Source of the DNA: Pyrinomonadaceae bacterium
GTDB lineage: Bacteria > Acidobacteriota > Blastocatellia > Pyrinomonadales > Pyrinomonadaceae
Assembly (NCBI GenBank): GCA_037969295.1
Contig: JBBKXD010000087.1
Coordinates: forward strand, 918 to 64,917
Length of the DNA stretch: 64,000 nucleotides
Direction: 5' to 3'
Both the position numbers and the translations under genes were made by a program. How positions within the stretch are numbered: position 1 is the stretch's first letter; every line of letters starts with the position of its first letter. Below are positions 1-64,000 of this stretch, piece after piece. The notes under the pieces are model-generated. The model was not told the DNA's origin. It worked only from the letters and a program-made list of their open reading frames with translations, and ran no database searches.

Positions 1-219
1 CATGAAAAACTCATCAAGGTTCGTGGAAAATATGGACAGAAATTTTAGGCGCTCAAGGACCGGCAGATCGTCATCCATCGCCTCATCGAGAACGCGCCGG
101 TCGAATTCGAGCCAGCTTACCTCGCGATTGAACAAAGTGGCGCCGTCAAAGGCGTCCCCTGCGGCGGTATTGTTAGGCGCTTCGGATTGTTTCTGGGATT
201 TGTTCTCGCCGTGACTCAT
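1..219 (-). CDS. ppk1: polyphosphate kinase 1, N-terminal end only (gene runs off the window)
   Basis: Reverse translation from the ATG (cat at 217-219) gives MSHGENK...[44 protein letters not shown], the conserved PPK1 N-domain motif. It is absent from the ORF track because it is open to the window edge. Confidence 0.8.
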
Positions 220-290
220 GACCGTGTGAGGTTAATTATAGACGAACGATCCGGGCGAAGCATCGTTAAGAAAACGTTAGGGTTTTGTAG

Positions 291-872
291 TTACGGCGTG
301 ATCGTGACTTTCGTGCCGAGAGGTATTGCCTTGAATAATTCCTCTATCTCATCGTTATCAAGTGCGACGCAGCCCCATGTCCAATCTCGCCGGGTACCGC
401 CGCCGTGGATGTAGATCTCACCGCCGAGCGCCGTTTTCTGCGGTGGCATTTTCTTGTTGTCGATAGCCGAAAATATCTGGTCGCGGTCGAGTTTAGAGAT
501 CAACCCTCTGGCAAATCCGCGTTCTGCATCCACTTTTGACGGATAGCTGAGGCCGAGACTGAGGTGAAATTTGCTTTTTGCATTTTTCGTAAAGACGTAG
601 AACTCGCCCTCGGGAGTTTTTCCGTCACCTTCGACCTCCTTGTCGCCGACCGGTTCGAATCCGAGAACCATCGTGAACGATTTGATCAGTTTGCCACTGT
701 CATAAACTTCGAGGGTACGCTGTTTCTTCCTGATGACTATTTCCGGGCTTTGTAATCCACTTAGCATACGCAGTCCACCGCGTGATCTGTCCGAAGTTTG
801 CGATAACGCAACACCGCACATCGCCGCGATGAGCGAAATCATGATAACCCGCGTCGCGAAACTACTGCGCAT
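291..872 (-). CDS. L,D-transpeptidase (YkuD domain), secreted
   Basis: N-terminal signal-like segment. C-terminal IYIHGGG...WTWGCVALDNDEIEELF matches the YkuD catalytic His/Cys motif. Confidence 0.85.
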   Translation of the reverse strand: MRSSFATRVIMISLIAAMCGVALSQTSDRSRGGLRMLSGLQSPEIVIRKKQRTLEVYDSGKLIKSFTMVLGFEPVGDKEVEGDGKTPEGEFYVFTKNAKSKFHLSLGLSYPSKVDAERGFARGLISKLDRDQIFSAIDNKKMPPQKTALGGEIYIHGGGTRRDWTWGCVALDNDEIEELFKAIPLGTKVTITP

Positions 873-1791
873 GTTCGATGGCGTCTCCTTTCTCCAACAT
901 TCTTTTCTCGTCGTCCGCGCGGCCTCGCTTCCGCCAAAACTTAGCGAGGCTTTTGTAGCGATGTGCCGGCGGATAATTCATTGCCCAGGCGATCTTCATT
1001 GTACACTCGGCGCACGTGTCGAGCGGACGTCGATCGGTTTCGGCAAGACTGTTCGTTCCGGACATCAGACATTCGTATTTTGTGCAATGCCGCATCGAAA
1101 ACATATGTCCCGTCTCATGCATCGCAACCTTTAGCACGCGATCGAGAAACAGATCGTCACCGGCGCGCTTTGCATCGTCTTTTTCCAGGCGCCAGAACGA
1201 CCACACACCGACTCTCTTTTCAAGACTCGCCTGGCCGAAAACATAATTCCACGTTTCCTCCGGATAAAGGTCATAGCTCGTCAGACAGATCAACGCGGCC
1301 GCGTCGGGAGGCAGAAGTCCCGGCAAAAGATCATCGAGAAAGTAACTTGTCCGGATCTGACGGTTGTTTGGATATTGGAACCTTTCCATCCCCTTCGGCA
1401 CATCGCCGAGCGGCTTTCGGTCTCGAAGAACTACAGGCAAATTGTAGAACGCCCGCATATAATCGGCGGCAAATCGAATCACTTTCAGCTGCTCTCCCGA
1501 AAACGTCCCGATCGGCTGAATATAGATCGTATTTCTGTCTGTCGTCGGAAGAGTCGGCTGAGACTGGACATACTGTTCGAATGTCTCGCCGTCTTCCGGG
1601 TGTGACGCTAGCCAGTCGCCATCCTGTACGACCATCGGACGCGAAAATTTCACGAGCGCGCTCTTAGATTTTGAGAGCTCAGAGACACGGTCGTCTTGTG
1701 CAGGTGCGGTCGCCGAATTCGTCGCTATGCCGCCAGGCCGACCACACGCGGTCAACGCAATACACAGGAGCAGGATGGCGTACTGCCTCAT
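862..1791 (-). CDS. archaemetzincin-like zinc metallopeptidase (M54 family), probable lipoprotein
   Basis: HETGHMFSMRHC zinc site followed by the Cys-rich CLMSG...CAEC segment typical of archaemetzincins. The N-terminus LLLCIALTACG looks like a lipobox. It overlaps the downstream L,D-transpeptidase gene by 11 nt. Confidence 0.75.
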   Translation of the reverse strand: MRQYAILLLCIALTACGRPGGIATNSATAPAQDDRVSELSKSKSALVKFSRPMVVQDGDWLASHPEDGETFEQYVQSQPTLPTTDRNTIYIQPIGTFSGEQLKVIRFAADYMRAFYNLPVVLRDRKPLGDVPKGMERFQYPNNRQIRTSYFLDDLLPGLLPPDAAALICLTSYDLYPEETWNYVFGQASLEKRVGVWSFWRLEKDDAKRAGDDLFLDRVLKVAMHETGHMFSMRHCTKYECLMSGTNSLAETDRRPLDTCAECTMKIAWAMNYPPAHRYKSLAKFWRKRGRADDEKRMLEKGDAIEHAQ

Positions 1792-1797
1792 TGGGGT

Positions 1798-2256
1798 CTA
1801 GACACTTCCCACGGGCGTTTGTTCCGTGCGCTTGAGCACGATATGCCGGGGATCCTCACCGTCGCCTGTCAGGTCTATCCTATAGACGACCGATCTAAAA
1901 ATGAAGTTCGCGAGTTTCTCGGCCCACTCGATGATGACGATTCCCTTTTCGTCCTCAAGTATCTCTTCAAGGCCGACAGAAAAAGCCGGGTCATTGCTAT
2001 CCGAACGCCAGAGATCAATATGGTAGATATTGAAATTTTCAGTCTCGTAGAGGTTGACGAGCGTGAAGCTCGGGCTCGTAACCTCATCGACGTCGAACTC
2101 GAGCGAGCTGAGAATACCCTTCGCCAATAGTGTTTTCCCCGCGCCAAGCTCCCCGGTCAGCAGGATCACTTCGCCGCCTCGGAGCTCCGCTCCCAGCGAT
2201 GCTCCAAGCTCGAAAGTCTCGTCGGGCGAATTGGAGATGATCATCTGCTCAGTCAT
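1798..2256 (-). CDS. tsaE: tRNA t6A37 biosynthesis ATPase TsaE
   Basis: P-loop GELGAGKT, SPSFTL and HIDLWR motifs, ~150 aa. It overlaps the nnr stop by 8 nt. Confidence 0.85.
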   Translation of the reverse strand: MTEQMIISNSPDETFELGASLGAELRGGEVILLTGELGAGKTLLAKGILSSLEFDVDEVTSPSFTLVNLYETENFNIYHIDLWRSDSNDPAFSVGLEEILEDEKGIVIIEWAEKLANFIFRSVVYRIDLTGDGEDPRHIVLKRTEQTPVGSV

Positions 2257-3889
2257 TGAATAGCTGAAAGCAGTCGGCTAACGCCTCGGCAGTGTCCGAA
2301 GCGGTCATAACGCGCTTTCCAAATTTCTTCTCAGCGATATCACCTGCCAGTCCGGCGATGTAGACCGACGCGATCACCGCGTCGAGGATGCCCGTTTTTG
2401 TCTGGACAGCCTGTGCGACAAAGCCCGTGATGATCCCGGTCAGCGTGTCTCCATTTCCGGCTTTGCCCAATCCTGAATTTCCGGTCGGATTGATGAACAC
2501 CTGGCCGCCAGGCTCGGCAATGATGACCCGTTCGCCTTTCAGCACGAGAATAACGTGATGTGTCTGAGCAAACGAACGCGCGGAGCTGATGCGATCTCTC
2601 AAATCGTCTTTATTCGTCGAGCCCAATAGCCTCTGAAACTCGCCGGCGTGTGGCGTCAGGATCAAAGGCAATTCGTCCGACCCTTTCAGATCGAGGGGCG
2701 CGAGGGCGTTCAGTCCATCGGCATCGATTACGACCGGCGTCGTTCGCTCGTCGACGACACGGCGAACGAGTTTTCGCGTCGATTCGTCGCCCGAGCTCAA
2801 GCCACTCCCGATCGATATGACATCGACGTTTGCAGAAAACTCTTTGACCTCATCGAATCCATTCTCGGATACCGCTCCCTCGCTGGTTTCCGCGATTCCG
2901 CGGACCATCACTTCCGGAGCGACTCGTGAGGCCACTGAACCGCGTGACGATTCGGGAGTCGCGATAGTTACGAGGCCAACACCGGAACGTACCGCCGCAT
3001 TGCCGCACAAGACCGCCGCACCGCTGTAGTTTGCCGACCCGGCGACAAACAGAGCGTGGCCCCGCTTATTCTTGTAAGAATCGGCTGTAAATTCAGTCTG
3101 GGCCAGCCATCGCGCCGCGTCATCACTCTGCAGAAAAAATGTTCGCGACGCGGCAGCGTTTACCAACTCGCATGGAGAACCGATATTTACAACATACAGC
3201 TCGCCATTGCAGTTCGAGGCGGGCGGCAGGACGTTCGCAAGTTTTGGCGCGGTAAACGTGACGGTCGCGTGGGCCCGGGGATTCGTACCGATTCGTTCGG
3301 CCTTATCGGCACACAATCCTGACGGAATATCGAGCGCGACTACAAGCGTCCCGGAATCGCTGTCCGGATCCGAAAATGCGTCGACGAAAGCCGCGACTTG
3401 CTCGAACACTCCATCGAGAGGCCGGGTCAGCCCCGTTCCAAAAAGTGCGTCGACGAGGACGTCCGGATCGTCGCTATGAAAATTCAGGCTGTCGTAATCC
3501 AGCCATTCTTCGAGGCCCGTGATCTCTTCAAATGCAAGGTCGGATTGTGACAGTTCAAATCCTTCGTCTTCTGTGATTTTCCTGAGTATGTCGAAGTTGA
3601 TCCGCGCTTCGTCCTTTGTATCTTCCGCCAGCCCGAACAAACATACCTCGACATCGGCACCCTGCTGCCAGAGAACGCGTCCGAGTGCGGCACCGTCCCC
3701 GCCGTTGTTTCCTTTGCCGCAAAGAATCAACACGGACTTCCCCTCGACCGAACCTCCAAGTTTCTCGACGATCACGCGGCTCGCGGCATTCGCGGCATTC
3801 TCCATCAGCAGCAGCCGCGGAATTCCGTATCGCTCCGTGGTGAGAAGGTCGATCTCGCGCATCTCTTCGGCGGTTACGATCTTTTGCAT
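2249..3889 (-). CDS. nnr: bifunctional NAD(P)H-hydrate epimerase / ADP-dependent dehydratase
   Basis: YjeF-N (GKGNNGGDG) plus a carbohydrate-kinase-like C domain (GTGD-type motif GNGDTLTG). The start is moved to MQKIVTAEEMREID (cat 3887-3889) rather than the long 576-aa ORF. Confidence 0.88.
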   Translation of the reverse strand: MQKIVTAEEMREIDLLTTERYGIPRLLLMENAANAASRVIVEKLGGSVEGKSVLILCGKGNNGGDGAALGRVLWQQGADVEVCLFGLAEDTKDEARINFDILRKITEDEGFELSQSDLAFEEITGLEEWLDYDSLNFHSDDPDVLVDALFGTGLTRPLDGVFEQVAAFVDAFSDPDSDSGTLVVALDIPSGLCADKAERIGTNPRAHATVTFTAPKLANVLPPASNCNGELYVVNIGSPCELVNAAASRTFFLQSDDAARWLAQTEFTADSYKNKRGHALFVAGSANYSGAAVLCGNAAVRSGVGLVTIATPESSRGSVASRVAPEVMVRGIAETSEGAVSENGFDEVKEFSANVDVISIGSGLSSGDESTRKLVRRVVDERTTPVVIDADGLNALAPLDLKGSDELPLILTPHAGEFQRLLGSTNKDDLRDRISSARSFAQTHHVILVLKGERVIIAEPGGQVFINPTGNSGLGKAGNGDTLTGIITGFVAQAVQTKTGILDAVIASVYIAGLAGDIAEKKFGKRVMTASDTAEALADCFQLFND

Positions 3890-3960
3890 GTTTTTAACTT
3901 GCCACAATCGGCAGAAAATTTGAAGACACCGAGGGGCGCACGGCGCAGAAACAGGCCGCC

Positions 3961-3997
3961 AAAAACACAAAAACCGCATTCAGTTGAAATGCGGTTT
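3961..3997 (-). terminator. rho-independent terminator candidate (minus strand)
   Basis: Stem aaaccgcatt / aatgcggttt with a 7-nt loop, followed on the minus strand by a U-rich run (fwd aaaaacacaaaa). It lies ~180 nt downstream of the tRNA-Arg 3' fragment. Confidence 0.5.
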
Positions 3998-4174
3998 CCG
4001 TGCAAAACATTGGAGTTGTAAATAGAGTTCGACGGCCGTAAGCGGACCTATAAATGTCTGCCACTGTGCTCGATCATTGATTTCTTCCGTTCATTTAATA
4101 GAAAGGTCCATTCGACTAGCGTTTCCATAAATTTAGGAGAATTCTGAGGTTAGCGGACAAATATTCTTAAAAAC

Positions 4175-4217
4175 GTGCTCCCGGCGTGATTCGAACACGC
4201 GACCTTCCACTTAGGAG
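4175..4217 (-). repeat. 43-nt direct repeat, a displaced 3' half of tRNA-Arg(CCT) (att-like island boundary)
   Basis: gtgctcccggcgtgattcgaacacgcgaccttccacttaggag is identical to 54483-54525. There is no 5' half and no encoded CCA here. Confidence 0.9.
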
Positions 4218-4563
4218 TCGGTTGCCTGTAGTATTATACGATATAATAGACTTTCAAATAGCCAAAATTATCTCTCATAACCCCTTTATTTGTAAAGTTT
4301 TGTCCCTCATCATTCCCAGATCTGGGTGTCGCCCCCGTTGAACGATATTCGCTCCCAGATCAACTGTGACACCGTGATGGGCGCTCCTACGGCGGTGAAT
4401 CTGAGATTAAGAAGAACACTGTTACCGTCAATCGGCATCGGGCCCTACATTAGCACTCCCAGAAGTCCCGGTTCATTGGAATTGGCAACAGCAGTAAAGC
4501 CAGCGGTTGACGGTTAGTGCGCGCGTTGCGAGTTCGTTGTATTTCCGGGATGTAAAACAAATT

Positions 4564-7500
4564 TTAGACCTTCTTAATTTCACCCAGTACAATGATCACT
4601 TGGTGCGTTTGTTCATCATCGATCAGAGGAATTTCTTTTGTTGATGATATTTTGCCGTCAAGCGAGACCTCCACAACTCCGCGACAAACACCTGACGGGT
4701 TTTCGACGCTTATCTGATACAACGTCTTTCCATAGCGGTAATAAATCTGAAACTCTTGCCAACTACGCGGGATACAAGGCTCGATTTTTAGAGTATCTCC
4801 TTGCAGATGAAAACCAAGCATCGATTCAAGAACGGCTCGATACATCCAACTTGCCGAACCCGTGTACCATGTCCAACCGCCGCGTCCGATGTGTTGGGGA
4901 TGTGAATATATGTCGGCGGCAACGACATACGGCTCGGTCCTATAGCGGTTGATTGCTTCGCCAGTGAGCGTGTGATTTATCGGATTCATCATTGAAAAAA
5001 GTTCGTATGCCTTTTCACCTTCACCCAGAAGAGCGTATGCGATGATCATCCAACACGCCGCGTGCGTGTATTGCCCGCCGTTTTCACGAATTCCAGGTGG
5101 ATAGCCTTTGATATAACCCGGTTCAAGCTCGCCTGCTTCAAATGGCGGAGTGAGCAAAAGCGCAAGGTTTTCATCCTTTTTTATCAGATGTTCTTCCGCC
5201 GATTCGACTGCTTGTTTTTGGCGTTTCGGATCTCCTAAACCGGCAATCAAGCTCCAACTTTGAGCGATTGAATCGATCTTGCATTCGTCATTCTTATGTG
5301 ACCCAAGCGGCGTTCCGTCATCAAAAAAAGCTCGCAAATACCAGCTGCCATCCCAGGCATTGGCTTCGAGATTCTTCGTCAGAAGTTTGGCGTGAGCGCG
5401 GTATTTTCTCGCTTTTTGACGTTCGCCTCGCCGTTCGCACACGGGTGCAAAATCATTCAAAATTTTAGCCAGAAACCATCCCATCCAAACGCTTTCACCT
5501 TTGCCTTTAGTTCCGACGCGGTTGAGACCGTCGCTCCAATCGCCCGCCCCGATCAGCGGCAAACCATGGTTTCCGGTAGTTAGGCTCCTTTCAACGGCTC
5601 GTATGCAGTGTTCAAACAAGCTGGCCGTTTCATCGGAAACGACCGGGCGCATATAAACTTCCATTTCTCCTTCCGTTAAGACCGGCGCATCCAGAAACGG
5701 AATGTTTTCATCGAGGACACCGGCGTCGCCCGTTTTGTCGACATAAAAATTGGTAACCAAAACGAGCCATAAAAGATTGTCGGAAATCCTTGTTCGGGTT
5801 CCGGCACCAGAAGGCTCGTGCCACCAATGTTGAACGTCACCTTCCTTAAATTGGCGCGAGGCGGCACGGATAAGGTGACGTCGTGCCAAATCCGGTCTTG
5901 AGTAAACCAGGGTCATCGCGTCCTGCAATTGATCGCGAAAACCGTAGGCTCCGCTTGACTGATAGACGGATGTTCGCGCCCAAAAACGGCATGATAGGGT
6001 CTGATAAACAAGCCAGTGGTTGATCAGTAGGTCGAGCTTCTTATCGGGGGTTTTAACGTTGACGACATCCAGAGTGTTGTTCCAGTTTTCAACGAGCTTC
6101 CCGTATTCCGTCGCAACCGATGAATGTTGACGAAAATGCAGAATACTTTCACGCGCCGCTGCTTTCTTGTCCTCTTCGCCCAAAAGAAAAATTATTTCGC
6201 GCGTTTCGTTTGGCTCTAATTCAAACTTGGATTGGACCGCGGCACAGGGATTAAGCCCGGCGCCGCTTGAACCGGAAAGATTTTCGCGGAACATCGCGGC
6301 GGGACGAGCCAGATTGCCGTTACGTCCTAAAAATTCGCGCCGATCGCACGTCCATGTCCGACTCAACGAATCGGTGGCGATGAATGCGACTCGGTCTGAA
6401 AACTCCGTATTGTTCGGGTTTCGGGCAAAAATCGCGCCCGTTACCGAATCTATTTCCGTGATTATGAATGGTGCCGATTTTGCTCGTTCGACGCCGAGAA
6501 CCAAATCGCAGTAAAACGTAGCGGATAGTTCACGGTGCCTATTCGTGAGGTTTTGCACTCGTAGACGCGAGATCTTTATGCTCGAATCTACAGCCGCAAA
6601 TACCAGCAGTTCCTGCTTGATACCATGGCTACTGTTTTCGTAAATTGTGTAACCGCGGCCGTGCCGGATCTTATATTCCGAATTTTCACGTACAGGCAGG
6701 GCCGTGGGCGTCCAGAAGCTTCCCGTCGCCTCGTCGCGCAAATAGACGCACTCGGAAGGCTGATTAACCACGGCATCGTTTGTCCAGGGAGTCAGCCGAT
6801 TTTCGTGGCTGTTGTTTGACCATACTATTCCAATTCCCGATTCGGCAGCGATAAATCCGAAACCATTTTCATTGGCGACAACATTCGTCCAAGGAGCGGG
6901 GGTGTTGGGGTTTTTGTCGTTCAGGCAGATCGCGTACTCTCTGCCGTCTTCGGAAAATCCACCGAAATCATTGGGAAATGTGAGCTCAGGCCCGTGCTGG
7001 GGCAGCCTTTCATAAGAACGCGACGCCTCACGCGGAATCAAATTAGGTGGAAGCTCGGTTTGTTCCACGCGTCGCCCCAGCTGTTCTTCGAGCGATCCGC
7101 GCTCGACGACAAAACAGATTTGAGCGGCCGCATGAAGTGTAATTCGATCTTCTTCCGGCATCTCCTCCGAACGCCGTATGAAGACCCCGCCCCGCGCGTC
7201 AATCAGCGAATGCGCCGCACTCCGGCGTATTAGATTCAATAGATCTTCCTTGATTCCCTGCGCGTAACTCGTCGGCTGATCGTTAAAGATCACCAAATCG
7301 AATATCATTCCCTTGCTACGCAAGTACTCGTGGGCGCGTAAGATCTGGCTAACACTGTTCTCCCAACCATTGCATAAATTGACTCGTACAATCATGATCG
7401 GCAAGTCGCCGCTGATACCATATTTCCATAGGGTTTGCGGTGTCCCGCGATTGAGTCGCAAGACACTTTCGAGCGGACGCATGAGCGGATTCGTATAAAT

Positions 7501-10500
7501 TAAGTGTCCCGCAAGACGCTGAAAAAGGTTTGCTTCATTTCTTGAAATCCCAAGATGCCGCAATTCGACCTGAGAACGCGTCCAGGCAAGTTTTTCTGCA
7601 CGTTCAAAGCATTCCAGATGACAGTATTTATCAACACTGGCCACTACTTGCTCACGCGAATCAGCGGCACTAGTCGAAAAAATCAAACTAACCGACCTAT
7701 TCGGCGAAATGGAAACGTGGGCACGCAAAGCGAAGATCGGATCGAGCGTGGCCCCGACCACTCCTGAAAGATTCTCTTGGGAATTAGTAGCGATAGGATC
7801 ATTTGTCGTTCTTCCGCGGCCTATAAAGCGCAAGCGGTCAGTTTCAAAACTGACCCCGCCGGCTATCTCGCCCTCGACGGCGACGGTATGAGCTAACCAG
7901 AATGCTTTATCTTCAGTAGAACGTGGGCGACGACGGGCGAATATTGTTCGTCGTTCAGCATCGTATTCGGTCTCGACAAAGAGATTAGTGAATGCTGGGT
8001 GAGCCTCGTCGGCAGCTTGTTCGTTTAAAACGATTTCACCGTAACTAGTCACTTCGATATGGCGGATTCTAGTTGATTCATTGGTAAGCGTAATGCGACG
8101 AAGTTCAGCATCATCTTCGGTCGCTACGATAATTTCTATGTGAGTTAGGATACCAGCATCGCGTCGCCGAAATTCAGCCTTACTTTCGGTAAAAACAGCT
8201 TCATATTCATGCGGTTGGCGCAAAACTGGTTGAAAGCCGCCGGACCAAACGGCACCGCTCCGCAGATCTCGCAGATAAAAAAATTGCCCCCAATCGTCAC
8301 GTATCGTATCTTCACGCCAACGAGTTACGGAACGGGTTCCGACCCTTGAATAACCGCTTCCGGCTGTTGTGAGCATTGCCGTGTAGTTACCGTTCGAGAG
8401 CAGGCAAACCGGCGGCGCAAATTGTTCGGCTGATGTATAGCGCCGCGGCGCTGGAGCAACGGATGCAGGTGAGCGACGACCGGAAGAAACGGCCGCAGCT
8501 CGTGGTTTTTTGGCTTCTGCCTGAAGACGAGGAATGCGTTCTTGAAGTAGAAGTTCCGCGGATTCAACCACTGGCGCGTGATGAAAGCGATTGACCATTA
8601 CCTCATTATTCAAAAGGTTATCAAGTGCGACCAAGGTCATTCCCTGATGATGTGCCATATACGATTCGATCAGAGCATATTTTTGATTTGGAGGCAGACG
8701 TTCCTTTGTGTAGTCAACAGCTTCATAAAATCCAAACGGACCGAGCATTCCTTCGTTTTGGAGGCGGCGTAGATTTGTTGCAGCCGCCGATGGTACAAGC
8801 GTTAATGCAAGAGCAGTCGCATAGGGCGAAATTACAAGATCTTCGGCCAAACCGCGCTTGAGACCCAAACCGGGCACTCCGAATGGACCATATTGATAAT
8901 TGAGCTGCAGATCTCGAACATTGTAAGCTGATTCCGACACACCCCACGGGAGTTTATTTTCTTCGCCATATTGAATCTGCCGCGCCACAATAGTCCGATA
9001 AGTTTCGGACAAAAGTGTGTTCTTATAATCGCGCATCAAAAGTAACGGCATCAGATATTCGAACATTGTTCCCGACCATGAAACGAGAGCCCGGCTCCCG
9101 TTTGTCCTTACTAAGCCGCGACCAAGTCGAAACCAATGTTCCCGCTCTACGTCGCCCGAAGCAATCGCAATAAAACTCGCCAACCGAGCTTCCGAAGCCA
9201 GAAGGTCATAAAAGGAATTGTCGCGGACGCCTTCGTCAGGGCGATATCCGATCGTTAATACTTTTCGTTCCTCATCATAGAGAAATCCAAATTCCGTTTC
9301 ATTAGCCAAACCTCGGCAAAGGCCTGCTATGCTTTCGATTCGCACCCGGAAATTTCTCTGTATTTCTTTTGTTTGAGCGATCGTTTCGGGACCATAATCC
9401 ACCGGCATCAGCATATCTAAGTCCCGGCTGTAATTGCTCGTAAGACGAAGAAAAGACGTTGTCCAAAATTCTAACTCCGATAGCTGTTCTTCGCCGTTTG
9501 CTGATTGCTCGATGATCTTGCGGATACTTTTTCCACTATTCTCCAAAGCGTTAAACAAGGATTTCCATGCCCTAGCCGTTTTTGGTTCGGCATTTCTCAA
9601 AACCCTTTCGGCAGTTTCGATCTCTTTGACCAATTGCAGAAAGAGCGGAAATATTCCCGTCAAGGATTCACCTTCTGTTTTCAAAAATGCAAGCGTGTCC
9701 TGAAGTCCATTCCGGGTCCGTTGGTCAAACAGAGGAAAATTGGCAAATTCTTGACAGCCCTCAGCAACCGCAATCAGGCTTCCCACCAGATTGCCACTGT
9801 CAACGGTTGAAATATATCCCGGCTTTAGCGGTTCGAGTGTCTGGGTGTCATACCAGTTATAGAAATGACCGCGAAAGCGAGGCAATCGCTCCAGCGTAGT
9901 ACAGGTCAATTCAATACGTTCGATGGTTTCTAGCGTTCCCAAAAAGCCGAAGTCCCTCGCGGCAAGCGTCGAAAGAAGGAGAAGGCCAATATTCGTAGGC
10001 GACGTGCGGTGTGCCGTTATGGGAGTCGGTTCTTGTTGAAAATTGTCAGGTGGCAGCCAGTGATCGCTTTCACCGACGAAGGTTTCAAAGAACCTCCATG
10101 TTCGCCGCGCGATAAGCCGAAGCCATTCGACATCCTTTTGGTCAAGTTCGCTTGCAGCTTGCCTTTCGACGGCCATCCGGCTTAACCAAAATGCGACGAG
10201 CGGCGAGAAGAACCATAGAATCAAAAATGGCGCGGCATAAACCAAGTGATGAGGATAGAGATAAGTTACCACGCCGAAAATAAAGGCCGCCGAGACGGGC
10301 GCGAAAAGCATAAAGCGATAATAGCCGTACAAATCCTTTCGATCTGCTTCGTCACTTTGGGCTGCCGTTACCCATTCGAGGAGATTCTTTCCCGAAATGA
10401 ATTTTCGGTAAAAAACACGCACGATCGCATCTGTCATCGTATAGGCTTCATGGGCAAGAAAGGTAACCCGAAGCAAAAGCTGAATCGCACTCAATTTAAT

Positions 10501-13203
10501 GTCATTTAAGAGATTAATGAATTGCAGCTTTATACTCTGCCGTATGCCGACTGTCGTTTCTACTACAGGCGCGGAGGCAATCTGCAAGTAAAGCGGGGCG
10601 GTCAATACAATAAAAGCAAAAAGCGTTGAAATCAAAGGAGAAAGCGGCAGAATGGTCCACGCAAAAACGAGCCATAACAGGATCGAAACGGCAACCAGGC
10701 TTCGGCGCAGATTTTCCCGAATTTTCCAACGGGCCAACATTGGAAGACGGTTTCTCACGGTTCGGCCTTCGGCGTCCTGAACAAAAGGGAAAAGCCAACG
10801 CATTATCTGCCAATCGCCACGAGTCCAGCGGTGCCGTCTTTGCGAAAAAGAATAATATCCTGACGGATAATCGTCATAAAAGACAATGTCGGAAACGAGT
10901 GCGACACGGGCGCATAGTCCTTCAAAAAGGTCATGGCTTAAGAGTTTGTTTTCGGGAATCCGATGGTCCAGGGCGGCTTCGAAAGCGTCAACATCGTACA
11001 GACCTTTGCCGACGTAGTTGCCTTCACCGAACAGATCCTGATAAACGTCTGAAACGGCGGTTGTATAAGGATCGAAACCTTTTCCGGCGGAGAATATCCG
11101 GGCAAACGGCGAACAAGCCGCACTCGTCAAACTGATTTCTATGCGCGGCTGCAAAATTCCATAGCCTGCTATTAGGCAACCTGCTTTTTCATCGAAAATG
11201 GGCCGGTTCAAAGGATGCTCGATCGTCCCGATGAGTTTATGTGCCGCATCTCGTGGTAATTGCGTATCGGCATCGAGCGTTATTACATAGCGGATCGTTT
11301 TCAAGAATTCAAAGTCGGGGCTATCGGTCAAATCGAAGCTCGTTTCGGTCGCACCGCGGAGAAGTTGATTAAATTCGTGCAAATTACCACGCTTGCGTTC
11401 GCGGCAGATCCAGGCATTTTCGCCATCATTCCATTGACGATGGCGTGAGAAAAACAAAAATCGCCCTTTTTCTATCGAATCATATTTCTTATTCAATTCC
11501 GCACAAATTTCCGTAGCTGCCTGTCGCAGTATTTTATCTTCAGGGGTTATCTCGCTTTTTGCATCAGTCAGATCGCCTAGCATCGCAAAATAGACCTGTC
11601 CGTCTCGGTTAGCGAGATGATAGATTTCGAGACGTTCAAAAAGCTCCTCTATAGTTGCCTTATTGGTCAGTAAAGTAGGAATGACGACGATCGTTCGCGC
11701 CTTTTCAGGTATTCCCTTTCTGAAATCCATTTTAGGAAGCAGACGCGGCTTGAGTAGAACCGTTATGGTCCAGTTGACGATCGTTATGGCCAGTTCGCCT
11801 GCGGGTGTAATCGAAAGCAGCAAGACCAGTATGAAAACTAATATGGAATAGCTGGCTGAGTTAACGGCGGCATAGGTGATGCCTACGGCGAACAAACCGG
11901 TTAGCACTCCAATTGCCGCTAAATAAACAGGCGTTGGATACAAACGAACGAACCTTCCGGAATATTCGCTGAAACTCAACCAATACGAGAAAGATTTTTC
12001 CAGTTCTGACAATCCTTCATCCGTATGCAGAAAGTACCCGACGTGCCTATGCCGGAAGTTTTCAATTTCGGTTTTCCCATTGTCGGTCATCGTTTGTCCG
12101 GCAATTTCGACAGCGCGGCGCGCAATGTCAATCTCTCCGGCGCGAGTTTTCTTTGCAATTCGCTCTATCTGATGGCGATATTGATCGCGCGTTGCAAAAT
12201 CCATTAGCGCATAATCGCCAGCCGGGTCATTTTGCAGAATACGGTCAACGAGACTGGTCTTCTCGAAAAACTCCTGCCAATCGAGCGTCGACAGAAGACG
12301 CATACTCGTGATTATGTTGGCGACAGAAATCTGTGCAGTGGCTTGTCGGTTATGTTCAAGATGGGCGAGATGCTCAATCGTCTCCCCCCTGCGGCGCAAG
12401 ACAGTTTCAATTTTGTCCAGAGCAAAAGTCATCAGACGATTGCCTTCGCGGAGACGGGCGGTGAGCTGTGCAATAAATGTTGCCGACGCTTCCTGTTCAA
12501 AATTTCGATTATCAAAAGTAGTTGAGATCAACTGTAGGGACTCTACCGAAAGATCTTCGGATGTGTCTTCCGCCAGGCGGTCGGCAAATTTATCCGCTGT
12601 TGCGCGGTCGGAGCGGGCCTTCACGATCTTGTCGGCATAGCGGCGCAGATTTTCAATCAGACCGAGCCGTAAGGTAATCGGGAAGGCCCACAATTCACCC
12701 ATATTCAATGGCGAAATGCGTTGATAGGACTCAATGAAGGCGTGAAGGCTTCGAGACTCAAAATTATTGTCAGTGTGGGCGATTATCTCGATCGCCAGTT
12801 GAAAAATACGTGGGTAATTCTTAAATTCGCCGGTTTCGAGTTTTGGGAGTTCACGGTAAAAGCTGCCAGGTAAATCCTGACGCACCTCGCGAAGTTGTTC
12901 TTCAACAATGTGAAAATTATCGACGAACCACTCGGCGGCCGGTGTAACCGAGTCGCCTTTTTCCGCTGCTTCGGTCAGAACTTTGTAGTCCGCGACGAGC
13001 TGCGTGTGATTTTCGCCGAGCCGGGCGAGCATATTTCGCCCTGGCCGGATCGTTTTCGAAACTTCGTGTGATACAGCAATTTCCTCAGCCCGTTTTTCGA
13101 GCTGTTCGATACTTAATAATTCCCCGCGAATCGGCAGTTCATCGTCAAACTTCGGAATTTGCCGCGCACGACCGTTTGTTTTTGATCTCCGAGAATCAAG
13201 CAT
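4564..13203 (-). CDS. cgs: cyclic beta-1,2-glucan synthase (Cgs/ChvB/NdvB type: membrane glycosyltransferase plus C-terminal GH94 phosphorylase-like domain)
   Basis: A single 2879-aa ORF. It has N-terminal TM segments, a GT domain (LDADTQLPRD, QRRHRWTRGDWQ) and a long C-terminal GH94-like region (WYTGSASWMY, GGQYTHAA). Size and architecture are diagnostic. Confidence 0.88.
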   Translation of the reverse strand: MLDSRRSKTNGRARQIPKFDDELPIRGELLSIEQLEKRAEEIAVSHEVSKTIRPGRNMLARLGENHTQLVADYKVLTEAAEKGDSVTPAAEWFVDNFHIVEEQLREVRQDLPGSFYRELPKLETGEFKNYPRIFQLAIEIIAHTDNNFESRSLHAFIESYQRISPLNMGELWAFPITLRLGLIENLRRYADKIVKARSDRATADKFADRLAEDTSEDLSVESLQLISTTFDNRNFEQEASATFIAQLTARLREGNRLMTFALDKIETVLRRRGETIEHLAHLEHNRQATAQISVANIITSMRLLSTLDWQEFFEKTSLVDRILQNDPAGDYALMDFATRDQYRHQIERIAKKTRAGEIDIARRAVEIAGQTMTDNGKTEIENFRHRHVGYFLHTDEGLSELEKSFSYWLSFSEYSGRFVRLYPTPVYLAAIGVLTGLFAVGITYAAVNSASYSILVFILVLLLSITPAGELAITIVNWTITVLLKPRLLPKMDFRKGIPEKARTIVVIPTLLTNKATIEELFERLEIYHLANRDGQVYFAMLGDLTDAKSEITPEDKILRQAATEICAELNKKYDSIEKGRFLFFSRHRQWNDGENAWICRERKRGNLHEFNQLLRGATETSFDLTDSPDFEFLKTIRYVITLDADTQLPRDAAHKLIGTIEHPLNRPIFDEKAGCLIAGYGILQPRIEISLTSAACSPFARIFSAGKGFDPYTTAVSDVYQDLFGEGNYVGKGLYDVDAFEAALDHRIPENKLLSHDLFEGLCARVALVSDIVFYDDYPSGYYSFSQRRHRWTRGDWQIMRWLFPFVQDAEGRTVRNRLPMLARWKIRENLRRSLVAVSILLWLVFAWTILPLSPLISTLFAFIVLTAPLYLQIASAPVVETTVGIRQSIKLQFINLLNDIKLSAIQLLLRVTFLAHEAYTMTDAIVRVFYRKFISGKNLLEWVTAAQSDEADRKDLYGYYRFMLFAPVSAAFIFGVVTYLYPHHLVYAAPFLILWFFSPLVAFWLSRMAVERQAASELDQKDVEWLRLIARRTWRFFETFVGESDHWLPPDNFQQEPTPITAHRTSPTNIGLLLLSTLAARDFGFLGTLETIERIELTCTTLERLPRFRGHFYNWYDTQTLEPLKPGYISTVDSGNLVGSLIAVAEGCQEFANFPLFDQRTRNGLQDTLAFLKTEGESLTGIFPLFLQLVKEIETAERVLRNAEPKTARAWKSLFNALENSGKSIRKIIEQSANGEEQLSELEFWTTSFLRLTSNYSRDLDMLMPVDYGPETIAQTKEIQRNFRVRIESIAGLCRGLANETEFGFLYDEERKVLTIGYRPDEGVRDNSFYDLLASEARLASFIAIASGDVEREHWFRLGRGLVRTNGSRALVSWSGTMFEYLMPLLLMRDYKNTLLSETYRTIVARQIQYGEENKLPWGVSESAYNVRDLQLNYQYGPFGVPGLGLKRGLAEDLVISPYATALALTLVPSAAATNLRRLQNEGMLGPFGFYEAVDYTKERLPPNQKYALIESYMAHHQGMTLVALDNLLNNEVMVNRFHHAPVVESAELLLQERIPRLQAEAKKPRAAAVSSGRRSPASVAPAPRRYTSAEQFAPPVCLLSNGNYTAMLTTAGSGYSRVGTRSVTRWREDTIRDDWGQFFYLRDLRSGAVWSGGFQPVLRQPHEYEAVFTESKAEFRRRDAGILTHIEIIVATEDDAELRRITLTNESTRIRHIEVTSYGEIVLNEQAADEAHPAFTNLFVETEYDAERRTIFARRRPRSTEDKAFWLAHTVAVEGEIAGGVSFETDRLRFIGRGRTTNDPIATNSQENLSGVVGATLDPIFALRAHVSISPNRSVSLIFSTSAADSREQVVASVDKYCHLECFERAEKLAWTRSQVELRHLGISRNEANLFQRLAGHLIYTNPLMRPLESVLRLNRGTPQTLWKYGISGDLPIMIVRVNLCNGWENSVSQILRAHEYLRSKGMIFDLVIFNDQPTSYAQGIKEDLLNLIRRSAAHSLIDARGGVFIRRSEEMPEEDRITLHAAAQICFVVERGSLEEQLGRRVEQTELPPNLIPREASRSYERLPQHGPELTFPNDFGGFSEDGREYAICLNDKNPNTPAPWTNVVANENGFGFIAAESGIGIVWSNNSHENRLTPWTNDAVVNQPSECVYLRDEATGSFWTPTALPVRENSEYKIRHGRGYTIYENSSHGIKQELLVFAAVDSSIKISRLRVQNLTNRHRELSATFYCDLVLGVERAKSAPFIITEIDSVTGAIFARNPNNTEFSDRVAFIATDSLSRTWTCDRREFLGRNGNLARPAAMFRENLSGSSGAGLNPCAAVQSKFELEPNETREIIFLLGEEDKKAAARESILHFRQHSSVATEYGKLVENWNNTLDVVNVKTPDKKLDLLINHWLVYQTLSCRFWARTSVYQSSGAYGFRDQLQDAMTLVYSRPDLARRHLIRAASRQFKEGDVQHWWHEPSGAGTRTRISDNLLWLVLVTNFYVDKTGDAGVLDENIPFLDAPVLTEGEMEVYMRPVVSDETASLFEHCIRAVERSLTTGNHGLPLIGAGDWSDGLNRVGTKGKGESVWMGWFLAKILNDFAPVCERRGERQKARKYRAHAKLLTKNLEANAWDGSWYLRAFFDDGTPLGSHKNDECKIDSIAQSWSLIAGLGDPKRQKQAVESAEEHLIKKDENLALLLTPPFEAGELEPGYIKGYPPGIRENGGQYTHAACWMIIAYALLGEGEKAYELFSMMNPINHTLTGEAINRYRTEPYVVAADIYSHPQHIGRGGWTWYTGSASWMYRAVLESMLGFHLQGDTLKIEPCIPRSWQEFQIYYRYGKTLYQISVENPSGVCRGVVEVSLDGKISSTKEIPLIDDEQTHQVIIVLGEIKKV

Positions 13204-13214
13204 TACTCAAGCGA

Positions 13215-14144
13215 CTAATTCTGATGTCGAACAATCTCGACGGTGCAGTGGGCTCGGGCAACGATCGCCGTAGCGACGCTGCCAAGCAGAAGATCTTCAT
13301 AGAAATTTCCCGTATCGTTTGAGCCAATGAAAATACAGTCCGCCCCCCATTCTTCTGCCGCCCTACAGATAAGTTGTTTTGGGTCGCCTTCCTCGACGAT
13401 TTGACTAACATTAAGATCGGATTGTCTCAAAAGTTCCTTAGCCTCCTCGATAAACGCATTGATCCAGGCATCGGTCTTTTCCGATCCGTCGCTTTTTTGC
13501 CGCTTAACACGAGATGGGTCTTTAGCCGTCACCAGCCTCACTTCGCTGCCCATCAGCCACATTCTCCGTCCAATTTCTTCGATCGCGGATTGAGCGGCGC
13601 GTGTTCCATCCAACCCGACTAAAATTCTCGTCGGCGCTCCTTTCTTCCATGAATTACCCCGCACGACGCGCACCGAACATCGTGCTTCATTAGCGATTTT
13701 TTGCGAAACCGAACCAAGGGAAAATTGTCTGGTGCCGGCATTTCCTTGCGAACCGACAACGATTAGATTTGCGTCCCATTCGTTGGCCTTCCGCAGAATT
13801 TCGTATGACGGAGACCCCTGTAAAAAAAGCGTGTCGATGTTCCAATCGGGAAAATATGATGCGAGTCTTTTACTCGCTTTGCCTAGCCGAGGTGATTCGG
13901 CTTGGATTATTTGAATTTCGGGTTCTTCCTTAGCCCGTGCGGGTTTTGTCGCACTTGGTTCAGATGAAGTAAACACTTCGTCGACAATTTCATAGCTCGA
14001 AGGCGGAGACAGCCATCGTTCCTGCACATTGACAATTAAGGCTTCCGCGTTGCGCGAAAGTCCGGCTCTCGGCAGATCGTTAAGGGCGGCGGCCGCAAAG
14101 TCTGAACCGTCGTAGGCTATCAAGATTCTTGTCTTTGCAATCAT
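13215..14144 (-). CDS. universal stress protein, tandem UspA domains
   Basis: Two USP halves: ILIAYDGS...LIVVGSQG...VRVVR and ILVGLDG...IFIGSND...LGSVATAIVARAHCTVEIVR. Its stop is 11 nt before the cgs start, so the two are probably co-transcribed. Confidence 0.85.
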   Translation of the reverse strand: MIAKTRILIAYDGSDFAAAALNDLPRAGLSRNAEALIVNVQERWLSPPSSYEIVDEVFTSSEPSATKPARAKEEPEIQIIQAESPRLGKASKRLASYFPDWNIDTLFLQGSPSYEILRKANEWDANLIVVGSQGNAGTRQFSLGSVSQKIANEARCSVRVVRGNSWKKGAPTRILVGLDGTRAAQSAIEEIGRRMWLMGSEVRLVTAKDPSRVKRQKSDGSEKTDAWINAFIEEAKELLRQSDLNVSQIVEEGDPKQLICRAAEEWGADCIFIGSNDTGNFYEDLLLGSVATAIVARAHCTVEIVRHQN

Positions 14145-14227
14145 TATAGACTCCTTGGAAATAGGTCCTATTGCATTTGAAATGCTAACAAAAACCGAAA
14201 GTTAATGTTTCTAACGATTAAATCGAA

Positions 14228-14243
14228 TGCAATTGCTATACCC
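14228..14243 (-). promoter_or_regulatory. weak sigma54-type -24/-12 candidate upstream of the USP-cgs operon
   Basis: The minus strand reads GGGTAT-AGCAA-TTGCA (GG-N10-GC spacing is correct and the -12 TTGCA is exact, but the -24 is imperfect). Confidence 0.3.
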
Positions 14244-14439
14244 GCGCGTCAGACGTGAACAAGATTCCATCAAAGTGTCAATTCAGTCTGATTTATGAAT
14301 TGCCGTAGGCTCAAGAAACAGCAGAGTGGGTGGTTTTGCCTAATAGAGTGTGGAAAAACACTTAATTCTTGTTCGTCAGACCCCCGGTTGGCAATGAATT
14401 CTTCGGTTCCCTTTTGCGGGGACTCTTTCTGGAACTGCT

Positions 14440-14472
14440 TGCTAACAAACACCCAATATCTGCTAACAAACA
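14440..14472 (+). repeat. two exact 12-nt direct repeats (tgctaacaaaca) spaced 21 bp apart in the divergent control region
   Basis: Copies at 14440-14451 and 14461-14472. The related caaacaccc occurs at 14447-14455 and 14507-14515. Confidence 0.7.
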
Positions 14473-14809
14473 GGCGGGTTAAGCACCCATTAAGGATGGA
14501 CCTTACCAAACACCCGTAACTACATGAAAACACAAGCCTTTCTATTTTGAACGCGAAAGGAATGATTATTGCCAATATATTTTCCTTTTAAGTCGAAGGA
14601 TAGGTATTTTAGCGCCTCGAGCCATGGCAGAATGCGTTAAGGCAATTTTCCTAAAGTACTTGCTGCAGCCGGCTTGACTTGTTACCTGCTCATAGGTTGG
14701 ACAATAACAAGTTGACTGTCTGGAACTCTCGAATTGTTATTTGCTGGAGTTTCTATTTTTCATTTCGGTAAAGGTAACCAGGCTCGAAATTTTGCCTAGT
14801 AGATAAAGA

Positions 14810-16219
14810 GTGGCGAAAAACAAAATCTTGGTCGTAGATGACGAGCAGAATAATCGTTGGTCGCTAGGCGAAGCTTTGCGTGGTTGGGGTTATGAAGTTG
14901 CGGAAGCATCTACGGTTGCCGAGGCCCTTTCCGCCTACGACCGGAATCAGCCCTCAGCTGTTCTTCTTGATATCAATTTGCCCGACGGGTCCGGTCTTGA
15001 CGTTCTAGGCGAAATAAGGCGAAAGTCTCCTAATACGATTGTGATCATGATAACGGGCCGCGTTTTGGCTGATGAAGCGATCACGGCCTTACGTAACGGA
15101 GCTTATGATTTTATAGGCAAGCCGGTTGATTTAGACGAACTGGAAATAACCATTCGCAACGGTCTGGAAACCCGATCTTTGAGGCAAGAAATCACTCAGG
15201 TTAGAAGCGAGCGGGCGAGTCGTTTCAATTTCGAACAAATTATCGGCGAATCCGACGCCATCCGGGAAATTCTGGATCTTGCCCGCAAAGTGGCGGAGAG
15301 CGACGTCGCATCCGTGTTGCTCCAAGGCGAATCAGGGACCGGTAAAGACCTTCTGGCAAAAGCAATTCATTACGGATCAGGTCGCGCCGCCGCCCCGTTT
15401 GTGGCAATCAACTGTGCCGCGATCCCGGCTCAATTGATTGAATCCGAACTTTTCGGTTACGAAAAGGGCGCGTTCACAGACGCGAAACAGCGCAAGCAAG
15501 GACTTTTTGAGCAAGCCGAAGGCGGCACGCTCTTTCTCGATGAAATCGGCGAAGTTGAAATCGCATTGCAGGCAAAACTGCTTCGCGTTTTAGAAGAAGG
15601 CGTATTTCGGCGCGTCGGGGGCTTGAAGGATATTCCGCTTGATGTGCGCGTGATAGCGGCGTCGAACCGTGATTTGCGAACCGAAAGCGAAGCGGGGCGG
15701 TTCCGGCTTGATTTGTATTACCGCTTGTCGGTGATTCAGCTTGACCTTCCGCCACTTAGGGAAAGAGGCAACGATGTTTTGCTCCTCGCCGAGCATTTCG
15801 TTAAATACTTGAAGGAGCGTTTGCGACGAATGATTGACGGGTTCACCCCGGAAGTGGCGGAGATTTTGCTCCGATATGAATGGCGCGGCAACGTCCGCGA
15901 GCTTCGCAATGTCATCGAACGAGCAATGATATTGGAGGACGGTGGCAAAATAACCACTAAATACTTGCCGCCCAATTTGACGGAAACAGAGATCCAGGCA
16001 TTTGGGCCAGGCTCCTCTGAACTGAAGATCAAAGATGGTGTTTTGCATTTGCCATTGCAGGACTTATCGCTCAAAAGCCTCGAGGATTCGCTAGTGCAAT
16101 GGGCATTGACGAAAAGCGGCGGCAACAAATCGCAAGCAGCCCGATCTTTGGGAATAACCCGTGATCAAATGGTTTACCGCTTGAAGGCGATAGGCGACAC
16201 ACAGAAAAGTAGTGAGTAA
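14810..16219 (+). CDS. sigma54-dependent response regulator (REC - AAA+ - Fis-type HTH; NtrC family bEBP)
   Basis: Receiver domain (VVDDE...[11 protein letters not shown]), Walker A GESGTGKD, Walker B LFLDEIGE, a GAFTGA-loop variant [15 protein letters not shown], and C-terminal [25 protein letters not shown]. Confidence 0.9.
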
Positions 16220-18149
16220 GAGTTCCGAAACAACAACGCTCAATGATTATGGACTGCCAGACGACGAATGGCGGCGCATCCTTAAAGAATTAGCGGATTT
16301 AAAGTTTGCACTCGACGAATCAGCGATCGTAGCTATAACCGACCAGACCGGCAAAATCACTTACGTTAACGATAAATTCTGCGAAATCTCAAAATACAGC
16401 CAACAAGAGCTTATCGGGCAGGACCACCGAATCATCAGTTCCGCTTATCACCCGAAGGAATTCATACGGGAGCTTTGGACGACGATTGCAAATGGCAAAA
16501 CGTGGCACGGAGAGTTAAAGAATCGCGCCAAAGACGGAACGTACTATTGGGTGGACACGACGATTGTCCCGTTCCTTGACGGGCGCAAGAAGCCTTACCA
16601 ATACGTGGCCATCCGCTACGACATCAGCGATCGCAAATTGGGCGAAGAAAAAATCCGGGAGCAAGCCGCGCTTCTCGACATTGCCCAGGACGCTACTTTT
16701 GTCCGCCGGGATTCCGGCGAAATTACTTACTGGAACAAAAGTGCGGAAATCCTCTACGGCTGGTTAGCGGGCGACGTTATTGGCAAAAACATCGACGAGC
16801 AGTTGTTTGGCGAATCCGTGAAACTCGACGAAATTTTGGGAGTCGCACTAGAAAAAAAAGCGTGGCGTGGCGAAATACGGCAATTCACGAAAGATGGCAA
16901 GATCCTTCTCGTCGAAAGTAAGTGGACGCCGGGCCACTTTGATCTTGGTAAGGCCCATTCATTTCTAGTTACTAACACCGATATTACCGAAAAGAAACAG
17001 CTTGAGGCACAATTCTTAAGAGCTCAACGGATGGAATCAATCGGGGCTTTGGCGGCCGGCATCGCCCACGATCTCAACAACGTCCTTTCGCCGATGCTCA
17101 TGTCTGTACAGTTCCTAAAGCGCAAACATTCAGATGAAGAAAGCCAAAAATGGCTGGGCGCCTTACGCGAGAATGCCGAGCGTGGTGCGAGTCTGATCAA
17201 ACAACTGCTTACATTTGCGAGAGGCACGGAGAGTGACAAACTGCCGCTTCAACCGCACCATCTTATCAAAGAAGTAATCAGGATATTGCGCGAGACATTA
17301 CCAAAATCAATCAACATCAGATTTTTTATTCCCGACAGTTTGTGGACGATCGCAGCCGATCCGACGCAAATGCATCAGGTTTTGATGAACCTTTCGGTCA
17401 ACGCGAGAGACGCGATGCGGCAAGGCGGAACGCTCACGCTAGAAGCTGAAAATGTTGCTCTTGACGCAAACTACGTGTCAACGCATCATGATGCTCGAAC
17501 CGGTCAATTCGTTGTGATAACCATTGGAGACACGGGCGAAGGCATAGTACCGGAAAATCTGGACAAGATCTTTGATCCTTTTTTTACTACCAAAGGAATC
17601 GGAAAAGGTACTGGTTTAGGCCTTTCAACGGTCGCTGGAATCATTAAAGGTCATGCCGGATTTATCGACGTTTACAGCGAGCCGGGGAAAGGGTCGCGCT
17701 TTGATGTTTATTTCCCCGCAATCGCAGCAATAGAAACGCAAGACACCGAAATTGTTAATGCTGAAATTCCAAAAGGCAGCGGCGAATATATTCTGGTAGT
17801 GGATGACGAAGAATTGATCAGGGATGTTTCACGAATCACGCTCGAACAATTTAACTACAGCGTACTGACCGCCGCGAACGGTGCGGAAGCGCTCGACATT
17901 TATCACACCCGGCAAAATGAGATCGCCGTCGTCATTACTGATAGCCTGATGCCCGTTATGGACGGAGAAGCACTTATCAGCGCTCTTTCGAAAATTAATC
18001 CTCAGATAAAAATCGTACACACGAGCGGTTTGCTGGAGATAAACAAACCGGATCTACCTCGTCCCTATGCGGTCGAGACATATCTCTCAAAACCTTTCAG
18101 CGCCGAAAAACTGCTTGAAACGGTTGCGAGGGTTCTTGGTAAGATCTGA
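16212..18149 (+). CDS. PAS-domain hybrid sensor histidine kinase with C-terminal receiver
   Basis: Two PAS-like segments, H-box [12 protein letters not shown], HATPase N/G boxes ([16 protein letters not shown]), then a REC domain (ILVVDDEE...[12 protein letters not shown]). It overlaps the bEBP stop. Confidence 0.9.
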
Positions 18150-18201
18150 TATTCGCTTATTTTGTGATCTTGGAAACTCCACATCCCGTTCGGTCATTAT
18201 A

Positions 18202-18217
18202 TGGCACGAGCTTTGCA
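18202..18217 (+). promoter_or_regulatory. sigma54 (-24/-12) promoter, exact consensus
   Basis: TGGCAC-GAGCT-TTGCA, 40 nt upstream of the MerR-family gene start at 18257. Confidence 0.75.
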
Positions 18218-18256
18218 GTAAGCAGACTAGGGAGAGATGACAAATGTATGACCTAA

Positions 18257-18694
18257 ATGAAACATAATATTAATCCGGTAAATTCGATGACGGCGCAAAT
18301 CCTTGCAGATTACAGCGGCGTTACCGTAGAAATCGTCAGGTATTACACCCGGCGCGGTTTGCTCAAGCCGGTGCGTAACCGCCGAAATAACTACAATTCA
18401 TATCCGGAGTCGAATGCGGCCCGCCTTAGGTTCATTCGCCGGGCGAAAAACCTGGGTTACAAGCTTAGCGAAATTGCCGAGATTTTCGAGCAAAGCGATC
18501 GCGGTGATTCCCCGTGCCCACTAGCGCGTGAGATTATCGAGCGTCGTATCGTCGACAACCGAAAAAAAGTTGATGAAATGTTGCAATTACAATCGAGGAT
18601 CGAAGCGGCCTCGGCACACTGGGCAACGCTTCCGGACAAAGTCCCAGACGGAAACACGGTTTGTCATCTGATCGAATCAACGGGCGAAATTTGA
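18257..18694 (+). CDS. MerR-family transcriptional regulator
   Basis: N-terminal wHTH (ILADYSGVTVEIVRYYTRRGLL) and a coiled-coil dimerisation helix preceded by the SPCP motif. The ligand is unknown. Confidence 0.85.
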   Translation: MKHNINPVNSMTAQILADYSGVTVEIVRYYTRRGLLKPVRNRRNNYNSYPESNAARLRFIRRAKNLGYKLSEIAEIFEQSDRGDSPCPLAREIIERRIVDNRKKVDEMLQLQSRIEAASAHWATLPDKVPDGNTVCHLIESTGEI

Positions 18695-18793
18695 ATTGTC
18701 GGCCGGGTTCACCGCTTGGCGGCAAATTGGGCAAACGAGTCTGTCCTGATCTGTTGAAACCAAATTACCTGTTGATTATTGTCCTGAGAATTT

Positions 18794-19609
18794 ATGTACC
18801 CAGAACTTTTTCGTATTGGCAATTTTCCGATAGGCACCTACGGTGTCCTGCTAGTTATTGGTTTGCTTCTTGGTCTATTTGTCTCGTCACGGCGAGCGGC
18901 CCGCGATGGAATCTTAGGCGGGCGAATCTACGATCTAGGCGTATGGACGATTGTCGGCGGGCTGGTTGGCGCGAAAATCCTAATGCTATTGACCGAAGAT
19001 AATGTGCAGATTTTTTCGCTTGATTTTTTGCGTTCCGGCGGTGTCTATTATGGCGGTCTATTGGGCGGATTCGCCGCACTCGTTTTATTGGTCCGCTGGT
19101 ATCAACTTCCCTTCTTGAAGGTCGCCGACGCGTTCGCTCCGGGCGTTGCTCTTGGGCAGGCAATCGGACGATTAGGTTGCTTTGCCGCCGGCGATGATTG
19201 GGGAAAACCGACAAACCTTCCGTGGGGCGTACATTTTACGGAGCTAGCACACCAAAATCAAGGCGTTCCAATTTACAACCCAGACGGTTCCAATTTGTAT
19301 TTGCATCCGACACAGTTATACGAATCGTTTGCGATGTTTGTCGTTTTCGGCTTGCTGATTTACCTCCACCGGCGCAAAGCATTCGACGGACAGATTCTCG
19401 CGACCTATACGGTCATATACGCGATCGTGCGCTTTTCGATTGAATTTTTTCGAGACGACCCGCGTGGCGACCTTTTCGGACTGACGACTTTGACTGGTTT
19501 TTCTACTTCTCAGTTGATCAGCTCACTGGTAGCTGTTAGCGCAGTAGTATTTGTGATTATACGTTTTGGAAAAAGAAAGTTTTTAGCGACGCGAGACAAT
19601 ACCGTTTGA
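18794..19609 (+). CDS. lgt: prolipoprotein diacylglyceryl transferase
   Basis: Multi-TM protein with GRLGCFAAGDDWGKPT and HPTQLYES motifs typical of Lgt. Confidence 0.85.
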   Translation: MYPELFRIGNFPIGTYGVLLVIGLLLGLFVSSRRAARDGILGGRIYDLGVWTIVGGLVGAKILMLLTEDNVQIFSLDFLRSGGVYYGGLLGGFAALVLLVRWYQLPFLKVADAFAPGVALGQAIGRLGCFAAGDDWGKPTNLPWGVHFTELAHQNQGVPIYNPDGSNLYLHPTQLYESFAMFVVFGLLIYLHRRKAFDGQILATYTVIYAIVRFSIEFFRDDPRGDLFGLTTLTGFSTSQLISSLVAVSAVVFVIIRFGKRKFLATRDNTV

Positions 19610-19710
19610 TACCTCTTCGGGTTGCGTCTTTTCCCCGACTCGCTCGGTCATTTCACCTACAATACTCACTCCTACTTCTCAAGAATCGCCTAGACAAGCC
19701 GGTCTAAGGG

Positions 19711-19726
19711 CGGCACGGCGGTTGCA
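19711..19726 (+). promoter_or_regulatory. sigma54-type promoter, near consensus
   Basis: CGGCAC-GGCGG-TTGCA (10 of 11 fixed positions), ~110 nt upstream of gnd. Confidence 0.55.
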
Positions 19727-19834
19727 TGCCATCAATACTAAACAGCGGGTGGAAAAGAGAATACTCGCACGTGAGGCGTTTTTTCATCGTAATATCGGAT
19801 CACGCCTGTTACCAGTATGAATGGAGGTTAACCT

Positions 19835-20737
19835 ATGCAATGCGGAATGATTGGATTGGGACAAATGGGCGGCAATATGGCGCGCCGGCTGCTACGCGGC
19901 GGGCACGATGTTGTTGTCAGCAACCGAAGCCACGAACCTGTTGAAGAACTTAAAGCGGAAGGTGCGGTGGGAGCCTCCTCTGTTAAAGATCTGGTTGAAA
20001 AACTAGAAACCCCGCGCGCAGTTTGGGTCTCGCTGCCATCGGGCGAGGTGACGGAGAACACCCTAAATCAGCTCAAGTCGCTCCTGACGCACGGTGACGT
20101 GATCGTGGACTCAGGAAACTCCTTTTACAAGGACACGCTCCGGCGAGGTGTGCAGCTCAAAGAAAGTGGACTCGATCTGCTGGACCAGGGAACGAGCAGC
20201 GGCATTTGGGGGCTAGACAACGGCTTCTGTCTGATGATCGGCGGAGAGCGAGCAAGTTTCGAGTATTTGGAACCTGCCTTCAAAACTCTTGCACCTCTGG
20301 AGGGCTATCTTTACACCGGTTCGAGCGGCTCAGGGCACTTCGTGAAAATGGTTCACAACGGTATTGAATACGGGATGCTTGAGGCATACGGCGAAGGCTT
20401 TGAGATTCTCAAGTCGTCCAATTTCGAGTCGCTCGATCTGCCGGCGATCGCGCATTTGTGGAATCAGGGCAGCGTCGTCAGATCGTGGCTGCTCGAATTG
20501 GCGGAAAGCGCGTTCCGTAAAGATCCGGCTCTTGCGTCAATTCGGGGCTATGTGGAGGATTCCGGTGAAGGCCGATGGACGGTACTCGAATCACTTGAGA
20601 GAAATGTTCCCGCTCCAGTTCTGGCTCTCTCGCTTATGATGCGGTTTCGTTCGCGGCAGGATGAGAGTTTCAGCGCCAAGGTTATCGCCGCCTTACGCAA
20701 TGAATTCGGGGGCCACGCGGTGAGGCTGGCCGAATAA
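19835..20737 (+). CDS. gnd: 6-phosphogluconate dehydrogenase (decarboxylating), short ~300-aa form
   Basis: MIGLGQMGGNMARRL Rossmann motif, GSGHFVKMVHNGIEYG and a RSWLLE... C-domain. Confidence 0.85.
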   Translation: MQCGMIGLGQMGGNMARRLLRGGHDVVVSNRSHEPVEELKAEGAVGASSVKDLVEKLETPRAVWVSLPSGEVTENTLNQLKSLLTHGDVIVDSGNSFYKDTLRRGVQLKESGLDLLDQGTSSGIWGLDNGFCLMIGGERASFEYLEPAFKTLAPLEGYLYTGSSGSGHFVKMVHNGIEYGMLEAYGEGFEILKSSNFESLDLPAIAHLWNQGSVVRSWLLELAESAFRKDPALASIRGYVEDSGEGRWTVLESLERNVPAPVLALSLMMRFRSRQDESFSAKVIAALRNEFGGHAVRLAE

Positions 20738-20817
20738 AATACGCGATTCACGAGTCGAGAAGGCTCAAGGTCGGAAAACAATTTTCGTTTAGACAGTTAG
20801 TAAATAAGGAGAAAAAA

Positions 20818-21201
20818 ATGAGTTGTTGTAGTGATGTAATGGAACCAATCGAAGCGGCTTCGTGCTGCACGCCGAAGAATTCGGCGGCTGACGCCGCCCA
20901 GGCAATGAAACATTCAGGTTGCGGGTGCTCACCTGTAGTCGAGGATAAGGAAAGTCTCAATCTTGTCGGTGTCGTCACCGAGCGCGATATTACCCACAGT
21001 GTGGCGGCAGGAGACCGCCTTGCTTCCGAGGTGCGCGTTGAAGAGATCATGCAACCCGTGTCTTCGTGTTGCGGGGCGGATGAGCCAGTTGAAGAGGCGC
21101 GCCGAAAGCTTAATGAGCATCGTGCTACCAGCTTACCAGTGGTGGACAAGGCGGGCAGTTGTTGCGGCACCGTCAGTGCCCATGGCTTGGACATGAAGTA
21201 G
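20818..21201 (+). CDS. CBS-pair domain protein, unusually Cys-rich
   Basis: LVGVVTERDI and SLPVVDKAG CBS strands. There are 10 Cys in 127 aa arranged as doublets (SCC, SCC, CGC, SCC, SCC). Confidence 0.8.
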   Translation: MSCCSDVMEPIEAASCCTPKNSAADAAQAMKHSGCGCSPVVEDKESLNLVGVVTERDITHSVAAGDRLASEVRVEEIMQPVSSCCGADEPVEEARRKLNEHRATSLPVVDKAGSCCGTVSAHGLDMK

Positions 21202-21400
21202 AGCCCCGGGTGCCAACATTTGAGAATGCGAGGGGCCATTTTGCGAAACTGTCCCCGCCACCGAGCAATAGGCAGTGGCGGTGATGTTATGTCTTTTTCG
21301 ACGCGTAAATTGGTCCTTTTGAGCACGGTTATTATGTGCGCAAAATCCCGCCAACCCTAAGTTTGGGACGGCGGGCAATTACAAAAGGAGAACAATAACA

Positions 21401-22195
21401 ATGTTACAGATTATTAGTGATTTAGACGGCCGCAAGATTCACGCTGCCGATGGCGAGATCGGGAGCGTAGAGCAGTTTTTTTTCGATGACGAGACCTGGA
21501 CAGTCAGATATCTCGTCGTTGATACCGGCAACTGGCTTCCAGGAAAAGAAGTATTGATATCGCCGATCGCGGTTGGTGAGATAGACTCCGTAGCACGCGA
21601 GTTTATTGTGTCACTGACGAAGGAGCAGGTCGAAAATAGCCCGGGTATAGAAACAGATAAGTCGGTTTCACGACAGCACGAAGCTGAGTACAACAGTTAC
21701 TATGGCTACACGGACTATTGGGGTGGCGGCGGTCTATGGGGCTTGGGGGCATACCCGTCTGGCCTTTACACGATGGGCTATCCTGATCGACTCGGAGTGG
21801 CGACGGGCTACGCGGCTACACCCGCGCTGGGGCCGGAGAAAGCAAAACCGGAGGAAGAAGGTGATCCACATTTGCGCTCCACAAAGGCAGTGACCGGGTC
21901 CAACATAGAGGCTAAGGATGGCGGGATCGGCCATGTCGAAGACTTTATCATTGATGACAAAACATGGGCGATCCGGTTCCTGGTTGTTGACACCGTTAAC
22001 TGGTGGCCGGGCAAAAAGGTGATCGTGGCCCCGCAGTGGATCGAAAGCGTCAGTTGGGATCAATCAAAAGTTTTTGTGAACCTGACGAAGGAAAGTATTA
22101 AGAACGCGCCGGAGTATTTCCCTAGTGCGATAGTCAATCAAGCCTACGAGGAGAGCCTATACAATCACTACGGCATGTCAAAATACGGCTACTGA
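21401..22195 (+). CDS. PRC-barrel domain protein (two PRC barrels joined by a Gly/Tyr-rich linker)
   Basis: Repeated G.IG.VE.F..DD.TW.VRYLVVDTGNWLPGK / IGHVEDFIIDDKTWAIRFLVVDTVNWWPGKK modules. Confidence 0.75.
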   Translation: MLQIISDLDGRKIHAADGEIGSVEQFFFDDETWTVRYLVVDTGNWLPGKEVLISPIAVGEIDSVAREFIVSLTKEQVENSPGIETDKSVSRQHEAEYNSYYGYTDYWGGGGLWGLGAYPSGLYTMGYPDRLGVATGYAATPALGPEKAKPEEEGDPHLRSTKAVTGSNIEAKDGGIGHVEDFIIDDKTWAIRFLVVDTVNWWPGKKVIVAPQWIESVSWDQSKVFVNLTKESIKNAPEYFPSAIVNQAYEESLYNHYGMSKYGY

Positions 22196-22273
22196 GGGAA
22201 TGCGAATACCGATTTCTTTATATAGGATCCTGCGGACATGCGTCGGGGTTGGTGAACGGGAAATAGGAGGCGG

Positions 22274-22720
22274 ATGATGCTTATCGGACTTGCAGCAGAT
22301 CATGCGGGATTTGCCTTGAAGGAACTACTGGCCAAAGCACTGCGTGAGTCCGGACACGAAGTCGTGGATTTCGGCTCGTCCGATCTAGCTCCGGAGGACG
22401 ATTATCCCGATTACGTCGTGCCCCTGGCCAGGAATGTTGCCGATGGTACGGTTGAACGCGGGTTGGCGATCTGCGGAAGTGGGGTTGGGGCATCTATCGC
22501 CGCCAACAAGGTGAAAGGAGTGCGGGCAGGACTGGTTCACGAAATCTTTTCCGCTCACCAGGGTGTCGAAGACGATGACATGAACGTGATCTGTTTTGGC
22601 GGCAGCGTACTAGGTTTTGCGCTCGCCATGGAATTAGCTGAAGCTTTCCTGGCTGCCCGTTTCAAAAACGAAGAGCGCCATCAGCGACGGCTGAGAAAGG
22701 TGGCTGCCCTGGAAGGTTGA
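22274..22720 (+). CDS. rpiB: ribose-5-phosphate isomerase B (RpiB/LacAB family)
   Basis: IGLAADHAGFALKE...GLAICGSGVGASIAANKVKGVRA, ~148 aa. Confidence 0.85.
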   Translation: MMLIGLAADHAGFALKELLAKALRESGHEVVDFGSSDLAPEDDYPDYVVPLARNVADGTVERGLAICGSGVGASIAANKVKGVRAGLVHEIFSAHQGVEDDDMNVICFGGSVLGFALAMELAEAFLAARFKNEERHQRRLRKVAALEG

Positions 22721-22814
22721 GTTATCAAGATGGATCGCGAATTTAAAGTTGCAGGTAACGGGATCTCCGCAAAAACTGACTCCGGTACGACAAAGACCGT
22801 CAATAAGGGCTATT

Positions 22815-23738
22815 ATGACCGACCAGATCCGAAGAATTCTCGAATGTTACCGGGGTGAAAATACCGGTGTATTGACAAATCTATCCCGGATACTCAATCA
22901 TGGCCGACTCGCAGGCACTGGCCGTATGATTATACTGCCAGTCGACCAAGGGTTCGAGCATGGCCCCGCACGAAGTTTCGCTCCAAATCCGCCCTCATAC
23001 GATCCAGCTTACCATTTCCAACTTGCGATAGACGCGGGCCTGAACGCGCATGCGGCATTGCTCGGATCTCTCGAAGCGGTCGCTGCGGAGTTCGCGGGCG
23101 AAATTCCACTGATTCTCAAACTTAACAGTCACGATCTTTTGCATCCGGAGGAGGACCCGCTAGGTGCTCAAACGGCGTCCGTCGCCGATGCTCTCCGGCT
23201 TGGTTGCGTGGCAATCGGTTACACAATTTACCCGGGCACAGCGGAGAGGCGAATCCAATATGAGCAATTACGAGAACTGTCCGAGGAAGCAAAGGCGGCC
23301 GGACTTGTCGTGGTCGTCTGGGCTTATCCTCGCGGTGGAGGATTGAGCAAAGAGGGTGAAACGGCTCTTGATGTGACCGCCTACGCTGCCCAAATTGCGG
23401 CCCAACTTGGCGCACATATTATCAAAGTAAAATTACCCAGCGCGCACCTTGAACTTAAGGAAGCCAGAAAGGTTTACGAAGAACAGCATATACCGCGCGA
23501 AACGCTGACAGAACGGGTGCGGCATGTGGTGCAAAGCGCGTTCAACGGACGGCGAATCGTGATCTTCTCCGGTGGGGCCAGGATAGATGATGCGGCACTC
23601 CTGGATGAGGCCCGCTCGATCCACGCCGGCGGTGGTTTCGGATCGATCATAGGCCGCAATTCGTTCCAACGGGATCGACCGGCGGCTCTGAACATACTGG
23701 ATCAGATAATCCGCATTTACAAAGGGGATACGCCGTGA
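22815..23738 (+). CDS. class I fructose-bisphosphate aldolase, DhnA/FbaB (archaeal-type) family
   Basis: LPVDQGFEHGP, GYTIYPG and IIKVKLP (Schiff-base Lys region). The start is taken at MTDQIRRILE rather than the longer ORF. Confidence 0.78.
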   Translation: MTDQIRRILECYRGENTGVLTNLSRILNHGRLAGTGRMIILPVDQGFEHGPARSFAPNPPSYDPAYHFQLAIDAGLNAHAALLGSLEAVAAEFAGEIPLILKLNSHDLLHPEEDPLGAQTASVADALRLGCVAIGYTIYPGTAERRIQYEQLRELSEEAKAAGLVVVVWAYPRGGGLSKEGETALDVTAYAAQIAAQLGAHIIKVKLPSAHLELKEARKVYEEQHIPRETLTERVRHVVQSAFNGRRIVIFSGGARIDDAALLDEARSIHAGGGFGSIIGRNSFQRDRPAALNILDQIIRIYKGDTP

Positions 23739-23763
23739 GATTGGATGAAGACAAGCTGCCGTA

Positions 23764-24060
23764 ATGGAAACAGAAGCAACCGTAATCTTGCTTTTCATAG
23801 TGGCCACCACTCTGGTGATCGCGGTTCGGCGGCTGGCCGTTCCGTACACGGTGGCACCGCTCTTCGCCGGACTCGCATTGCAGCTGTTTAATGGTTTTGA
23901 AGCGCCTCATCTGACCAAAACCCTGCTTTTCAGCCTCTTTCTGCCGGGTTTGCCATCAAGGCCGTATTTCACATTGAGTTTGAACAATTCAGGCGAAATC
24001 GCCTCGCCATTTCTTGGCTTGCAATACCTGGCATAATGGCACCAATCGGGAGGCAGTATT
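23764..24060 (+). pseudogene. N-terminal remnant of a cation:proton antiporter gene (frameshifted and truncated)
   Basis: The ORF gives ILLFIVATTLVIAVRRLAVPYTVAPLFAGLAL...LFLPGL. The expected continuation FHIEFEQFRRNRLAISWLAIPG is in another frame, and the gene then ends at pgm. Confidence 0.45.
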
Positions 24061-24100
24061 CCTGCCTAAACGTGAAATATGAGAACGTGAGGAGGGAAAC

Positions 24101-25834
24101 ATGATAATCAGCCCTTTTGCGGGAAAGCCCCCAGTACCCGCCATGCTGGTCAATGTACCTAAATTGATCACCGCTTATTATACCGAAGTTCCCGATCCCC
24201 ACATGCCTGAGCAACGGGTGTCGTTCGGCACGTCCGGGCACCGGGGTTCCGCCTTCGACAGGGCATTTAACGAGAGGCACATCCTGGCTATCAGTCAGGC
24301 TATTTGCTTGTATCGAAAGCAGCAAAAGATCGACGGCCCGTTGTTTCTCGGCATGGATACCCATGCCCTCTCCGTTCCCGCTCTCGCGAGCGCTCTGGAA
24401 GTTCTTGCAGCCAACGGAGTGGAAGTTATGCTGGCGGAGGGTGATGAGTATACGCCGACCCCTGCGATCTCCCATGCGATCCTGACATATAACAAGGACC
24501 GGAATACAGGCCTCGCGGATGGCATTGTAATAACGCCTTCTCATAATCCGCCCCATGACGGAGGCTTCAAATACAACCCTCCTCATGGCGGTCCGGCGGA
24601 CGGCGGCGTTACGAATTGGATCGAAGCGAAGGCCAACGAATTTTTGGAGAATGATCTTCGCGGATTGAAAAGGATTTCTTTCGCGAAAGCAGTTCGTTCC
24701 TCGACGACGCATCGGCATGACTATATAGGTGCCTACACGAACGATCTCAATGCAGTATTGGACATGGAGGCCATTCGCGGAGCCGATATTAGTCTTGGTG
24801 TGGATCCGCTTGGGGGCGCCGGAGTCCACTATTGGAGCCGGATTGCGGAGCGTTATAAGTTGAATCTCACCGTTGTGAGTGAGATCGTCGATCCGACTTT
24901 CCGCTTCATGACGGTTGATTGGGACGGCCAGATCCGCATGGACCCGTCATCGTCCTACACAATGACCAAGTTGATCGGGATGAAGGATCGTTTTGATATT
25001 GCTTTTGCGTGTGACACAGACCATGACCGGCACGGGATCGTTACCAAAAGCATGGGGCTGCTTCCGCCTAATCACTATCTTTCCGCCGCCGTCTATTACC
25101 TCTTTCGGCACCGCCCAAAATGGCACGCAGAAGCGCTGGTTGGCAAGACGGTGGTGAGCAGCCGGATGATAGATCATGTTGCAGAGAAACTTGGCCGGAA
25201 GCTATACGAGGTTCCGGTCGGTTTCAAATGGTTCGTTGACGGTTTGCTCGACGGCTCTCTTGCCTTTTGTGGCGAGGAAAGCGCGGGCGCCTCCATTCTC
25301 CGCCTAGATGGCAGCGTTTGGACGACGGATAAAGACGGCATTGTTATGGGTCTGCTCGCGGCGGAGATGACTTCAAAGAGCGGACGCGATCCGGGAGAAG
25401 TCTATGTAGAACTGACAAGTGATCTAGGCGATCCGGTTTACGAACGCATTGACGCACCCGCGACCCCATCGCAAAAAGCGATTCTGCAACGACTCTCGCC
25501 GGATCAAGTCAAAAGTTCAGAATTGGCCGGAGAAAGAATCATAGAGAGACGAACAACCGCACCTGGCAACGGAGCGGCGTTAGGAGGACTGAAAGTTACT
25601 ACTGAGAACGGCTGGTTTGCGGCGCGTCCGTCCGGAACGGAGGACGTTTACAAGATTTATGCCGAGAGTTTCCTTAATACTGCTCACCTGCGGCGGATCC
25701 AAGCCGAGGCTCAGACACTCGTCGACGACATTCTCACCGGGCAACGACCAAGAACAAAAGGAGGCCCGAAAGAGATTGCACCAACGGCTGACCCCAAGCC
25801 TACCAAGCTCTCGACCGTTAGAGGGGGTAACTAG
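24101..25834 (+). CDS. pgm: phosphoglucomutase, alpha-D-glucose-phosphate specific
   Basis: TPSHNPPHDGGFKYN active-site loop, GVDPLGGAG and GEESAGAS motifs, 577 aa. Confidence 0.9.
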   Translation: MIISPFAGKPPVPAMLVNVPKLITAYYTEVPDPHMPEQRVSFGTSGHRGSAFDRAFNERHILAISQAICLYRKQQKIDGPLFLGMDTHALSVPALASALEVLAANGVEVMLAEGDEYTPTPAISHAILTYNKDRNTGLADGIVITPSHNPPHDGGFKYNPPHGGPADGGVTNWIEAKANEFLENDLRGLKRISFAKAVRSSTTHRHDYIGAYTNDLNAVLDMEAIRGADISLGVDPLGGAGVHYWSRIAERYKLNLTVVSEIVDPTFRFMTVDWDGQIRMDPSSSYTMTKLIGMKDRFDIAFACDTDHDRHGIVTKSMGLLPPNHYLSAAVYYLFRHRPKWHAEALVGKTVVSSRMIDHVAEKLGRKLYEVPVGFKWFVDGLLDGSLAFCGEESAGASILRLDGSVWTTDKDGIVMGLLAAEMTSKSGRDPGEVYVELTSDLGDPVYERIDAPATPSQKAILQRLSPDQVKSSELAGERIIERRTTAPGNGAALGGLKVTTENGWFAARPSGTEDVYKIYAESFLNTAHLRRIQAEAQTLVDDILTGQRPRTKGGPKEIAPTADPKPTKLSTVRGGN

Positions 25835-25836
25835 AG

Positions 25837-26523
25837 ATGCCGTCAAATTCTGTAACATTCCTCTTTGACGTGGACAACACGCTGTTGGACAACGATCGGG
25901 TCACAAGCGATCTACGCCGCCATCTGAGGAAAGAGGTTGGGCCGGAACATAGTCGGCATTACTGGGAGATTTTCGAGCGGCTGCGGGCGGAACTCGGCTA
26001 CGCGGATTATCTAGGTGCGTTGCAACGCTATCGGATCGAACATTCGAGCAATCCCAATCTACTTGCAGTTTCTTACTTCTTACTAAATTACCCGTTCGCT
26101 GACCGCCTTTATCCGACTTCGCGCGATGTGATCGAACACTACCGTCAGTGGGGCCAGGTCGTCATCCTCTCGGACGGCGACGCCGTTTTCCAGCCGCTCA
26201 AGATCCAACGCTCGGGGATCTTCGACGCGGTTGAGGGCAACGTCCTTATTTACATTCATAAAGAGCTTGAGCTCGGTGATGTCGCTCGTCGGTATCCGGC
26301 GGAGCATTATGTCATGGTCGATGATAAGCTGCGTCTCCTTGCGGACTTCAAGAAGGCGTGGGGAAAGAGAGTGACCACGGTCTTTCCACGGCAGGGGCAC
26401 TATGCTAACGACCCCGCAATTCTGACGAAGTACCAGCCTGCCGACATTGGCATCGATCACATTGGTGACCTCTTAAAATACGAGTTGGGTTCATTAGTTG
26501 AAGCCGGATTTGGCGGCAAGTGA
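25837..26523 (+). CDS. HAD-superfamily hydrolase
   Basis: FLFDVDNTLLDND motif I and SDGD/VDDK later motifs. It starts 3 nt after the pgm stop. Confidence 0.7.
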   Translation: MPSNSVTFLFDVDNTLLDNDRVTSDLRRHLRKEVGPEHSRHYWEIFERLRAELGYADYLGALQRYRIEHSSNPNLLAVSYFLLNYPFADRLYPTSRDVIEHYRQWGQVVILSDGDAVFQPLKIQRSGIFDAVEGNVLIYIHKELELGDVARRYPAEHYVMVDDKLRLLADFKKAWGKRVTTVFPRQGHYANDPAILTKYQPADIGIDHIGDLLKYELGSLVEAGFGGK

Positions 26524-26587
26524 CACTTCAAACCGGTCGTTGCGGAATAATGCCAAGCATAACTTAATTGTCAAACAAGGGAAATTT

Positions 26588-27061
26588 ATGAAAATTTTAA
26601 TTGCAACGGACGGATCGGCTTTCAGTAGGGCGGCGATAGACGCTTGCCGAAACATTATCGCTGACCCTAAACACACCAGTATTAAATTGATTTCGGTAAC
26701 TGAAGATCCGTCACCTATCGGCCCGGACCCGTTCACGACGTCGCCAGAATACCCGAACGAGATGGAGCAAGCATTGAACCAACAGGCAAAGAAGATCCTG
26801 CAGCAAGCTAAATCACAAATCAAAACGACATTTTCACAGTCCATTTCTGATTTGACGACGGAACTTGCAATGGGTTCACCGGCGCGTGTCATTGTCAACA
26901 GGGCGCGGGAATGGGCGGCTGATCTAATTGTGGTTGGCTCGCACGGCGCGGGCTTTTGGTCGCGCATGTTGCTCGGTTCCGTTTCAAATTCGGTTGTGCA
27001 TCATGCCCCTTGTTCGGTTTTGGTCGCGCGAGCAGAAACGGATCCTTATGACCCGGCTTAA
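26588..27061 (+). CDS. universal stress protein (single UspA domain)
   Basis: MKILIATDGS...ADLIVVGSHGAGFWSRMLLGSVSNSVVHHAPCSVLVAR. The start is taken at an internal ATG after an RBS-like ggga. Confidence 0.85.
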   Translation: MKILIATDGSAFSRAAIDACRNIIADPKHTSIKLISVTEDPSPIGPDPFTTSPEYPNEMEQALNQQAKKILQQAKSQIKTTFSQSISDLTTELAMGSPARVIVNRAREWAADLIVVGSHGAGFWSRMLLGSVSNSVVHHAPCSVLVARAETDPYDPA

Positions 27062-27488
27062 TGAGTCGTGATCATAAATGAGGAATTAACGCTTCCGGCA
27101 TTAGCCTCTCAACACTTCAGAGACGCCCGACATCGGATTCGACTTGTGCCGCTCCTCCCGTTGCGGCTTCGTCTACTCAAACGAGTCTAGTAACCACGAG
27201 TAAAGCTGTCGATTTGAGTCACTCGGGTTCGTTTCCCGACCGAATTTTCCATTGCTTTCGTCAGTTTTTCTCTTCCAGACCGAATAATATCCCGGCGCGC
27301 GCTTTCCTATATCGAAATCAATTGAGAGGAAATTTCCTGGACGTTTGTTGAATCGCTATTCTTGCTCAATTTTTCACTCGAAACGATTCATGAAAGTTAA
27401 GTTATATGACACATTACACGGGTGAAAATCCTCAACCGTCATTCTGCCGGCACTGCTCTTTGGGCAACAAAACAGGGCCTTTTCAGCT

Positions 27489-27504
27489 TGGCACGTTCAT
27501 TGCA
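27489..27504 (+). promoter_or_regulatory. sigma54 (-24/-12) promoter, exact consensus
   Basis: TGGCAC-GTTCA-TTGCA, and the 18-nt core cttggcacgttcattgca is identical to the copy at 43642-43659. It lies inside the 5' extension of ORF 27422-28285, so the real start is probably at 27623. Confidence 0.75.
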
Positions 27505-27622
27505 TCTTTCTTCTGTGGCTGACTGCCGAAATGATGAGAGATTTTTGTTCGTTAGCAGTGGCGGCAAGGAAATAGTTTTTCCGGTTTCGGCGGATAAAAG
27601 TAAATCGAAAGGAACGTATCAA

Positions 27623-28285
27623 ATGTGTTTTTCAGCACCAGCCAGTTTCATTGCTGGCACCGCTCTATCCGTGATCGGTGTCGCGGCGCTTAGGAAAACG
27701 AGAGCGAAATCGGAGATACCGTTCGCGATGATACCGTTTCTGTTTGGAATCCAACAGTTGACCGAGGGCGTAATTTGGCTGACGTTCAGCTATGACGCAC
27801 CGCTACTGAGGCAGACCATGACGTATGTATATTCGGGTTTCTCTCATGTTTTATGGCCGATTTACGTGCCGTTCGCCATGGGAATAATGGAAGCCGTGCC
27901 TTGGCGTAAAAAGGCAATCTTCGCGTTCTTGGTCCCGGGTGTTGCGGTGGGTTTATATCTTCTTTATTACATTGTGGCAACTCCGATGGTCGCAAAAGTT
28001 GTTGGCAAGCACATCGTTTACGATTCGCCGCACTTCTATATACTTCCGGTAATGATTTTCTACCTTGCCGCAACGTGTGTTAGCTGCTTCTTTTCGAGTC
28101 ACGGGTTCGTGAAACTGTTTGGCGGTTTGATGTTGTTGTCATTCATCGCGGCATACATCATTCACGTTTGGGCGTTGGTCTCGATTTGGTGCTTCTTCGC
28201 GGCGATCTTGAGTCTTCTTATCTATCTTCACCTTAGATTTAGAGATTTAGGAGGGTTCCCAAGGAATGAAGTGGTTTCAGCGTAA
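27623..28285 (+). CDS. polytopic membrane protein of unknown function (resembles DUF6629 from memory)
   Basis: About 6 predicted TM helices from MCFSAPASFIAGTALSVIG. No catalytic motif was recognised. Confidence 0.5.
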   Translation: MCFSAPASFIAGTALSVIGVAALRKTRAKSEIPFAMIPFLFGIQQLTEGVIWLTFSYDAPLLRQTMTYVYSGFSHVLWPIYVPFAMGIMEAVPWRKKAIFAFLVPGVAVGLYLLYYIVATPMVAKVVGKHIVYDSPHFYILPVMIFYLAATCVSCFFSSHGFVKLFGGLMLLSFIAAYIIHVWALVSIWCFFAAILSLLIYLHLRFRDLGGFPRNEVVSA

Positions 28286-28396
28286 CAGGTGTCTGCTGAG
28301 GTGAATTTCAAACCGTTCTAAGAGAATCAAGATGAAGAAAACGGTTAAAGAACAATTGGAAAATGAGCCGTCCCGGAAGGGATCGGAAACCATATT

Positions 28397-30901
28397 ATGA
28401 AAGAAACTACAGTGCAAATAGACGGGATGATGTCCATCTTTGACGGCTCAGGCATCGAGAAGCAAATCAAGCACCGTGAAGGTGTGGTGAAGGTGGATGT
28501 CAACTTCCTGAGCAGCACAGCGACTGTCGTGTATGACGAGAAACTCGTCGCGCCGGATGACCTCAAGAGATTTGTCGCCGATTGCGGTTATCACTGTCGC
28601 GGCGAAGTCGTGCCGGCGCATGTCTGCAAGCCGAGCAAACGGAATGGAAATCCGCCATTCCCTGCGAAAGCCGAAAATAACCCCGTGCCGTCCTCTTCGA
28701 CAGTCAAACCTGTCGTAGAGAAATTCAGATCAGAAACGCCCCAATCTATACCGATTGTTCAGCCGTCGGAGGAGAAGGAAACCAAGCCGACCATTCCCGC
28801 GAAGGCGAAAAATCACGCCGGTCACAAGATGAATGAAATGTCAGAGGACAAAGCGGCGATGGCTCAGGAGATGGGACACGGGACGGGCGAGTCAATGGAA
28901 GCGATGGTGATCGGGATGCGTAATCGCTTCTATTTCGCACTCTTCTTTACCGTTTTCATCTTTCTTTACTCGCCAATGTTCGTGACACTAACGGGATTTG
29001 AACTGCCCTTGCCGTTCGGCATCTCAACGGATTTGATGGGGTTTATTCTTGCCACGCCCGTTGTTCTTTACGGCGGCTGGATTTTCTACGTCGGAGCATA
29101 TCGCGCTCTCAAGAACGGTATTGCAAACATGGCAGTACTGGTTTCACTGTCGGTTTTGGCCGGCTATTCTTTCAGCGTAGGCGCGACGTTCTTTTTTAAG
29201 GCAGAGGTCTTCTACGAAGCCATCGCCGTGCTGCTTGTTTTTATCCTGCTCGGTCATTGGCTGGAGATGCGCGCCCGCTCGGGCGCGTCAAAAGCGGTGC
29301 AGGCGTTACTGAATCTCGCGCCGCCGAAGGCTACTGTGATCCGCAACGATCAGCCAGTTGAAGTTCCTACTTCCGAGGTCTTGATAGACGATATTGTGAT
29401 GATTCGTCCCGGCGACAAAATTCCAGTGGACGGCATCGTAACCGACGGCGCGTCCGCCGTTGACGAGTCAATGATTACGGGCGAAAGTATGCCCGTCGCC
29501 AAACAGGCCGGCGATGAAGTGATCGGCGCGACTATAAACAAAACCGGCACGTTCCGCTTCAAGGCGACAAAGATCGGAGCGGATACCGCGCTCGCTCAGA
29601 TCGTCAAACTCGTGCAAGCCGCGCAGAATTCCAAAGCGCCGTCACAACGACTCGCCGACACCGCCGCCCAGGTTTTGACTATCTCCGCCGTAGTCATCAG
29701 CATTGCAACTTTCGTTGGCTGGTTTTGGCTCGTCGGTGCAACGCTGGTTTTTGCGATGCTGCTGGCAATCACGGTCGTCGTTATAGCCTGTCCCGACGCG
29801 CTTGGTCTAGCCACGCCGATGGCGATTATGGTGGCGAGCGGCAAGGGCGCACAAAACGGCGTTCTCTTTAAGGACGCGACTTCGCTCGAAGATACGGGCA
29901 GACTTCAGGCAATCATCTTCGACAAAACCGGCACGCTCACCGTCGGGCAGCCTCAAGTAGTGGAAATCGTCGCCGACGGAAAAACTATTACTGATAAAGA
30001 GCTGCTCCGGCTCGTCGCCTCGCTCGAACAATCGAGCGAGCATCCGCTGGCGCAAGCAGTCATTGAGAAAGCGAAGGCTGACGATATGACACTCAGCGCG
30101 GCATCGAATTTTGATTCAATTCCGGGGCAAGGAGCGCGAGCAACAGTTGACGGACGAACAGTTCTTGCGGGCAATCGCAAACTGATGGATGAGAACAAGA
30201 TTGCTCTTGATACGCTCAACGAACGGGCAAAAACACTTGAGGAAAAAGGAAATACGGTTATCTATTCCGCCATTGATGGTTTGGCGGGCGGACTGATCGC
30301 CATAGCCGACGCTATTCGCCCGAACGCGAAACAGGCGATTGAGCAATTGACTAAACTAGGCATCGAGGTAGCGATGTTGACGGGTGACAATCAAGGCACT
30401 GCAAACCTCGTTTCTAAAGAGCTCGGCATTAAGACGGTCTTCGCCGAGGTCCAACCCGGACAAAAAGCCGAAAAAGTTAAAGAGATGCAGGCGAAAGGCA
30501 TGCGTGTCGGGATGGTTGGCGATGGCATTAATGACGCGCCCGCGCTCGCCCAAGCCGATGTCGGCATCGCCATCGGCGCGGGAGCGGATGTGGCGATGGA
30601 AGCGGCGGACGTTGTGCTAATGAAAAGCGATCCGTTCGATGTCATTGGAGCCGTGATCCTGAGCCGGGCGACGCGGCGCAAAATGCGCCAAAACCTGTGG
30701 TGGGCGGCCGGATACAATGTCATCGCCTTTCCGCTCGCCGCAGGTCTGCTTTATCCCTCGATCGGTTTGCTCTTGACCCCCGAGATCGCCGCCTTTTCCA
30801 TGTCCGGCTCGACGCTGGTGGTAGTCGCCAATGCTCTGTTGTTAAAGAAGGTCAAGATGAAAGAGACCGCGACCCTGGCAAAGAAAAATGGTCGGTACTG
30901 A
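28397..30901 (+). CDS. heavy-metal P1B-type ATPase with CopB-like (P1B-3) TM signatures but CPD in place of CPH
   Basis: [15 protein letters not shown] and TGES. TM6 is [14 protein letters not shown]7 is [14 protein letters not shown] and TM8 is [18 protein letters not shown]. The N-terminal HMA-like fold lacks CxxC ([13 protein letters not shown]) and is followed by a Met/His-containing linker. Confidence 0.88.
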
Positions 30902-30939
30902 TGATTTCCTGAGAACCCGGGTCCAGTGAGGATTTACTT

Positions 30940-31518
30940 ATGCTTATTAAAGAAATGAAAGCCGAAGAGTGTATTGATGTACTAACTGAAAAACGGATCG
31001 GCAGACTCGCCTGCGTCCATGAAAACCAACCTTATATTGTTCCGTTTCATTTTGCTTTTGACGGCGGCAAGTACTTTTACGCCTTTGCGACGCCGGGGCA
31101 AAAGATCGAGTGGATGCGGTCGAATCCGCTGGTTTGTGTCGAGGTGGACGACATGAAAAATCAATTTGAATGGACCAGCCTGATTGCCTTCGGGCGCTAT
31201 GAAGAATTGCCGGACACGCCGGAATTTGAAGCTGAGCGAACCCGAGCATATGAAACGCTTTCCCGGCACCCGATGTGGTGGCAACCGGTGTATGTTGCCA
31301 GAGATTACCGTGCTCCGGCGACGGAGTTTAAGCCGATCTATCTCCGTATTCTCGTTGAAAAAATAACGGGACGCCGGGGTGTTCCGGATAAACCGTTACT
31401 TGAGATGAATGTAGGGGAAATTACCGCGAACAAGACCCAAAATCGGTTTTTCAGTTTTTGGAGATCTCATAAACCGGACAGATCGAGTGTCGACGAGCAA
31501 AAGCACTTAATACGATGA
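30940..31518 (+). CDS. pyridoxamine 5'-phosphate oxidase-family (FMN-binding split barrel) protein
   Basis: ECIDVLTEKRIGRLACVHENQPYIVPFHFAFDG...VCVEVDD pattern typical of the Pyridox_ox_2 family. Confidence 0.72.
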   Translation: MLIKEMKAEECIDVLTEKRIGRLACVHENQPYIVPFHFAFDGGKYFYAFATPGQKIEWMRSNPLVCVEVDDMKNQFEWTSLIAFGRYEELPDTPEFEAERTRAYETLSRHPMWWQPVYVARDYRAPATEFKPIYLRILVEKITGRRGVPDKPLLEMNVGEITANKTQNRFFSFWRSHKPDRSSVDEQKHLIR

Positions 31519-31549
31519 GCAACCCTACTGTGAGAGCCACTAAAGGAGC

Positions 31550-32212
31550 TTGACCATGAACGAACATATTGAACATACCGGAGCTTGGGCCATTGCCCTG
31601 ATCGTGATCGTGGTGGTCTCGTGGCTCTTGTACCGGTATCTCGCGCCTAAGACGTGGCGGGAGTGGGCGAGTGCAGGCGTCATCCAGGCCTTTATTATTG
31701 CCCTGTATGCCGAGATGTACGGCTTTCCGCTCACTATCTACTTACTCGTCCGTTTCTTTGGCCTCGATCAGACTTACCTGAATGCTAACCTCTGGTCCAC
31801 GCTCCTGGGTTACGGGGAGGCCGGCATGATGATCTCGATGATTATCGGCTACACGCTGCTGTTTGTAGGCATTGGAATATTTATGGAGGGATGGCGCGAG
31901 CTTCACCGCGCCCGACAGGAGAATCGGCTCGTCACAGATCGCCTTTACGGGTTGGTGCGGCATCCCCAATACACCGGACTTTTCATCGCGATCTTCGGCG
32001 AAGGTATTGTTCATTGGCCTACCATTTTTTCCGTAGCTCTTTTCCCCGTTATTGTTCTCGCCTACTTCCTTCTGGCGCGAAATGAGGAACGAAAAGTTGA
32101 GGAACAATTCGGTGATGAATACCGCGCTTACCGAAAGCGTGTACCCATGTTCTTCCCTCGCTGGGGTCAATGGCGCAATCTGGCGACGACGCGAGGTGAG
32201 AATCCTGCTTAG
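31550..32212 (+). CDS. isoprenylcysteine carboxyl methyltransferase (ICMT/PEMT-like) family membrane protein
   Basis: LVTDRLYGLVRHPQYTG...EERKVEEQFGDEYRAYRKRVP C-terminal signature, with multiple TM helices. Confidence 0.75.
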   Translation: MTMNEHIEHTGAWAIALIVIVVVSWLLYRYLAPKTWREWASAGVIQAFIIALYAEMYGFPLTIYLLVRFFGLDQTYLNANLWSTLLGYGEAGMMISMIIGYTLLFVGIGIFMEGWRELHRARQENRLVTDRLYGLVRHPQYTGLFIAIFGEGIVHWPTIFSVALFPVIVLAYFLLARNEERKVEEQFGDEYRAYRKRVPMFFPRWGQWRNLATTRGENPA

Positions 32213-32312
32213 GGTCTTACAGATTGTGGAAAAGCGAAGAAAGGCCATACAAGGGAGCGGCGGATCAAAACGTCACGGAATGTAGGAAAGACGAAGGGAA
32301 AGGAGACCGATT

Positions 32313-32642
32313 ATGGAAGGCATATTGTGGTTATTGGTGATCGCTGGATTCTTCTATTTCATGATGAGGTTCGGCTGTGGCTCTCACATGGTACATGGTC
32401 ACGGAGGCCATGGAAAGCACGGGGGTCAGGATGATTCAGTCGAAGTGGTGAAGGGTCACGGTACCCACGGGGGGCACGCCGTGCAAGGAAGCGTCGGCCC
32501 CGATCCAACAGATCCGGTGTGCGGAATGGAAGTAAATCCGGCATCCGGTTATGGACGCATGTACGAGGGCAAGGAATATCGCTTCTGTTCACGAACGTGC
32601 TTGGATCAGTTTGACGCTGAGCCGGCGCGCTACACCAGTTAA
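32313..32642 (+). CDS. YHS/TRASH-domain protein with an N-terminal TM helix and a His/Gly-rich tract
   Basis: DPVCGMEVNPASGY...YRFCSRTCLDQFDAEPARY (YHS motif), preceded by HMVHGHGGHGKHGG...GHGTHGGH. Confidence 0.8.
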   Translation: MEGILWLLVIAGFFYFMMRFGCGSHMVHGHGGHGKHGGQDDSVEVVKGHGTHGGHAVQGSVGPDPTDPVCGMEVNPASGYGRMYEGKEYRFCSRTCLDQFDAEPARYTS

Positions 32643-32655
32643 AGAGGAGATGACA

Positions 32656-32919
32656 ATGAAACAAGGACTTTCATTAGTAGCAGTGGGTTTCGCGACCAGT
32701 TTGTTCCTGGCCATAACCTTTGTCTTGTGTGTTGGGTTTGACCTTTTGTTTCCGGCCCACGCGATGTTCCAGGCGTGGCAAAAGTTACTGCCTGGCTTCC
32801 AGTGGCTGAGTTGGGGCAGTTTCTTTCTAGGACTAATTGAGAGCTACGCCTACGGTTGGTATATCGCACTCATTTGGGTGCCGCTTTACAATGTTTTCGC
32901 TCTGAGGAAGCAGCGATAG
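32656..32919 (+). CDS. small 2-TM membrane protein, paralogue 1 of 4 (DUF5676-like from memory)
   Basis: Shares the ...LP.F.WL...GF.LGLIES..YG.Y...WVP.YN pattern with 35638-35907, 43745-44005 and 46955-47227. Confidence 0.6.
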   Translation: MKQGLSLVAVGFATSLFLAITFVLCVGFDLLFPAHAMFQAWQKLLPGFQWLSWGSFFLGLIESYAYGWYIALIWVPLYNVFALRKQR

Positions 32920-33051
32920 ACCGATTTGTTAAGCGTCGGTCTCAACCAACAGACGACACCGCCGTCTTGTCGAAGGTGGTCGAAATGCGAGAAACCGGGC
33001 AGATTGAGACCAAGCTCGACGAAGAAGTGAAAACTAATAAAAGAGAAAATA

Positions 33052-33424
33052 ATGAGAATACTACTAGCGACAGATGGGTCGGAGCAAAGCCAAGCAGCGG
33101 TCAATGAGATCGCGGCCAGGCCTTTTCCGCCTGATACGAGCATTCGGATTGTTTCGGCTTATGAAAAGGACCTCACTACTCACTCGTGTGGAACCGATGG
33201 GAGTGTCGGAGGAGTTTTATGCCAGAGCTGACCATAATGCCTTAAAGACGGCTGAGGATGCGTCAGAAAAAACCAATTTTGACTGTGACAACATGCGGAC
33301 CGGCAGCATGAGGCAAGTAGATAGAACGGCAAAAAAGGCGAATGTTGTCGCCGCAATCACGAGGTTGGAATCAAACGGAAACATCGTCGCCGCGGCGCTT
33401 TTCCAATTTTACATGACTAATTAA
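33052..33424 (+). pseudogene. decayed universal stress protein gene
   Basis: MRILLATDGSEQSQAAVNEIAARPFPPDTSIRIVSAYEK is a good USP N-terminus. The frame then breaks near 33165, and the C-terminal ATP-binding G-x2-G-x9-G(S/T) region cannot be recovered in any frame. Confidence 0.4.
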
Positions 33425-33440
33425 CTTAAAGGAGATAACT

Positions 33441-34010
33441 ATGCAAGCACATGCAGGACACATGATGGAGAAGATGGAAGAGCCGGAAACGGCAGAGAAA
33501 AGTGCGGTCGTGGCAATCTACGACACCCACTGAGAGGCCGAGGAAGCGGTCCGTGAGCTCGAGAAATCGGGGTTTGATATGCAGAAACTGTCGATCGTCG
33601 GCAAGGACTACCAGACGGAAGAAGAGGTAGTTGGCTATTACAACACGGGCGATCGTGTGAAAAAGTGGGGTAAGACCGGGGCCTTCTGGGGCGGTCTATG
33701 GGGACTGTTGTTCGGATCGGCGTTCTTCCTCGTGCCCGGTATCGTTCCGTTGCTCGCAGCCGGACCGATAGTCGGCTGGATCGTTGGTGCACTGGAAGGC
33801 GCGGTAGTGGTCGGGGGTCTGAGCGCTCTTGGCGCCGGGCTTTACGGCCTCGGGATTCCAAAAGACAGCATCATCGAATACGAAACGGAGATCAAAGCCG
33901 GCAAATACGTGATCATTACACATGGCTCTCCGGACGAAGTGAGCAAGACCGAAGGCACGCTTTCGGCGACCAAGCATCAAGGGATGAAAAAGCATTCCTG
34001 CTGTGCGTAA
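33441..34010 (+). pseudogene. general-stress/DUF1269-like membrane protein interrupted by an in-frame TGA at 33531-33533
   Basis: A strong RBS (ggag) precedes the ATG at 33441. It reads ...AVVAIYDTH*EAEEAVRELEKSGFDMQKLSIVGKDYQTEEEVVGYYNTGDRVKKWGK...Gly-zipper TM...IPKDSIIEYETEIKAGKYVIITHG. The track ORF 33579-34010 is the same frame downstream of the stop. Confidence 0.6.
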
Positions 34011-34026
34011 GTTGTTTCACGAGAAA

Positions 34027-34078
34027 ACGGCGGCGGCAATGTCAAACGACCGTAACGGGGGCCGCCGTCATCTTTTGC
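34027..34078 (+). terminator. possible terminator after the DUF1269-like gene
   Basis: acggcggc ... gccgccgt stem with a long loop, followed by tcatcttttgc. The U-tract is weak. Confidence 0.3.
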
Positions 34079-34150
34079 TATTAACGAGTCGGAGTGATGG
34101 AGGTCTCGTCTATCGCGGCATCGGGAACGCGCTTTTAGGGGGAAATTAAG

Positions 34151-34345
34151 ATGGATTGGGTATTGGCAAATTGGTTTTGGATTCTGATTTTTGGACTATT
34201 CATCGCGATGCACCTTTTCGGTCATGGCGGACATGGGGGACATGGCGGAGGTCATCAGCACGGTAGTAAGACGGGGGACGAAAAGAACGGAGACGAAACA
34301 CAAGCTAACACTGGAAATACCAGTTCGAGCGGTCATGAGCACTGA
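34151..34345 (+). CDS. small His/Gly-rich membrane protein (DUF2933-like from memory)
   Basis: One TM helix followed by HLFGHGGHGGHGGGHQHG. Confidence 0.55.
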   Translation: MDWVLANWFWILIFGLFIAMHLFGHGGHGGHGGGHQHGSKTGDEKNGDETQANTGNTSSSGHEH

Positions 34346-34414
34346 GCGGGCGCGATTTCAGAAAAATATAAGGATTTAATTGTGCCCGCCCGGCAACAAT
34401 TCGAGGAGGAAACT

Positions 34415-35638
34415 ATGTTAGCAAAACAGGCATTAGACAAGACGCTGGACAAGACATTGGACAAAATATTCGGGCATCTCTCTGGCGAGTCCTTTGCGGT
34501 TAAATACGGGGACGGCACGACCGAAAGCTACGGGGAAGGCGAGGCGCAATTTACAGTCAAGCTCAATGATTACGACCTTCTCAGCTTGATCGGCGACGAT
34601 ATGTTGACAACTTTTGGCGAAGCCTACATGGACGGGCGTGTGGACCTAGACGGCGATCTCGCTGACTTGATGTCGCTTGCCCTGAAGAGTGGTCTGATGT
34701 CTGTTACGCATACTACCCAAGGCTTTGCGGGTGCGGGTCTTAGGATAGCCGGCAAGGTACGATCGCTCGGCCACGTGAAGGAAAACATAGCCCGCCATTA
34801 CGATCTCGGCAACCATTTCTTTCGCCTTTGGCTCGACGAATCGCTGACTTATTCGTGCGCTTATTTTCGTAAGGCGTCCGATACGCTCGATGATGCGCAG
34901 CGGCAGAAAATCGACCACTCCTTAAAGAAATTGCGGCTGCAACCCGACGAAACTCTGCTCGACATTGGCTGCGGTTGGGGCTCGTTGGTTATGCGGGCGG
35001 TCGATCATTATAACGTAACGGCAACGGGGATTACGCTCAGCGAGGAACAACATGCGGGTGCGAAATCGGCAATTGAAGAAAGAGGCCTGCAAAGTAAAGC
35101 CAGTGTGAGGCTGTTAGATTACAGTGCCCTGCTGAAGGAAGGAAAACAATTCGACAAGATAATCAGCATCGGGATGATCGAACACGTCGGAAAAGAAAAT
35201 CTTTCGGGGTTTGTCGAAACGGTTGAGAAACTGCTCAAGCCGGGCGGATTAGCTCTACTGCATTTGATTACAAATGTTGAAGAAGGCCCGATCAACCGTT
35301 GGATAGAAAAGCACATTTTTCCGGGCGGCTATATTCCAACACTACCCGAAATTATTTCGCATATTGCGGCACAGGATTTCCGTGTTTGGGATGTCGAAAA
35401 TCTAGCCGATCACTATCGATTAACGCTTGACCGTTGGTCCGAACGCTTCGAGTTTGTCGTGCCGACGGTGCGTGAACAATTTGATGAAAGATTTGTGCGT
35501 ATGTGGCGGCTGTATTTGCGGGCATCTTCCGCCGCATTTCGTGAAGGCGTTGTCGAAGTTCATCAGATCCTCGTTTCACGCGGGAAGCCCGAAGATCTGC
35601 CGCTCACTCGTGATGACCTTTATCAGGAGCGGAAATAA
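34415..35638 (+). CDS. cfa: cyclopropane-fatty-acyl-phospholipid synthase family SAM methyltransferase
   Basis: HYDLGNHFFRLWLDESLTYSCAYF, LLDIGCGWGSL (SAM motif I) and FPGGYIPTL. The ATG at 34415 follows aggagga. Confidence 0.85.
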   Translation: MLAKQALDKTLDKTLDKIFGHLSGESFAVKYGDGTTESYGEGEAQFTVKLNDYDLLSLIGDDMLTTFGEAYMDGRVDLDGDLADLMSLALKSGLMSVTHTTQGFAGAGLRIAGKVRSLGHVKENIARHYDLGNHFFRLWLDESLTYSCAYFRKASDTLDDAQRQKIDHSLKKLRLQPDETLLDIGCGWGSLVMRAVDHYNVTATGITLSEEQHAGAKSAIEERGLQSKASVRLLDYSALLKEGKQFDKIISIGMIEHVGKENLSGFVETVEKLLKPGGLALLHLITNVEEGPINRWIEKHIFPGGYIPTLPEIISHIAAQDFRVWDVENLADHYRLTLDRWSERFEFVVPTVREQFDERFVRMWRLYLRASSAAFREGVVEVHQILVSRGKPEDLPLTRDDLYQERK

Positions 35639-35907
35639 TGCTGAATATCAAAATCGTTAGTTGGTCGCTTGGTATTTTTACCGCTATCAGCTTCATCCTA
35701 TGCGTTATTTACGGATTGATCCTGCCATCGAGTTTACATATGCATCAAGCTCTTGAAGTCGTGCTGCCCGCCTTTAAGTGGTTGACCTTCTGGGGGTTTT
35801 GTCTGGGATTGGTCGAGAGTTTTCTTTACGGCGTTTACGTCGGTCTCGTGTTCGTCCCGATTTACAATTTTATCTGGCAACGGTCGGGCGTGTCGGCAAA
35901 GGAGTAA
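35638..35907 (+). CDS. small 2-TM membrane protein, paralogue 2 of 4 (DUF5676-like)
   Basis: MLNIKIVSWSLGIFTAISFILCVIYGL... is ~70% identical in protein to 46955-47227. Its ATG overlaps the cfa stop by 1 nt. Confidence 0.6.
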   Translation: MLNIKIVSWSLGIFTAISFILCVIYGLILPSSLHMHQALEVVLPAFKWLTFWGFCLGLVESFLYGVYVGLVFVPIYNFIWQRSGVSAKE

Positions 35908-35995
35908 CTGGGCGGCTCGTCGTTACGGCGGGGCGATCTGGGGTAGAAAGTAACCACCTCATTATGGACAAACCAACGGAGACAGAAGGACGATT

Positions 35996-36484
35996 TTGAA
36001 AATGGTAAGAATTAGTGCTTTTACAAAGAACAACTTAAATAAGCAAGGATTTGGAAAACTTGATGATGAGGCTAAATCCCGTTATGCGTTGCCGCTGCGG
36101 TTTACGCCCGCAGTAGGCACCACCTTGATCGTCATCGGGCTTGCCTTGCAGTCGCCCATTTGGCTGGGGTCAATGGCACTTGTTACTTTAAGTGGAGCTC
36201 TACTGCCAAGCGGCATGTTTATTGATCTGGTTTACAACTTCGGTGTTCGCCATTTGTTCCGTGCACAACCGCTGCCACCTACACCAAAGCCTCGACAGTT
36301 TTCCTACCTTCTTTCTACCGGCGTTCTGACGGGTTCAGCCTTGTCCTTCTATTACGGGCTATCAGTGTTGGGGTTTATCCTGGGCGGAATGGTTGTCATA
36401 GGGGCCACAATCCTTACTACCACGCTTTGGTGTCTTGGATCGTGGTTCAACGGGCTGATTTTTGGGTATGAAGCGACAGATTAG
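35996..36484 (+). CDS. membrane protein, DUF4395-like
   Basis: Four hydrophobic segments and a LDDEAKSRYALPLRFTPAVGT N-region. The family call is from memory only, and the start is ambiguous (TTG 35996 or ATG 36002). Confidence 0.4.
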   Translation: MKMVRISAFTKNNLNKQGFGKLDDEAKSRYALPLRFTPAVGTTLIVIGLALQSPIWLGSMALVTLSGALLPSGMFIDLVYNFGVRHLFRAQPLPPTPKPRQFSYLLSTGVLTGSALSFYYGLSVLGFILGGMVVIGATILTTTLWCLGSWFNGLIFGYEATD

Positions 36485-36619
36485 TGGAATCCACGGAGAA
36501 AAGACCATGACCGAATTCAGCAAAATTCGTCACATCTCAACGTGGATGGACATCGCCTGCATTAGTCTGGTTCATGCGTGGCTAGGTGACTCTATTGGAG
36601 CAAACTAAAGGCTTTTGGC

Positions 36620-37894
36620 ATGGTAAGTAAACATCTATTAATACTTCTCGCCTGCTTGTTCGTCGTCATGATCGGCTTCGGCATTACGCTGCCGGTGCTG
36701 CCCTTTTATATAGAGCGTCTGGCGCTCCAAGCTGGAGCATCGCCGCAATCGAGCGTGCTGCACGTAATGCTTTTGACAGGCGTTTATCCGCTAATGCAGC
36801 TCTTCTTTGCTCCTTTGTGGGGTCGCTGGTCGGATCGTATCGGCAGAAGACCGTTGATCTTAATCGGAATCGGCGGTTATGTCGTAGCTCAGGTTCTCTT
36901 CGGTCTATCGACATCGTTGTGGTTGCTCTATGCGGCGCGTATCGTTGGGGGCGTTTTGTCGTCTGCGACCCTCCCCGCATCGGCCGCCTATGTTGTCGAT
37001 ATTACGACGAAAGCTGAACGCAGTCGCGGAATGGCATGGCTCGGCACGGCGGCCAGTCTCGGCGTGGTCGTCGGACCCGCACTCGGGGGGGTGCTCTCGC
37101 GGCGAGACTGGCATTTTAATTGGAGTGCTGCCGGACATTTCAAGATTGACAGCTTCTCGATTCCGTTTTTCGTAGCGGCATTGTTGGGTCTACTGACGCT
37201 CATCGCAGCGTTTCGGTGGCTGCCCGAAACAGTTTCCAGAACCTGGGGTCAGGAGACAGAAACGGCAGTCGTTCCAAGTGAAAAAATGAAAACGGACTGG
37301 CGAACGCTTCTGAAGGCCTTATCCCCGTTGCTTGCTTTGACTCTCGCCGGACAATTTGCATTAACAATGTTCGAGGGAACGTTCGCTCTATTTGCTCAGG
37401 CAAAGTTCGATTTCGGTCCCGCCGAAGTCGGTTACGTTTTTGTCGTGTGCGGGCTGGTGATGACCGTTTTTCAGGCTGGAGCAGTCGGGTTTCTCGCCGG
37501 TAAGATCAGTGAAATGGTTCAAATCGGCACCGGCTTTGCGCTGATGGGAACAGGAATCGCGTTGTTGGCGACAGCACAGACCAAATTCTTTATTTTTGCG
37601 TTCGTCGCACTGCTCGCCTTAGGAATGGCATTCATCGCTCCGAATCTTGCCGCTCTCATATCAAAACGCGGCGGAGAACGGCAGGCGGGAGCTTCGCTCG
37701 GTATTCAGAATGCGGCCAACAGTCTAGGTCAGGCGGGCGGACCGCTACTCGGCGGGGTGTTATTCATCTGGCAGATAAACGCGCCGTATCTTTTGAGCGG
37801 AGCGTTGCTCATCACGCTCGCTCTGGTTATTGCATGGAAGGTGATGTCGCGGCGACAGGTCGCCGGATTAGAAGGAATTTTAGAACAGACATAA
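36620..37894 (+). CDS. MFS transporter (DHA1-like, 12 TM)
   Basis: GRWSDRIGRRPLILIG motif A between TM2 and TM3. The overall topology is 12 TM. Confidence 0.85.
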   Translation: MVSKHLLILLACLFVVMIGFGITLPVLPFYIERLALQAGASPQSSVLHVMLLTGVYPLMQLFFAPLWGRWSDRIGRRPLILIGIGGYVVAQVLFGLSTSLWLLYAARIVGGVLSSATLPASAAYVVDITTKAERSRGMAWLGTAASLGVVVGPALGGVLSRRDWHFNWSAAGHFKIDSFSIPFFVAALLGLLTLIAAFRWLPETVSRTWGQETETAVVPSEKMKTDWRTLLKALSPLLALTLAGQFALTMFEGTFALFAQAKFDFGPAEVGYVFVVCGLVMTVFQAGAVGFLAGKISEMVQIGTGFALMGTGIALLATAQTKFFIFAFVALLALGMAFIAPNLAALISKRGGERQAGASLGIQNAANSLGQAGGPLLGGVLFIWQINAPYLLSGALLITLALVIAWKVMSRRQVAGLEGILEQT

Positions 37895-37904
37895 GGAGAT
37901 AACG

Positions 37905-38126
37905 ATGGATCATAAAAGTCATATAGACCCCGTTTGTGGTATGCGGGTGGAAAAGACGAATGCAGCCGGAGAGTATGAACATGAAGGGTTGATGTATTAC
38001 TTCGACAGCGAGGAATGCATGAAGCTGTTCTACCAACACCCGGAACAGTATACACACAAGTCAGCTACGGACGAACTTGGCGATTCCTCGCAAGTGAGTG
38101 AACCGAGTGAGAAGGAGTTAAAATAA
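37905..38126 (+). CDS. YHS/TRASH-domain protein
   Basis: DPVCGMRVEKTNAAGEYEHEGLMYYFDSEECMKLFYQHPEQY. Confidence 0.8.
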   Translation: MDHKSHIDPVCGMRVEKTNAAGEYEHEGLMYYFDSEECMKLFYQHPEQYTHKSATDELGDSSQVSEPSEKELK

Positions 38127-38268
38127 GGAACTATTTGAAGGTTTTATGTGGGGAATTCTTTAGGATCGTCGCGTCGGTGATTGAGAAGCGTTATAAAGCT
38201 GACCGATGAAGTCACGTAAACTTTTTTGAACATTGTCCGAGGATAGTACTCGGACGGGAGCAGCAACT

Positions 38269-39411
38269 ATGAATACAGAAACTACTAACCAAATAGAAAA
38301 TGGAATTATCGTCGTAACCGGATCAAACGGCAGGATCGGCGATGCGGTTATGCGGCGGTTCGCGGGTCGGTTTGGGGAGGTTGTTGGTTTTGACCGCAAG
38401 GTGGCAAGCCCGCCTCCGCCCGGCTGTAAGTATATTCCCATCGAAATCACTTCGGACGAAAGTGTGCGCGAAGGCTTACGTGTTCTCCGTGAGCATCATG
38501 GATCGCACATAGCATCGGTTGTCCATCTTGCTGCTTATTACGATTTCTTCGGCGAGCCAAGCGAGAAGTATGACGAAATAACTGTGCGCGGAACTGGACG
38601 ATTACTCAATGGCCTGCAGGAGCATGATTTCAAAGTCGAGCAATTCATTTTTTCAAGCACAATGCTGGTCCATCGACCCGCCGAACCGGGAAAGTTTATC
38701 ACCGAAGATTGGCCGATCGAGGCGACCTGGGCTTACCCTGAGTCAAAAGTTCGCACTGAACAGATTATCCACGAAGAGCGCCGCGATATTTCGGCTGTGT
38801 TGTTGAGGATTTCCGGTGTATATGACGATTTATGCCACTCGATCCCGCTCGCCCACCAGATTCAGCGAATCTATGAACGCCAATTCACGAGCCGTGTCTA
38901 TTCCGGCAGCACTTCGCACGGACAGTCGTTTTTACATATGGACGATTTGGTTGAAGCAATTGCGCTAACGGTCGAGGGTCGGGCTCAATTGCCGGCTGAA
39001 ATACCGATTCTGCTCGGCGAGCCGGAAGCACTCAGTTATGATGAACTTCAACACACTTTCGCCCGCCTGATTCACGGAGAAGACTGGGAAACGCTTGAAA
39101 TGCCGGGGGTCCTTGCGCCGCTGTCAAAAGCAGGCGCGTGGGTTATGGAGAAATTGCCGGGTGCTGATCCCTTCATCAAGCCCTGGATGATAGATCGGGC
39201 AAACGACCATTACGCGCTCGACATTACGCGTGCCCGCACCTTACTTGGCTGGGAGCCGGAGCGAAGCTTGCGCGAAACCATTCCGAAAATGGTCGCCGCA
39301 CTCAAAGGCGATCCGCTTAACTTCTATCAAAAGAACGATCTGGAATTAACTTCTGAGTTGGAGGAGCAGGCTGAAAAGAAGGCAGAGGGGGGCAAATCCC
39401 GTGGAGCATGA
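38269..39411 (+). CDS. NAD-dependent epimerase/dehydratase-family (extended SDR) protein
   Basis: VTGSNGRIGDAV Rossmann motif and a YPESK catalytic Tyr-x3-Lys. The start is taken at MNTETTNQ. Confidence 0.8.
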   Translation: MNTETTNQIENGIIVVTGSNGRIGDAVMRRFAGRFGEVVGFDRKVASPPPPGCKYIPIEITSDESVREGLRVLREHHGSHIASVVHLAAYYDFFGEPSEKYDEITVRGTGRLLNGLQEHDFKVEQFIFSSTMLVHRPAEPGKFITEDWPIEATWAYPESKVRTEQIIHEERRDISAVLLRISGVYDDLCHSIPLAHQIQRIYERQFTSRVYSGSTSHGQSFLHMDDLVEAIALTVEGRAQLPAEIPILLGEPEALSYDELQHTFARLIHGEDWETLEMPGVLAPLSKAGAWVMEKLPGADPFIKPWMIDRANDHYALDITRARTLLGWEPERSLRETIPKMVAALKGDPLNFYQKNDLELTSELEEQAEKKAEGGKSRGA

Positions 39412-40876
39412 CCATACAAAGGAAACAATGCAGATGCCGCCGGAGAACAAAGACGCTCCGTCATCGGACGAGAAGTCAATGCAGATGCCGGACGGCACAA
39501 CAATGAAGATGTCCGAGCATGGCGGCATGAAGATTTCCGGTGACAAAACGACGGCATCGGGCCAGACGATGGACCATGAGGCAACGGTATGGCCGCACTT
39601 TGCCAATATGATCTTGGGCGTGTGGCTGATAACGAATGTCTTCGCTCTCGGGTACCGAAGCGGCCCTCTTCAGGTAAGCGACGCCGTGAGCGGGGTGCTG
39701 GTCGTCGTTCTTGCCACCCTTTCGGTGTCCGGAACGGGAGCGATCAAATTCTGGTCTCCGTGGGTGAACTCTCTGGTGGGCGTCTGGCTGTTTTTCGCCC
39801 CACTTGTCTTTTGGGCGCCGACATCCGCCGTCTATTCAAACGACACGCTCATCGGAGCGCTCGTTGTCGTCTTTGCCATTCTCGCACCGGGCATGCCAAT
39901 GGCAAAGGGGATGAGCATGGAGCCGGGGCCGGACGTCCCGCACGGATGGTCCTATAATCCATCGAGCTGGCCGCAGCGGGCGCCGATCATCGCTCTTGCC
40001 CTGGTCGGGTTTTTTCTGTCGCGGCAGATGACCGCTTTCCAGCTTCAACACATCACGTCGTTCGCCGATCCGTTTTTCGGCTTCGGGACGGTCAGCGTTC
40101 TCACATCCGATGTCTCGCGCGCCTTCCCGATACCCGATGCAGGGCTGGGTGCATTCGCCTACATGATCGAATTCCTGATGGGCTTTATGGGCGACAAGGC
40201 GCGTTGGCGGACGATGCCGTGGATGGTCACGTTTTTTGGCATCCTCGTCGTACCGCTCGGGGTCGTTAGCATAACGCTCATTGTTTTGCAGCCGATCGCG
40301 GTCGGAGCCTGGTGCACACCGTGCCTTATTGCCGCATCTGCAATGCTTATTATGATCTCGCTCACGCTCGACGAGGTAGTGGCGATGCTGCAATTCTTAG
40401 TCCAGGCAAACCGCGAAGGACAGCCGCTTTGGAAAGTATTCTGGATGGGCGGCTCTCTAAGAAATCCGCCCGAAATTGACGCCGATAATGTTCGCCCAGA
40501 TGTAGTAAGCCCCGGGGCCATGATCTGGGGAGTGACGCTGCCGTTAAACCTGCTTGCCAGCGCGGCATTGGGAATTTGGCTGATGTTCGCTCCATTCGCG
40601 TTTGGCAGCGTCGGAATGGCCGCCCATAGCGACCATCTAATCGGCGCTTTGATCATAACCGCCGCCGTAATTGCTCTAGCCGACGTGGGTCGCTCCGCTC
40701 GCTTTATCAACGTGCTTTTCGGCGCATGGATAATCGTCGCACCGTGGGTTTTGGGAGGCTCCACGTCCAACTCTACGTGGAACGACCTAATCGTCGGATC
40801 GCTTGTAATCCTTCTAAGTTTTCCGCGAGGTAGGATTGGCGATCAATACGGAAGCTTTGACCGGTACATACGATAG
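39401..40876 (+). CDS. polytopic membrane protein: SPW-repeat-like segments fused around a VKOR-like CxxC core, with a Met-rich N-terminus
   Basis: WSPWVNSLVGVWLFFAP-type SPW repeats at both ends and a central WCTPCLIAASAML. The N-terminal tail is MQMP...MQMPDGTTMKMSEHGGMK. It overlaps the SDR gene by 11 nt. Confidence 0.55.
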   Translation: MEHDHTKETMQMPPENKDAPSSDEKSMQMPDGTTMKMSEHGGMKISGDKTTASGQTMDHEATVWPHFANMILGVWLITNVFALGYRSGPLQVSDAVSGVLVVVLATLSVSGTGAIKFWSPWVNSLVGVWLFFAPLVFWAPTSAVYSNDTLIGALVVVFAILAPGMPMAKGMSMEPGPDVPHGWSYNPSSWPQRAPIIALALVGFFLSRQMTAFQLQHITSFADPFFGFGTVSVLTSDVSRAFPIPDAGLGAFAYMIEFLMGFMGDKARWRTMPWMVTFFGILVVPLGVVSITLIVLQPIAVGAWCTPCLIAASAMLIMISLTLDEVVAMLQFLVQANREGQPLWKVFWMGGSLRNPPEIDADNVRPDVVSPGAMIWGVTLPLNLLASAALGIWLMFAPFAFGSVGMAAHSDHLIGALIITAAVIALADVGRSARFINVLFGAWIIVAPWVLGGSTSNSTWNDLIVGSLVILLSFPRGRIGDQYGSFDRYIR

Positions 40877-40973
40877 CTTCTGCGGGGGCTGGCTCGGGCC
40901 GCTGAAATTTGAAACTTGCTCAATATTCTTGTTTTGCTGATCAATTATGTGACCGGCTGCTCAACAAAAGCTT

Positions 40974-41405
40974 ATGCAACACGATCCAATGATCACAGCA
41001 GTTATTCTAGCGAGAAGGAATGGCGAATCGCTCCATACCGTTCGTCACTATACTCGCATCGGATTGCTCAAACCGATGCGTAACCCTGATAACAATTACA
41101 AGATTTACGACCCGTCCGATGAAATACGTCTTCGATTTATCTGCGCGGTTAAAGGGTTCGGTCTGTCATTGAATGAAATTGCGCTCATTTTGGATGAATC
41201 CCTAACAGGCAAATCGCCGTGTCCCCGGGTTAAAGAAATCATCTCCCGGCGTGTGGAAGAAAACCGCCACAGGATGCAGGAAATAAAACAAACCCAAAAA
41301 CAGATGGAGAAAACTCTCAGCGAGTGGTCTGACCCGAACATCGCCGGACCCGACGGCGATTCTGTAAAGCGTTTCGTTGAATCGCTCGCGAATAGATCGA
41401 ATTAG
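40974..41405 (+). CDS. MerR-family transcriptional regulator (paralogue of 18257-18694)
   Basis: wHTH (RRNGESLHTVRHYTRIGLL) and the same SPCP motif before the dimerisation helix (GKSPCPRVKEIISRR). Confidence 0.85.
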   Translation: MQHDPMITAVILARRNGESLHTVRHYTRIGLLKPMRNPDNNYKIYDPSDEIRLRFICAVKGFGLSLNEIALILDESLTGKSPCPRVKEIISRRVEENRHRMQEIKQTQKQMEKTLSEWSDPNIAGPDGDSVKRFVESLANRSN

Positions 41406-41742
41406 CCAAGCCGTTTTGGAGTTTTGAATCTTTACAGAACGCGAGGAAATTATTTACTATTTGGCGGGTGCTAAATGAGGATCAAATAAATCTCTTTCCT
41501 GGAAAAGACAAATAATCATTCTCATTTCTCTCGTTCATTATCTGGGTCGAGTAGGAGCAGCAGACCCGCAATTGCCGCAATTACACCGACGACGATCCAA
41601 ATCCAAAACCGTGATATTCTCGCGTTAGATCGGAAAACATCAGGAGGGTCATATGTACGATCAAAAAAAACGATACTGTCAAACCTTAAACAATTCCGAC
41701 CAAACGTTTTTTATTCGCCGCCTTTAACCATTTCAAAGTCCT

Positions 41743-43276
41743 TCGATATCAGTGATTCCGGCGGTGTTTTCGGCATATACGAGCGCGTACTCAAGCTCGC
41801 TTTCAGTTTCGGCGTGTATCGTATAAATAGGCTGTCCTGTTTCAACTTTTTGACCAACCGGGGCATGTAATTCCAACCCGGCGGACTGCGCCCGCGGAGC
41901 ACCCGCCCAGCTTTGCTACTTGAGCGAGTTTTCGGTTGTTAATATTCGTTATGATTCCGTCGGCTTGGGCAATGATTGTTTGTGTGAAATCAGCGCGTGT
42001 CGGCTCGCGGAAACCGCCTTGCCTCTCGCAAATGTTCAGGAATTTTTGCCATGCTCTTCCCTCCATCAAGATTTGGGTGGCTATCTGGCGGCCTTGTCCC
42101 TCGGGGATAGTGCGCGACATTTCTATGGTCTTTCCTGCAAGTACCAGTGCCCGTTCGCGTAAGTCTTCGGGTGCCCCCCGCTTCATTCCTGAGAACAGAT
42201 AAAACGTCCCGTGCTTCGAGCGAGGGACCGATACCGCGACCAACCGGCTGAGACCCGTCTGAAATTATCGTGTGAATCTCAAGACCAACGGAACTTCCGA
42301 CCAATGCCAAAAGTTTTCCGAGCGGGCTTGCCGCTTCAAAAGTGCGGTGTCTTGCGGTCGCATCGACCGGAATGTCGATAACCACATGAGTTGAACCGGC
42401 TAACACTTTCTTCGACAGCACCGACGCAACCATTTGACCAACACAATCAAGATCGAGAGCACGTTCGACACGGATCAAATAATCGTCCGCCGGGCTCAAG
42501 TTGAATTCCCTATCCCAAACGATGCAGCCGCCTTCCCTATCTACGACTCTCCGCATCTCCGCCAAGGTAAGATTTACCGGAGCAAGCGTTCCCATGGTGT
42601 CAGCGGTCCCTGCGGGAGAAGTAATCGCTCGCGAAGAAATCTTCGGCATCATAAGACCGTAAGCGGTTACAATCGGCACGACGATCAGACTCGTGCGATT
42701 GCCCGGAAGTCCGCCAAAGGTGTGCTTATCCATGATCGGTGAGCTTCTCCATGAGATCCGCCCACCGTTGTTAATAACTGCCTTGGTTAGATTTATGATT
42801 TCGTCCTGACCCAGGCGATCGCCAGCGCAAGCCGCTAGAAACGCGGCGACATCTAGATCCGAATAGCGCCCCGCGGCTATGTCGCGGATAATTTGTTCGT
42901 AGTCTTCGGGTTCAAGATAGTTTCCGTAAATTTTAGTACGAACTTTGTGAAGCGAAGCGAGCGGTGGCGGATGTGCGAGGTCGACTTTATCGCCTTCTTC
43001 AGCGCCGAGCAATCGCCAGGCGGCCTCCGACAAACCAGCTTCACCCGGCGCAAGCAATCCGTTGTTAACGACATTCAAAGTAGCGACAACGGAGCGTAAG
43101 TTGTTGCGGACCAAAATACGGGACTGAGATTCAAATCCTTCCGAACGACAGACAAAACAATCAGCGCGCATGTAAATTACCGCTTCCTGGTAGGTATCGA
43201 TACCTAGGCGCCTCAGGCGTAACGAATGCCGGCCTCCGCAGCCGCGTAGATCTTCAACTTCAATATTTAGATCCAT
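41743..43276 (-). pseudogene. thymidine-phosphorylase-family protein (~510 aa long form) broken by two 1-nt indels
   Basis: Frame 1 (43276 to ~42190) carries DKHTFGGLPGN and TSPAGTADT. The text continues in frame 2 (APEDLRERALVLAGK...NNRKLAQVAKLGG) and frame 3 (APRAQSAGLELHAPVGQKVETGQPIYTIHAE...*). Both shifts sit in G runs (fwd cccccc near 42175; gcggg near 41905). Confidence 0.75.
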
Positions 43277-43486
43277 AGCTTCAAATCAATAAATTCAGAC
43301 TGTCAGCTCGCACAAAGTCCGATGCGATTTCTCAACCAGTTAATCATTGCCCCGGTCACAGATACCGCATGATCCTTATATTTTTGATGCCATTGATACA
43401 TTCATTGGACTCAAAGTTTTAGGTAGTTGCCTTATTAAGATTGACTCAAGTGCCGTTCGGGTCGGCGGTCTATCATAACTCTGAAC

Positions 43487-43502
43487 TGCAAGCCTCGTGC
43501 CA
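43487..43502 (-). promoter_or_regulatory. sigma54 (-24/-12) promoter, exact consensus, minus strand
   Basis: The minus strand reads TGGCAC-GAGGC-TTGCA. It points at the thymidine-phosphorylase-family gene (start 43276). Confidence 0.7.
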
Positions 43503-43643
43503 TTTCCGAATTTCCCGTTTCTCACGCGATCCAAACTTCGTATTCCAATAAATCGTGTCATATGCCACAACGAACAAGTGATAATCCTCATCCGGCGAGC
43601 AGGATCTCTGATTTCCGGCTAATAAATATCGGCATTTTAGACT

Positions 43644-43659
43644 TGGCACGTTCATTGCA
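43644..43659 (+). promoter_or_regulatory. sigma54 (-24/-12) promoter, exact consensus
   Basis: TGGCAC-GTTCA-TTGCA, 86 nt upstream of the GTG start at 43745 (RBS aggagg). It is divergent from the promoter at 43487-43502. Confidence 0.75.
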
Positions 43660-43744
43660 ATTACAAACTTGCGGTCGTCGCCCAAGTCGAAATTAGGAAG
43701 TGAAAGGCGAATGGCGGCGAACAGATTTTTAGGAGGTAAATACC

Positions 43745-44005
43745 GTGAAAATCAATTCATTGAATTTTGGATTAGCAGGTGCGATCACCGTAGCCGTGGT
43801 GTGGATAATCTGCTCTTTGCTGGTCTGGGTGATGCCGGGGCCAACGATGAGCATGACGGGAGCTATGGTTCATATGGACATGAGCAAGTTCGGCTGGGAG
43901 TTGTCAGCGCTGGGCGTTTTCGGGGGCCTTATTGTCTGGAGCTTGTCGGCGGGAATATTCGCCTGGCTTTTGGCGACAATTTACAACGGGTTGACCAAAA
44001 ATTGA
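43745..44005 (+). CDS. small 2-TM membrane protein, paralogue 3 of 4 (the most divergent DUF5676-like copy)
   Basis: GTG start 8 nt after aggagg. Two TM helices and the ...W.L...G.F.GLIVW......F.WL.A.IYN pattern. Confidence 0.55.
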   Translation: MKINSLNFGLAGAITVAVVWIICSLLVWVMPGPTMSMTGAMVHMDMSKFGWELSALGVFGGLIVWSLSAGIFAWLLATIYNGLTKN

Positions 44006-44104
44006 AACCATAGGCCGAGTCTGTTAATCGAAACGAAAAATAATACTGAGATGATACCGAAACAATCCGATCAGGAAACTTTGATCGAATTGTACACATA
44101 AAAT

Positions 44105-44257
44105 ATGACAACACATAAAGATCCGGTCTGCGGTATGCAGATCGATGAAGAAGATGCCGCCGGGCAATCTGATAACAACGAGCAGATTTTCTATTTTTGT
44201 TCGTTACATTGCAAAGATAAGTTTGATTCTAATCCACAGGATTTCGTCAGCGATTAG
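44105..44257 (+). CDS. YHS/TRASH-domain protein (50 aa, below the ORF-track cutoff)
   Basis: Hand translation gives MTTHKDPVCGMQIDEEDAAGQSDNNEQIFYFCSLHCKDKFDSNPQDFVSD*. Confidence 0.75.
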   Translation: MTTHKDPVCGMQIDEEDAAGQSDNNEQIFYFCSLHCKDKFDSNPQDFVSD

Positions 44258-44303
44258 ACCGATGAATCTTCTGATAATGCAATGATTCGGGTGAGGTAAA
44301 AGA

Positions 44304-44720
44304 ATGAAAGCTCAACAAGTTGGAAAACAGGAATTTGGTTTTAGCCGGACCGTTGATACGCATTTTGACGAAGCAATAGGGCGTGTACGCTTAGCATTGA
44401 AGGCAGAAGGTTTCGGCGTCCTTTCCGAAATACGTTTGGATGAAAAGCTAAAGGAAAAACTCGGCGTAGATTTTCGCCGTTATGTAATTCTCGGCGCGTG
44501 CAATCCGTCGCTTGCCTACAAAACTCTGCAAGAGGACATAAATATTGGACTGCTGCTGCCTTGTAACCTCATTGGCTATGAGGCGGATGACAAGGACAGA
44601 TCGATTGTCGCAGCGGTTGATGCGGAGGCGATGCTTTCGGTTGTCGGGGAAAACGCTGCAATGAATGACGTGGCAAATGAGGTCAACGAGCGATTGCGAA
44701 GGGCAATCGAACAGGTTTGA
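44304..44720 (+). CDS. DUF302-domain protein
   Basis: GFGVLSEIRLDEKLKEKLGVDFRRYVILGACNP...LLPCNL pattern typical of DUF302. Confidence 0.78.
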   Translation: MKAQQVGKQEFGFSRTVDTHFDEAIGRVRLALKAEGFGVLSEIRLDEKLKEKLGVDFRRYVILGACNPSLAYKTLQEDINIGLLLPCNLIGYEADDKDRSIVAAVDAEAMLSVVGENAAMNDVANEVNERLRRAIEQV

Positions 44721-44759
44721 ATTAAAGTTTAGTTGTTCGAATAAAATTAAGAGGTAATT

Positions 44760-45305
44760 ATGAAAAAACAAATGTTGGTGATTTTGACAGTACTTATGGC
44801 GATTCTTTTAGGCGTTGGTTTTGTGGCAGCTCAGGACGCTAAAAAGATGGACAAAGACAAGATGAAGAAGGACATGATGATGGATATGGATGCCATGAAA
44901 AGTGGTCCACATCATTCGGTAATGATGGCCTATAAACAAAACGTCCTTACGTTCGCGAAAACTCTTCGCGATATGTCGAAAGGCGGTAAATTGGCGGATG
45001 TTGACCTGGCCAGAAACGCTTTTGCAGAGATCAAACAGAGTATGGAGAAAATGGAAGCGATTCAACAATCGCATATGACCAAGATGAGTCCGGAAATGCG
45101 GGAAAAGATGAAGCCGATGATGGAGAAAATGCAGGCTGATAAGGTCGCCGTTAAGGAACACGTCTTAGCTCTGGAAAAGGCTTTGCAGGCCGATTCGCCG
45201 GACGCGTTGGAGGTAGAAAAACATGCTACTGCGCTTGTTTCACAACTTGAAAAGATGAGTATGTCGGATAAGAAGAAGGAGATGCCCGACAAAATGAAAA
45301 ATTAA
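44760..45305 (+). CDS. secreted Met/Lys-rich protein of unknown function
   Basis: Signal peptide (LVILTVLMAILLGVGFVAAQ). About 26 Met in 181 aa by hand count, in MxxM/MMM/KM clusters (KKDMMMDMDAMK, MTKMSPEMREKMKPMMEKM). Confidence 0.6.
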   Translation: MKKQMLVILTVLMAILLGVGFVAAQDAKKMDKDKMKKDMMMDMDAMKSGPHHSVMMAYKQNVLTFAKTLRDMSKGGKLADVDLARNAFAEIKQSMEKMEAIQQSHMTKMSPEMREKMKPMMEKMQADKVAVKEHVLALEKALQADSPDALEVEKHATALVSQLEKMSMSDKKKEMPDKMKN

Positions 45306-45354
45306 CATGGAAACATCCCCTCCGTCGTTACGCGTCCACAAACTTTGACGTGCT

Positions 45355-46455
45355 ATGAAATCATGGACTCTGAAATTAGGCAGATTTTTCGGAATCGAAG
45401 TATTTGTCCACTGGACCTTTTGGATCCTGATAATTTGGATCTTCCTGATGCATTTTCAGGCCGGACACGACTTGATTCGGGGTCTGTGGGGAGTTCTATT
45501 TATTTTGGTCCTTTTTCTGTGCGTAGTTTTGCACGAATTTGGGCACGCTCTTACGGCACGGCGGTTTGGGGTTTCGACAAAGGATATCACTCTTTATCCG
45601 ATCGGCGGTATTGCCAGTTTAGAAGGAATGCCAGAAAGGCCCGGGCAGGAATTACTGGTTGGTTTGGCGGGGCCTACCGTCAATCTGGTAATTGCTGCTC
45701 TCCTCTGGGTTTACTTGACATCTTCCGGTCAGATCCCGGATTTGTCGGTAATGGGTGCCACAAATGATATGTCTGAGATCCCATTTTTATGGAGTCTGTT
45801 TTTCGCCAATATCGTTCTTGCGGTTTTTAATCTGATCCCCGCCTTTCCAATGGACGGTGGACGCGTTCTTCGGGCAGTGCTTGCTTTTTCGATGGATAAA
45901 GCAAAAGCAACCCGTATTGCCGCCGGTGTCGGCCAGTTTCTCGCTATTATCTTCGTTTTTCTCGGTTTCTTCTACAACTTCTGGCTTGTTTTTATCGGTC
46001 TGTTTATCTATCTCGGAGCTGGCGGCGAAGCGGCTCAGGAAAAAACCAAGGCGGCTCTCGCCGGCCTGAAGGTGAAAGATGCTCTCATGCGGCGATTTAC
46101 CTTGCTGCGGCCCGAGGACAGTCTTGGCCAGGCCGTGGATGCACTTTTGAATAGTCAGGAAACGGAATTTGTCGTTGCGGACTCTCTCAAACCCGTCGGG
46201 TTACTGGGCAAGAACGAAATAATCAGGGGCTTGTCCGAACGCGGAAAAGAATCCTTGGTTCGGGAGTTTATGACCGAGAATTTCTTTCTCGTGAGTCCGG
46301 AAACGGACTTACAAGATTTTCTTCAACAATCTCTAATTAAAGGCCAAAACACGGCGATTGTGATGGATGGAAACGCGCTTCAAGGCTTGATCGACCGTGA
46401 GAATGTCGAGGAGAAACTGTTAGTTAAGGAAGCCTTGAAAAGGCAAAAGGGATGA
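45355..46455 (+). CDS. site-2 protease (M50) family zinc metalloprotease with a C-terminal CBS pair
   Basis: HEFGHALTARRFG, NLIPAFPMDGGRVL, then two CBS-like modules. Confidence 0.85.
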   Translation: MKSWTLKLGRFFGIEVFVHWTFWILIIWIFLMHFQAGHDLIRGLWGVLFILVLFLCVVLHEFGHALTARRFGVSTKDITLYPIGGIASLEGMPERPGQELLVGLAGPTVNLVIAALLWVYLTSSGQIPDLSVMGATNDMSEIPFLWSLFFANIVLAVFNLIPAFPMDGGRVLRAVLAFSMDKAKATRIAAGVGQFLAIIFVFLGFFYNFWLVFIGLFIYLGAGGEAAQEKTKAALAGLKVKDALMRRFTLLRPEDSLGQAVDALLNSQETEFVVADSLKPVGLLGKNEIIRGLSERGKESLVREFMTENFFLVSPETDLQDFLQQSLIKGQNTAIVMDGNALQGLIDRENVEEKLLVKEALKRQKG

Positions 46456-46535
46456 TCGAAGTTAACGCAAACAGTTAGTTTCAGAAGGTGTTGAAATTAA
46501 TTTATGAGCCGTGTTTCGTCGGCTGAAAAGGAGGA

Positions 46536-46787
46536 ATGATCATGATAGAGCATGGATGGCTTGGCGGCATGCATATGTTTTGGTGGATATTTTGGGTGGT
46601 GGCCATAATTTTGTTTTTCGTGTTTATGGAGGCCGAACCTAAACATAAAGCTCGGAAAAGACGTGAAGCGCCTTTAGATATATTAAAACGACGGTATGCC
46701 GCGGGCGAGTTGACCACGGAAGAGTTTAAGGAACGAAAAGCACATTTGGATGAAGACGGGCTAGACCAAAAATCGGGTCAAATGTGA
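46536..46787 (+). CDS. SHOCT-domain small membrane protein
   Basis: One TM helix followed by DILKRRYAAGELTTEEFKERKAHL. The ATG at 46542 is an equally good start. Confidence 0.7.
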   Translation: MIMIEHGWLGGMHMFWWIFWVVAIILFFVFMEAEPKHKARKRREAPLDILKRRYAAGELTTEEFKERKAHLDEDGLDQKSGQM

Positions 46788-46954
46788 TTCGGAGAAGGTT
46801 CGCCGACCGTGATGAATGCCCTTTCTCATCGGTGCAGGATCTGCTTGTGCCTCTCTACCGAGTTCTGTGAAAACTGAGGCATAGAGTTTTCTATCGGGTA
46901 TCGCTGTGGAAAACAGGGCGAAGCCCCTAGGAATCTCTAAAAGGAGCAAGAACA

Positions 46955-47227
46955 ATGTTGAATATGAAAATCGTGAGTTGGTCTCTCGGCATTTTTACTG
47001 CCATAAGTTTCGTGCTTTGCGTCATATACGGCTTAATTGTGCCGAAGGGTTTGCATATGCACGAATTTCTCGAAATGGTATTACCGGCGTTTGAGTGGCT
47101 AACCGTCTGGGGGTTTGTTCTCGGTCTCATCGAAAGTTTCCTCTACGGCGCGTATACAGGAATCGTATTTGTACCGATTTACAATTTACTTTTTTACCGG
47201 TGGGGTGGAAGGCGCAGGCGTGTATGA
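46955..47227 (+). CDS. small 2-TM membrane protein, paralogue 4 of 4 (DUF5676-like)
   Basis: MLNMKIVSWSLGIFTAISFVLCVIYGLIVPKGLHMHEFLEMVLPAFEWLTVWGFVLGLIESFLYG... Confidence 0.6.
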   Translation: MLNMKIVSWSLGIFTAISFVLCVIYGLIVPKGLHMHEFLEMVLPAFEWLTVWGFVLGLIESFLYGAYTGIVFVPIYNLLFYRWGGRRRRV

Positions 47228-47291
47228 GTTTTTTCACGCGGGTGGACTGGGATAGTGCCAGGAAATCGTTTGCCAAGAAAAATTTGGAAAT

Positions 47292-48011
47292 ATGCAATAC
47301 GTTTGGCTGACATGGTCCTTTCTGATTCTCGGTCTTTGGTCGGTAATCTATGTTGTAAAAAAAGATTATCGAAAAGTCATGCTGCCCGTCAGCCTTGGGA
47401 CAATGTTGTTTGGATTCACAGAGCCGTTGTTTGTCCCGGAGTACTGGTCGCCGCCTTCATTATTTGGTTTGGCCGAAAAAACCGGATTCGATATTGAAAG
47501 TTTCATATTTTCTTTTTCGATCGGCGGGATCGCATCGGTGCTTTATTCGTTCGTATTTTTCGCGGGCCCTGTTAGGTTGGATCAAACGGAAAAAACGGAT
47601 AAGCGTCACCGGCTTCATCTATATATTTTGTTTCTGCCTTTTTTAGTGTTTCCTTTTTTGGCGGTCGCCACAAATCTGAATCACATTTATTGCGGGATCA
47701 TTGCTCTTTTAGTCGGGGCAGTGGCGACTCTGTATTGTCGACCGGACCTAAAGGGGAAAATATTGATCGGTGGGCTGCTTTTTGCAATCCTGTATTTTTT
47801 CTACTTTGGCAGTATCTTGGTGTTTTTCCCGGACTATATAAGGACCTATTGGAACTTGAACGCACTCTCTAACTTTTTTATTTTGGGCATCCCGATAGAA
47901 GAAGTACTTTTTGCTTTCACTTTCGGCATGTATTGGTCAGGGATATTCGAGCATTCGGCATGGTATACCGTTCGTTCAAAGAAAACGATCTTTAATTCGT
48001 CGAATGGATAA
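47292..48011 (+). CDS. polytopic membrane protein, possibly lycopene-cyclase-domain family
   Basis: About 7 TM helices, with FTEPLF and GIPIEEVLFAF (PxEE-type) motifs reminiscent of CrtYc/Yd-like domains. This is a weak call. Confidence 0.35.
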   Translation: MQYVWLTWSFLILGLWSVIYVVKKDYRKVMLPVSLGTMLFGFTEPLFVPEYWSPPSLFGLAEKTGFDIESFIFSFSIGGIASVLYSFVFFAGPVRLDQTEKTDKRHRLHLYILFLPFLVFPFLAVATNLNHIYCGIIALLVGAVATLYCRPDLKGKILIGGLLFAILYFFYFGSILVFFPDYIRTYWNLNALSNFFILGIPIEEVLFAFTFGMYWSGIFEHSAWYTVRSKKTIFNSSNG

Positions 48012-48045
48012 ACATAATTTCTATTGAAATAGTTCGGGAAATATT

Positions 48046-50421
48046 ATGAGAAGAGAAATAACGAAAGGAACTTTGACACCGGCTGAGATCGAAAGAATCA
48101 ATGCTTACTGGAGGGCGGCGAATTATCTCTCCGTCGGGCAGATCTATCTGTTAGATAATCCGCTGTTGCGCGAACCGCTTAAAATCGAACATATCAAGCC
48201 GCGTTTGCTTGGTCATTGGGGAACAACGCCCGGACTAAACTTTATTTACGCGCATTTGAATCGCTTGATAAAACAGCACGATTTGAATGTGATTTACGTC
48301 TGCGGCCCCGGACACGGCGGACCGGGAATTGTCGCCAATGTTTATCTGGAAGGCACTTACAGCGAAGTTTATCCGAATATCTCGCGGGATACTGAAGGAA
48401 TGCAGAAATTGTTCAAACAGTTTTCCTTTCCCGGCGGCATTCCGAGCCACGTCGCACCGGAAACGCCCGGCTCGATCAACGAAGGCGGCGAACTCGGTTA
48501 CTCGCTCGTTCACGCTTACGGCGCGGTTTTCGATAATCCCGATTTGATCGCGGCGTGCGTCATCGGCGATGGCGAAGCCGAAACCGGAGCTTTGGCGGCA
48601 ACCTGGCATTCAAACAAATTTATCAATCCGGCACGGGACGGGATTGTTCTTCCGATCCTGCATTTGAATGGTTATAAGATCGCCAATCCAACTGTGTTGG
48701 CACGTTTGAGTCACGAAGAATTGGAAGATTTGATGATCGGTTACGGGCATAAACCATATTTCGTCGAAGAAGAAGACCCTGAAAAGATGCACGAAGAGAT
48801 GGCGAAAACACTCGACGCGGTTTATTCGGAAATTTTGGAAATTAAAGGACGGGCGCGGGAAAACGATTCGTTTGAACGCCCGATTTATCCGATGATCGTT
48901 CTCAGAAGTCCAAAAGGCTGGACGGGTCCGAAAATGGTTGACGGTTTGAAGATCGAAGGCACTTTCCGCGCTCATCAAGTTCCACTCGCCGCGCTTGCGG
49001 AAAAGCCGGAACATTTGAAGATGCTCGAAGAATGGATGCACTCGTATAAACCCGAAGACCTGTTTGACGAAAACGGAACTCTGATTCCCGAATTGCAGGA
49101 ACTCGCGCCAGAAGGCACTCGTCGAATGGGAATGAATCCGCACGCTAACGGCGGAAAACTGCTCAAGGATCTGAAGATGCCGGATTTCCATGATTATGCT
49201 ATTGAATTTTCCGAACCAGGCTCGGCGAAGGCGGAAGCAACAAGAGTTCTTGGCGAATTCTTGCGCGATATTTTCCGGATGAATTCTGATAATAAAAACT
49301 TTCGCGTATTTGGACCTGACGAAACTGCTTCAAATCGACTGAGCGCCGTTTTTGAGCAAACAAACCGCGTTTGGACCGAAGGCATTTTACCAACTGATGA
49401 TTTCCTCGCACCGGACGGCCGCGTCATGGAAGTTTTAAGCGAACACCTTTGCCAAGGCTGGCTCGAAGGCTATCTTTTGACCGGACGGCACGGTTTGTTT
49501 TCGTGTTACGAGGCGTTCATCCACATCATCGATTCGATGTTTAACCAACACGCGAAATGGCTCAAAGTAACCCGCGAAATTCCGTGGCGACGACCGATTG
49601 CGTCCTTGAATTATCTTCTGTCGTCGCACGTCTGGCGGCAGGATCACAACGGTTTTTCGCATCAAGACCCGGGTTTTCTCGACCACGTTATTAACAAGAA
49701 AGCCGAAGTCGTGCGCGTCTATCTGCCGCCTGATGCCAATACGCTGTTGTCGGTCGCCGACCATTGCTTGAGAAGTAAAAACTATGTCAATGTGATCGTC
49801 GCCGGAAAACAACCGGCCTTGCAATTTCTCGATATGGACGCGGCGGTCAAACACTGTACCGCCGGTGCCGGCATCTGGGAATGGGCGAGTAATGATGAAG
49901 ATGGAGAGCCGGATGTCGTAATGGCTTGCTGCGGCGACGTGCCGACGCTTGAAACATTGGCGGCGGTTGATATTCTGCGAAAAAACTTCCCTGATTTAAA
50001 AATCCGAGTGGTCAATGTTGTTAATTTGATGAAACTCCAGCCCGTCAAAGAACATCCGCACGGACTTTCCGACGCAGATTTTGATTCGATATTTACCACC
50101 AACAAACCGCTTATCTTTGCCTTTCACGGCTATCCGTGGCTGATTCACCGTTTAACTTATCGGCGGACAAATCACAAAAATCTGCACGTTCGAGGTTATA
50201 AGGAAGAAGGCACGACGACGACGCCGTTCGATATGGTCGTCTTAAACGACCTTGACCGTTTTCATCTGGTGATGGATGTTATTGAACGTCTTCCTCAGCT
50301 TGTAAAAACCGGAGCTCACGTCAAGCAAAAAATGCGCGACAAACTCATCGAACACAAAGAATATATCTATGCTCATGGCGACGATATGCCGGAAATTAAA
50401 GATTGGAAATGGACATATTAA
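48046..50421 (+). CDS. xfp: xylulose-5-phosphate/fructose-6-phosphate phosphoketolase
   Basis: 791 aa. [20 protein letters not shown] and [11 protein letters not shown] motifs. Full-length XFP architecture. Confidence 0.92.
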
Positions 50422-50445
50422 GGCGAATCAAACAGATTGATATTT

Positions 50446-51675
50446 ATGAATGTTCTAGTCTTAAATTGCGGCAGCTCGTCGCTTAAGTTCCAACTGATCG
50501 CCACCGATTTGGAGCTAATTGAGCGAGATGGTGACCGGCGTCTCGCGCACGGCGAAATTGAGCGAATCGGTGGAGCGGCGATCATCACTTTTACGGCTGA
50601 AGGAAAAACCGCTTATCGTTCCGCCGAACCGATTAAAGATATGCGCTCGGCGGTTGAAACCGTTTTAAGATGGATTGCATCGGATGCGTCGGAAATTGAT
50701 GAAATAAGTGCCCTTGCCGATATTCAGGCCGTCGGTAATCGTGTAGTTCACGGCGGCGAAAAGTTTACCGAATCGGCAATAATTACGGACGAAGTTCTGC
50801 GCGGCATCGAAGATTTTATCGAACTTGCGCCGCTGCATAACCCCGCCAACATCAAGGGGATTTTAGCCGCCCGCGACGTTCTCGGCAAAGGAATTCCGCA
50901 GGCGGCGGTTTTCGACACCGCGTTTCACCAAACTCTGCCCGAACACGCTTTTCTATACGCACTTCCCTATCAATTTTACCGGCGCCACAAGATCCGCCGC
51001 TACGGTTTTCACGGCACATCTCACCGCTACGTCGCTTATCGCTACCGCAAAATCAAAAATATCGAGCGCGAAAACGTCAACATCATCACGCTGCATCTCG
51101 GCAACGGCTGTTCGATCGCGGCAATCAAAGGCGGTAATTCGATTGATACTTCGATGGGTTTGACACCGCTCGAAGGCTTAGTGATGGGAACTCGCTCGGG
51201 TGATATTGATCCGGCAATCGTCGAATTTATCTGCTCGAAAGAAGGTTTGACGGTGCAGGAAACTGAAATGCTTCTCAATACACAATCAGGATTGCTCGGC
51301 GTTTCTGGTCTGACCAACGATATGCGCGAGCTTGTTGCCGAGGCAACCGAGAACAAAGACCGCCGTTCGCTGCTTGCCATCGAGATCTTCTGTTATCGGG
51401 CCACTAAATATATCGGTGCCTATTTAGCCGCAATGAATGGTACTGACGCAATCATTTTTGCGGGCGGCATTGGTGAAAACTCAGCTTACGTTCGTCGCGT
51501 TATTTGTGAAAAGTTAAAGTGGATCGGAATCGAACTAAACGCAGAGAGTAATCAGGAAACGGTAAACGGAAAAGAAGGCATCATCAGCCTCGACAACTCG
51601 CGGCCCGATGTCTACGTGATTCCGACCAATGAAGAACTACTCATTGCCCGCGATACCGTTCGGCTTATTTCTTGA
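50446..51675 (+). CDS. ackA: acetate kinase
   Basis: MNVLVLNCGSSSLKFQ, VGNRVVHGG, GFHGTSH and IFAGGIGENS. Confidence 0.92.
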   Translation: MNVLVLNCGSSSLKFQLIATDLELIERDGDRRLAHGEIERIGGAAIITFTAEGKTAYRSAEPIKDMRSAVETVLRWIASDASEIDEISALADIQAVGNRVVHGGEKFTESAIITDEVLRGIEDFIELAPLHNPANIKGILAARDVLGKGIPQAAVFDTAFHQTLPEHAFLYALPYQFYRRHKIRRYGFHGTSHRYVAYRYRKIKNIERENVNIITLHLGNGCSIAAIKGGNSIDTSMGLTPLEGLVMGTRSGDIDPAIVEFICSKEGLTVQETEMLLNTQSGLLGVSGLTNDMRELVAEATENKDRRSLLAIEIFCYRATKYIGAYLAAMNGTDAIIFAGGIGENSAYVRRVICEKLKWIGIELNAESNQETVNGKEGIISLDNSRPDVYVIPTNEELLIARDTVRLIS

Positions 51676-51726
51676 ACGGACAACGGTTCTAGTGATGTCG
51701 ATTGGACACAAGGGCCGGAGAATATT

Positions 51727-52131
51727 ATGACGGAACACTCGTATTCGATTGCCGGTGCAGGGCCGGCGGGCTTGGCTGCCGCAATTACATTGGCGAACGC
51801 CGGGCGAAATGTCATCGTGCACGAAGCAAATCCGAAAGTTGGAGTTCGTTTTCAGCGAGACCTTCAAGGTTTGGAGAAGTGGTCCAGTAATGTTGATATT
51901 CTGGACGAATTTTCTGCCTTTGGTTTGTCATTGGCCTTTAAGCGTCATCCGGCGGTGTCAGGAACAGCCTTCGATGCGTGGGGAAAAAGCCACCCAACCT
52001 CCTGTTGCCTATTGCCAGAAGACGGTTTCGAAGTCAGCGAGACGATGTTAGCTGCAGCCATGCGAATTGTGATTGCGTCTGGTGCCATAGTTGCGCGGCA
52101 GACGACGGAATCCAAGAATGACGGTCACTAA
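51727..52131 (+). pseudogene. N-terminal fragment of an FAD-dependent oxidoreductase (geranylgeranyl-reductase-like)
   Basis: YSIAGAGPAGLAAAITLANAGRNVIVHE dinucleotide-binding motif. Only ~95 aa are plausible, followed by non-coding debris up to 52370. Confidence 0.5.
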
Positions 52132-52370
52132 ATGTAAACCTTCGAACGCTTTATCGCGATGGCAAGCACAGGACGGATTGACTTCATCTGCGTCCAAATT
52201 TTGCACACGGTTCATGCTGCTTTTGCCTCAAAATCGCTCTGATTCATTATTACTACTATCGCTCCGGTTCAAATGCCGTTAATGACGCCAAAACGAACTA
52301 ATCCGACAAATCCGACGAAAATTACCCCGATCACTCCAATTTAGAAAGGCTCTAAGGTTACGGTTATTTA

Positions 52371-53300
52371 TCAGCTTTTTGTTATTACTTCGACAGTGCA
52401 GGACGCGCTGCTCGCAACGGCCGACGCGACGCAGCCTAAAGAATGGGATTGTCCAGAGTTTGCTCCGATGAAAATTGTGTCGGCGTTCCATGCTTTCGTC
52501 TCCTTGGTCAACATTATCCGCGGGTTGCCGCCACAATGATTGACTGAAGTTGTTAGGCCTGCGTTTCTAAGCAGAACGAGGGCTTTGCTAGTTAAGGATT
52601 CAACCCATTTCTCTTCGCCTTTCATCCCGCCTTCCGGAATTCCTGGAATTAGCTGAAACACCCTTCCTGGAATTAATGCAATAAGTGGATCCGTAACAAC
52701 AAAAAGCCCAACTTCCGGCTTTCCTTTCCACTGCCGCAACGAAACCGTTCTGACTGCTTCCAAAGAGCACGGGGAGTTATCAAAGCATATAGCGATTTTG
52801 AGCCGGTCGGTTTCGTTCTCTAGTCCTACGCGGACAATTCGCACCGGAACGTTTGAATAAGAAAGGATCTTTTGGGAAAGGCTACCTAACCCTGTCCTAT
52901 TGTCTGATGAAAGTCCCAGAGGACCGACAACGATCAGATTCGGTGCGAATTCAGCGGCTACTTGCAGGATCACTTGGGCGGGTGAGCCTACAAAGGCTAG
53001 TGTTTCTATGGACCATTTCGGAAAGAGTTTTTGTAGGTTTTCTTTGGCTTCGACAAGGATCCCCCTTGTTACCTCTAGGTTTCTATCCATCTGTTCAGAG
53101 TGTTTGTGAAAATATTCAAAAATGTCGTCGCCAAGATGTGTTTCATGCTTGCTACCGTCTATTTCTGGTGATAGCGAAACCTCGGAGACTGAAATGATCC
53201 GGACGTGCGCCTGGTTTGGGAAGCCAGCGCACTGTAAGTCGTAAATAGCATTGCGTGAATATCCCGATCCATCGTATGCGATTAAGATTTTCATAACCAA
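52371..53300 (-). CDS. universal stress protein, tandem UspA domains
   Basis: KILIAYDGS...LIVVGPLG...VRIVR and KIAICFDNS...IFIGANSG...VASAVASSASCTVEVI. Same 309-aa size and architecture as 13215-14144. Confidence 0.85.
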   Translation of the reverse strand: MVMKILIAYDGSGYSRNAIYDLQCAGFPNQAHVRIISVSEVSLSPEIDGSKHETHLGDDIFEYFHKHSEQMDRNLEVTRGILVEAKENLQKLFPKWSIETLAFVGSPAQVILQVAAEFAPNLIVVGPLGLSSDNRTGLGSLSQKILSYSNVPVRIVRVGLENETDRLKIAICFDNSPCSLEAVRTVSLRQWKGKPEVGLFVVTDPLIALIPGRVFQLIPGIPEGGMKGEEKWVESLTSKALVLLRNAGLTTSVNHCGGNPRIMLTKETKAWNADTIFIGANSGQSHSLGCVASAVASSASCTVEVITKS

Positions 53301-53403
53301 ATAGATTTATTGCTCGATGGGTTACCTTCCCGGCTTCCCCAATCTATATTTTTTTTATAAAGTTTTGGAGTAATCGTTATGTTCCAACTTCTCATACTCC
53401 ATT

Positions 53404-53978
53404 TTAGTCATGTGTCGGGTTTTGCTCCAATAATTCCGCACGGAGCAGAAAGCTGCCCTCAGTTACGATTCGGTCTCCAACATTCAGGCCTTCCAATACC
53501 GTAAAGCGGCCATTGTTTTCCGCCCCGAGCCGCACCTGCCGTATACCAAAGACATTTGGCTTGTCTGTTGAAACAAAGACTACCGTTCGTTCATGTTCTG
53601 AGCCGCCGAAGCCGGGATCACAGGCATAGTCCGTTCGGCCGTTCCAGTTGAGCCGAAAGCAGCATTGACATACATTCCGATCTTAAGCACTTGGCGGGGA
53701 TTTTCAACTTCGACGCGAACCTGTGGCGAGCGAGTAGCTTGATCTATATTAGGATGAATATACGTGACGTGGCCGCGAAACAGGCGCCCCGGATAATCAT
53801 CGGTAGTCACGCTCGCGCCGCTTCCGGTTCGAAGCAAATGTATGTCCTTTTCATAAACCTGGGCAATCACCCACACCGTTCCAAGGTCGGTTACACGCAT
53901 CAATTCCTTGTTTACCTCTATCACCTCGCCGGGATTCGCATCACGCTTTGTGATCGTTCCGGAAACAGGTGCGGTCAA
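53404..53978 (-). pseudogene. 5'-truncated and frameshifted RND/heavy-metal efflux periplasmic adaptor (MFP) gene
   Basis: APVSGTITKRDANPGEVI...VWVIAQVYEKDI...GHVTYIHPNIDQATR (barrel domain). The C-terminus VVFVSTDKPNVFGIRQVRLGAENNGRFTVLEGLNVGDRIVTEGSFLL is in another frame, and no N-terminal half is present. Confidence 0.65.
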
Positions 53979-54001
53979 GCTAATTTCGGCGCTAATCTGC
54001 G

Positions 54002-54349
54002 ATGGCGAACGGAGGGAGTTTACGCGCGGCGCTGGGAGGCCGCGAATCGATAGCTATACGATTCGCATGCGACCCAAATTCCTTTAAAACAGTGACCCAT
54101 GAGCAACAACTGGAAGGCGTCAACAAAGCTTCAGAGAGAGTTCCTGGCCAACCAAAAGATATTGCCTCCGTTCGCGACCCGCTATTGAGCGAAGCTGAAG
54201 CCGCAAAATTCCTGGGAATTTCAAAAATGACATTGCTCCGCAAACGAAACGCAGGAAACATCGGCTTTTTTAGGCTAGGGTTCCGCGTTCTTTATTCCAA
54301 AGAAAAGCATCTCCTTCCTTTTTTGGAGCAATGCGAGCGAGGAAAATAA
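54002..54349 (+). CDS. excisionase/AlpA-like helix-turn-helix DNA-binding protein
   Basis: LLSEAEAAKFLGISKMTLLRKRNAGNIGFFRLGFRVLYSKEKHLLPFLE matches the excisionase-type HTH pattern. The true start is uncertain. It lies ~130 nt from the tRNA. Confidence 0.55.
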   Translation: MANGGSLRAALGGRESIAIRFACDPNSFKTVTHEQQLEGVNKASERVPGQPKDIASVRDPLLSEAEAAKFLGISKMTLLRKRNAGNIGFFRLGFRVLYSKEKHLLPFLEQCERGK

Positions 54350-54480
54350 ATCCAATATTTTCTCCACCAACGAAAAAAATGACTATTAAGGAAAATAAAA
54401 GGTCTGCCTACTAATAGGAAACTTTCTAGGAAATACACATAAGTCTGTCAGTTGTTGACAGGCTAAGTTTTTGATTTCAA

Positions 54481-54557
54481 TGGTGCTCCCGGCGTGATTC
54501 GAACACGCGACCTTCCACTTAGGAGGCGGACGCTCTATCCAACTGAGCTACGGGAGC
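54481..54557 (-). tRNA. tRNA-Arg (anticodon CCT), CCA encoded
   Basis: The reverse complement folds as GCTCCCG-TA-GCTC-AGTTGGATA-GAGC-G-TCCGC-CTCCTAA-GTGGA-AGGTC-GCGTG-TTCGAAT-CACGC-CGGGAGC-ACCA. Confidence 0.92.
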
Positions 54558-54562
54558 CTATC

Positions 54563-54723
54563 GATTTTGGATTGTGGATTTCGGATTTCGGATTGTCAAC
54601 TCCTTCGGTCGAAGAATGCGGATTTGGGATCTGGGATCTGGGTTCCGTCCGCACCGTCGTGCGTCTTCCAAATCCCAAATCCGCAATCCCAAATCCCAAA
54701 TCCCAAATCCCAAATCCCAAATC
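54563..54723. repeat. heptanucleotide tandem arrays in inverted orientation: (GATTTNG)x4.5, (GGATYTG)x3.5, then (CCAAATC)x8
   Basis: Arrays at 54563-54595, 54620-54644 and 54668-54723. The last abuts the apt stop codon, and the arrays are mutually complementary. Confidence 0.85.
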
Positions 54724-54725
54724 GA

Positions 54726-55247
54726 CTACGAGTCGTAATCTATCAGCGACTTCACGTTGTAGCCGTTAAACTTGTCGCGGCCTTTCAGGAAGTTGAGCTC
54801 GACGACGAAGAGCAGTCCCTCAACCTTTCCGCCGAGGCCTTCGACCAGGTCGACGACCGCTTTCGCGGTGCCGCCGGTCGCCAGCAGATCGTCTACGATC
54901 AGCACGCGGTGACCTTCACCGACCGCATCCTTATGCATTTCGAGCGTGTCTTGTCCGTACTCGAGGTCGTAGGAGACCGAAACGCATTCGGCGGGAAGTT
55001 TCTTCGGCTTGCGGACAGGGACGAATCCCGCACCAAGTTGATATGCGAGCGGTGTCGCAAAAATAAAACCCCGGGACTCGACACCGATCACCGTATCGAT
55101 GTCCAGGCCGCGACACTGTTCGGTGAGTGCGTCGATCGTTTCCTCAAGACCGTTCGGATCCTTGAGCAAGGTAGTGATGTCGTAAAAATTGATGCCCGGT
55201 TTAGGAAAGTCGGGCACCTCGCGAATTAATTTTCTTAAGTTTTCCAT
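54726..55247 (-). CDS. apt: adenine phosphoribosyltransferase
   Basis: [18 protein letters not shown] motif and [19 protein letters not shown]-terminus, 173 aa. Confidence 0.92.
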
Positions 55248-55253
55248 CTGTGA

Positions 55254-55295
55254 AGTAGTCAGTAGTCAGTAGTCAGAAGTCAGAAGTCGGTAGTC
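55254..55295. repeat. heptanucleotide tandem repeat (AGTAGTC)x3 (AGAAGTC)x2 (GGTAGTC)x1
   Basis: Six contiguous 7-nt units between the acylphosphatase stop and the apt start. Confidence 0.85.
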
Positions 55296-55318
55296 GGGGT
55301 AAATTAGCTCCGAACTCA

Positions 55319-55597
55319 TCATCCTCGTTCTATTCGAAAAGCCGAGAAGGTCCGGTCGGGTTCGAGGACGATTTCTTCAACATCTTCAACACTCGAGTAC
55401 GTCGGACCGGCGGCTAGATCATGCTTGAAAGCCTCGACTGCTCGTTCGGCTCCTTGCGCAAACGCCTCGACACGCCCGTCTTCGAGATTTTTCACATATC
55501 CGCGAACCTGATGACGCGCGGCCGAACGCTGCGCAAAATACCTGAAGCCGACACCTTGAACCTGTCCACGAATAAAAAACTTTCTTGCAACAACCAT
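55319..55597 (-). CDS. acyP: acylphosphatase
   Basis: FIRGQVQGVGFRYFAQ...GYVKNLEDGRVE signature. The start is taken at MVVARKFF. Confidence 0.85.
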   Translation of the reverse strand: MVVARKFFIRGQVQGVGFRYFAQRSAARHQVRGYVKNLEDGRVEAFAQGAERAVEAFKHDLAAGPTYSSVEDVEEIVLEPDRTFSAFRIERG

Positions 55598-55602
55598 CGT
55601 GA

Positions 55603-56361
55603 CTAGCCCAGCGCATCGAGACATTCCGTCAGCGGACGCTGCCGGCATGTATAGACCGGCATCCCACGAAGGGTCAACTTACTCGCCGGCGTTTGACGCA
55701 ATTCCTCGGCAAGCGCAAGAAAGTCGTTCGGCTCATCCGTCTCGAACGAGATCACATATTCCTGCTCGCTAAAACCAAACGCATGCGTCATGTGGATCTT
55801 TATGTTCTGAAATTTCTTCCCGACCATGAAGTTCTCTTCGATCAGAGCGTCGCGTTCCTCGCCAGTCTTTTCGTGCCATTCCCTATGTTTGGCACACGGA
55901 TAGACGAAATGAAACTTCTTCGCACCTGCAACAACGTGGAAACGGTCATCGGAACCGTCGGCAACAAACATCATCCGCTTTGTCACGGCCAAATAATTGT
56001 CGACCACCTCGAAATAACTGCCAAGGCGCGTCCGATAGAGTTTTGCGGTCATCTCCTGGATCAGATCGAGAGAGCTGCCGATCCTCCAGAACATGATGTC
56101 AGCTTTCGAATCGAACCCGACGAGCGAATATGTGTAGAGCAGGAAATTGTCGCGGAACTTGTCAAAGGCGCTCTGAAATTCAGATTTGAAGATGCTCTTG
56201 GTTTCCGGATCCAGCTTTCGCCAATCCGGATTCACGCGGAAAAACATGAAATTTACAAACTGTTTTTCGAGCGCAGGTTCCTCAACGGAACCCGTCGTAT
56301 CGCTGACGAGGCGCAGCCCGCTCTGGTCTCCAGTTTCCTTTCTTAAATTTTGCTGCTCCAT
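55603..56361 (-). CDS. chlorite dismutase-family protein (HemQ/ChdC-like coproheme decarboxylase candidate)
   Basis: Two ferredoxin-like halves: FMFFRVNPDWRKL...YSLVGFDSKADIMFWR and ...HFVYPCAKHREWH...IKIHMTHAFGFSEQEYVISFETDE. The start could also be 56442. Confidence 0.75.
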   Translation of the reverse strand: MEQQNLRKETGDQSGLRLVSDTTGSVEEPALEKQFVNFMFFRVNPDWRKLDPETKSIFKSEFQSAFDKFRDNFLLYTYSLVGFDSKADIMFWRIGSSLDLIQEMTAKLYRTRLGSYFEVVDNYLAVTKRMMFVADGSDDRFHVVAGAKKFHFVYPCAKHREWHEKTGEERDALIEENFMVGKKFQNIKIHMTHAFGFSEQEYVISFETDEPNDFLALAEELRQTPASKLTLRGMPVYTCRQRPLTECLDALG

Positions 56362-56604
56362 CTCGTTCGACCCAGCAAATATCAACTCCGGCTCATTCCC
56401 TAGGCTAAAAATCATTCTGCCAGATTTCCTACGAGAGTCCAAAAGTCGGTTACTATTCGGTAAAAGCTTTAAGTTTTTACATGTCTTACTGATGCAGGAA
56501 CTGATGCCGCATGTTTTTTAGAAGAAATTCCTTGGGACTGGCCGGATTCACCCCCTTTCCAGCATTGGCACGAGAATACGCAAATCAAACGGATCGGAGG
56601 GAAA

Positions 56605-57971
56605 ATGAGAAACAGGTTTTTATCTTTGCTAGCTGCGACAATTTTTGTCTTCACTCTGTCTTCGGCAACGAGGGCGGAGACATTTACGGCCTATCTGTCA
56701 GGAGCCCAGGAAGTTCCCCCAGTAGCCACCAGCGCGACCGGTTACGCTCGCATCTTTGTGAATGAGTCGACCATGACTCTTACTTTTACGGTCGTCTTCA
56801 ATGGCCTGGGCTCGGCCCAGACGGGTTCACATATACATGCTCCCGCCGCAGTGGGCGTGAATGCGGGAGTTGCCATCGATCTAGGCTCGGTGGGCGGGAC
56901 ATCGGGGACCATTCCGGTACGAGAAGCATCACTCCGCTCCAGTTGAGCCAGATCAGACAGCATCTCGGCTATGTGAATGTGCACTCGGTGAATTTTGGCG
57001 GCGGCGAGATCCGCGGTCAGCTGGGGATCCCCAGGCCGGTCGATTATGACGGTGATGGCCGCCAGGATTTTAGCGTCTTGAGATTTCCCGGAATGGGCGA
57101 TCCGCGGCCGATTACCTACTGGAATCTTAATTCTACCTCCGGAACGCAGATCGTTGGCTGGGGCAACGCTTTGACCGACTTTCCGGTACCTGGTGACTAT
57201 GACGGCGATGGCCGGGGAGATCTTGCTCTTTACCGCGCCGGGGCTGCCTTGGGCGACCTCAGTGTTTTCTGGATACTTCGTTCCAGCAACAATACTGCGT
57301 TGGCAATACAGTATGGCCAGTTCGGCGACCAAGCCCACTGCCGCGATTTCGACGGCGATGGTAAGACCGACCCGACGATCGTTCGACCGGGTGCGACGGC
57401 CAATGACCAATTGGTCTGGTGGATAAATCAAAGTGCGACGAGCACCGACCGCGTAGTTTCCTTTGGACAAACGGGTAACACCGCCGCTTTTGACAATCCC
57501 GTGGCGGGCGATTATGACGGGGATGGAAAATTCGATCTTGCCGTTTATCGGTTCACACTTGCACCGACCAACACCTTCATAATCCTTCGCAGCTCGGATG
57601 GGGCCATAACGTACCAGCAATGGGGGAACTTCAATACTGACTGGATTGTGCCCGGCGACTACGATGGCGACGGAAAATATGATCTTGCGGCTGCCCGGAC
57701 CGGCGCTTCCCCAACAAGTCCTATGTTTTGGTGGATAAAGAACAGCAGTAACGGCCAGATTGATGTTAAGGGCTTCGGCCTCAGCTCGGACAGGCCGGTG
57801 CAGGGCGACTACGACGGGGATGCTCGAACTGATTTAGCCGTCTATAGAGGGGGGGCAACCACAGCAGCACAAAGCTTTTTCTGGGTCCTCCGAAGCTTTG
57901 ACAATACGGCGCAACCGCTCGGATGGGGTCTCGGGGGGGACTTTCCTACAGCTTCATTTGACGCTCGGTAA
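56605..57971 (+). pseudogene. secreted CHRD-domain + FG-GAP/VCBS-repeat protein split by a 1-nt frameshift near 56912
   Basis: Signal peptide plus CHRD (AYLSGAQEVPPV...GSHIHAP...). The CHRD end (SITPLQLSQIRQHLGYVNVHSVNFGGGEIRGQL) continues in the frame of ORF 56943-57971, which holds ~6 DYDGDG(K/R)xDxAVYR repeats. Confidence 0.65.
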
Positions 57972-57995
57972 TTCAACCCGCTTTTGTTAACATGG

Positions 57996-58032
57996 TTCCG
58001 GCCCGGAATTCTTCCAGGCCGGAATTTTTTTT
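57996..58032 (+). terminator. rho-independent terminator
   Basis: ttccggcc / ggccggaa stem followed by tttttttt, immediately after the FG-GAP gene stop. Confidence 0.6.
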
Positions 58033-58037
58033 GACCA

Positions 58038-58904
58038 ATGAGTCGATTTCTTCTATTGACGTTTGTGTCTTTGCTTTATGCTGTGGGCGTGTCCGGTCAG
58101 CAGCGCCCGCTGATCACCGACGACATCGACATTACACCTGCCGGCGCGATCGAGATCTCGGCCGGCGTCGATTTCTTTCAGAACGTCAAATATCCGTTAT
58201 CCGGATTGAGAGGAGATTTGACCCGCGTCGGCGACGTACGGATCCGAAACGGCTTTGCATCGAATGTGGAACTGCAAGTCGAAGGCGTCATCCAAAATTT
58301 TCTTGCCATCAATTCGCAAACACTTCCATCTCCGATTCCCCTCAATATCACGGGCAATTCGACCAGTGATTTTGACGACATCGTCGTGTCGGCAAAAGTC
58401 CTGTTGCTACGCGAAACGCGAAACACCCCGGCACTCGGTATAAAGTTCGGTTTCCAACTGCCGAATACCGATCAGGCACGCGGCATCGGCACCAATCAGA
58501 TAAACGTTTTTAGCAAGGTCATTGTCCAGAAAAAGTTTGGTAAGCGGGCGGGGCGGGCTCCGCGTGCAAATATTTACGGCAACATCGGCCTCGGTATCAT
58601 GAACGCACCGCTGGCGAACTTTACTCAAAACGACGTGATCCTCTATGGCCTGGCTGGAATTTTTGAACTGACCGATCGCATCAATCTTGTCAGCGAAGTA
58701 AACGGACGTTACAGCTCGCGATCCGGCGTGGCCCCACTGGGCACAGAAAGCGTCGGGCAGTTTCGCGTTGGAACACAGATACGGGCATCCGGTCTTCGTT
58801 TTGATACAGCTGCGGTTTTCGGCCTGACGAAATTCAGCCCGCGCTCGGGCGTAACGTTCGGCGTAACTTACCTTTCACCAGTCTTCGTCCCGATCGCCAA
58901 ATAA
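58038..58904 (+). CDS. putative outer-membrane beta-barrel protein
   Basis: Signal peptide, alternating amphipathic strands, and a C-terminal aromatic-rich end (GVTFGVTYLSPVF). No specific family was recognised. Confidence 0.4.
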   Translation: MSRFLLLTFVSLLYAVGVSGQQRPLITDDIDITPAGAIEISAGVDFFQNVKYPLSGLRGDLTRVGDVRIRNGFASNVELQVEGVIQNFLAINSQTLPSPIPLNITGNSTSDFDDIVVSAKVLLLRETRNTPALGIKFGFQLPNTDQARGIGTNQINVFSKVIVQKKFGKRAGRAPRANIYGNIGLGIMNAPLANFTQNDVILYGLAGIFELTDRINLVSEVNGRYSSRSGVAPLGTESVGQFRVGTQIRASGLRFDTAAVFGLTKFSPRSGVTFGVTYLSPVFVPIAK

Positions 58905-58907
58905 ACT

Positions 58908-59708
58908 TTAAGAAATATTGATCGGCGAGTGTCCGTGCCCGAGCATCGGAGCGGTACGTATTGCTTCGGAAACAAAATTCTTGGCAATGCCGACGGCGTC
59001 GACGAGACTCTTCCCAAGAGCCCGATTCGCTGTGATCGCGGCCGCCAGCGTGCACCCGGTTCCGTGCGTTGCGGTGGTCTCTATATACTCTGCCTCGAAC
59101 GTATGAATGTCGTCGCCGATATATAGATGATCGACTGCTTTTCTCCCGGACTGCGTTTCGTGATTTAGATGGCCACCTTTGATAAGCACATTCTTGGCAC
59201 CCATCCTCTGCATTTCTTTAGCGGCAGCATGAACATCTGCTTGGGTTTCTATCCGCAGCCCCGTTATCCGTTCGGCTTCGGCCCGGTTCGGCGTGACCAG
59301 CTCAGACAGTGGAAACAAGACTTTTATCAGTGATCGAAGAGCATCGTCATCGATCAGATCAAATCCGGACGTCGAACGAACGACCGGATCGACAATCAAT
59401 TTCGCTGCCCCCATCCTACCGATCAGCTGACCCGTTACTTTGATAACTTCGCGGGTCGGAAGCATTCCGGTCTTCAATGCCGCGATCTGGTAGTCCTCAA
59501 TGATTGGCTTGATCTGACGGCGGACAGTTTCGGCGGTTTGATGCTCGGCGCCAAAAACTCCGACCGTGTTCTGAAAAGTTATCGACGAAACGACCGCCGC
59601 GCCAAAGCACCCGAATGACGAGAACGTTTTGATATCGGCGATGATCCCCGCCCCGCCCGAAGGATCGAGGCCCGCGATCGTCAAACAAACGGGTTTGGGC
59701 ATAAACAA
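58908..59708 (-). CDS. thiD: hydroxymethylpyrimidine/phosphomethylpyrimidine kinase
   Basis: LTIAGLDPSGGAGI, KTGML and THGTGCTLAAAI motifs. Confidence 0.9.
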   Translation of the reverse strand: MFMPKPVCLTIAGLDPSGGAGIIADIKTFSSFGCFGAAVVSSITFQNTVGVFGAEHQTAETVRRQIKPIIEDYQIAALKTGMLPTREVIKVTGQLIGRMGAAKLIVDPVVRSTSGFDLIDDDALRSLIKVLFPLSELVTPNRAEAERITGLRIETQADVHAAAKEMQRMGAKNVLIKGGHLNHETQSGRKAVDHLYIGDDIHTFEAEYIETTATHGTGCTLAAAITANRALGKSLVDAVGIAKNFVSEAIRTAPMLGHGHSPINIS

Positions 59709-59733
59709 AACCTCAACGGGTGTACCGGATAAA

Positions 59734-60360
59734 TTATAGACCTTCGCAAATCACGCGGCGGCTCGACCGGTCGTTCAGCGAACGGATCGCGGCAATCCCG
59801 GCCGCTCCCGCGGACAGCACGCTCTCGAAATTGTTTTGATCCACGCCGCCTAGTGCGATGACCGGAAAAGTATTGAGCTCGCGGCAGACGGCGCTCAAAG
59901 ATTCGATGCCAACCGGCGGACCCTTTCCGGGTGTTTCGAAAATCGGGCCAAAAAAGATATAGTCGGCACCCGAGCGTGATGCAGATAATGCTTGCCCGAT
60001 CGAATGGGTCGAAACGCCAATTACAATGTCACTCGAGATCGCTCGCCGAACAACATCCGGCTGAAGAGAGGTTTCCGGCAGATGTACCCCGTCGGCCCGC
60101 GCCGCGATAGCCACATCCAAACGATCGTTAACCAGAACGAGCGCCTCCGTCGAGCTCAAAATCTGGACGGCTTCGCTCACGAGGTGAAATAACAACCTGG
60201 CGGGCAAAGCCTTTTCCCGTATCTGGATCAGATTCACGCCGTCCGCGACAGCGTCTCGAATCGTCTCCAACAACCCATTTTTTATTATTTCGAAATTCGA
60301 AGGATCGGCTTCGCCGGCGGTGATCAGGCAGGTGTATGGACCATCTAGGAGAGGTTTCAC
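59734..60360 (-). CDS. thiE: thiamine-phosphate synthase
   Basis: LIQIREK, GVHLPE, GVSTHS, YIFFGPIFETPGK and IALGG motifs. Confidence 0.9.
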   Translation of the reverse strand: MKPLLDGPYTCLITAGEADPSNFEIIKNGLLETIRDAVADGVNLIQIREKALPARLLFHLVSEAVQILSSTEALVLVNDRLDVAIAARADGVHLPETSLQPDVVRRAISSDIVIGVSTHSIGQALSASRSGADYIFFGPIFETPGKGPPVGIESLSAVCRELNTFPVIALGGVDQNNFESVLSAGAAGIAAIRSLNDRSSRRVICEGL

Positions 60361-60650
60361 TGTTGTCCGGTTTTCTCACCCCGGAGCATCGCGACACTCT
60401 GGTCGAAGTGTGCCGCTTCCCAGAACGCGATCACGATGTTCAAGACACCCAGACCAGTGACTGCTCCCCGGAACCAATTCGAAGCGACGGTCCTTTGCAG
60501 GATCGGGAAGCCCGCCCGGTCCGTGACGAACACAAGAAGGTAATTCTCACCCCAATGCCCAAAGAGCATGTCCCAGGGCGAAAGTACCAGATAGAACCCA
60601 AGCAACAGGCAGAGAACTATGAAAAAAATGACGGTCAGTTTCTCAACCAT
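60357..60650 (-). CDS. small membrane protein, unknown function
   Basis: Two or three hydrophobic helices and a 4-nt overlap with the thiE start. No motif was recognised. Confidence 0.4.
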   Translation of the reverse strand: MVEKLTVIFFIVLCLLLGFYLVLSPWDMLFGHWGENYLLVFVTDRAGFPILQRTVASNWFRGAVTGLGVLNIVIAFWEAAHFDQSVAMLRGEKTGQQ

Positions 60651-60694
60651 ACCGTCAAATTATAGCTTCTTTCATTTTTTAGCGACAGTGCGGC

Positions 60695-62779
60695 CTAGTG
60701 ACCGACAGCGATGTTCTTTACCCGTTCGCTTACATCGCGGAAATCGATATTTTCAGCGTAAACCTGTTCGAAATAACGACCAGCATTATCCGTGTCCCCT
60801 TCCGCTTCGTATGCAAGGGCAAGCTCGTACCAAATTCCCTGCTTCTCTTCATCGCCAAGACCTGGCGTCTCAAGTGCTCGCTGGTACCAGGTCAATGCGT
60901 GTTTAGGCATGGATTTCTGCATGAAGCAATGGCCCAGCAGATTCGAGCACTGAAAAAAGCGGCGTGTCGGATCGTTTGGCTGGACAAGCCCAATCGCATC
61001 CTGAAATTCTCTTATCGCCTCGTCGAGCAATCCCATCTCCTGATATGCGACGGCCGTGTGATAGTGAGTATCGTAATCCGAATCAGTTGCCGAATCGACC
61101 TCGTCGATCCCCAGCTCGTTCCGCAGATCGTCGATGCCAAATCCCGAGGAAGTGACGGCCTGGTTACCGTTGGTCGAAACGTCCGGCGACGGCGCGGCAA
61201 CTTGTGCTGGTTCGTCTTCTTGCGTAGTTTCCTGAAGTTTGAGATGCGCCTCCAACTCGCGGACCTCAACACGATCACCAAATTCGCTCCGAAGTTCGCC
61301 GATCGCCTTGTCCGCCAGCTCGAGATAGCCGCTGTCAATATAAAACTTGATGCTGTCGATCTCACGCAGCAGGCGATCTTCGTTTATATCTCCGCCGGCT
61401 TCCGCAAATGTTGTCCCAGTACCATTGCCTGATTCATCGACGATCGCGAAATCGGCGAATTGAGTATCGTCGGAACTGGCGAGGTCCGATCCCTCCTGCA
61501 GCGTGGGCGTTTCCGCCGCGAAAGTTTCTAGCTCGGGTTCAGGTGGCTTTGGAGATCTCAAAAACTGCTCATCGAATAGGTTCACCGTCGCGTAAGTATC
61601 GTCGAAGCCGAACTGCTCATTGATCTGCTTTAGACGATCGGCATAATCGACCTCATAAGGAGCGATCATCACAAGCTGCGACAGCGCGAATCGCTCGTCA
61701 TCCACCGATTCCTTTTGCCGGGCAGCCGCAGCCAGTTGTGCGAGCGCCTCGAGCATTCCCGACTCATCGCGCTGCCACGCGGAAAGCCGAGCCCTCAGCC
61801 GCAATCCTTCGAGCTGTTCCGGATCGAGAACCAGCAGCTCGTTGAGAAGCGACTGGAACTCGTCGGCCTCGCCCGCTAAAAGCAAGTGCTCGGAGGCCAT
61901 GGCCATCACTCGGCCCGCCGACTCAGCATCACTATTTTTCAGATAGATCCGGGCAAGCGCGACAAGCTTCGGATAGGTCGCCGGCTCCTTCTCGATAAGT
62001 CCTATGACAGTCTTCTCGGCCTCGGCAGTATTTCCCGCCTCGAGATAACAATCGATCAATAGATGTAGGACATCGCGATCATTGGGTTCAGCAGAATGTA
62101 TTTCTTCCAGCCGCCCGGCCGCATTCGCCGCGGTTCCAAGGGCGAAATGTGATTGTACAAAGGCGGCAAGTATCTTCGGGTTAATCGGCGTTAGTTCAAG
62201 AGCTTTCTCAAACGCCTCGGTCGCCTCCGCGTGTTTGGATTTCTTCGCCAGGCGAACGCCGGCTTCGTGGAATGCAACTGCCGCCTGTTCCGGTTGATCT
62301 TCGTCGAGATATGCCGATGCGAGATCTAGTTGAATTGTCGTGTCGGTCGGATCGAGCGAAGCGATCTGCTTTCGAACTTCAAGGGCGTCGATCTTTTGGC
62401 CTTCACTCTCGTAATATTCGGCAACGACCTTGTAGTGTGAACGGGCCTCATTTATCGAACCCTTGAGTTTATATAGTTCGGCGAGCTTTTCAGTGATCTC
62501 GATCGAACCGGGTTGGATCTTGGCGATCTTGTTGTAAAGGGCGATGGCTTTCTGGGCGAAGCCCTGCTTGCTGTAATGTTCCGCTACCTTTGTATAGCAG
62601 CTAACCGCCTGTATCTTTTCGGCGTTCTTGGTGTAGAGATCGCCGAGCATATTCAGCGTCCCAAAATCTTTCGGATCGTTGGCGACAACCTGCTTATACT
62701 CCCCGATAGCAGACTGAATCTTCCCCTGTGCGAGATACCGTTCGGCATTTCGCATAGCCTTTGTTTTGTCGAAAACCAT
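60695..62779 (-). CDS. tetratricopeptide-repeat protein
   Basis: Many TPR-like A..Y.K.A/G..Y..G helices at the N- and C-termini around an acidic linker. The start is taken at MVFDKTKAMRNAERYL. Confidence 0.8.
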   Translation of the reverse strand: MVFDKTKAMRNAERYLAQGKIQSAIGEYKQVVANDPKDFGTLNMLGDLYTKNAEKIQAVSCYTKVAEHYSKQGFAQKAIALYNKIAKIQPGSIEITEKLAELYKLKGSINEARSHYKVVAEYYESEGQKIDALEVRKQIASLDPTDTTIQLDLASAYLDEDQPEQAAVAFHEAGVRLAKKSKHAEATEAFEKALELTPINPKILAAFVQSHFALGTAANAAGRLEEIHSAEPNDRDVLHLLIDCYLEAGNTAEAEKTVIGLIEKEPATYPKLVALARIYLKNSDAESAGRVMAMASEHLLLAGEADEFQSLLNELLVLDPEQLEGLRLRARLSAWQRDESGMLEALAQLAAAARQKESVDDERFALSQLVMIAPYEVDYADRLKQINEQFGFDDTYATVNLFDEQFLRSPKPPEPELETFAAETPTLQEGSDLASSDDTQFADFAIVDESGNGTGTTFAEAGGDINEDRLLREIDSIKFYIDSGYLELADKAIGELRSEFGDRVEVRELEAHLKLQETTQEDEPAQVAAPSPDVSTNGNQAVTSSGFGIDDLRNELGIDEVDSATDSDYDTHYHTAVAYQEMGLLDEAIREFQDAIGLVQPNDPTRRFFQCSNLLGHCFMQKSMPKHALTWYQRALETPGLGDEEKQGIWYELALAYEAEGDTDNAGRYFEQVYAENIDFRDVSERVKNIAVGH

Positions 62780-63029
62780 GATGGACTTTAAACGATCTGG
62801 AACCCAGCGGATCAAAAGGAGGAAACGGCCATGTTTGCTAATGGTCTGTCGGAGCGTACAGGCGTGTAAATGGTCATACCTGCAAAGAATAAACTAGCAC
62901 AGGCCGGAAAAAAGTGTCAACAACATTTGTCTGGGTTAAACACCTTCGATTATGACTTTGCGGGACGAATCTTTGATTTTTGCGATTGTTTTTTCTAGGC
63001 TTAAGCTTCTGACTCAGAGCAACTTTCAT

Positions 63030-64000
63030 ATGCAAGCACTCATTCTCGCCGGCGGAAAAGGAACTAGACTGCGTCCCCTGACGGTTTATACCCCTAAGCC
63101 CATAGTGCCGATACTAAATCGTCCGTTACTTCAATATCAACTCGAAATTCTCGCCCGCGCCGGCATAATGGATATTACACTTTCACTGAACTATCAGCCG
63201 AATAAGATCGAGGACCTCCTCGGTGACGGATCCGACTTCGGTGTAAACCTCCGGTTCATAACAGAACCGAGCCCTCTGGGCACCGCTGGAGCGTACAAGT
63301 TCGCGGCCGGGTCTCTCCAGGAAACAACCGTGGTCTTTAACGGTGACATCATTACGGACGTCGACGTCGCGAGCGTCATTGAAACGCATCGAGCCAATTC
63401 GGCACAAGCAACGATATTGCTTGCACCGGTTGAGGATCCATCGAAATTCGGTCTCGTGGAGTCGGGGAAAAAAGGTGAGGTCATTCGATTTCTCGAGAAA
63501 CCGTCGCCGGAGACGGCGGCGGATCTTACAACAAAGAACATCAATGCCGGCATCTACGTTCTCGAACCCAGTGTTCTCGATCTCGTACCTGCGGGGAAGA
63601 ACTGCTCGTTTGAATACGACGTATTCCCATCCCTTATTGAAAAAAGACGTCCGTTTTTTGCCCACATAATCGATCACGAGTATTGGCGCGACGTTGGAAC
63701 GCCCGCCAGCTATCTGTCGGCACACCATGATTTTCTTAGCGGAAGGATCAAAAACTTTTTCAATCCCGCCGATGGCGTAAGCGACATCGCCACGACCGCA
63801 GACGTCGATTCAATTTCGATAATCGGCGAAGGCAGCGTGATTAAACCCCACGCTCGGATCACGAACTCGGTTCTCGGTCCGGGAGTCCACGTCGATGAAA
63901 AGGCCTCGATCGCGAATTCGGTTATCTGGGCCCACACAAGGATCTCAAGCTCGGCCGAGATCGACGGCGCCGTCATAGGGAAGAGCTGCTATATCGGCAG
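63030..64000 (+). CDS. NDP-sugar pyrophosphorylase (mannose-1-phosphate guanylyl/nucleotidyl transferase with left-handed beta-helix tail), 3' end beyond the window
   Basis: Hand translation gives MQALILAGGKGTRLRPLTVYTPKPIVPILNRPLL...LGTAGA...INAGIYVLEP...WRDVGTP followed by hexapeptide repeats. It is absent from the track because there is no stop in the window. Confidence 0.85.
   Translation, partial: MQALILAGGKGTRLRPLTVYTPKPIVPILNRPLLQYQLEILARAGIMDITLSLNYQPNKIEDLLGDGSDFGVNLRFITEPSPLGTAGAYKFAAGSLQETTVVFNGDIITDVDVASVIETHRANSAQATILLAPVEDPSKFGLVESGKKGEVIRFLEKPSPETAADLTTKNINAGIYVLEPSVLDLVPAGKNCSFEYDVFPSLIEKRRPFFAHIIDHEYWRDVGTPASYLSAHHDFLSGRIKNFFNPADGVSDIATTADVDSISIIGEGSVIKPHARITNSVLGPGVHVDEKASIANSVIWAHTRISSSAEIDGAVIGKSCYIG

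Follow-up and report, generated by a model that had tools for sequence, protein, structure and literature searches.

Within the 64,000-nt stretch of DNA analyzed here (the window), from a soil bacterium of the Pyrinomonadaceae (Acidobacteriota), positions 4218-54482 are, at a probability of roughly 85%, a genomic island that integrated site-specifically into a tRNA-Arg(CCT) gene and later had its mobility genes deleted. As a kind of object the island is a textbook one, tRNA-integrated with the mobility genes lost; the fragment that survives at its tRNA end ties it to a family of tRNA-inserting elements that is apparently undescribed.

Attachment repeats and empty sites

A single tRNA gene, tRNA-Arg(CCT) at 54481-54557 on the minus strand, was detected in the window by ARAGORN, and Rfam agreed. 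A 43-mer of this gene was found to occur exactly twice in the window, at 4175-4217 and 54483-54525; both copies have the same orientation, and their starts are 50,308 bp apart. No chance match was obtained in 100 shuffles even when three mismatches were allowed, and a search of the block for an additional partial copy of the tRNA/att repeat gave none. The exact search and the shuffles confirm the first-pass annotation, which had read the repeat as the 3' half of tRNA-Arg(CCT) and had described a complete gene with an encoded CCA at 54481-54557 and a copy without CCA at 4175; this second description also holds. In tRNA orientation, the repeat begins with the first base of the anticodon loop and reaches past the discriminator to the first C of CCA, and when the three matching bases 5' of it are added 47 of 48 positions are identical. 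The island-side tRNA end reads ...GGGAGCACCATTG, with CCA encoded, whereas the copy at 4175-4217 (minus strand), which is the displaced original 3' part of the gene and the distal att junction, retains the discriminator and one C and continues GTTTTT. Since the island-side copy supplies the CCA and the terminator, the working tRNA is a hybrid, with its 5' part chromosomal and everything 3' of the crossover from the island. The crossover is somewhere in 54483-54525, inside the 43-bp identity that begins at the anticodon loop. A promoter-like TTGACA-17-CACAAT is present at this gene (54599-54571).

The same site was found without the island in three close Pyrinomonadaceae relatives (L012, L015, and L001), whose flanks are 86-92% identical in DNA to those of the window. 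In these genomes, sequence corresponding to window position 54483 onward joins that from 4221 downward directly, with one intact tRNA-Arg. The distance from the end of this tRNA to the nnr start codon is 286 nt, equal to the spacing between the tRNA remnant and nnr in the window. The empty-site tRNAs are followed by C, G, or A and then GTTTT, without CCA, as on the remnant side, and the sequence downstream of the remnant is the trailer (GTTTTT) of these uninterrupted genes. The comparison for empty sites proposed in the first-pass annotation was therefore positive in three independent relatives. These sites could reflect precise loss in the relatives rather than absence before insertion; the island verdict is the same either way.

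Outside the island, between the tRNA and nnr, lies a conserved chromosomal non-coding element of ~190 nt (3955-4150, minus strand), which ends in a hairpin plus U-run at 3961-3997 (minus strand; -24.2 kcal/mol, z -3.8). The element is kept in all relatives, displays invariant blocks in an alignment of 11 loci and compensatory changes in its terminator stem, and has no matching family in Rfam. The hairpin had been taken for the terminator of the displaced tRNA: a strong hairpin does stand in the original context, but it ends a conserved element, which may be a small RNA and not simply a tRNA terminator.

The island end next to the tRNA

A recombinase was sought across the island by two routes. 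No integrase, transposase, or fragment of either (PF00589, PF00239) was detected by Pfam in the 41 island ORFs. Six-frame scans for a recombinase, which took in both ends and nearly all interior non-coding DNA, gave none in 51676-54480 and 4218-4563 at E <= 1 and none in five interior gaps at E <= 0.1. Likewise, no type IV secretion gene or relaxase was found by Pfam among the ORFs of the window. The ORF and six-frame profile searches agree with the first-pass annotation, which had seen no integrase; its central claim, that of a probably fixed tRNA-Arg(CCT) island without an integrase, is supported by this result together with the empty sites.

The ORF called at 54002-54349 opens with 13 unrelated codons that are read in from a deletion junction; from 54041 to 54349 (plus strand) it is the 3' remnant of an element-end gene, namely the last ~100 of ~305 codons. 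Both tblastn matches and the alignment of the remnant to family members begin at 'RESIAIRFACDP', and the ORF aligns solely to the last ~100 columns of the family alignment, after the zinc ribbon. The C-terminal ~50 residues match HTH_17 and TIGR01764 'excise'. An intact AlpA/Xis gene was considered for this ORF and rejected, as the full-length alignment shows truncation. Of the earlier label of an excisionase-type HTH ORF, the HTH_17 and 'excise' matches stand; the stand-alone Xis does not, the ORF being what is left of a ~305-aa large-serine-recombinase-related gene.

The DNA between this remnant and the tRNA is also that of the family. The last base of the remnant's stop codon (54349) and the tRNA 3' end (54481) have the spacing and the opposed orientation seen in the family (below). 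A conserved cis element, TAGGAAACTTTCTAGGAAATACACATAAG, with a direct TAGGAAA repeat (54415-54443, plus strand), is near-identical to the L066 end (TAGGAAACTTTCTAGGAAACACACAAAAG), and similar sequences are present in L018, L019, and L020 at different tRNAs; the element is a candidate protein-binding site. It is followed by an island-borne hairpin (54442-54464) that folds and gives terminator-like matches on both strands, with a hairpin at the equivalent position in L018, L019, L020, and L066; it could terminate transcription in both directions, that of the remnant gene (plus strand) and that of the rebuilt tRNA (minus strand). When the family end was compared by blastn with L039, L040, L054, L055, and L064, the matches reached the tRNA boundary. 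Other elements match the window by blastn at 54041-54480 only.

A family of tRNA-inserting elements in Acidobacteriota

The family cassette has a constant order: a ~166-230-aa protein (p166), a ~1000-aa ATPase, the ~305-aa protein, TAGGAAA repeats, a hairpin, and a tRNA 3' end. The tRNA lies 100-150 nt downstream of the ~305-aa gene, on the opposite strand, in 23 loci, and the ATPase gene is directly upstream in 17 loci (those with upstream DNA available). Seven tRNA species are targeted, or eight with the Arg-CCT of the window. The ~305-aa protein consists of the recombinase domain of large serine recombinases, a zinc ribbon, and a C-terminal HTH_17, without a catalytic domain; at least 205 homologues carry PF07508 and PF12728, and PF00239 was found in none of them. 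Its recombinase domain aligns to the C-terminal domain of the A118 integrase (E 7e-6), and its AlphaFold model matches complexes of large serine recombinases with DNA (4kis, E 2e-11; also Bxb1 and PhiC31). The ATPase, which is coupling-protein-like, has at least 982 relatives and matches VirB4, TrwB, and HerA in fold searches. A catalytic domain was looked for within it: Pfam detected no Resolvase, and the PDB, searched both by sequence and by profile, yielded P-loop matches only. At its C terminus is an extra domain (alpha-beta-beta-beta-alpha-beta) with conserved D/E/K residues that, judged from this secondary-structure order and these residues only, may be nuclease-like.

No family was assigned at cut-off to the ATPase, the recombinase-like protein, or p166 by NCBIfam and PADLOC. 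Searches of plasmid and phage collections and of IMG/VR returned distant ordinary serine integrases only and no family members, and literature searches on Acidobacteria serine-recombinase tRNA elements and on DUF8128 returned nothing relevant. Short AlpA-like relatives were observed upstream of primases in other elements. Among type IV secretion genes and relaxases, only the lone VirB4/TrwB-like ATPase was seen in the relatives. For the far ends, direct tRNA repeats were sought within 7-13 kb and found in none of 24 loci; the element of the window is the only one in the data set with both ends visible, and it therefore shows the attachment footprint of the family.

The cassette itself (the p166-like protein, the VirB4/TrwB-like ATPase, and the DNA-binding protein that lacks a catalytic domain) might carry out integration in place of a canonical serine or tyrosine recombinase, a proposal that we consider unlikely. 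In a weaker version, the catalytic-domain-less protein may be a new kind of accessory or directionality factor that binds att and acts with a recombinase whose gene lies far off in the element.

The deletion junction

L069 and L070 were found to share ~90% DNA identity with window positions 41896-54042 and to continue into intact czcB, czcC, and czcA. In the window, a czcB/cusB-type membrane-fusion pseudogene at 53404-54042 (minus strand) is 5'-truncated and frameshifted: it covers HlyD_D23 profile positions 86-214 only, and the frameshift is visible in the translation. The L069 counterpart is intact at 515 aa and precedes czcC and czcA. The match to L069 ends at 54042 and homology to the family begins at 54041; as the L069-type copy runs through an intact czcCBA operon, a deletion end is placed at 54041/54042. 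The homologous block of L069, which was seen without either of its ends, may or may not be an island in that genome. A tblastn search of the window for a full-length ~305-aa gene, the ATPase, and a p166-like gene, in which the backbone of L019/L020 and the genes of L066 were the queries, recovered only the HTH remnant.

In the history that we propose, the incoming element carried a tRNA 3' part with CCA and the hairpin terminator, which now completes the working tRNA, and the original 3' part was displaced by 50.3 kb, to where it sits beside its native trailer, the conserved non-coding element, and nnr. A deletion fused the middle of czcB (54042) to the last ~100 codons of the ~305-aa gene (54041) and took with it the ATPase, the greater part of the recombinase-like gene, and anything between them and czcB. 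The lost segment presumably included the catalytic recombinase. Both this loss and the class of the integrase are inferred: in seven related elements, no serine or tyrosine recombinase was found over the 7-13 kb next to the tRNA, and L066 alone carries a full large serine recombinase nearby, separate from the ~305-aa protein. Because the mobility genes were deleted, the island cannot move by itself.

It may still be moved by others. The island would then be a non-autonomous passenger rather than fixed, and would depend for its excision and movement in trans on an intact family member elsewhere in its genome or in the community. We regard this as unlikely while acknowledging what speaks for it: (i) the two att repeats are identical at 43 of 43 positions; (ii) the end with the TAGGAAA repeat and hairpin is intact and close to the ends of intact elements; (iii) intact relatives are common in the lineage; and (iv) C-terminal-only remnants recur beside tRNAs in six other places (L018, L024, L034, L053, L058, and L060). 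The recurring remnants are, however, equally compatible with simple decay.

Composition and cargo of the island

The comparison of composition inside and outside the block, as the first-pass annotation had suggested, revealed modest differences between island and flanks in GC (0.501 versus 0.533) and GC3 (0.55 versus 0.61). The distal island end (4218-4563) has no ORF and no Pfam match in six frames, and carries promoter-like sites on the minus strand at 4296-4267 and 4257-4230, directed outward to the tRNA remnant and nnr. Described earlier as AT-rich and non-coding, this DNA is indeed non-coding but only mildly AT-rich (GC 0.468 versus 0.501 for the island). Next to it, a 2879-aa GH94 protein is encoded at 4564-13203 (minus strand), with the Pfam domains GH94 supersandwich, GH94 catalytic, and Glycoamylase; in size and domains it is predicted to be like a cyclic beta-1,2-glucan synthase, and copies of at least 90% identity were found in four other assemblies.

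Pfam scans of the main cargo (13215-51675) identified, among others, (i) Usp proteins, a sigma54 response regulator with a PAS hybrid kinase, two MerR proteins, and Lgt; (ii) the sugar-phosphate enzymes 6PGDH-like, RpiB, DeoC aldolase, PGM, and HAD; (iii) a copper P-type ATPase, proteins with YHS, DUF5676, and DUF302, a CFA synthase, an MFS protein, and VKOR; and (iv) a thymidine-phosphorylase-family gene, apparently split, an M50-CBS protein, a phosphoketolase, and an acetate kinase. From these contents, we infer an accessory block for stress, osmotic, carbon-overflow (phosphoketolase/acetate), and metal handling. Beyond the main cargo are an indel scar of ~0.7 kb (51674-52370), which replaces a 3.5-kb segment of the L069 copy by blastn and holds only the N-terminal ~40 residues of an FAD oxidoreductase (Pfam residues 8-42), and a tandem-Usp protein (52371-53300, minus strand) collinear with L069. 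The cargo proteins have copies of at least 90% identity, with order kept, in other assemblies, whereas most flank proteins are without such copies. On JBATLV010000053.1 (MFZ1700902..949), ~47 genes from the glucan synthase to the phosphoketolase are in the same order, as taken from accession numbers, at >=90% protein identity. It follows that the block was transferred or inherited largely in one piece.

This conservation of gene order also bears on whether the block could have been built by successive insertions or rearrangements at a tRNA-Arg hotspot instead of one 50-kb integration. Such a history would be in keeping with the variation in GC along the block (0.45 to 0.55), with the two indels of 3.5-3.9 kb relative to L069, and with the behavior of the site in distant relatives, where inserts of 1.7-7.4 kb lie between the tRNA and nnr. 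The inserts of L008 and L014 hold sulfur-metabolism and other cargo only, with no integrase, and L008's own 4.1-kb insert ends with a copy, in degenerate form, of tRNA positions 26-73. Set against this are the ~47 genes in conserved order, the lack of an internal att-like copy, and the fact that the hotspot inserts of other genomes are unrelated in sequence; piecemeal assembly of the island is accordingly quite improbable. An assembly artefact, in which an empty tRNA-Arg site and a separate circular element with the 43-mer were threaded together by the assembler, is highly improbable: although the contig belongs to a metagenome-assembled genome and L017, an independent contig from Logan, ends within the 43-mer, as expected at a repeat, such a stop is equally expected for the integrated state, the k-mers of modern assemblers exceed 43 and reads bridge such a repeat, and an actively circular element would hardly be expected to have its mobility genes deleted.

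Relationship to known systems

A single integration followed by deletion has close parallels in the tRNA islands and prophages of tyrosine integrases (P4-like). As in these, the direct repeat starts at the anticodon loop and covers the tRNA up to its 3' end, the replacement 3' part keeps the tRNA functional, the far end is recognizable by the displaced part, and the cargo is accessory. Williams reportedly described an anticodon-loop class of tRNA sites in 2002, and integrase loss is a common fate of tRNA-integrated islands. Unlike P4-like islands, the window has no Phage_integrase gene or fragment, and the gene adjoining the tRNA is serine-recombinase-related in more than 20 elements of the family. 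No tyrosine integrase adjoining the tRNA was visible in the related elements. The tyrosine-recombinase attribution of the first-pass annotation is hence not established: the footprint, which starts at the anticodon loop and ends with the tRNA, fits that class without being exclusive to it, but the sole recombinase-related relic is of the serine-recombinase lineage.

In large serine recombinases, the recombinase domain and zinc ribbon read the att half-sites, and the ~305-aa protein resembles these enzymes (A118/LI, Bxb1, PhiC31, SCCmec Ccr, XisF) in the fold of both parts. It differs from them in that none of the family's at least 205 members has the N-terminal Resolvase domain, the long coiled-coil is missing, and a C-terminal HTH_17 is added. 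The att sites left by serine integrases normally share a 2-bp core only, and these enzymes seldom target tRNAs. The att identity here is 43 bp, but restoration of the tRNA needs such identity whichever enzyme acts. The C-terminal ~50 residues of the remnant are like HTH_17 proteins of the excisionase/AlpA type, yet the HTH here is the tail of a 305-aa protein and the ORF in the window a truncation product.

A further parallel is found in the pSAM2-type ICEs of actinomycetes, which integrate at tRNA 3' ends and use one hexameric-ATPase-type translocase instead of full type IV secretion; these elements have a tyrosine Int plus Xis and an FtsK-like TraB. The family, known here from genes alone, similarly joins a tRNA 3' end to a single hexameric-ATPase-type gene. 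In contrast to pSAM2, its ATPase is VirB4/TrwB/HerA-like with an extra C-terminal domain, and is missing from the window.

Overall, the island is ordinary, and the family and its recombinase are the interesting part. What the window displays is the footprint, from the anticodon loop to the tRNA 3' end with CCA supplied by the element, of a widespread family that targets at least eight tRNA species in Acidobacteria, which are abundant in soil and whose mobile elements are poorly known. If the protein responsible for cutting and joining the DNA were identified, the outcome would be either one more accessory factor for serine-integrase biology or a new mechanism of integration.

A 50,308-bp island occupies tRNA-Arg(CCT) and is missing in close relatives

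The flanks of the island (the block at 4218-54482) consist of housekeeping genes, with YkuD, an M54 peptidase, TsaE, and Nnr encoded to the left, and adenine phosphoribosyltransferase, acylphosphatase, a chlorite-dismutase-like protein, and others to the right. Reference genomes were scanned with Nnr as the query and 16 loci were recovered, 15 of them from metagenome-assembled genomes of Pyrinomonadaceae, Blastocatellia, Chloracidobacterium, or unclassified Acidobacteriota, with the remaining locus (L016) labelled Bacillota. The three loci closest to the window (L012, L015, and L001; Nnr 92-95% identical, flanking DNA 86-92%) were found to have an empty site, in which window 64000 to 54483 directly adjoins window 4221 to 1 and both flank alignments overlap at the repeat. 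The distance from the end of the intact tRNA-Arg gene to the nnr start codon is 286 nt in all three, equal to the spacing between the tRNA remnant (4175) and the nnr start (3889) in the window. As the flanks are contiguous in these relatives, 50,308 bp are present in the window, itself part of a metagenome-assembled genome, that three independent relatives lack at this site. The right end is present in SRR22508361, from the source sample. The first-pass annotation had read this block as a tRNA-integrated island and had suggested looking for an empty site in relatives; the repeat and the positive outcome of that comparison bear the reading out. A more distant relative, L008, was found to carry its own 4.1-kb insert (2249-6420) at the same tRNA-Arg(CCT), which encodes rhodanese, MBL-rhodanese, TauE, and ArsR and no integrase, and is closed by a degenerate copy of tRNA positions 26-73 (87.5% over 48 nt). 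This separate insert points to the site as a recurrent integration hotspot.

The tRNA-Arg(CCT) gene at 54481-54557 (minus strand) is the single tRNA gene detected in the window by ARAGORN, with concordant results from Rfam. The 43-nt repeat was present, as first described, in exactly two copies (4175-4217 and 54483-54525) of the same orientation; no third copy was detected using its 22-nt core, and none of 100 shuffles gave a chance match with up to 3 mismatches tolerated. In the orientation of the tRNA, the repeat starts with the first anticodon-loop base and ends one C past the discriminator base, and 3 further matching bases 5′ of the 43-mer bring the agreement to 47 of 48 positions. The encoded CCA attributed to the tRNA-side copy was confirmed (CA follows the repeat), while the distal copy instead runs into GTTTTT. 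The sequence of the tRNA-side copy is ...GGGAGCACCATTG, and the hairpin after it (54442-54464) has a terminator-like score on both strands. The tRNA genes of the empty sites (L012 9715, L015 9714, and L001 1398) do not encode CCA, reading ...GGGAGCA, then C, G, or A, then GTTTT, and their trailer agrees with what follows the remnant in the window. Since the empty-site tRNA lacks CCA and has the trailer of the remnant, whereas the tRNA side of the window has CCA and the hairpin, the element brought the tRNA 3′ part, the CCA, and the terminator. The working tRNA-Arg of the window is a hybrid, with the original 3′ part displaced to the far end of the island. Three 7-nt tandem repeat arrays at 54563-54723 (GATTTTG x4.6, GGATCTG x3.3, and CCAAATC x8) were found to occupy the spacer from the tRNA-Arg promoter region to the adenine phosphoribosyltransferase gene, and a promoter-like TTGACA-17-CACAAT for the tRNA is located at 54599-54571 within this repeat-filled spacer.

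Between the tRNA remnant and nnr is a ~190-nt non-coding stretch (3955-4150, minus strand), which was more conserved than the adjoining nnr across 11 Pyrinomonadaceae/Blastocatellia loci. Its invariant blocks include TATTAAATGAACGGAA and CACAGTGGCAGACATT, it ends in a strong terminator hairpin (3961-3997) with compensatory changes in the stem, and it matched no Rfam family. This element is a candidate small RNA or tRNA-linked transcript. The hairpin had been taken for the displaced tRNA terminator; a strong terminator hairpin is indeed present, but the 11-locus alignment places it within the conserved non-coding element.

Cargo and composition of the island

Pfam analysis of the 41 island ORFs between 4564 and 54349 identified: (i) a GH94 protein of 2879 aa whose size and domains are like those of cyclic beta-1,2-glucan synthase; (ii) several universal stress proteins; (iii) a sigma54 response regulator and a PAS hybrid kinase; (iv) two MerR regulators and Lgt; (v) a 6PGDH-like enzyme, RpiB, a DeoC-type aldolase, phosphoglucomutase, and a HAD hydrolase; (vi) a copper P-type ATPase and YHS, DUF5676, and DUF302 proteins; (vii) cyclopropane fatty acid synthase, an MFS transporter, and a VKOR protein; and (viii) an M50-CBS protease, phosphoketolase, and acetate kinase. 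By these domain names, the cargo may represent a stress, osmotic, carbon-overflow, and metal-handling package. Composition was compared inside and outside of the boundaries and, in line with the island reading, GC was 0.501 in the island versus 0.533 in the flanks, with GC3 at 0.55 versus 0.61. A thymidine-phosphorylase-family gene (41406-43276, minus strand), which encodes 513 aa in other genomes, has its body (428 aa; 41990-43276) and its PYNP_C tail (within 41406-41992) in different frames in the window, which suggests a frameshift or sequencing error. Small two-transmembrane DUF5676 ORFs, too short for the 100-aa cut-off used for ORFs, were also observed as a dispersed set of at least four paralogues (32640-34381, 35639-35995, 43277-44303, and 46456-47291), mostly near YHS, SHOCT, or metal-related genes.

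The HTH ORF at the tRNA end is a fragment of a recombinase-like gene

The ORF at 54002-54349 had been described as an excisionase-type HTH ORF. While it does match HTH_17 (Pfam), it was found not to be a whole gene but the relic of a serine-recombinase-like gene. Its closest homologues adjoin tRNA genes and also cover its N-terminal part. In two related elements (L019 and L020), the homologous frame extends upstream into an ORF with a PF07508 'Recombinase' domain; the other homologues are one continuous protein, in which a recombinase domain is followed by a CxC...CxxC zinc ribbon and a short helical region, then by the motif 'ARESISIRFACDP' and a linker that leads to HTH_17 (RD-ZnF-HTH17 protein). 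A search with the N-terminal part retrieved at least 205 proteins, nearly all of 295-320 aa, with PF07508 and with or without PF12728. All of these begin at 'APFGYRW', the start of the recombinase domain, and no Resolvase catalytic domain was detected among them. The recombinase domain can be aligned with the DNA-binding C-terminal portion of the A118 serine integrase (E 7e-6), and the AlphaFold model of an RD-ZnF-HTH17 protein (mean pLDDT 76) matches complexes of large serine recombinases with DNA, namely 4kis (E 2e-11) and also Bxb1 and PhiC31. When aligned with the family, the ORF of the window covers the last ~100 columns only, from 'RESIAIRFACDP' (nucleotide 54041), and its first 13 codons are unrelated to the family.

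A family of elements with a conserved end cassette

Family loci were drawn from genome, metagenome, and assembly collections. A ~1000-aa ATPase was encoded directly upstream of the full-length RD-ZnF-HTH17 gene in the 17 loci whose sequence reached far enough upstream, the stop and start codons of the two genes often overlapping; an opposite-strand tRNA gene was positioned 100-150 nt downstream in 23 loci; and a p166-like ORF preceded the ATPase in nine. The adjoining tRNAs were Asn-GTT, Lys-TTT, Lys-CTT, Arg-ACG, Arg-TCG, Ala-GGC, and Thr-CGT, to which the window adds Arg-CCT. Among the intact relatives from genomes that are complete or nearly so are L066 (ERZ26165376 ctg355685) and two copies on a 1.05-Mb Chloracidobacterium contig. 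Across the different target tRNAs the gene-tRNA spacer keeps one layout, a direct repeat of the TAGGAAA type and then a hairpin, and the spacer element of the window (54415-54443) is the same as that of L066, an element at tRNA-Lys, except for two positions. Encoded CCA also ends the tRNAs adjoining other family elements (Lys in L019 and Asn in L020). When the complete island was compared with every fetched locus by blastn, similarity to other elements was confined to 54041-54480. The ATPase matches TrwB, TraG, and DUF87 models weakly, and its AlphaFold model (pLDDT 74) resembles VirB4/TrwK, TrwB, and HerA. Its C-terminal alpha-beta-beta-beta-alpha-beta domain, confident in the model and with invariant acidic and lysine residues, is hypothesized to be nuclease-like; D884, E897, and K913 are conserved in it. 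In a subgroup of the ATPases (P0179, P0230, P0259-P0267, and others) HTH_17 is fused N-terminally, suggesting that the ATPase and this DNA-binding domain are functionally linked. For the family proteins, no curated NCBIfam/PADLOC family was matched at cut-off, no full-length member was detected in plasmid, phage, and IMG/VR collections, and a literature search found nothing. A ThiF (E1-like) gene and small ORFs were observed just upstream of the ATPase in the intact elements L019 (2146-5628), L020 (2916-5666), and L049/L067 (6152-9987), with a Prok-JAB gene added in L020; this layout resembles ubiquitin-like conjugation defence systems, and two of the small ORFs were not recognized by PADLOC.

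A deletion near the tRNA end

Cluster look-ups identified copies at ≥90% identity on other contigs for six cargo proteins (the glucan synthase, sigma54 regulator, kinase, Lgt, thymidine-phosphorylase-family protein, and phosphoketolase), in the gene order of the window by consecutive accessions (MFZ1700902 to ...949), while most flank proteins had no relatives at this identity. The comparison with the homologous block of other genomes covered its interior. One contig, JBATLV010000053.1 (L069; 122,935 nt, assembly GCA_049289555.1), shared ~90% DNA identity with window 41896-54042, two indels aside, and continues past 54042 with the remainder of czcB followed by czcC and czcA. Cargo at ~90% identity is also present on a second contig, of 227,964 nt. 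In the window, this end is decayed, with an N-terminal stub of an FAD-oxidoreductase (51727-52131) and a frameshifted czcB/cusB-type membrane-fusion gene (53404-54042) without its first ~85 profile positions. The homology to L069 stops at 54042 and that to the element family starts at 54041, which marks a deletion junction. The deletion would have taken the ATPase and p166 genes along with all other DNA from mid-czcB up to the final ~100 codons of the recombinase-like gene; when these two and the recombinase-like protein were used as tblastn queries, nothing else was detected in the window. C-terminal-only remnants without the ATPase were found at tRNAs in six further loci (L018, L024, L034, L053, L058, and L060); thus, decay to this state seems common.

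The integrating enzyme

The first-pass annotation reported no integrase, and this was upheld, as none of the 41 island ORFs matched a tyrosine/serine recombinase or transposase in Pfam. Six-frame translations likewise gave no recombinase or transposase for 51676-54480 and 4218-4563 (E≤1), nor for five interior non-coding gaps (E≤0.1; the gap scan excluded 26524-27421, 35639-35995, and the minus-strand frames of 43277-44303). The proposal that the island is fixed stands in the sense that it is unable to move by itself. In related elements, no serine or tyrosine recombinase was detected within 7-13 kb of the tRNA (L019, L020, L036, L042, L045, L049/L067, and L050), and no second tRNA fragment was found, the far end being visible in the window only. 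A full 512-aa large serine recombinase is, however, encoded 2.4 kb upstream of the ATPase in L066, adjoining a RuvC-like and an HTH_3 gene, and the same pair is present in L020 at the edge of the fetched DNA. A serine recombinase located deeper inside the elements is, by this association, a reasonable candidate.

The earlier attribution to a tyrosine recombinase is not established. Identity from the anticodon loop onward is the classic tyrosine-integrase footprint, but the 43-bp footprint alone is not exclusive to such enzymes, and the identity would arise with any enzyme that cuts inside the tRNA gene, provided that the tRNA is restored by the element. The island itself is of an ordinary kind; the element family and its missing catalytic step merit follow-up.

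Follow-up and report, generated by a model that had tools for sequence, protein, structure and literature searches.

Candidate sigma-54 promoters and a putative redox-sensing two-component activator on a metal-homeostasis and stress island of a soil acidobacterium

The stretch of DNA analysed here (the window, 64,000 nt) comes from a soil acidobacterium of the Pyrinomonadaceae, and the evidence supports the view that it carries a real genomic island, an integrative element of ~50 kb that appears to sit at a tRNA-Arg gene (Table 1). The region 4218-54482 lies between two copies of a 43-bp sequence from the 3' end of tRNA-Arg, the left copy being an exact 43-mer identical to 54483-54525. The unit downstream of 19711 begins with an NAD-type 6-phosphogluconate dehydrogenase (gnd), a CBS protein (20818-21201, its + strand confirmed by exact look-up), a PRC-barrel protein and RpiB, and continues with a class I fructose-bisphosphate aldolase, a 90-aa ORF, phosphoglucomutase, a HAD hydrolase and a Usp protein. 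In the next unit, whose DUF6629 start (ATG 27623) is that of a 100%-identical database protein, the CopB-like P1B ATPase has the motifs CPD, instead of CPH, and MSGST, and genes on the + strand continue past 34010 up to merR2 (41405). The unit behind 43644 comprises DUF5676, DUF302, a 181-aa protein, an M50-CBS peptidase, SHOCT, a further DUF5676, a lycopene-cyclase-domain protein, phosphoketolase (xfp, 48046-50421) and acetate kinase (ackA, 50437-51675), and may be co-transcribed as far as xfp-ackA, judging by strand and short gaps. The thymidine/AMP-phosphorylase-like gene, whose homologues are ~515 aa in length, occupies segments 43276-42161, 42177-41902 and 41906-41742 (tblastn with P0121), a three-frame split that the first reading of the sequence had missed.

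Table 1. Features of the island and of its putative control regions.
Feature	Position	Strand	Remarks
Left 43-bp direct repeat	4175-4217	+	Partial tRNA-Arg 3' end; left island boundary
Weak site GGGTATAGCAATTGCA	14228-14243	-	Faces tandem-Usp gene; score 18
Candidate enhancer (UAS), TGCTTGCTAACAAACA and TATCTGCTAACAAACA	14436-14472	+	Two imperfect 16-bp palindromes
Weak -24/-12 element AGGAATGATTATTGCC	14558-14573	+	Before activator-kinase operon; score 18
MerR-type sigma-70 promoter (putative)	14674-14705	+	TTGACT, 20-bp spacer, GACAAT; dyad ACTTGT-N9-ATAGGT
Sigma-54 activator (bEBP)	14810-16219	+	REC, AAA+, HTH_8 (Pfam, sequence motifs)
Soluble hybrid histidine kinase	16212-18149	+	PAS1, PAS2, HisKA, HATPase, REC (Pfam)
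Candidate sigma-54 promoter TGGCACGAGCTTTGCA	18202-18217	+	Exact; 40 nt to merR (18257); unit merR-lgt
merR1 and lgt (prolipoprotein diacylglyceryl transferase)	18257-19609	+	Pfam
Upstream box B GTCATTTCACCTA	19647-19659	+	PWM score 17.1; runner-up in window 12.6
Candidate sigma-54 promoter CGGCACGGCGGTTGCA	19711-19726	+	One mismatch; 109 nt to gnd (19835)
Unit downstream of 19711	19835-27061	+	Pfam, NCBIfam
Conserved blocks, palindrome-like AAGTTATATGACAC and GTGAAAATCCTCAACC	27399-27437	+	Upstream of 27489
Candidate sigma-54 promoter TGGCACGTTCATTGCA	27489-27504	+	Exact; 119 nt to DUF6629
DUF6629, CopB-like P1B ATPase, PNPOx-like, ICMT, YHS, DUF5676, small ORFs	27623-34010	+	Pfam, NCBIfam
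Thymidine/AMP-phosphorylase-like gene	41742-43276	-	Split over three reading frames
Candidate sigma-54 promoter TGGCACGAGGCTTGCA	43487-43502	-	Exact; 211 nt to thymidine-phosphorylase-like gene (43276)
Shared blocks, near-palindrome GTGTCATATGCCAC and GTGATAATCCTCATCC	43555-43593	+	Between divergent promoters 43487/43644
Candidate sigma-54 promoter TGGCACGTTCATTGCA	43644-43659	+	Exact; 86 nt to DUF5676 (GTG 43745)
43644 unit	43745-51675	+	Pfam
Xis-like HTH_17 ORF	54002-54349		Beside tRNA-Arg; Pfam HTH_17, 28.6 bits
tRNA-Arg(CCT)	54481-54557	-	ARAGORN, Rfam; 3' 43 nt = right repeat copy

Pfam bears out the REC-AAA+-HTH activator and the PAS-PAS hybrid kinase that had been assigned to the island, the kinase gene overlapping the activator stop codon by 8 nt. 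The AAA+ domain of the activator, which reaches no NCBIfam equivalog cutoff, contains a Walker motif and a GAFTDA loop; the latter is invariant in 120 activator orthologues, and PMC4641369 lists it among the natural variants of GAFTGA that are tolerated. The first PAS domain of the kinase matches MmoS PAS-A (3EWK) with 135 bits, and Aer and NifL were also matched. The window kinase and six orthologues keep all five of the flavin-pocket residues that PMC9668731 names (T43, G47, H72, N104 and R135), which suggests that PAS1, not recognized as an FAD-type PAS in the first reading, binds FAD. The two-component activator of the island is probably redox-sensing. MerR1, in which Cys87 and Cys136 are conserved, shares 65-75% identity in an alignment with those MerRs of relatives that are linked to sigma-54, of which it is, judged from sequence, the orthologue.

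The four exact TGGCAC-N5-TTGCA matches reported earlier were all re-found in the window, whereas 100 dinucleotide shuffles gave an expectation of 0.03 and never reached 4. With up to one mismatch there were 5 sites, against 0.99 expected, the sole addition being 19711-19726 (+), a near-match listed in the original prediction. When both strands of the window were scanned with GG/GC weighting, these five sites took the top scores (22-23), the sites ranked second (score 20) all lay within coding sequence, and the flanks of the island, where no promoter had been noticed before, contained no site scoring ≥20; rpoN is absent from the 64,000-nt window. Six sites had been described as intergenic and facing the next gene, and for five of them (18202, 19711, 27489, 43487 and 43644) this is correct, each being co-oriented with a gene whose start codon lies 40-211 nt from the motif end. 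The sixth, 14228 (-), is at background level and is not supported as a promoter: its score equals that of ~25 sites in coding sequence and it is without a conserved counterpart, its distance from the enhancer being 193 bp as opposed to roughly 100 bp in related loci L082, L084 and L085. It should be emphasized that the regulatory regions around 27489 and 43644 are paralogous, aligning without gaps over ~130 nt, and thus these two sites are not independent occurrences; three independent exact matches alone are still far above chance.

Related genomes have these elements at orthologous positions, and the comparison supports the view that the -24/-12 motifs act like genuine sigma-54 promoters. 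Equivalent elements precede orthologous genes in genomes in which the flanking DNA has diverged, and in an alignment of 12 promoters solely the GG/GC core and TTGC are invariant, as -24/-12 elements should show. Orthologous promoters are found before merR in L081 (14472), L082 (13464), L083 (11592), L084 (18791) and L171 (6385); the 18202 promoter itself has just 52 bp of intergenic DNA upstream. The CGGCAC of 19711 is the usual -24 form among relatives, the core at 27489 recurs in L081 (20854) before a gene for a multicopper oxidase, the promoters at 43487-43502 (-) and 43644-43659 (+) are identical in L086, and related promoters head operons holding the phosphorylase-like gene in L087 (484) and L088 (7435).

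The control region of the activator-kinase operon contains three elements that the first reading had missed: the candidate enhancer, the 14558 element and the MerR-type promoter. The enhancer palindromes are of TGT-N10-ACA type and 21 bp apart, their centres lying at about -141 and -120 relative to the 14558 promoter. L081-L084 keep the pair before the activator gene and, with fixed geometry, it also occurs before an RND promoter (L085) and a merR promoter (L171); the motif is absent in the orthologues at 64-67% identity (L001-L006). The position of the 14558 element is conserved as AGGAATG-N4-TTGCA in L081, L082 and L083, and its counterpart in L084 and L085 is the canonical TGGCAT/TGGCAC...TTGCG, which makes it a weak but conserved candidate for an autoregulatory promoter. 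In the putative MerR-type promoter a 25-nt block is conserved in L081, L082, L083 and L085, and the dyad displays a compensatory change (ACCT/AGGT versus ACTT/AAGT). The same operator adjoins merR and precedes multicopper oxidase genes in L081, L083 and L084, and was seen only in these settings and before the activator operon.

Orthologues of the activator and kinase that are 73-80% identical come from Pyrinomonadaceae metagenomes, and in 5/5 loci with such an activator the pair is a conserved overlapping operon within a copper/metal cluster. Here multicopper oxidases, cupredoxins, Cus-like RND, DUF411, YHS/HMA ATPases and MerR are the neighbours of the pair and the genes behind sigma-54 promoters. 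NGGCAC-N5-TTGCN occurs at 19 sites in 176 kb of related loci, compared with 1.7 expected (shuffles, maximum 6). These elements precede merR (in five other genomes), multicopper oxidase, DUF411, CBS-ATPase (P-type ATPase), RND efflux and thymidine-phosphorylase-like operons, and the activator gene itself.

The reading that we favour, at a probability of roughly 60%, is that metal-homeostasis and stress operons on the island would be transcribed from sigma-54 promoters with a cognate two-component activator and a MerR loop. The soluble hybrid kinase, proposed to be a redox sensor because its first PAS is of the FAD-binding Aer/NifL/MmoS type, would respond to the intracellular redox state and not to metal directly, and would phosphorylate the REC domain of the REC-AAA+(GAFTDA)-HTH enhancer-binding protein. 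The activated protein would then assemble on the TGT-N10-ACA pair at about -140 and -120, remodel the sigma-54 holoenzyme at 14558, the promoter of its own operon, and also drive 18202 (merR-lgt), 19711, 27489, 43502 and 43644, either directly or from undetected sites. The two-cysteine MerR encoded behind 18202 probably binds the sigma-70 promoter with the 20-bp spacer before the activator-kinase operon; MerR and the sigma-54 activator would then form a positive loop that is primed by metal. We infer the protein-site pairings, the sensed signal and phosphotransfer and, since no enhancer sequence common to all five window promoters was found, also the control of every unit by a single activator. 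The single island-wide sigma-54 circuit originally proposed is partly supported: five of its six promoters hold, and the conserved pair and the metal linkage argue for it; a common enhancer and a sole activator did not emerge from the sequence.

It could be argued that the sigma-54 promoters are real and are served by various enhancer-binding proteins encoded elsewhere, of which Acidobacteria typically encode many, such that the island is a collection of units and not one regulon, its own activator controlling only its own operon plus the RND or merR neighbours seen in other genomes. In the window the only enhancer tied to the activator family is indeed the one upstream of the activator's own operon, a PWM scan finding no other strong copy, and box B, although in relatives it is common to the promoters of merR, DUF411, CBS and multicopper oxidase genes, is significant at 19711 only (PWM built from non-window sites only), and box A is significant nowhere. 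The blocks upstream of 27489 and 43644, at the same distances from their respective promoters, are shared by these two and distinct, and could belong to another regulator, while 18202 and 43502 have just the extended core ATGGCACGAG..TTGCAGT in common. Three loci (L169-L171) with 83-92% identical DUF6629 lack the promoter found here before DUF6629 and the ATPase, and the gnd promoter is lineage-specific, any such site being present in 1/29 more distant gnd homologues, and that one weak; this lack of conservation suggests independent promoter acquisition. We nevertheless regard the proposal as less likely than the favoured reading. Promoter density is specifically high in the islands that carry the pair (10.8 per 100 kb, ~8 times the 1.3 per 100 kb seen across 73 unrelated activator loci), the island encodes no second activator, and L171 has the same enhancer pair before its merR promoter, which places merR-type promoters in the activator's repertoire in at least one genome.

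Less likely still is that the regulon is mainly a dormancy-like response to hypoxia or energy starvation, with the metal genes as passengers. The FAD-PAS kinase, its PAS1 being of a redox-sensing type, would report a reduced respiratory chain, and the output would be Usp proteins and a substrate-level ATP route that leads from phosphoglucomutase via 6-phosphogluconate dehydrogenase, RpiB and phosphoketolase to acetate kinase. The island has four Usp genes, the M50-CBS peptidase, PNPOx-like and phosphorylase-like genes, a phosphoribosyltransferase and xfp-ackA, a stress-gene set that we take to resemble the mycobacterial DosR and Burkholderia lxa sets, and in L001 a PNPOx-like protein, a Zn-alcohol dehydrogenase and a P2-type ATPase lie behind an orthologous promoter. 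Copper and metal genes, however, neighbour the pair and follow sigma-54 promoters in every locus with a 73-80% identical activator, a MerR-type metal sensor appears to be wired into the circuit, and sigma-54 promoters are missing at the more distant gnd homologues. That the motifs are chance matches or copies of repeated or duplicated sequence is scarcely credible: the paralogy of 27489 and 43644 does mean that four exact sites overstate their independence, and the TGGAAAAGGCTTTGCA element at 45172 is conserved merely because it lies within coding sequence, but the three or four independent sites far exceed expectation, all lie between genes and face the one that follows, and their equivalents hold their positions, and their invariant core, in diverged DNA.

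The original prediction held that a metal and stress island under such a sigma-54 circuit is not a textbook arrangement, which is overstated because sigma-54 metal two-component precedents exist in CorSR/curA (PMC3707914), ZraSR and MmoS/MmoR. The island circuit, with its own activator, kinase and MerR loop as proposed above, is a variant, not described before, of the sigma-54 circuits known to respond to copper. In Myxococcus xanthus the CorSR sigma-54 two-component system drives the curA operon of cupredoxin, multicopper oxidase and CopA from a cluster with four putative sigma-54 promoters, on part of which a second regulator acts (PMC3707914). There, as on the island, a sigma-54 REC-AAA+-HTH_8 regulator and a kinase are encoded inside a metal cluster, in this case a copper-tolerance cluster that holds a cupredoxin, a multicopper oxidase, a DUF305 protein and a YHS P1B ATPase; orthology did not emerge, as no NCBIfam equivalog was reached. 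CorS sits in the membrane and has a periplasmic sensor domain and HAMP, whereas the island kinase is soluble, a PAS-PAS hybrid in which one PAS is of FAD type. As second regulator Myxococcus has the ECF sigma factor CorE and the island a MerR; the island also adds pentose-phosphate, phosphoketolase and Usp genes and belongs to a different phylum.

The kinase resembles MmoS of Methylococcus capsulatus, also a hybrid kinase with tandem PAS domains starting with an FAD-binding PAS-A, in the PAS region alone. MmoS carries GAF and Hpt domains as well, MmoR is encoded as a separate activator that lacks a receiver domain, and their output is the methane monooxygenase operon at low copper, in contrast with the metal-resistance genes of the island. 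MmoS/MmoQ, MmoR and RpoN form the sigma-54-dependent copper switch of soluble methane monooxygenase (PMC7994243, PMC8534201). ZraSR (HydHG) of Escherichia coli is a metal-responsive system with a sigma-54 REC-AAA+-HTH regulator, an inverted-repeat enhancer and autoregulation; ZraS, however, senses periplasmic Zn/Pb, and the regulon is small (zraP, zraSR) and not an island. As ZraR and ZraS the activator and kinase were rejected, scoring 371 bits against an NCBIfam cutoff of 760 and 153 against 479, respectively. The window MerRs likewise fell below the equivalog cutoffs of MerR (79 versus 151), ZntR (66 versus 168) and CueR (48 versus 147). The putative operator nevertheless resembles MerR/CueR/ZntR promoters in its overlong 19-20 bp spacer with a dyad and in its position beside the regulator gene and before copper genes. 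The island differs from these systems in the predicted ligand set of MerR1 (Cys87 and Cys136), in that merR itself lies behind a sigma-54 promoter, and in that the operator fronts the operon of a sigma-54 activator.

Four exact copies of TGGCAC-N5-TTGCA occur in the window, against 0.03 expected from dinucleotide shuffles, in agreement with the original prediction of four sites and about 0.03 by chance, and allowing one mismatch adds only the near-consensus element at 19711 that it had also listed. These five sites are likewise the top scores of a weighted scan requiring the GG and GC dinucleotides; in that scan nothing in the flanks, where the original prediction had noticed none, scores 20 or more, and the remaining high scorers lie within coding sequence. 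All five are intergenic and aimed at the next, co-oriented, start codon, 40-211 nt away; for the gene after 27489 this is ATG 27623, the start used in a 100%-identical database protein. An additional element, 14228 (-), had been counted with them to give six intergenic sites 40-200 nt from a gene start, but its score equals that of about 25 sites in coding sequence and it has no conserved counterpart, and we do not accept it. The regulatory regions of 27489 and 43644 are paralogous, aligning without gaps over about 130 nt, and these two sites are therefore not independent occurrences; three or four independent exact sites are still far beyond chance. The GG and GC dinucleotides lie 10 nt apart within YTGGCACGR-N3-TTGCW, as in sigma-54 promoters, and this spacing, the upstream position, the shared orientation and the conservation in relatives make the motifs predicted sigma-54 promoters. 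A candidate sixth site at 45172 (TGGAAAAGGCTTTGCA) is kept in L086, a locus with the phosphorylase-like gene, and in L085, a locus with an activator orthologue; it was rejected because it falls within the coding sequence of the homologous 181-aa protein, and its L085 counterpart does not precede any co-oriented gene. The 64-kb window does not contain rpoN. The sole Rfam match in the window is a tRNA, and the long 5' regions are thus not explained by a riboswitch or leader. Scans for the sigma-70 consensus and intrinsic terminators, as limits of transcription units, gave counts at chance level.

The claim that these genes form an island is borne out by an exact 43-bp direct repeat, corresponding to the 3' 43 nt of tRNA-Arg(CCT), which delimits a putative integrative element of about 50.3 kb. 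The segment takes in a gene resembling cyclic-glucan synthase (2879 aa), and an Xis/AlpA-type HTH_17 ORF adjoins the tRNA. The island ends hold no integrase domain, only the Xis-like ORF and gene fragments, and GC content does not differ between the island (0.503) and its flanks (0.507 and 0.53); the island is probably old or immobilised. Near its right end are the N-terminal Rossmann part only of a FAD/NAD oxidoreductase (51727-52131, +) and pieces of a CusB/HlyD membrane-fusion protein (53404-53978, -), fragments that suggest decay or rearrangement. Just past the tRNA, 54560-54730 contains short repeats, GGATTT/GGGATCT followed by AATCCCAA units, inverted around 54617-54685.

Gene order was derived from Pfam and NCBIfam. 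The kinase gene is followed by merR and lgt, and the next unit encodes an NAD-type 6-phosphogluconate dehydrogenase (gnd), a CBS protein (+ strand, verified by exact look-up), PRC-barrel, RpiB, class I aldolase, phosphoglucomutase, HAD hydrolase and Usp. Then come DUF6629, a copper-type P1B ATPase, PNPOx-like, ICMT, YHS and DUF5676 proteins, followed by cyclopropane-fatty-acid synthase, MFS transporter, epimerase, VKOR-SPW and a second merR. The last group, beyond the phosphorylase-like gene, comprises DUF5676, DUF302, M50-CBS peptidase, SHOCT, phosphoketolase and acetate kinase. The nearest genomes are MAGs of Pyrinomonadaceae and Blastocatellia, and an identical protein is annotated to Pyrinomonadaceae bacterium.

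Positions of the main features in the window; protein domains from Pfam/NCBIfam
Feature	Position	Strand	Remarks
43-bp direct repeat, left copy	4175-4217		
Segment between repeats	4218-54482		
Tandem-Usp gene	13215-14144	-	
TGT-N10-ACA palindromes	14436-14451, 14457-14472		two imperfect 16-bp palindromes, 21 bp apart; candidate enhancer
Weak -24/-12 element	14558		AGGAATGATTATTGCC; same position in L081-L083
Sigma-70-type promoter	14674-14705		TTGACT-N20-GACAAT; internal dyad
REC-AAA+-HTH_8 activator	14810-16219	+	8-nt overlap with kinase gene
Soluble PAS-PAS-HisKA-HATPase-REC kinase	16212-18149	+	
-24/-12 site	18202	+	exact
-24/-12 site	19711	+	CGGCACGGCGGTTGCA; one mismatch
-24/-12 site	27489	+	exact
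DUF6629 gene	27623-28285		
P1B ATPase gene	28397-30901	+	
Thymidine/AMP-phosphorylase-like gene	41742-43276	-	
-24/-12 site	43487-43502	-	exact
-24/-12 site	43644	+	exact
Xis/AlpA-type HTH_17 ORF	54002-54349	+	
43-bp direct repeat, right copy	54483-54525		
tRNA-Arg(CCT)	54481-54557	-	

Several of these genes have peculiarities of their own. The phosphorylase-like gene changes frame near 42170 and again near 41904, thereby occupying three frames, and is either a pseudogene or affected by assembly indels; its homologues are about 515 aa long with a PYNP_C domain, and the 89%-identical gene of L086 is also shortened (424 aa). In the P1B ATPase, transmembrane helix 4 reads CPD instead of the usual CPC, CPH or SPC, helix 6 carries MSGST, and the N-terminal region is rich in His and Met, features that mark the protein as a predicted CopB-like enzyme of unusual signature. 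DUF6629 is unusually strongly conserved, at 75-93% identity across more than 100 metagenome clusters, and its neighbours, in varying arrangements, are genes for P1B ATPases, YHS, MerR and VKOR-SPW (as in loci L169-L171), a pattern that would suit a mobile module linked to metals.

Pfam agrees with the original prediction that the island encodes its own REC-AAA+-HTH activator and PAS-PAS hybrid kinase. The AAA+ domain of the activator (PF00158, 231.6 bits) has the Walker A motif GESGTGKD and the loop sequence GAFTDA, which is invariant in the 120 orthologues listed and is among the substitutions compatible with activation, a tolerated variant (PMC4641369). The receiver (PF00072, 91.9 bits) displays D10/D11, D54, T82 and K104, and a Fis-type HTH (PF02954, 38.2 bits) forms the C terminus; by these three domains the protein is a predicted NtrC-class bEBP. 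It reaches no NCBIfam equivalog cutoff, and its identification as AtoC (454 versus a cutoff of 714), NtrC (411 versus 559) or ZraR (371 versus 760) was rejected. The kinase lacks a transmembrane segment. Among FAD-PAS domains with a solved structure, its PAS1 domain matches PAS-A of Methylococcus MmoS (3EWK) with 135 bits over residues 39-146, 8DIK with 76 bits and 2GJ3 with 56 bits, and the matches include Aer and NifL; MmoS, Aer and NifL are all FAD sensors. Five flavin-pocket residues are identified in MmoS and Aer by PMC9668731, in MmoS T103, G107, H132, N164 and R195; the kinase has their equivalents in T43, G47, H72, N104 and R135, which are conserved in six orthologous kinases. The similarity and the pocket residues argue that PAS1 is a FAD-type PAS, predicted to bind FAD and to signal redox state. 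MmoS itself is part of the copper switch of soluble methane monooxygenase, expression of which needs MmoR and RpoN (PMC7994243, PMC8534201).

The 665 bp upstream of the activator gene are non-coding, the mechanical ORF in this region being absent from the protein collection, and hold three conserved elements that the original prediction overlooked. The first, the palindrome pair, is kept upstream of the activator gene in L081-L084, before an RND promoter in L085 and before the merR promoter in L171, a locus with a closely similar DUF6629, throughout at about -140 and -120. The pair is thus a candidate site for an enhancer-binding protein; it is found near none of the other window promoters, and a PWM search of the window returned no second strong copy. 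In L001, a more distant orthologous locus whose activator is 67% identical, a direct repeat, GGCTGCGC(A/G)AA, at 13190-13260 upstream of TGGCACATGCGTTGCT replaces the pair and may be a diverged enhancer. The second element, weak in the window, gives way to canonical TGGCAT/TGGCAC...TTGCG in L084 and L085.

A spacer of 19-20 bp with a dyad is a hallmark of MerR-family promoters. The third element has such a spacer, and in relatives it reads TTGACy-N20-TACAAT with the dyad ACyTGT-N9-AyArGT, which is backed by a compensatory change between ACCT/AGGT and ACTT/AAGT. Operators of this type are confined to the activator operon and to positions immediately beside merR, upstream of multicopper oxidase genes (L081, L083, L084). 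The window's MerR1 shares 65-75% identity with the MerRs of relatives that are linked to sigma-54 sites, and Cys87 and Cys136 are common to all. Spacer, dyad and adjacency to merR are those of a putative MerR-family-type promoter, and location suggests that a MerR may bind and activate it with metal. Between the merR sigma-54 promoter and the start codon, a GGGA..GATGA(A/C)A(A/G)A block occupies 18230-18245 and the same positions in L081-L084; its short ATG frames are shut by stop codons in the window, and it is therefore probably a leader element or ribosome-binding region.

Soil metagenomes supply at least 120 clusters of orthologues that are 65% or more identical to the activator. In all five loci fetched with a 73-80% identical activator (L081-L085) the activator-kinase operon lies among copper and other metal genes: multicopper oxidases, cupredoxins, Cus-like RND, DUF411, YHS/HMA P1B ATPases, MerR, Lgt, DUF5676, DUF302, Csp and DUF305. 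Orthologous -24/-12 sites were found in L081-L088, L171 and L001. They precede merR (L081, 14472; L082, 13464; L083, 11592; L084, 18791; L171, 6385), DUF411, a CBS-ATPase operon, multicopper oxidase and RND operons, and operons of the phosphorylase-like gene in L086, L087 and L088, the divergent pair of L086 being identical. The core of the multicopper oxidase promoter at L081 20854, GGCACGTTCATTGCA, is the same as that of window sites 27489 and 43644. In a 12-promoter alignment GGCAC and TTGC are the sole invariant columns. The 176 kb of these loci contain 19 NGGCAC-N5-TTGCN sites versus 1.7 in shuffles (maximum 6), a density of 10.8 per 100 kb versus 1.3 per 100 kb around unrelated activators (73 loci). 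Among gnd homologues from a single metagenome scan, which covered 49-64% identity only, one of the 29 with enough upstream DNA has a -24/-12 site, and a weak one; at that distance, a result silent on close relatives, the gnd family appears not to be generally sigma-54-dependent. A site directly upstream of DUF6629 is likewise missing from three loci in which that protein is 83-92% identical. Promoter placement is thus fluid between genomes.

The weakest link of a single-circuit reading is that 18202, 19711, 27489 and 43502/43644 have no demonstrable common enhancer. K-mer sharing among the window promoters returned elements common to 27489/43644 only, plus an extended core of 18202/43502; the palindrome GTGTCATATGACAC has 2 matches versus 1.2 expected; and the PWM of box A, an upstream motif from relatives' promoters, gives 26 matches versus 22 in shuffles, the window blocks scoring just 4.9. 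The window promoters contain no match to a strict half-site regex for which the promoters of relatives are enriched. Box B (GTCATTTCACCTA), which relatives carry at their merR, DUF411, CBS and multicopper oxidase promoters, lies at 19647 beside promoter 19711 with a PWM score of 17.1 (next best in the window, 12.6) and is significant nowhere else in the window, and 27489 and 43644 have two upstream blocks of their own. All these searches tell against an enhancer common to every window promoter, and considerable weight therefore stays with the alternative of more than one activator acting on the island. Of the island-wide sigma-54 regulon originally proposed, the motifs and their conservation stand, and its unity under one activator is putative. 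The 5' leader of DUF6629, downstream of 27489, contains an enhancer half-site with one mismatch, in reverse (CTGCTAACGAACA, 27546-27558, -).

The analysis establishes the motifs, how they are conserved and spaced, the linkage of the genes and the signature of the sensor domain; which proteins would bind which DNA, what is sensed and how far the regulon reaches are inferred. In the most likely mechanism, the kinase would sense redox state via FAD and phosphorylate the activator, which would bind the palindrome pair and render sigma-54 holoenzyme active at its own promoter and at the other island promoters. MerR1, transcribed from 18202, would act back on the activator-kinase operon through its promoter with the 20-bp spacer. 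It could be argued that the island is instead a dormancy regulon (DosR/lxa-like), but close orthologues of the regulatory pair are hosted by copper clusters, and we thus retain this reading as a rival only. A bolder interpretation, to which we give a probability of roughly one in five, is that the island mounts an integrated response to copper-poisoned respiration through a two-input circuit, a MerR metal signal and a FAD-PAS/sigma-54 redox signal. The two-cysteine MerR would report cytoplasmic metal and turn on the operon of the FAD-PAS kinase and sigma-54 activator; the kinase would report the resulting reduction of the electron-transport chain; and the activator would drive merR (a positive loop), the metal export and handling genes and the route from phosphoglucomutase via 6-phosphogluconate dehydrogenase and phosphoketolase to acetate kinase, which could supply substrate-level ATP while respiration is impaired. 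If true, the circuit would couple a MerR sensor to a redox-gated sigma-54 system in AND fashion, an arrangement so far undescribed.

Acidobacteria, Blastocatellia/Pyrinomonadaceae in particular, are abundant in soil; to our knowledge, almost nothing is known of their gene regulation. The activator/kinase family is widespread in soil metagenomes and consistently tied to copper-resistance islands, and the -24/-12 sites, the fixed-geometry TGT-N10-ACA pair and the MerR-type operator are testable handles for a first regulon map in the group. The FAD-type PAS shared with MmoS connects two sigma-54 systems related to copper, and a tractable second example could help to show how copper status is conveyed by a flavin redox sensor. 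Our literature search returned no description of the island system and no paper on a sigma-54 metal regulon in Acidobacteria. The nearest characterised analogue is CorSR/curA of Myxococcus xanthus (PMC3707914), in which a sigma-54 response regulator and kinase likewise lie within an operon of cupredoxin, multicopper oxidase, DUF305 and CopA. The general class, copper genes under a sigma-54 two-component system, is already known from Myxococcus, and the surprise is therefore moderate. The island system differs in phylum, in its soluble FAD-PAS hybrid kinase, where CorSR has a periplasmic sensor, in a second regulator that is a MerR and seems to form a reciprocal loop with the activator, and in the recruitment of pentose-phosphate, phosphoketolase and Usp genes.

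Follow-up and report, generated by a model that had tools for sequence, protein, structure and literature searches.

DUF5676 Membrane Hairpins with Small His- or Cys-Rich Partners in a Sigma-54-Driven Island of a Pyrinomonadaceae Bacterium

Introduction

Among P1B-type ATPases, the CPD subtype is uncharacterised and its metal specificity is unassigned; P1B pumps of the Rhizobiales include fusions to YHS domains (PMC5552934). In Alteromonas, copA copies that lie in merR-copA-cupredoxin-DUF2933-ICMT clusters are copper-induced (PMC8478169), and the lxa locus of B. cenocepacia is induced by low oxygen (PMC3721108). DUF5676 is unmentioned in the literature searched.

The window analysed here is a stretch of 64,000 nucleotides from a Pyrinomonadaceae contig. 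A sequence-only reading had described a 15-kb array of small metal-associated membrane and periplasmic proteins, and had taken it for a modular system, probably for copper, that accompanies a P1B ATPase. That interpretation receives partial support: the pump connection stands, but "periplasmic" and "copper" are unproven. All domain families of the array are already catalogued.

Results

Pfam bears out the four two-helix paralogues and three YHS proteins that form the backbone of the array (Table 1). All four ORFs of ~87-90 residues score above the gathering threshold for DUF5676 (PF18926; 33-80 bits against 27.6), and all three YHS ORFs match PF04945 (45-60 bits against a cut-off of 30.3); a phmmer search of all window ORFs found no further DUF5676 copies. 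The DUF302, SHOCT, CMAS/CFA, MFS_1, ICMT/PEMT and VKOR-plus-SPW assignments likewise agree with Pfam. DUF2933 fell short, at 18.8 bits against a cut-off of 21 for the 34151 protein, which groups with 65 orthologues, some of them called DUF2933 in RefSeq. Two placements required revision: the ICMT gene, like the ATPase gene, lies upstream of the array, and just one of the two MerR genes thought to fall within it does so.

Table 1. Features of the window discussed in the text
Feature	Position	Strand	Remarks
NtrC-type sigma-54 enhancer-binding response regulator	14810-16219	+	Pfam
PAS hybrid histidine kinase	16212-18149	+	Pfam
Sigma-54 promoter match	18202-18216	+	Exact; before MerR (18257) and LGT
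MerR-family regulator	18257-18694	+	Keeps SPCP and C-terminal VCH(LIE) Cys/His motifs
Sigma-54 promoter match	27489-27503	+	Exact; before DUF6629-ATPase gene string; also 5' of ATPase operon in L084/L085
DUF6629 multi-pass membrane protein	27623-28285	+	In 19/80 loci
P1B-type ATPase, CPD subtype	28397-30901	+	Motifs MSGST, DKTGT (PMC5552934)
Pyridoxamine-5'-phosphate-oxidase-family flavoprotein	30940-31518	+	Syntenic in L084/L085
ICMT/PEMT-like membrane methyltransferase	31550-32212	+	Pfam; in 29/80 and 34/45 loci
TM-His-YHS, partner of A	32313-32642	+	N-terminal TM helix, disordered His/Gly-rich linker, YHS/TRASH (C-x21-C-x3-C); Pfam
DUF5676 paralogue A	32656-32919	+	Pfam, paralogue comparison; YHS-then-A order also in L010, L030, L058, L084-L087
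Tandem-USP gene remnant	33052-33293	+	Intact in L084, 309 aa
Gly-rich membrane protein, 143 aa	33579-34010	+	C-terminal CC; general stress protein family YflT (Pfam) in its homologues; in 14/80 loci
DUF2933-like, B/D-type upstream partner	34151-34345	+	N-terminal TM helix, HGGHGGHGGGH stretch, C-terminal GHEH
CMAS/CFA, cyclopropane-fatty-acyl-phospholipid synthase-like methyltransferase	34382-35638	+	Pfam; between DUF2933 and DUF5676 B
DUF5676 paralogue B	35638-35907	+	Pfam, paralogue comparison, AF2
DUF4395 membrane protein	35996-36484	+	Pfam
TetA-like MFS transporter (MFS_1)	36620-37894	+	Pfam
Soluble YHS protein	37905-38126	+	C-x22-D-x3-C; Pfam
NAD-dependent epimerase/3-beta-HSD-like	38233-39411	+	Pfam
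VKOR protein flanked by SPW repeats	39401-40876	+	Pfam
MerR-family regulator	40974-41405	+	Pfam; C-terminal Cys-His lost
Thymidine-phosphorylase-family gene	41742-43276	-	Split over three frames
Sigma-54 promoter match	43488-43502	-	Exact; faces thymidine-phosphorylase-like gene
Sigma-54 promoter match	43644-43658	+	Exact; before DUF5676 C; conserved in L025 and L084
DUF5676 paralogue C	43745-44005	+	Canonical type; Met/His-rich loop PGPTMSMTGAMVHMDM; Pfam, paralogue comparison
Soluble YHS protein, 50 aa	44105-44257	+	C-x22-C-x3-C; Pfam
DUF302 protein	44304-44720	+	Pfam
Secreted helical Met-rich protein	44760-45305	+	181 aa; conserved beside C-type DUF5676
M50 site-2 protease with CBS domain	45355-46455	+	Pfam; conserved neighbour in C-type modules
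Single-TM SHOCT protein	46536-46787	+	His/Met-bearing N-terminus; directly 5' of DUF5676 D; Pfam; same order in L025
DUF5676 paralogue D	46955-47227	+	Pfam, paralogue comparison
Lycopene-cyclase-domain membrane protein	47292-48011	+	Same-strand continuation after DUF5676 D
Phosphoketolase	48046-50421	+	Same-strand continuation
Acetate kinase	50437-51675	+	Same-strand continuation

Paralogues B and D share 72% of their amino acids and 69% of their nucleotides, with the same codon at just 28 of 64 identical residues; A is ~41% identical to B and D, and C ~25% identical to the other three. The motif LP.F.WL...GLIES..YG.Y...VP.YN, once attributed to all four, holds for A, B and D but not for C. 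Since B is nearer to a protein of another genome (83%) than to D, the copies are old or xenologous and do not reflect recent duplication, as had been concluded from their synonymous divergence. Paralogue B lies inside a segment of ~975 bp that is missing from L084. At 50% identity the family amounts to just 933 clusters out of 1.84 billion representatives, and four copies in 15 kb are thus far beyond chance.

Conservation over 143 DUF5676 representatives at 50% identity picks out Cys22 (87%), Pro30 (92%), Met35 (72%), Gly57 (98%), Glu60 (81%) and Asn77 (81%), together with an LPGF.W motif kept at 77-97% per position, the Gly being lowest. The layout is one of a helix-1 Cys, an outward-loop Met, often with His, a helix-2 Glu and a C-terminal Tyr-Asn. 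In 97% of the representatives, one or more His or Met residues sit in the loop; in the C type, 5-6 of its 15 residues are Met and one His is invariant. A net acidic loop stands between termini that are basic and nearly free of acidic residues, and both termini are proposed to be cytoplasmic. AF2 predicts a hairpin of helices whose loop contains a short helix (pLDDT 79); a PDB search yielded no structural relative.

Every DUF5676 copy in the window adjoins a small His- or Cys-rich partner. A DUF2933 homologue is present in 70 of 80 genome loci, from at least eight phyla or classes, and in 62 cases lies directly 5' of DUF5676, at intergenic distances of -10 to 133 nt. Conserved in these partners are MH.FGHGGHGGHG and, at the C-terminus, GH.H; their 39-residue tail has 6.7 His on average. 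The DUF2933-CFA-DUF5676 arrangement of the window is also found in L026, L028 and L033. A-type copies are instead preceded by the TM-His-YHS protein, here and in the loci listed in Table 1; in its predicted structure a disordered His linker joins a TM helix to a YHS fold. Several fusions join such elements: P0251 is a single chain of TM, YHS and DUF5676 with both Pfam domains above cut-offs, P0245 and P0218 link a TM anchor to DUF5676, DUF5676 itself is repeated in tandem (twice in P0201 and P0287, three times in P0221), and in L082 a YHS domain is fused to the P1B ATPase. The repeated pairing noticed earlier is borne out, with the gene fusions in its favour, and the small proteins form a recurrent modular set that accompanies P1B ATPases.

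Other supposed partners are of narrower distribution. DUF302, the Met-rich protein and the site-2 protease are frequent beside C-type DUF5676 only, and SHOCT is occasional; none is family-wide. The Met-rich protein (14.4% Met) has an N-terminus resembling a signal peptide, consistent with its description as secreted, and matches no family in Pfam or NCBIfam. It is the one protein for which a periplasmic location looks right: the YHS and DUF302 proteins carry no signal peptide, and prediction places most metal-binding segments on the cytoplasmic side. The TetA-like MFS gene usually follows, on the 3' side, both the DUF2933-DUF5676 pair and CPD ATPases, and the epimerase/3-beta-HSD-like and VKOR/SPW pair is found again in other loci.

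The ATPase has an HMA-like N-terminal fold without CxxC, and contains CGYHC...H.C and QEMGHG motifs. At least 19 pumps neighbouring DUF5676 are of the CPD type, and their HMA-like domain also lacks CxxC. For the DUF6629 gene upstream, the Pfam match begins only at residue 68 of a longer ORF, and the ATG at 27623 is likely the true start. Among 24 loci with full 10-kb flanks, DUF2933 occurs in 22, a P1B ATPase in 16, YHS in 13 and ICMT in 12. Like the other locus counts, these are raw and come from loci that are not independent, many sharing one transferred cassette and the marine set being highly redundant. An ATPase is also found in 26 of 45 metagenome loci with DUF5676, and within ~7 kb in all six DUF5676-bearing plasmid regions inspected. 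The proposed association with the pump therefore stands, but it is not a strict one: the nearest CPD ATPases found on plasmids (Nitrobacter, Xanthobacter, P. fluorescens, Rhodococcus) have no DUF5676 in their vicinity, so the module is dispensable for the pump and no obligatory partner. Plasmid matches numbered 126 for DUF2933, searched with a different, canonical DUF2933 query, versus 36 for DUF5676.

The region carries one copy of a mosaic gene set that moves horizontally and is seen across many bacterial phyla; what recurs as its core is a P1B ATPase, here of the CPD subtype, with an ICMT-like methyltransferase and at least one DUF5676 module. USP genes flank the surrounding island, which is sigma-54-driven and also includes phosphoketolase, acetate kinase and nucleoside/pentose genes; the array is apparently co-transcribed with it. 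Exact sigma-54 promoter matches number four in the window, against 0.11 expected, and the NtrC-type regulator and PAS kinase are likely their activators. The strongest regulatory signal at the array is this combination of sigma-54 and PAS kinase, and no metal sensor. One and the same strand carries four USP genes or remnants as well as pentose-phosphate genes and those for phosphoketolase and acetate kinase; the thymidine-phosphorylase gene is either a pseudogene or affected by sequencing errors.

The mixture of metal and stress-metabolism genes is found again across phyla, on plasmids and marine contigs; recurrent members there are acetate kinase, pta, ppk2, Prs and a beta-CASP RNase. DUF5676 has phosphoketolase nearby in 17 of 80 loci, 8 of the 24 with full flanks and 24 of the 45 from metagenomes. 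Many co-travelling genes serve lipids, quinones and sugar-phosphate metabolism and not metals. This stress-metabolism context at the same array was absent from the sequence-only reading.

Discussion

It is possible, at somewhat less than an even chance, that the modules are a membrane-tethered metal relay or buffer serving the P1B ATPase under stress. Each module consists of the two-helix DUF5676 hairpin adjoining, or fused to, a small partner with a metal-binding segment. This partner is a His/Gly-tailed single-helix anchor (DUF2933), a YHS/TRASH Cys domain carried on the same anchor, or YHS alone in soluble form. DUF5676 may oligomerise in the inner membrane, both termini in the cytoplasm, and bind a thiophilic or borderline metal through the loop Met (often with His), the helix-1 Cys and the helix-2 Glu. 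It would exchange this metal with the partner's cytoplasmic His-rich or YHS segment, and so feed or regulate the co-encoded ATPase, whose N-terminal domain has no usual CxxC. The secreted Met-rich protein could act as a periplasmic sponge of the C-type module. The whole set would be turned on through the sigma-54 promoters together with USPs and the ATP-yielding phosphoketolase/acetate kinase route, a context that suggests use in energy or oxygen stress and not in simple metal detoxification. Because the array sits in a recurring sigma-54/USP/phosphoketolase island, the system may serve stress or dormancy physiology, not classical metal resistance. Several findings tell against the relay: the module is dispensable for the pump, sigma-54 and a PAS kinase outweigh any metal sensor as regulatory signal, the 40974 MerR is without its C-terminal Cys-His, and lipid, quinone and sugar-phosphate genes are numerous among those that travel along.

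The optional association of DUF5676 with the pump is also what would be expected of a modulator, and it is conceivable, though unlikely, that DUF5676, TM-SHOCT and DUF2933 are membrane sensors or regulators and take no part in transport. They might be substrates or modulators of the CBS-domain site-2 protease, or small regulatory subunits of the P-type pump comparable to KdpF, FXYD or phospholamban, with metal or nucleotide status gating proteolysis or pump activity. Small size and tight operonic coupling suit a regulatory subunit, and the M50/CBS protease shares a gene string with C-type DUF5676 in the window, L025, L092-L094, L096 and L101. However, A, B and D modules mostly have no protease nearby (2 of 80 loci have one), no ECF sigma or anti-sigma factor was found within the window, and a set of conserved Cys, Met, His and Glu with partners that are His-rich or contain YHS suits metal ligation better than a substrate for cleavage. 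The same candidate ligands run from outside to inside (periplasmic Met/His loop, intramembrane Cys/Glu, cytoplasmic Tyr-Asn, His-rich/YHS acceptor), as in a minimal importer of the MerT/MerF or CopD kind, built from DUF5676 and its anchor partner, that would pass periplasmic metal to cytoplasmic acceptors for metalloenzymes or for the ATPase/MFS exporter. The double and triple tandem fusions point to an oligomeric pore, MerT is encoded in a mer operon adjoining the syntenic cluster of L084, and multicopper oxidases lie close by in several loci. Such uptake is nevertheless quite improbable: DUF5676 resembles MerT, MerF or CopD neither in Pfam or NCBIfam nor by fold, its single Cys forms no vicinal pair, two helices are very small for a conduit, and a consistent client enzyme is absent.

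The island itself raises the doubtful prospect that the array is not metal-specific. Its small hydrophobic proteins would then stabilise or reorganise the membrane as part of an island for dormancy or survival at low oxygen, which comprises USPs, phosphoketolase/acetate kinase, nucleoside phosphorylase, CFA synthase, ICMT/PEMT, LGT, the lycopene-cyclase-domain protein and VKOR, and their His and Met content would be incidental. The USP and central-metabolism genes on one strand, the four exact promoters with their PAS kinase and enhancer-binding protein, the proximity of phosphoketolase, the recurrent acetate kinase-to-RNase set and the likeness to the low-oxygen-induced lxa locus all favour this explanation. 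Yet the partners are made of recognised metal-binding elements (TRASH Cys triad, HGGHGGH runs, MxM-rich loop), P1B pumps with fused YHS and His-rich segments also occur, and the same modules occur in canonical merR-copA-cupredoxin clusters without metabolic genes. A metal role and a survival island are moreover compatible, since the island may bear on the timing of the module's use and not on its function.

On an A. stellipolaris plasmid DUF5676 lies within a cluster of the merR-copA-cupredoxin-DUF2933-ICMT type, and by this analogy copper, earlier called the probable metal, is a lead only, the pump being of a subtype of unassigned specificity. MerT and MerF have Cys pairs, whereas the one conserved Cys of DUF5676 is weaker evidence for metal binding. 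In gene content, the island resembles the lxa locus of B. cenocepacia (PMC3721108).

Gene content and relatives of the array

Six-frame ORF listing and Pfam scans resolve the array region into a near-unbroken string of plus-strand genes in three stretches. A sequence-only reading of this DNA had proposed a membrane system for handling a metal, probably copper, that accompanies a P1B ATPase; every protein family it named was recovered in these scans. Four ORFs exceed the gathering score for DUF5676 (PF18926; 33.3, 55.2, 80.3 and 55.3 bits against 27.6), and three exceed that for YHS (PF04945; 55.5, 60.3 and 45.0 bits against 30.3). A DUF2933 assignment for the small His/Gly protein held only in part: at 18.8 bits it falls below the PF11666 gathering score of 21 and has no formal match. 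Its orthologue on a Polaromonas plasmid is annotated as DUF2933 and a marine relative scores 82.5 bits, and the protein is best called DUF2933-like. NCBIfam contains no model for DUF5676, the DUF2933-like protein, the 143-residue protein or the Met-rich protein.

Features of the array region and its predicted sigma-54 control
Feature	Coordinates	Strand	Placement or basis
NtrC-type activator, Sigma54_activat response regulator	14810-16219	+	Pfam
PAS hybrid kinase	16212-18149	+	Pfam
Predicted sigma-54 promoter	18202-18216	+	before MerR-LGT
Predicted sigma-54 promoter	27489-27503	+	before DUF6629 and ATPase
DUF6629	27623-28285	+	first stretch
P1B ATPase	28397-30901	+	first stretch
PNPOx-family protein	30940-31518	+	first stretch
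ICMT/PEMT-like methyltransferase	31550-32212	+	first stretch
109-aa protein: one TM helix, His/Gly-rich linker, YHS domain	32313-32642	+	first stretch
DUF5676_A	32656-32919	+	first stretch
USP remnant	about 33052-33293	+	first stretch
143-aa Gly-rich membrane protein	33579-34010	+	first stretch
DUF2933-like His/Gly protein	34151-34345	+	second stretch
CFA synthase-like protein	34382-35638	+	second stretch
DUF5676_B	35638-35907	+	second stretch
DUF4395	35996-36484	+	second stretch
MFS transporter	36620-37894	+	second stretch
YHS	37905-38126	+	second stretch
Epimerase (epimerase/3-beta-HSD-like)	38233-39411	+	second stretch
VKOR/SPW (VKOR flanked by SPW repeats)	39401-40876	+	second stretch
MerR	40974-41405	+	second stretch
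Thymidine-phosphorylase-like gene	41742-43276	-	between second and third stretches
Predicted sigma-54 promoter	43488-43502	-	before thymidine-phosphorylase-like gene
Predicted sigma-54 promoter	43644-43658	+	before DUF5676_C
DUF5676_C	43745-44005	+	third stretch
YHS	44105-44257	+	third stretch
DUF302	44304-44720	+	third stretch
Secreted protein, 14.4% Met	44760-45305	+	third stretch
M50/CBS site-2 protease	45355-46455	+	third stretch
TM-SHOCT	46536-46787	+	third stretch
DUF5676_D	46955-47227	+	third stretch
Lycopene-cyclase-domain protein	47292-48011	+	third stretch
Phosphoketolase	48046-50421	+	third stretch
Acetate kinase	50437-51675	+	third stretch

The DUF5676 copies had been taken for old paralogues, and their codons bear this out. 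DUF5676_B and DUF5676_D are 72% identical in amino acid sequence, with fewer than half of the identical residues sharing a codon, which rules out recent duplication in situ. Identity falls to about 41% between DUF5676_A and B or D, and to about 25% between DUF5676_C and any other copy. B is closer to a protein from another genome (83% identity) than to D.

The window DNA is 87-93% identical to a JGI metagenome contig (L084) and about 87-91% identical, with gene order unchanged, to a Pyrinomonadaceae MAG (L025), which places its source among the acidobacteria of this group. A segment of about 975 bp carrying DUF5676_B and DUF4395 (35625-36600) is missing from L084 and is read as a recent gain or loss of a module. 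The tandem-USP gene that follows DUF5676_A is cut to about 80 codons in the window, and the thymidine-phosphorylase-like gene is broken over three frames; both are intact in L084, and the window copies would be either pseudogenes or assembly errors. These three differences from L084 mark the array as a mosaic that gains and loses modules. Directly upstream of its ATPase, L084 carries a mer-type operon (959-5281: MerR, a MerT-HMA fusion, zf_CopZ, a pyridine-nucleotide-disulphide reductase and a transposase), the place of which is occupied in the window by USP and DUF6629. The overlapping epimerase and VKOR/SPW genes also form a pair near DUF5676 in 12 of 80 loci from other genomes, and in the loci L082 and L084.

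The DUF5676 hairpin

DUF5676 is spread over many phyla and 36 plasmids and falls into more than 4,400 clusters at 90% identity, or 933 at 50%. One genome per GTDB species was scanned with an alignment of A, B and D as query, which biases the result to the B/D type; at least 547 relatives were returned. The best 80 of these were taken as loci; they belong to Acidobacteriota, Burkholderiales, Gemmatimonadota, Ignavibacteria, Nitrospirota, Bacteroidota, KSB1, Desulfobacterota and several gammaproteobacterial orders. Their 66-82% identity to the query is much too high for vertical descent.

Conservation was assessed over 143 representatives, each standing for one 50%-identity cluster. The most constant positions are Gly57 (98%), Pro30 (92%), Gly65 (90%) and Cys22 (87%), together with Leu43-Pro44-Gly45-Phe46-x-Trp48 (77-97%, Gly45 lowest); Glu60 and Asn77 are each conserved at 81%, Tyr64 and Tyr67 at about 75%, and Met35 at 72%. 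At least one His or Met occurs in the loop of 97% of the representatives. The loop of the C type reads PG.MM..T..M.HM(D/E)M, with the His invariant.

An AF2 model of DUF5676_B, computed from a 46-sequence alignment, is a hairpin of two helices (residues 4-28 and 51-82) joined by a loop that contains a short helix; its pLDDT is 79. A Foldseek search of the PDB with this model gave no match below E = 4. The termini are rich in Lys and Arg and have almost no Asp or Glu, and the loop carries a net acidic charge. Applied to this pattern, the positive-inside rule would leave both ends in the cytoplasm and turn the Met/His loop outward. Judged from helix register, Cys22 and Glu60 would be separated by no more than about one helical turn, both in the membrane's outer half.

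Partner proteins

Neighbours in the 80 loci were collected by phmmer searches of six-frame ORFs with the window proteins and by look-ups of Pfam annotation; an all-against-all clustering of the ORFs was swamped by antisense and off-frame ORFs and was set aside. A homologue of the DUF2933-like protein is present in 70 of these best 80 of at least 547 loci. In 62 cases it lies immediately upstream of DUF5676 on the same strand (gap -10 to 133 nt); in two more, as in the window, a CFA gene comes between the two. The consensus of this partner is M.W...NW.W......F..MH.FGHGGHGGHG followed by a variable charged linker and a C-terminal GH.H. The anchor has an acidic N-terminus and the tail a mean of 6.7 His, features from which the tail is probably cytoplasmic. 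A tblastn search of plasmids with the window protein found no match, probably owing to the low-complexity filter and the short query; a canonical DUF2933 query matched 126 plasmids.

Other DUF5676 types keep other company. The TM-His-YHS protein precedes the A type in the window, in loci L010, L030, L058 and L084-L086, and on a Burkholderia thailandensis plasmid; a soluble YHS protein stands before or after the C type in the window, L001, L025 and L101; TM-SHOCT precedes DUF5676_D in the window and L025. DUF302, the Met-rich protein and the site-2 protease are specific to C-type modules and rare at B/D-type loci, around which SHOCT, an occasional neighbour, is also rare. The TRASH signature is a Cys triad, C-x19-22-C-x3-C. 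Two of the three YHS translations in the window keep it (C-x21-C-x3-C at 32313 and C-x22-C-x3-C at 44105), and in that at 37905 an Asp replaces the middle Cys. The protein at 32313 is predicted to have a TM helix, which a disordered His-rich linker connects to a small YHS domain of beta/alpha fold.

Several of these partners also occur as single chains. One family member (P0251, 225 residues) joins a TM helix, YHS and DUF5676, with both domains above their Pfam cut-offs; two others (P0245 and P0218) fuse a DUF2933-like anchor helix to DUF5676; and three (P0201, P0287 and P0221) are tandem double or triple DUF5676 proteins. Such Rosetta-stone fusions argue that the partners may associate physically and that the hairpins may form oligomers.

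The CPD pump

The window ATPase scores 617 bits against TIGR01525 (cut-off 346) and 600 bits against the copper P1B profile TIGR01511 (cut-off 397), and it matches solved CopA structures. Its translation holds FDKTGT and, within an 11-residue stretch, the CPD motif, which place it among P1B-type ATPases. The subgroup is less conventional. Instead of CPC or CPH the pump has CPD, with MSGST in TM8, YN(x)4P and 1.0% His, and its HMA-like N-terminal fold has a different 10-residue segment in place of CxxC. Assignment to P1B-1 (CopA), which is defined by CPC in TM6, M..SS in TM8 and an N-terminal HMA with CxxC, fails on all three counts. The P1B-3 (CopB) group is marked by CPH in TM6 and an N-terminus rich in His (Arguello classification, cited in PMC5552934); of its features the window pump shares only the MS.ST of TM8, and this assignment was likewise rejected. 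A survey of Rhizobiales describes CPD pumps as an atypical, His-poor and uncharacterised subtype, "VIc", within P1B-3, and gives neither their substrate nor their gene context (PMC5552934). By its motifs the window pump fits this subtype, and its best plasmid relatives include all three of the organisms that the survey names (Xanthobacter, Nitrobacter hamburgensis and Bradyrhizobium).

Two motifs are common to 23 aligned CPD-pump N-termini: CGYHC.GE..P.H.C and, just before the membrane domain, (A/T)HEMGHG. The HMA-like fold without CxxC is a further common feature of the CPD pumps (window 28397-28950; loci L017-L100). On this evidence the CPD pumps look like a coherent subtype, common on plasmids of Proteobacteria and Rhodococcus. 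Among pumps beside DUF5676 in the best 80 of at least 547 loci, at least 19 are CPD, about 11 CPC and one CPH. The gene context that emerges here, and that the published survey does not give, commonly comprises DUF2933-DUF5676, MFS, DUF6629 and ppk2.

The nearest plasmid CPD pumps (Nitrobacter, Xanthobacter, P. fluorescens and Rhodococcus) have no DUF5676 nearby; the four have among them MFS (three), DUF6629, ppk2 or DUF2933 with ICMT. This absence excludes DUF5676 as an obligatory pump subunit and argues that it is an optional add-on which the pump does not need.

Strength of the association

Co-occurrence of the small membrane proteins with P1B ATPases in other genomes, which the sequence-only reading had made a test of its proposal, is upheld. 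Counts were restricted to those 24 genome loci whose flanks extend a full 10 kb in both directions. DUF2933 was counted in 22 of them and a P1B ATPase in 16; the numbers are 13 for YHS, 12 each for ICMT and MFS, nine for a lycopene-cyclase-domain protein and eight for phosphoketolase. Since a genome holds few such genes in thousands, a stretch of 20 kb would be expected to include one about 1% of the time by our own estimate. In an independent metagenome scan with C-type sequences as query, 45 loci of at least 10 kb contained ICMT (34), P1B ATPase (26), phosphoketolase (24), DUF2933 (21) and MerR (15). All six plasmid regions examined around a DUF5676 match (Polaromonas, Methylophaga, B. thailandensis, two Roseovarius and A. 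stellipolaris) encode a P1B ATPase. These counts are to be read with the caveat that a transferred cassette is common to many loci, that the marine set contains redundancy and that the picture covers the sampled subtypes.

A stress island under predicted sigma-54 control

The array lies in an island at about 13.2-53.3 kb of the window that encodes USPs (13215-14144, 26498-27061 and 52371-53300, and in addition the truncated copy at 33052), LGT, a 6-phosphogluconate-dehydrogenase-like protein, RpiB, a DeoC-family aldolase, phosphoglucomutase and a HAD hydrolase, as well as the phosphoketolase, acetate kinase, NtrC-type sigma-54 activator and PAS hybrid kinase. A 2879-residue ORF (4564-13203, minus strand) adjoins the first tandem-USP gene, and a chlorite-dismutase-family gene (55603-56442, minus strand) stands just beyond the island.

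The exact consensus TGGCAC-N5-TTGC occurs four times, against 0.11 expected; all four sites are intergenic, and each faces an operon. They are kept in L025, L084/85 and L092, and the second and fourth share a 52-nt repeat. With -24/-12 elements upstream of operons and an enhancer-binding protein both present, the island qualifies as a predicted sigma-54 regulon. Scans of the window for sigma-70 promoters and terminators gave results at or below chance, and no operon boundaries were set from them.

Both MerR proteins score 45-79 bits against equivalog cut-offs of 143-168 for CueR, ZntR, MerR and CadR, and none of these identities applies. The two are paralogues of one subfamily outside the known equivalogs. 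That at 18257-18694 has an SPCP Cys at the start of the dimerisation helix and a C-terminal VCH, both shared by most homologues, among them the MerR linked to copA in A. stellipolaris; the other has lost the C-terminal Cys-His.

The mixture of a metal pump and small proteins with phosphoketolase, acetate kinase, thymidine-phosphorylase-like protein, Prs, beta-CASP RNase, ppk2 and pta recurs in unrelated bacteria, on plasmids of Polaromonas, Methylophaga, Roseovarius, B. thailandensis and Nitrobacter and on marine contigs. Pentose-phosphate enzymes and USPs also co-locate with metal-pump genes across phyla (window 13215-53300; loci L081, L087-L090, L097 and L154).

Function of the small membrane proteins

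The data are best fitted by small, membrane-tethered metal-binding modules that accompany P1B pumps. It is possible, although we hold it at somewhat less than an even chance, that they work as a relay or buffer for the benefit of the pump. This role is favoured because the His-rich or YHS segment of the partner belongs to a class of element found as the N-terminal domain of other pumps, and the window pump has no CxxC. The Met/His loop on the outside, a Cys/Glu site within the membrane and an acceptor in the cytoplasm would exchange metal with one another; we infer the direction of transfer, the metal and the contact with the pump. Cu(I) or Ag(I) is suggested by the abundance of Met in the loop and in the secreted protein, and a divalent ion by the His runs and by the Asp of CPD.

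Other roles are less probable. A sensor or regulator, possibly acting with the CBS protease encoded near DUF5676_C, seems unlikely. Metal uptake calls to mind MerT, MerF, MerE and MerC, inner-membrane proteins of two to four TM helices from MerR-associated metal islands, which have Cys in a TM helix and Cys pairs and pass metal to a cytoplasmic metal-binding domain, with MerA as partner. DUF5676 is likewise a small inner-membrane protein of a MerR-associated metal island with Cys in a TM helix, and it too would pass metal to a cytoplasmic metal-binding domain. It has, however, one conserved Cys where the Mer transporters have Cys pairs and an ATPase as partner where they have MerA, and it resembles none of the four in sequence, Pfam, NCBIfam or fold. 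Membership of MerT/MerF is rejected, given the single conserved Cys and the lack of a Pfam or NCBIfam match for any copy, and uptake of this kind is quite improbable. A role outside metal handling, in membrane remodelling within a dormancy island, is given a similarly low probability; it is compatible with a metal role and may describe when the module is used.

A bolder form of the relay or buffer model has little probability as a whole. DUF5676 and a single-helix His-rich or YHS anchor would constitute a minimal oligomeric inner-membrane metal conduit (three helices per unit) or a trans-acting metal-binding subunit, dedicated to a new CPD subtype of P1B pump (CGYHC/HEMGHG) and hard-wired across phyla to a phosphoketolase/nucleoside-salvage survival programme. 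If true, it would link metal homeostasis to the energetics of dormancy.

All the domain families are already catalogued, and we rate the array, as accessory metal-handling proteins of P1B ATPase islands, as well defined, widespread and experimentally tractable, with no categorical surprise. P1B ATPases are among the best-studied metal pumps, but their small companion genes on islands and plasmids are almost entirely uncharacterised, including DUF2933 of the clinically relevant CHASRI island. A testable unit is now defined: the DUF5676 hairpin with its conserved residues, the anchor partner, the natural fusions and the CPD subtype, tied to a sigma-54/USP stress island with an ATP-yielding phosphoketolase route. 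Should the relay model prove correct, the unit would represent a new class of membrane-tethered metallochaperone, and the supply of substrate to pumps without a CxxC domain would be accounted for; should it be wrong, the conserved linkage with dormancy-type metabolism still has to be explained.

Comparison with known systems

The literature searched contains no mention of DUF5676, and no description was found there of the DUF2933-DUF5676 pair, the fusions, the CPD-pump bias or the coupling to phosphoketolase/USP islands. That P1B ATPases can carry YHS and His-rich segments at the N-terminus is established (PMC5552934), and locus L082 likewise has a pump with a YHS appendage. In the window they are separate membrane-anchored or soluble proteins beside a pump without CxxC. 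Unlike HMA/CopZ, the His-rich tails of CopB and the TRASH/YHS repeats of P1B-1b, they are present in trans and tied to a dedicated two-helix protein.

PcoE and SilE are periplasmic Met/His-rich metal sponges. The 181-residue Met-rich protein is like them in being secreted, helical, furnished with MxxM and MxM motifs and located near a metal pump, but it shows no detectable homology to them in Pfam or NCBIfam, and its His content is low (2.8%).

The nearest published neighbourhood is DUF2933-ICMT-copA of Alteromonas; merR-copA-cupredoxin-DUF2933-ICMT clusters are described from this genus and from other marine Gammaproteobacteria (PMC8478169), and the Salmonella CHASRI island is another published setting for DUF2933 (PMC12582456). 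DUF5676 and YHS partners are absent from both descriptions, and copper induction was measured for copA only, not for the small genes (PMC8478169). The Alteromonas-type clusters, which lie on genomic islands and plasmids, share with the window a P1B ATPase, a His-rich single-TM DUF2933 protein, an ICMT-like methyltransferase and a MerR of the same subfamily. They differ in having CPC rather than CPD pumps and a cupredoxin, which the window lacks. The A. stellipolaris plasmid cluster of this type includes a DUF5676 gene, and marine metagenome loci extend the cluster by DUF5676, acetate kinase and phosphoketolase.

The island as a whole recalls the lxa locus of Burkholderia cenocepacia, which is activated by low oxygen and whose deletion impairs growth on ribose, deoxyribose and thymidine (PMC3721108). 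With lxa and the mycobacterial DosR regulon it has in common USPs, acetate kinase, phosphate acetyltransferase, a metal-dependent RNase, a cation ATPase and nucleoside/ribose utilisation. The resemblance to lxa is one of gene content alone; lxa is regulated by Anr/FNR-type factors, whereas the window island would be governed by sigma-54.
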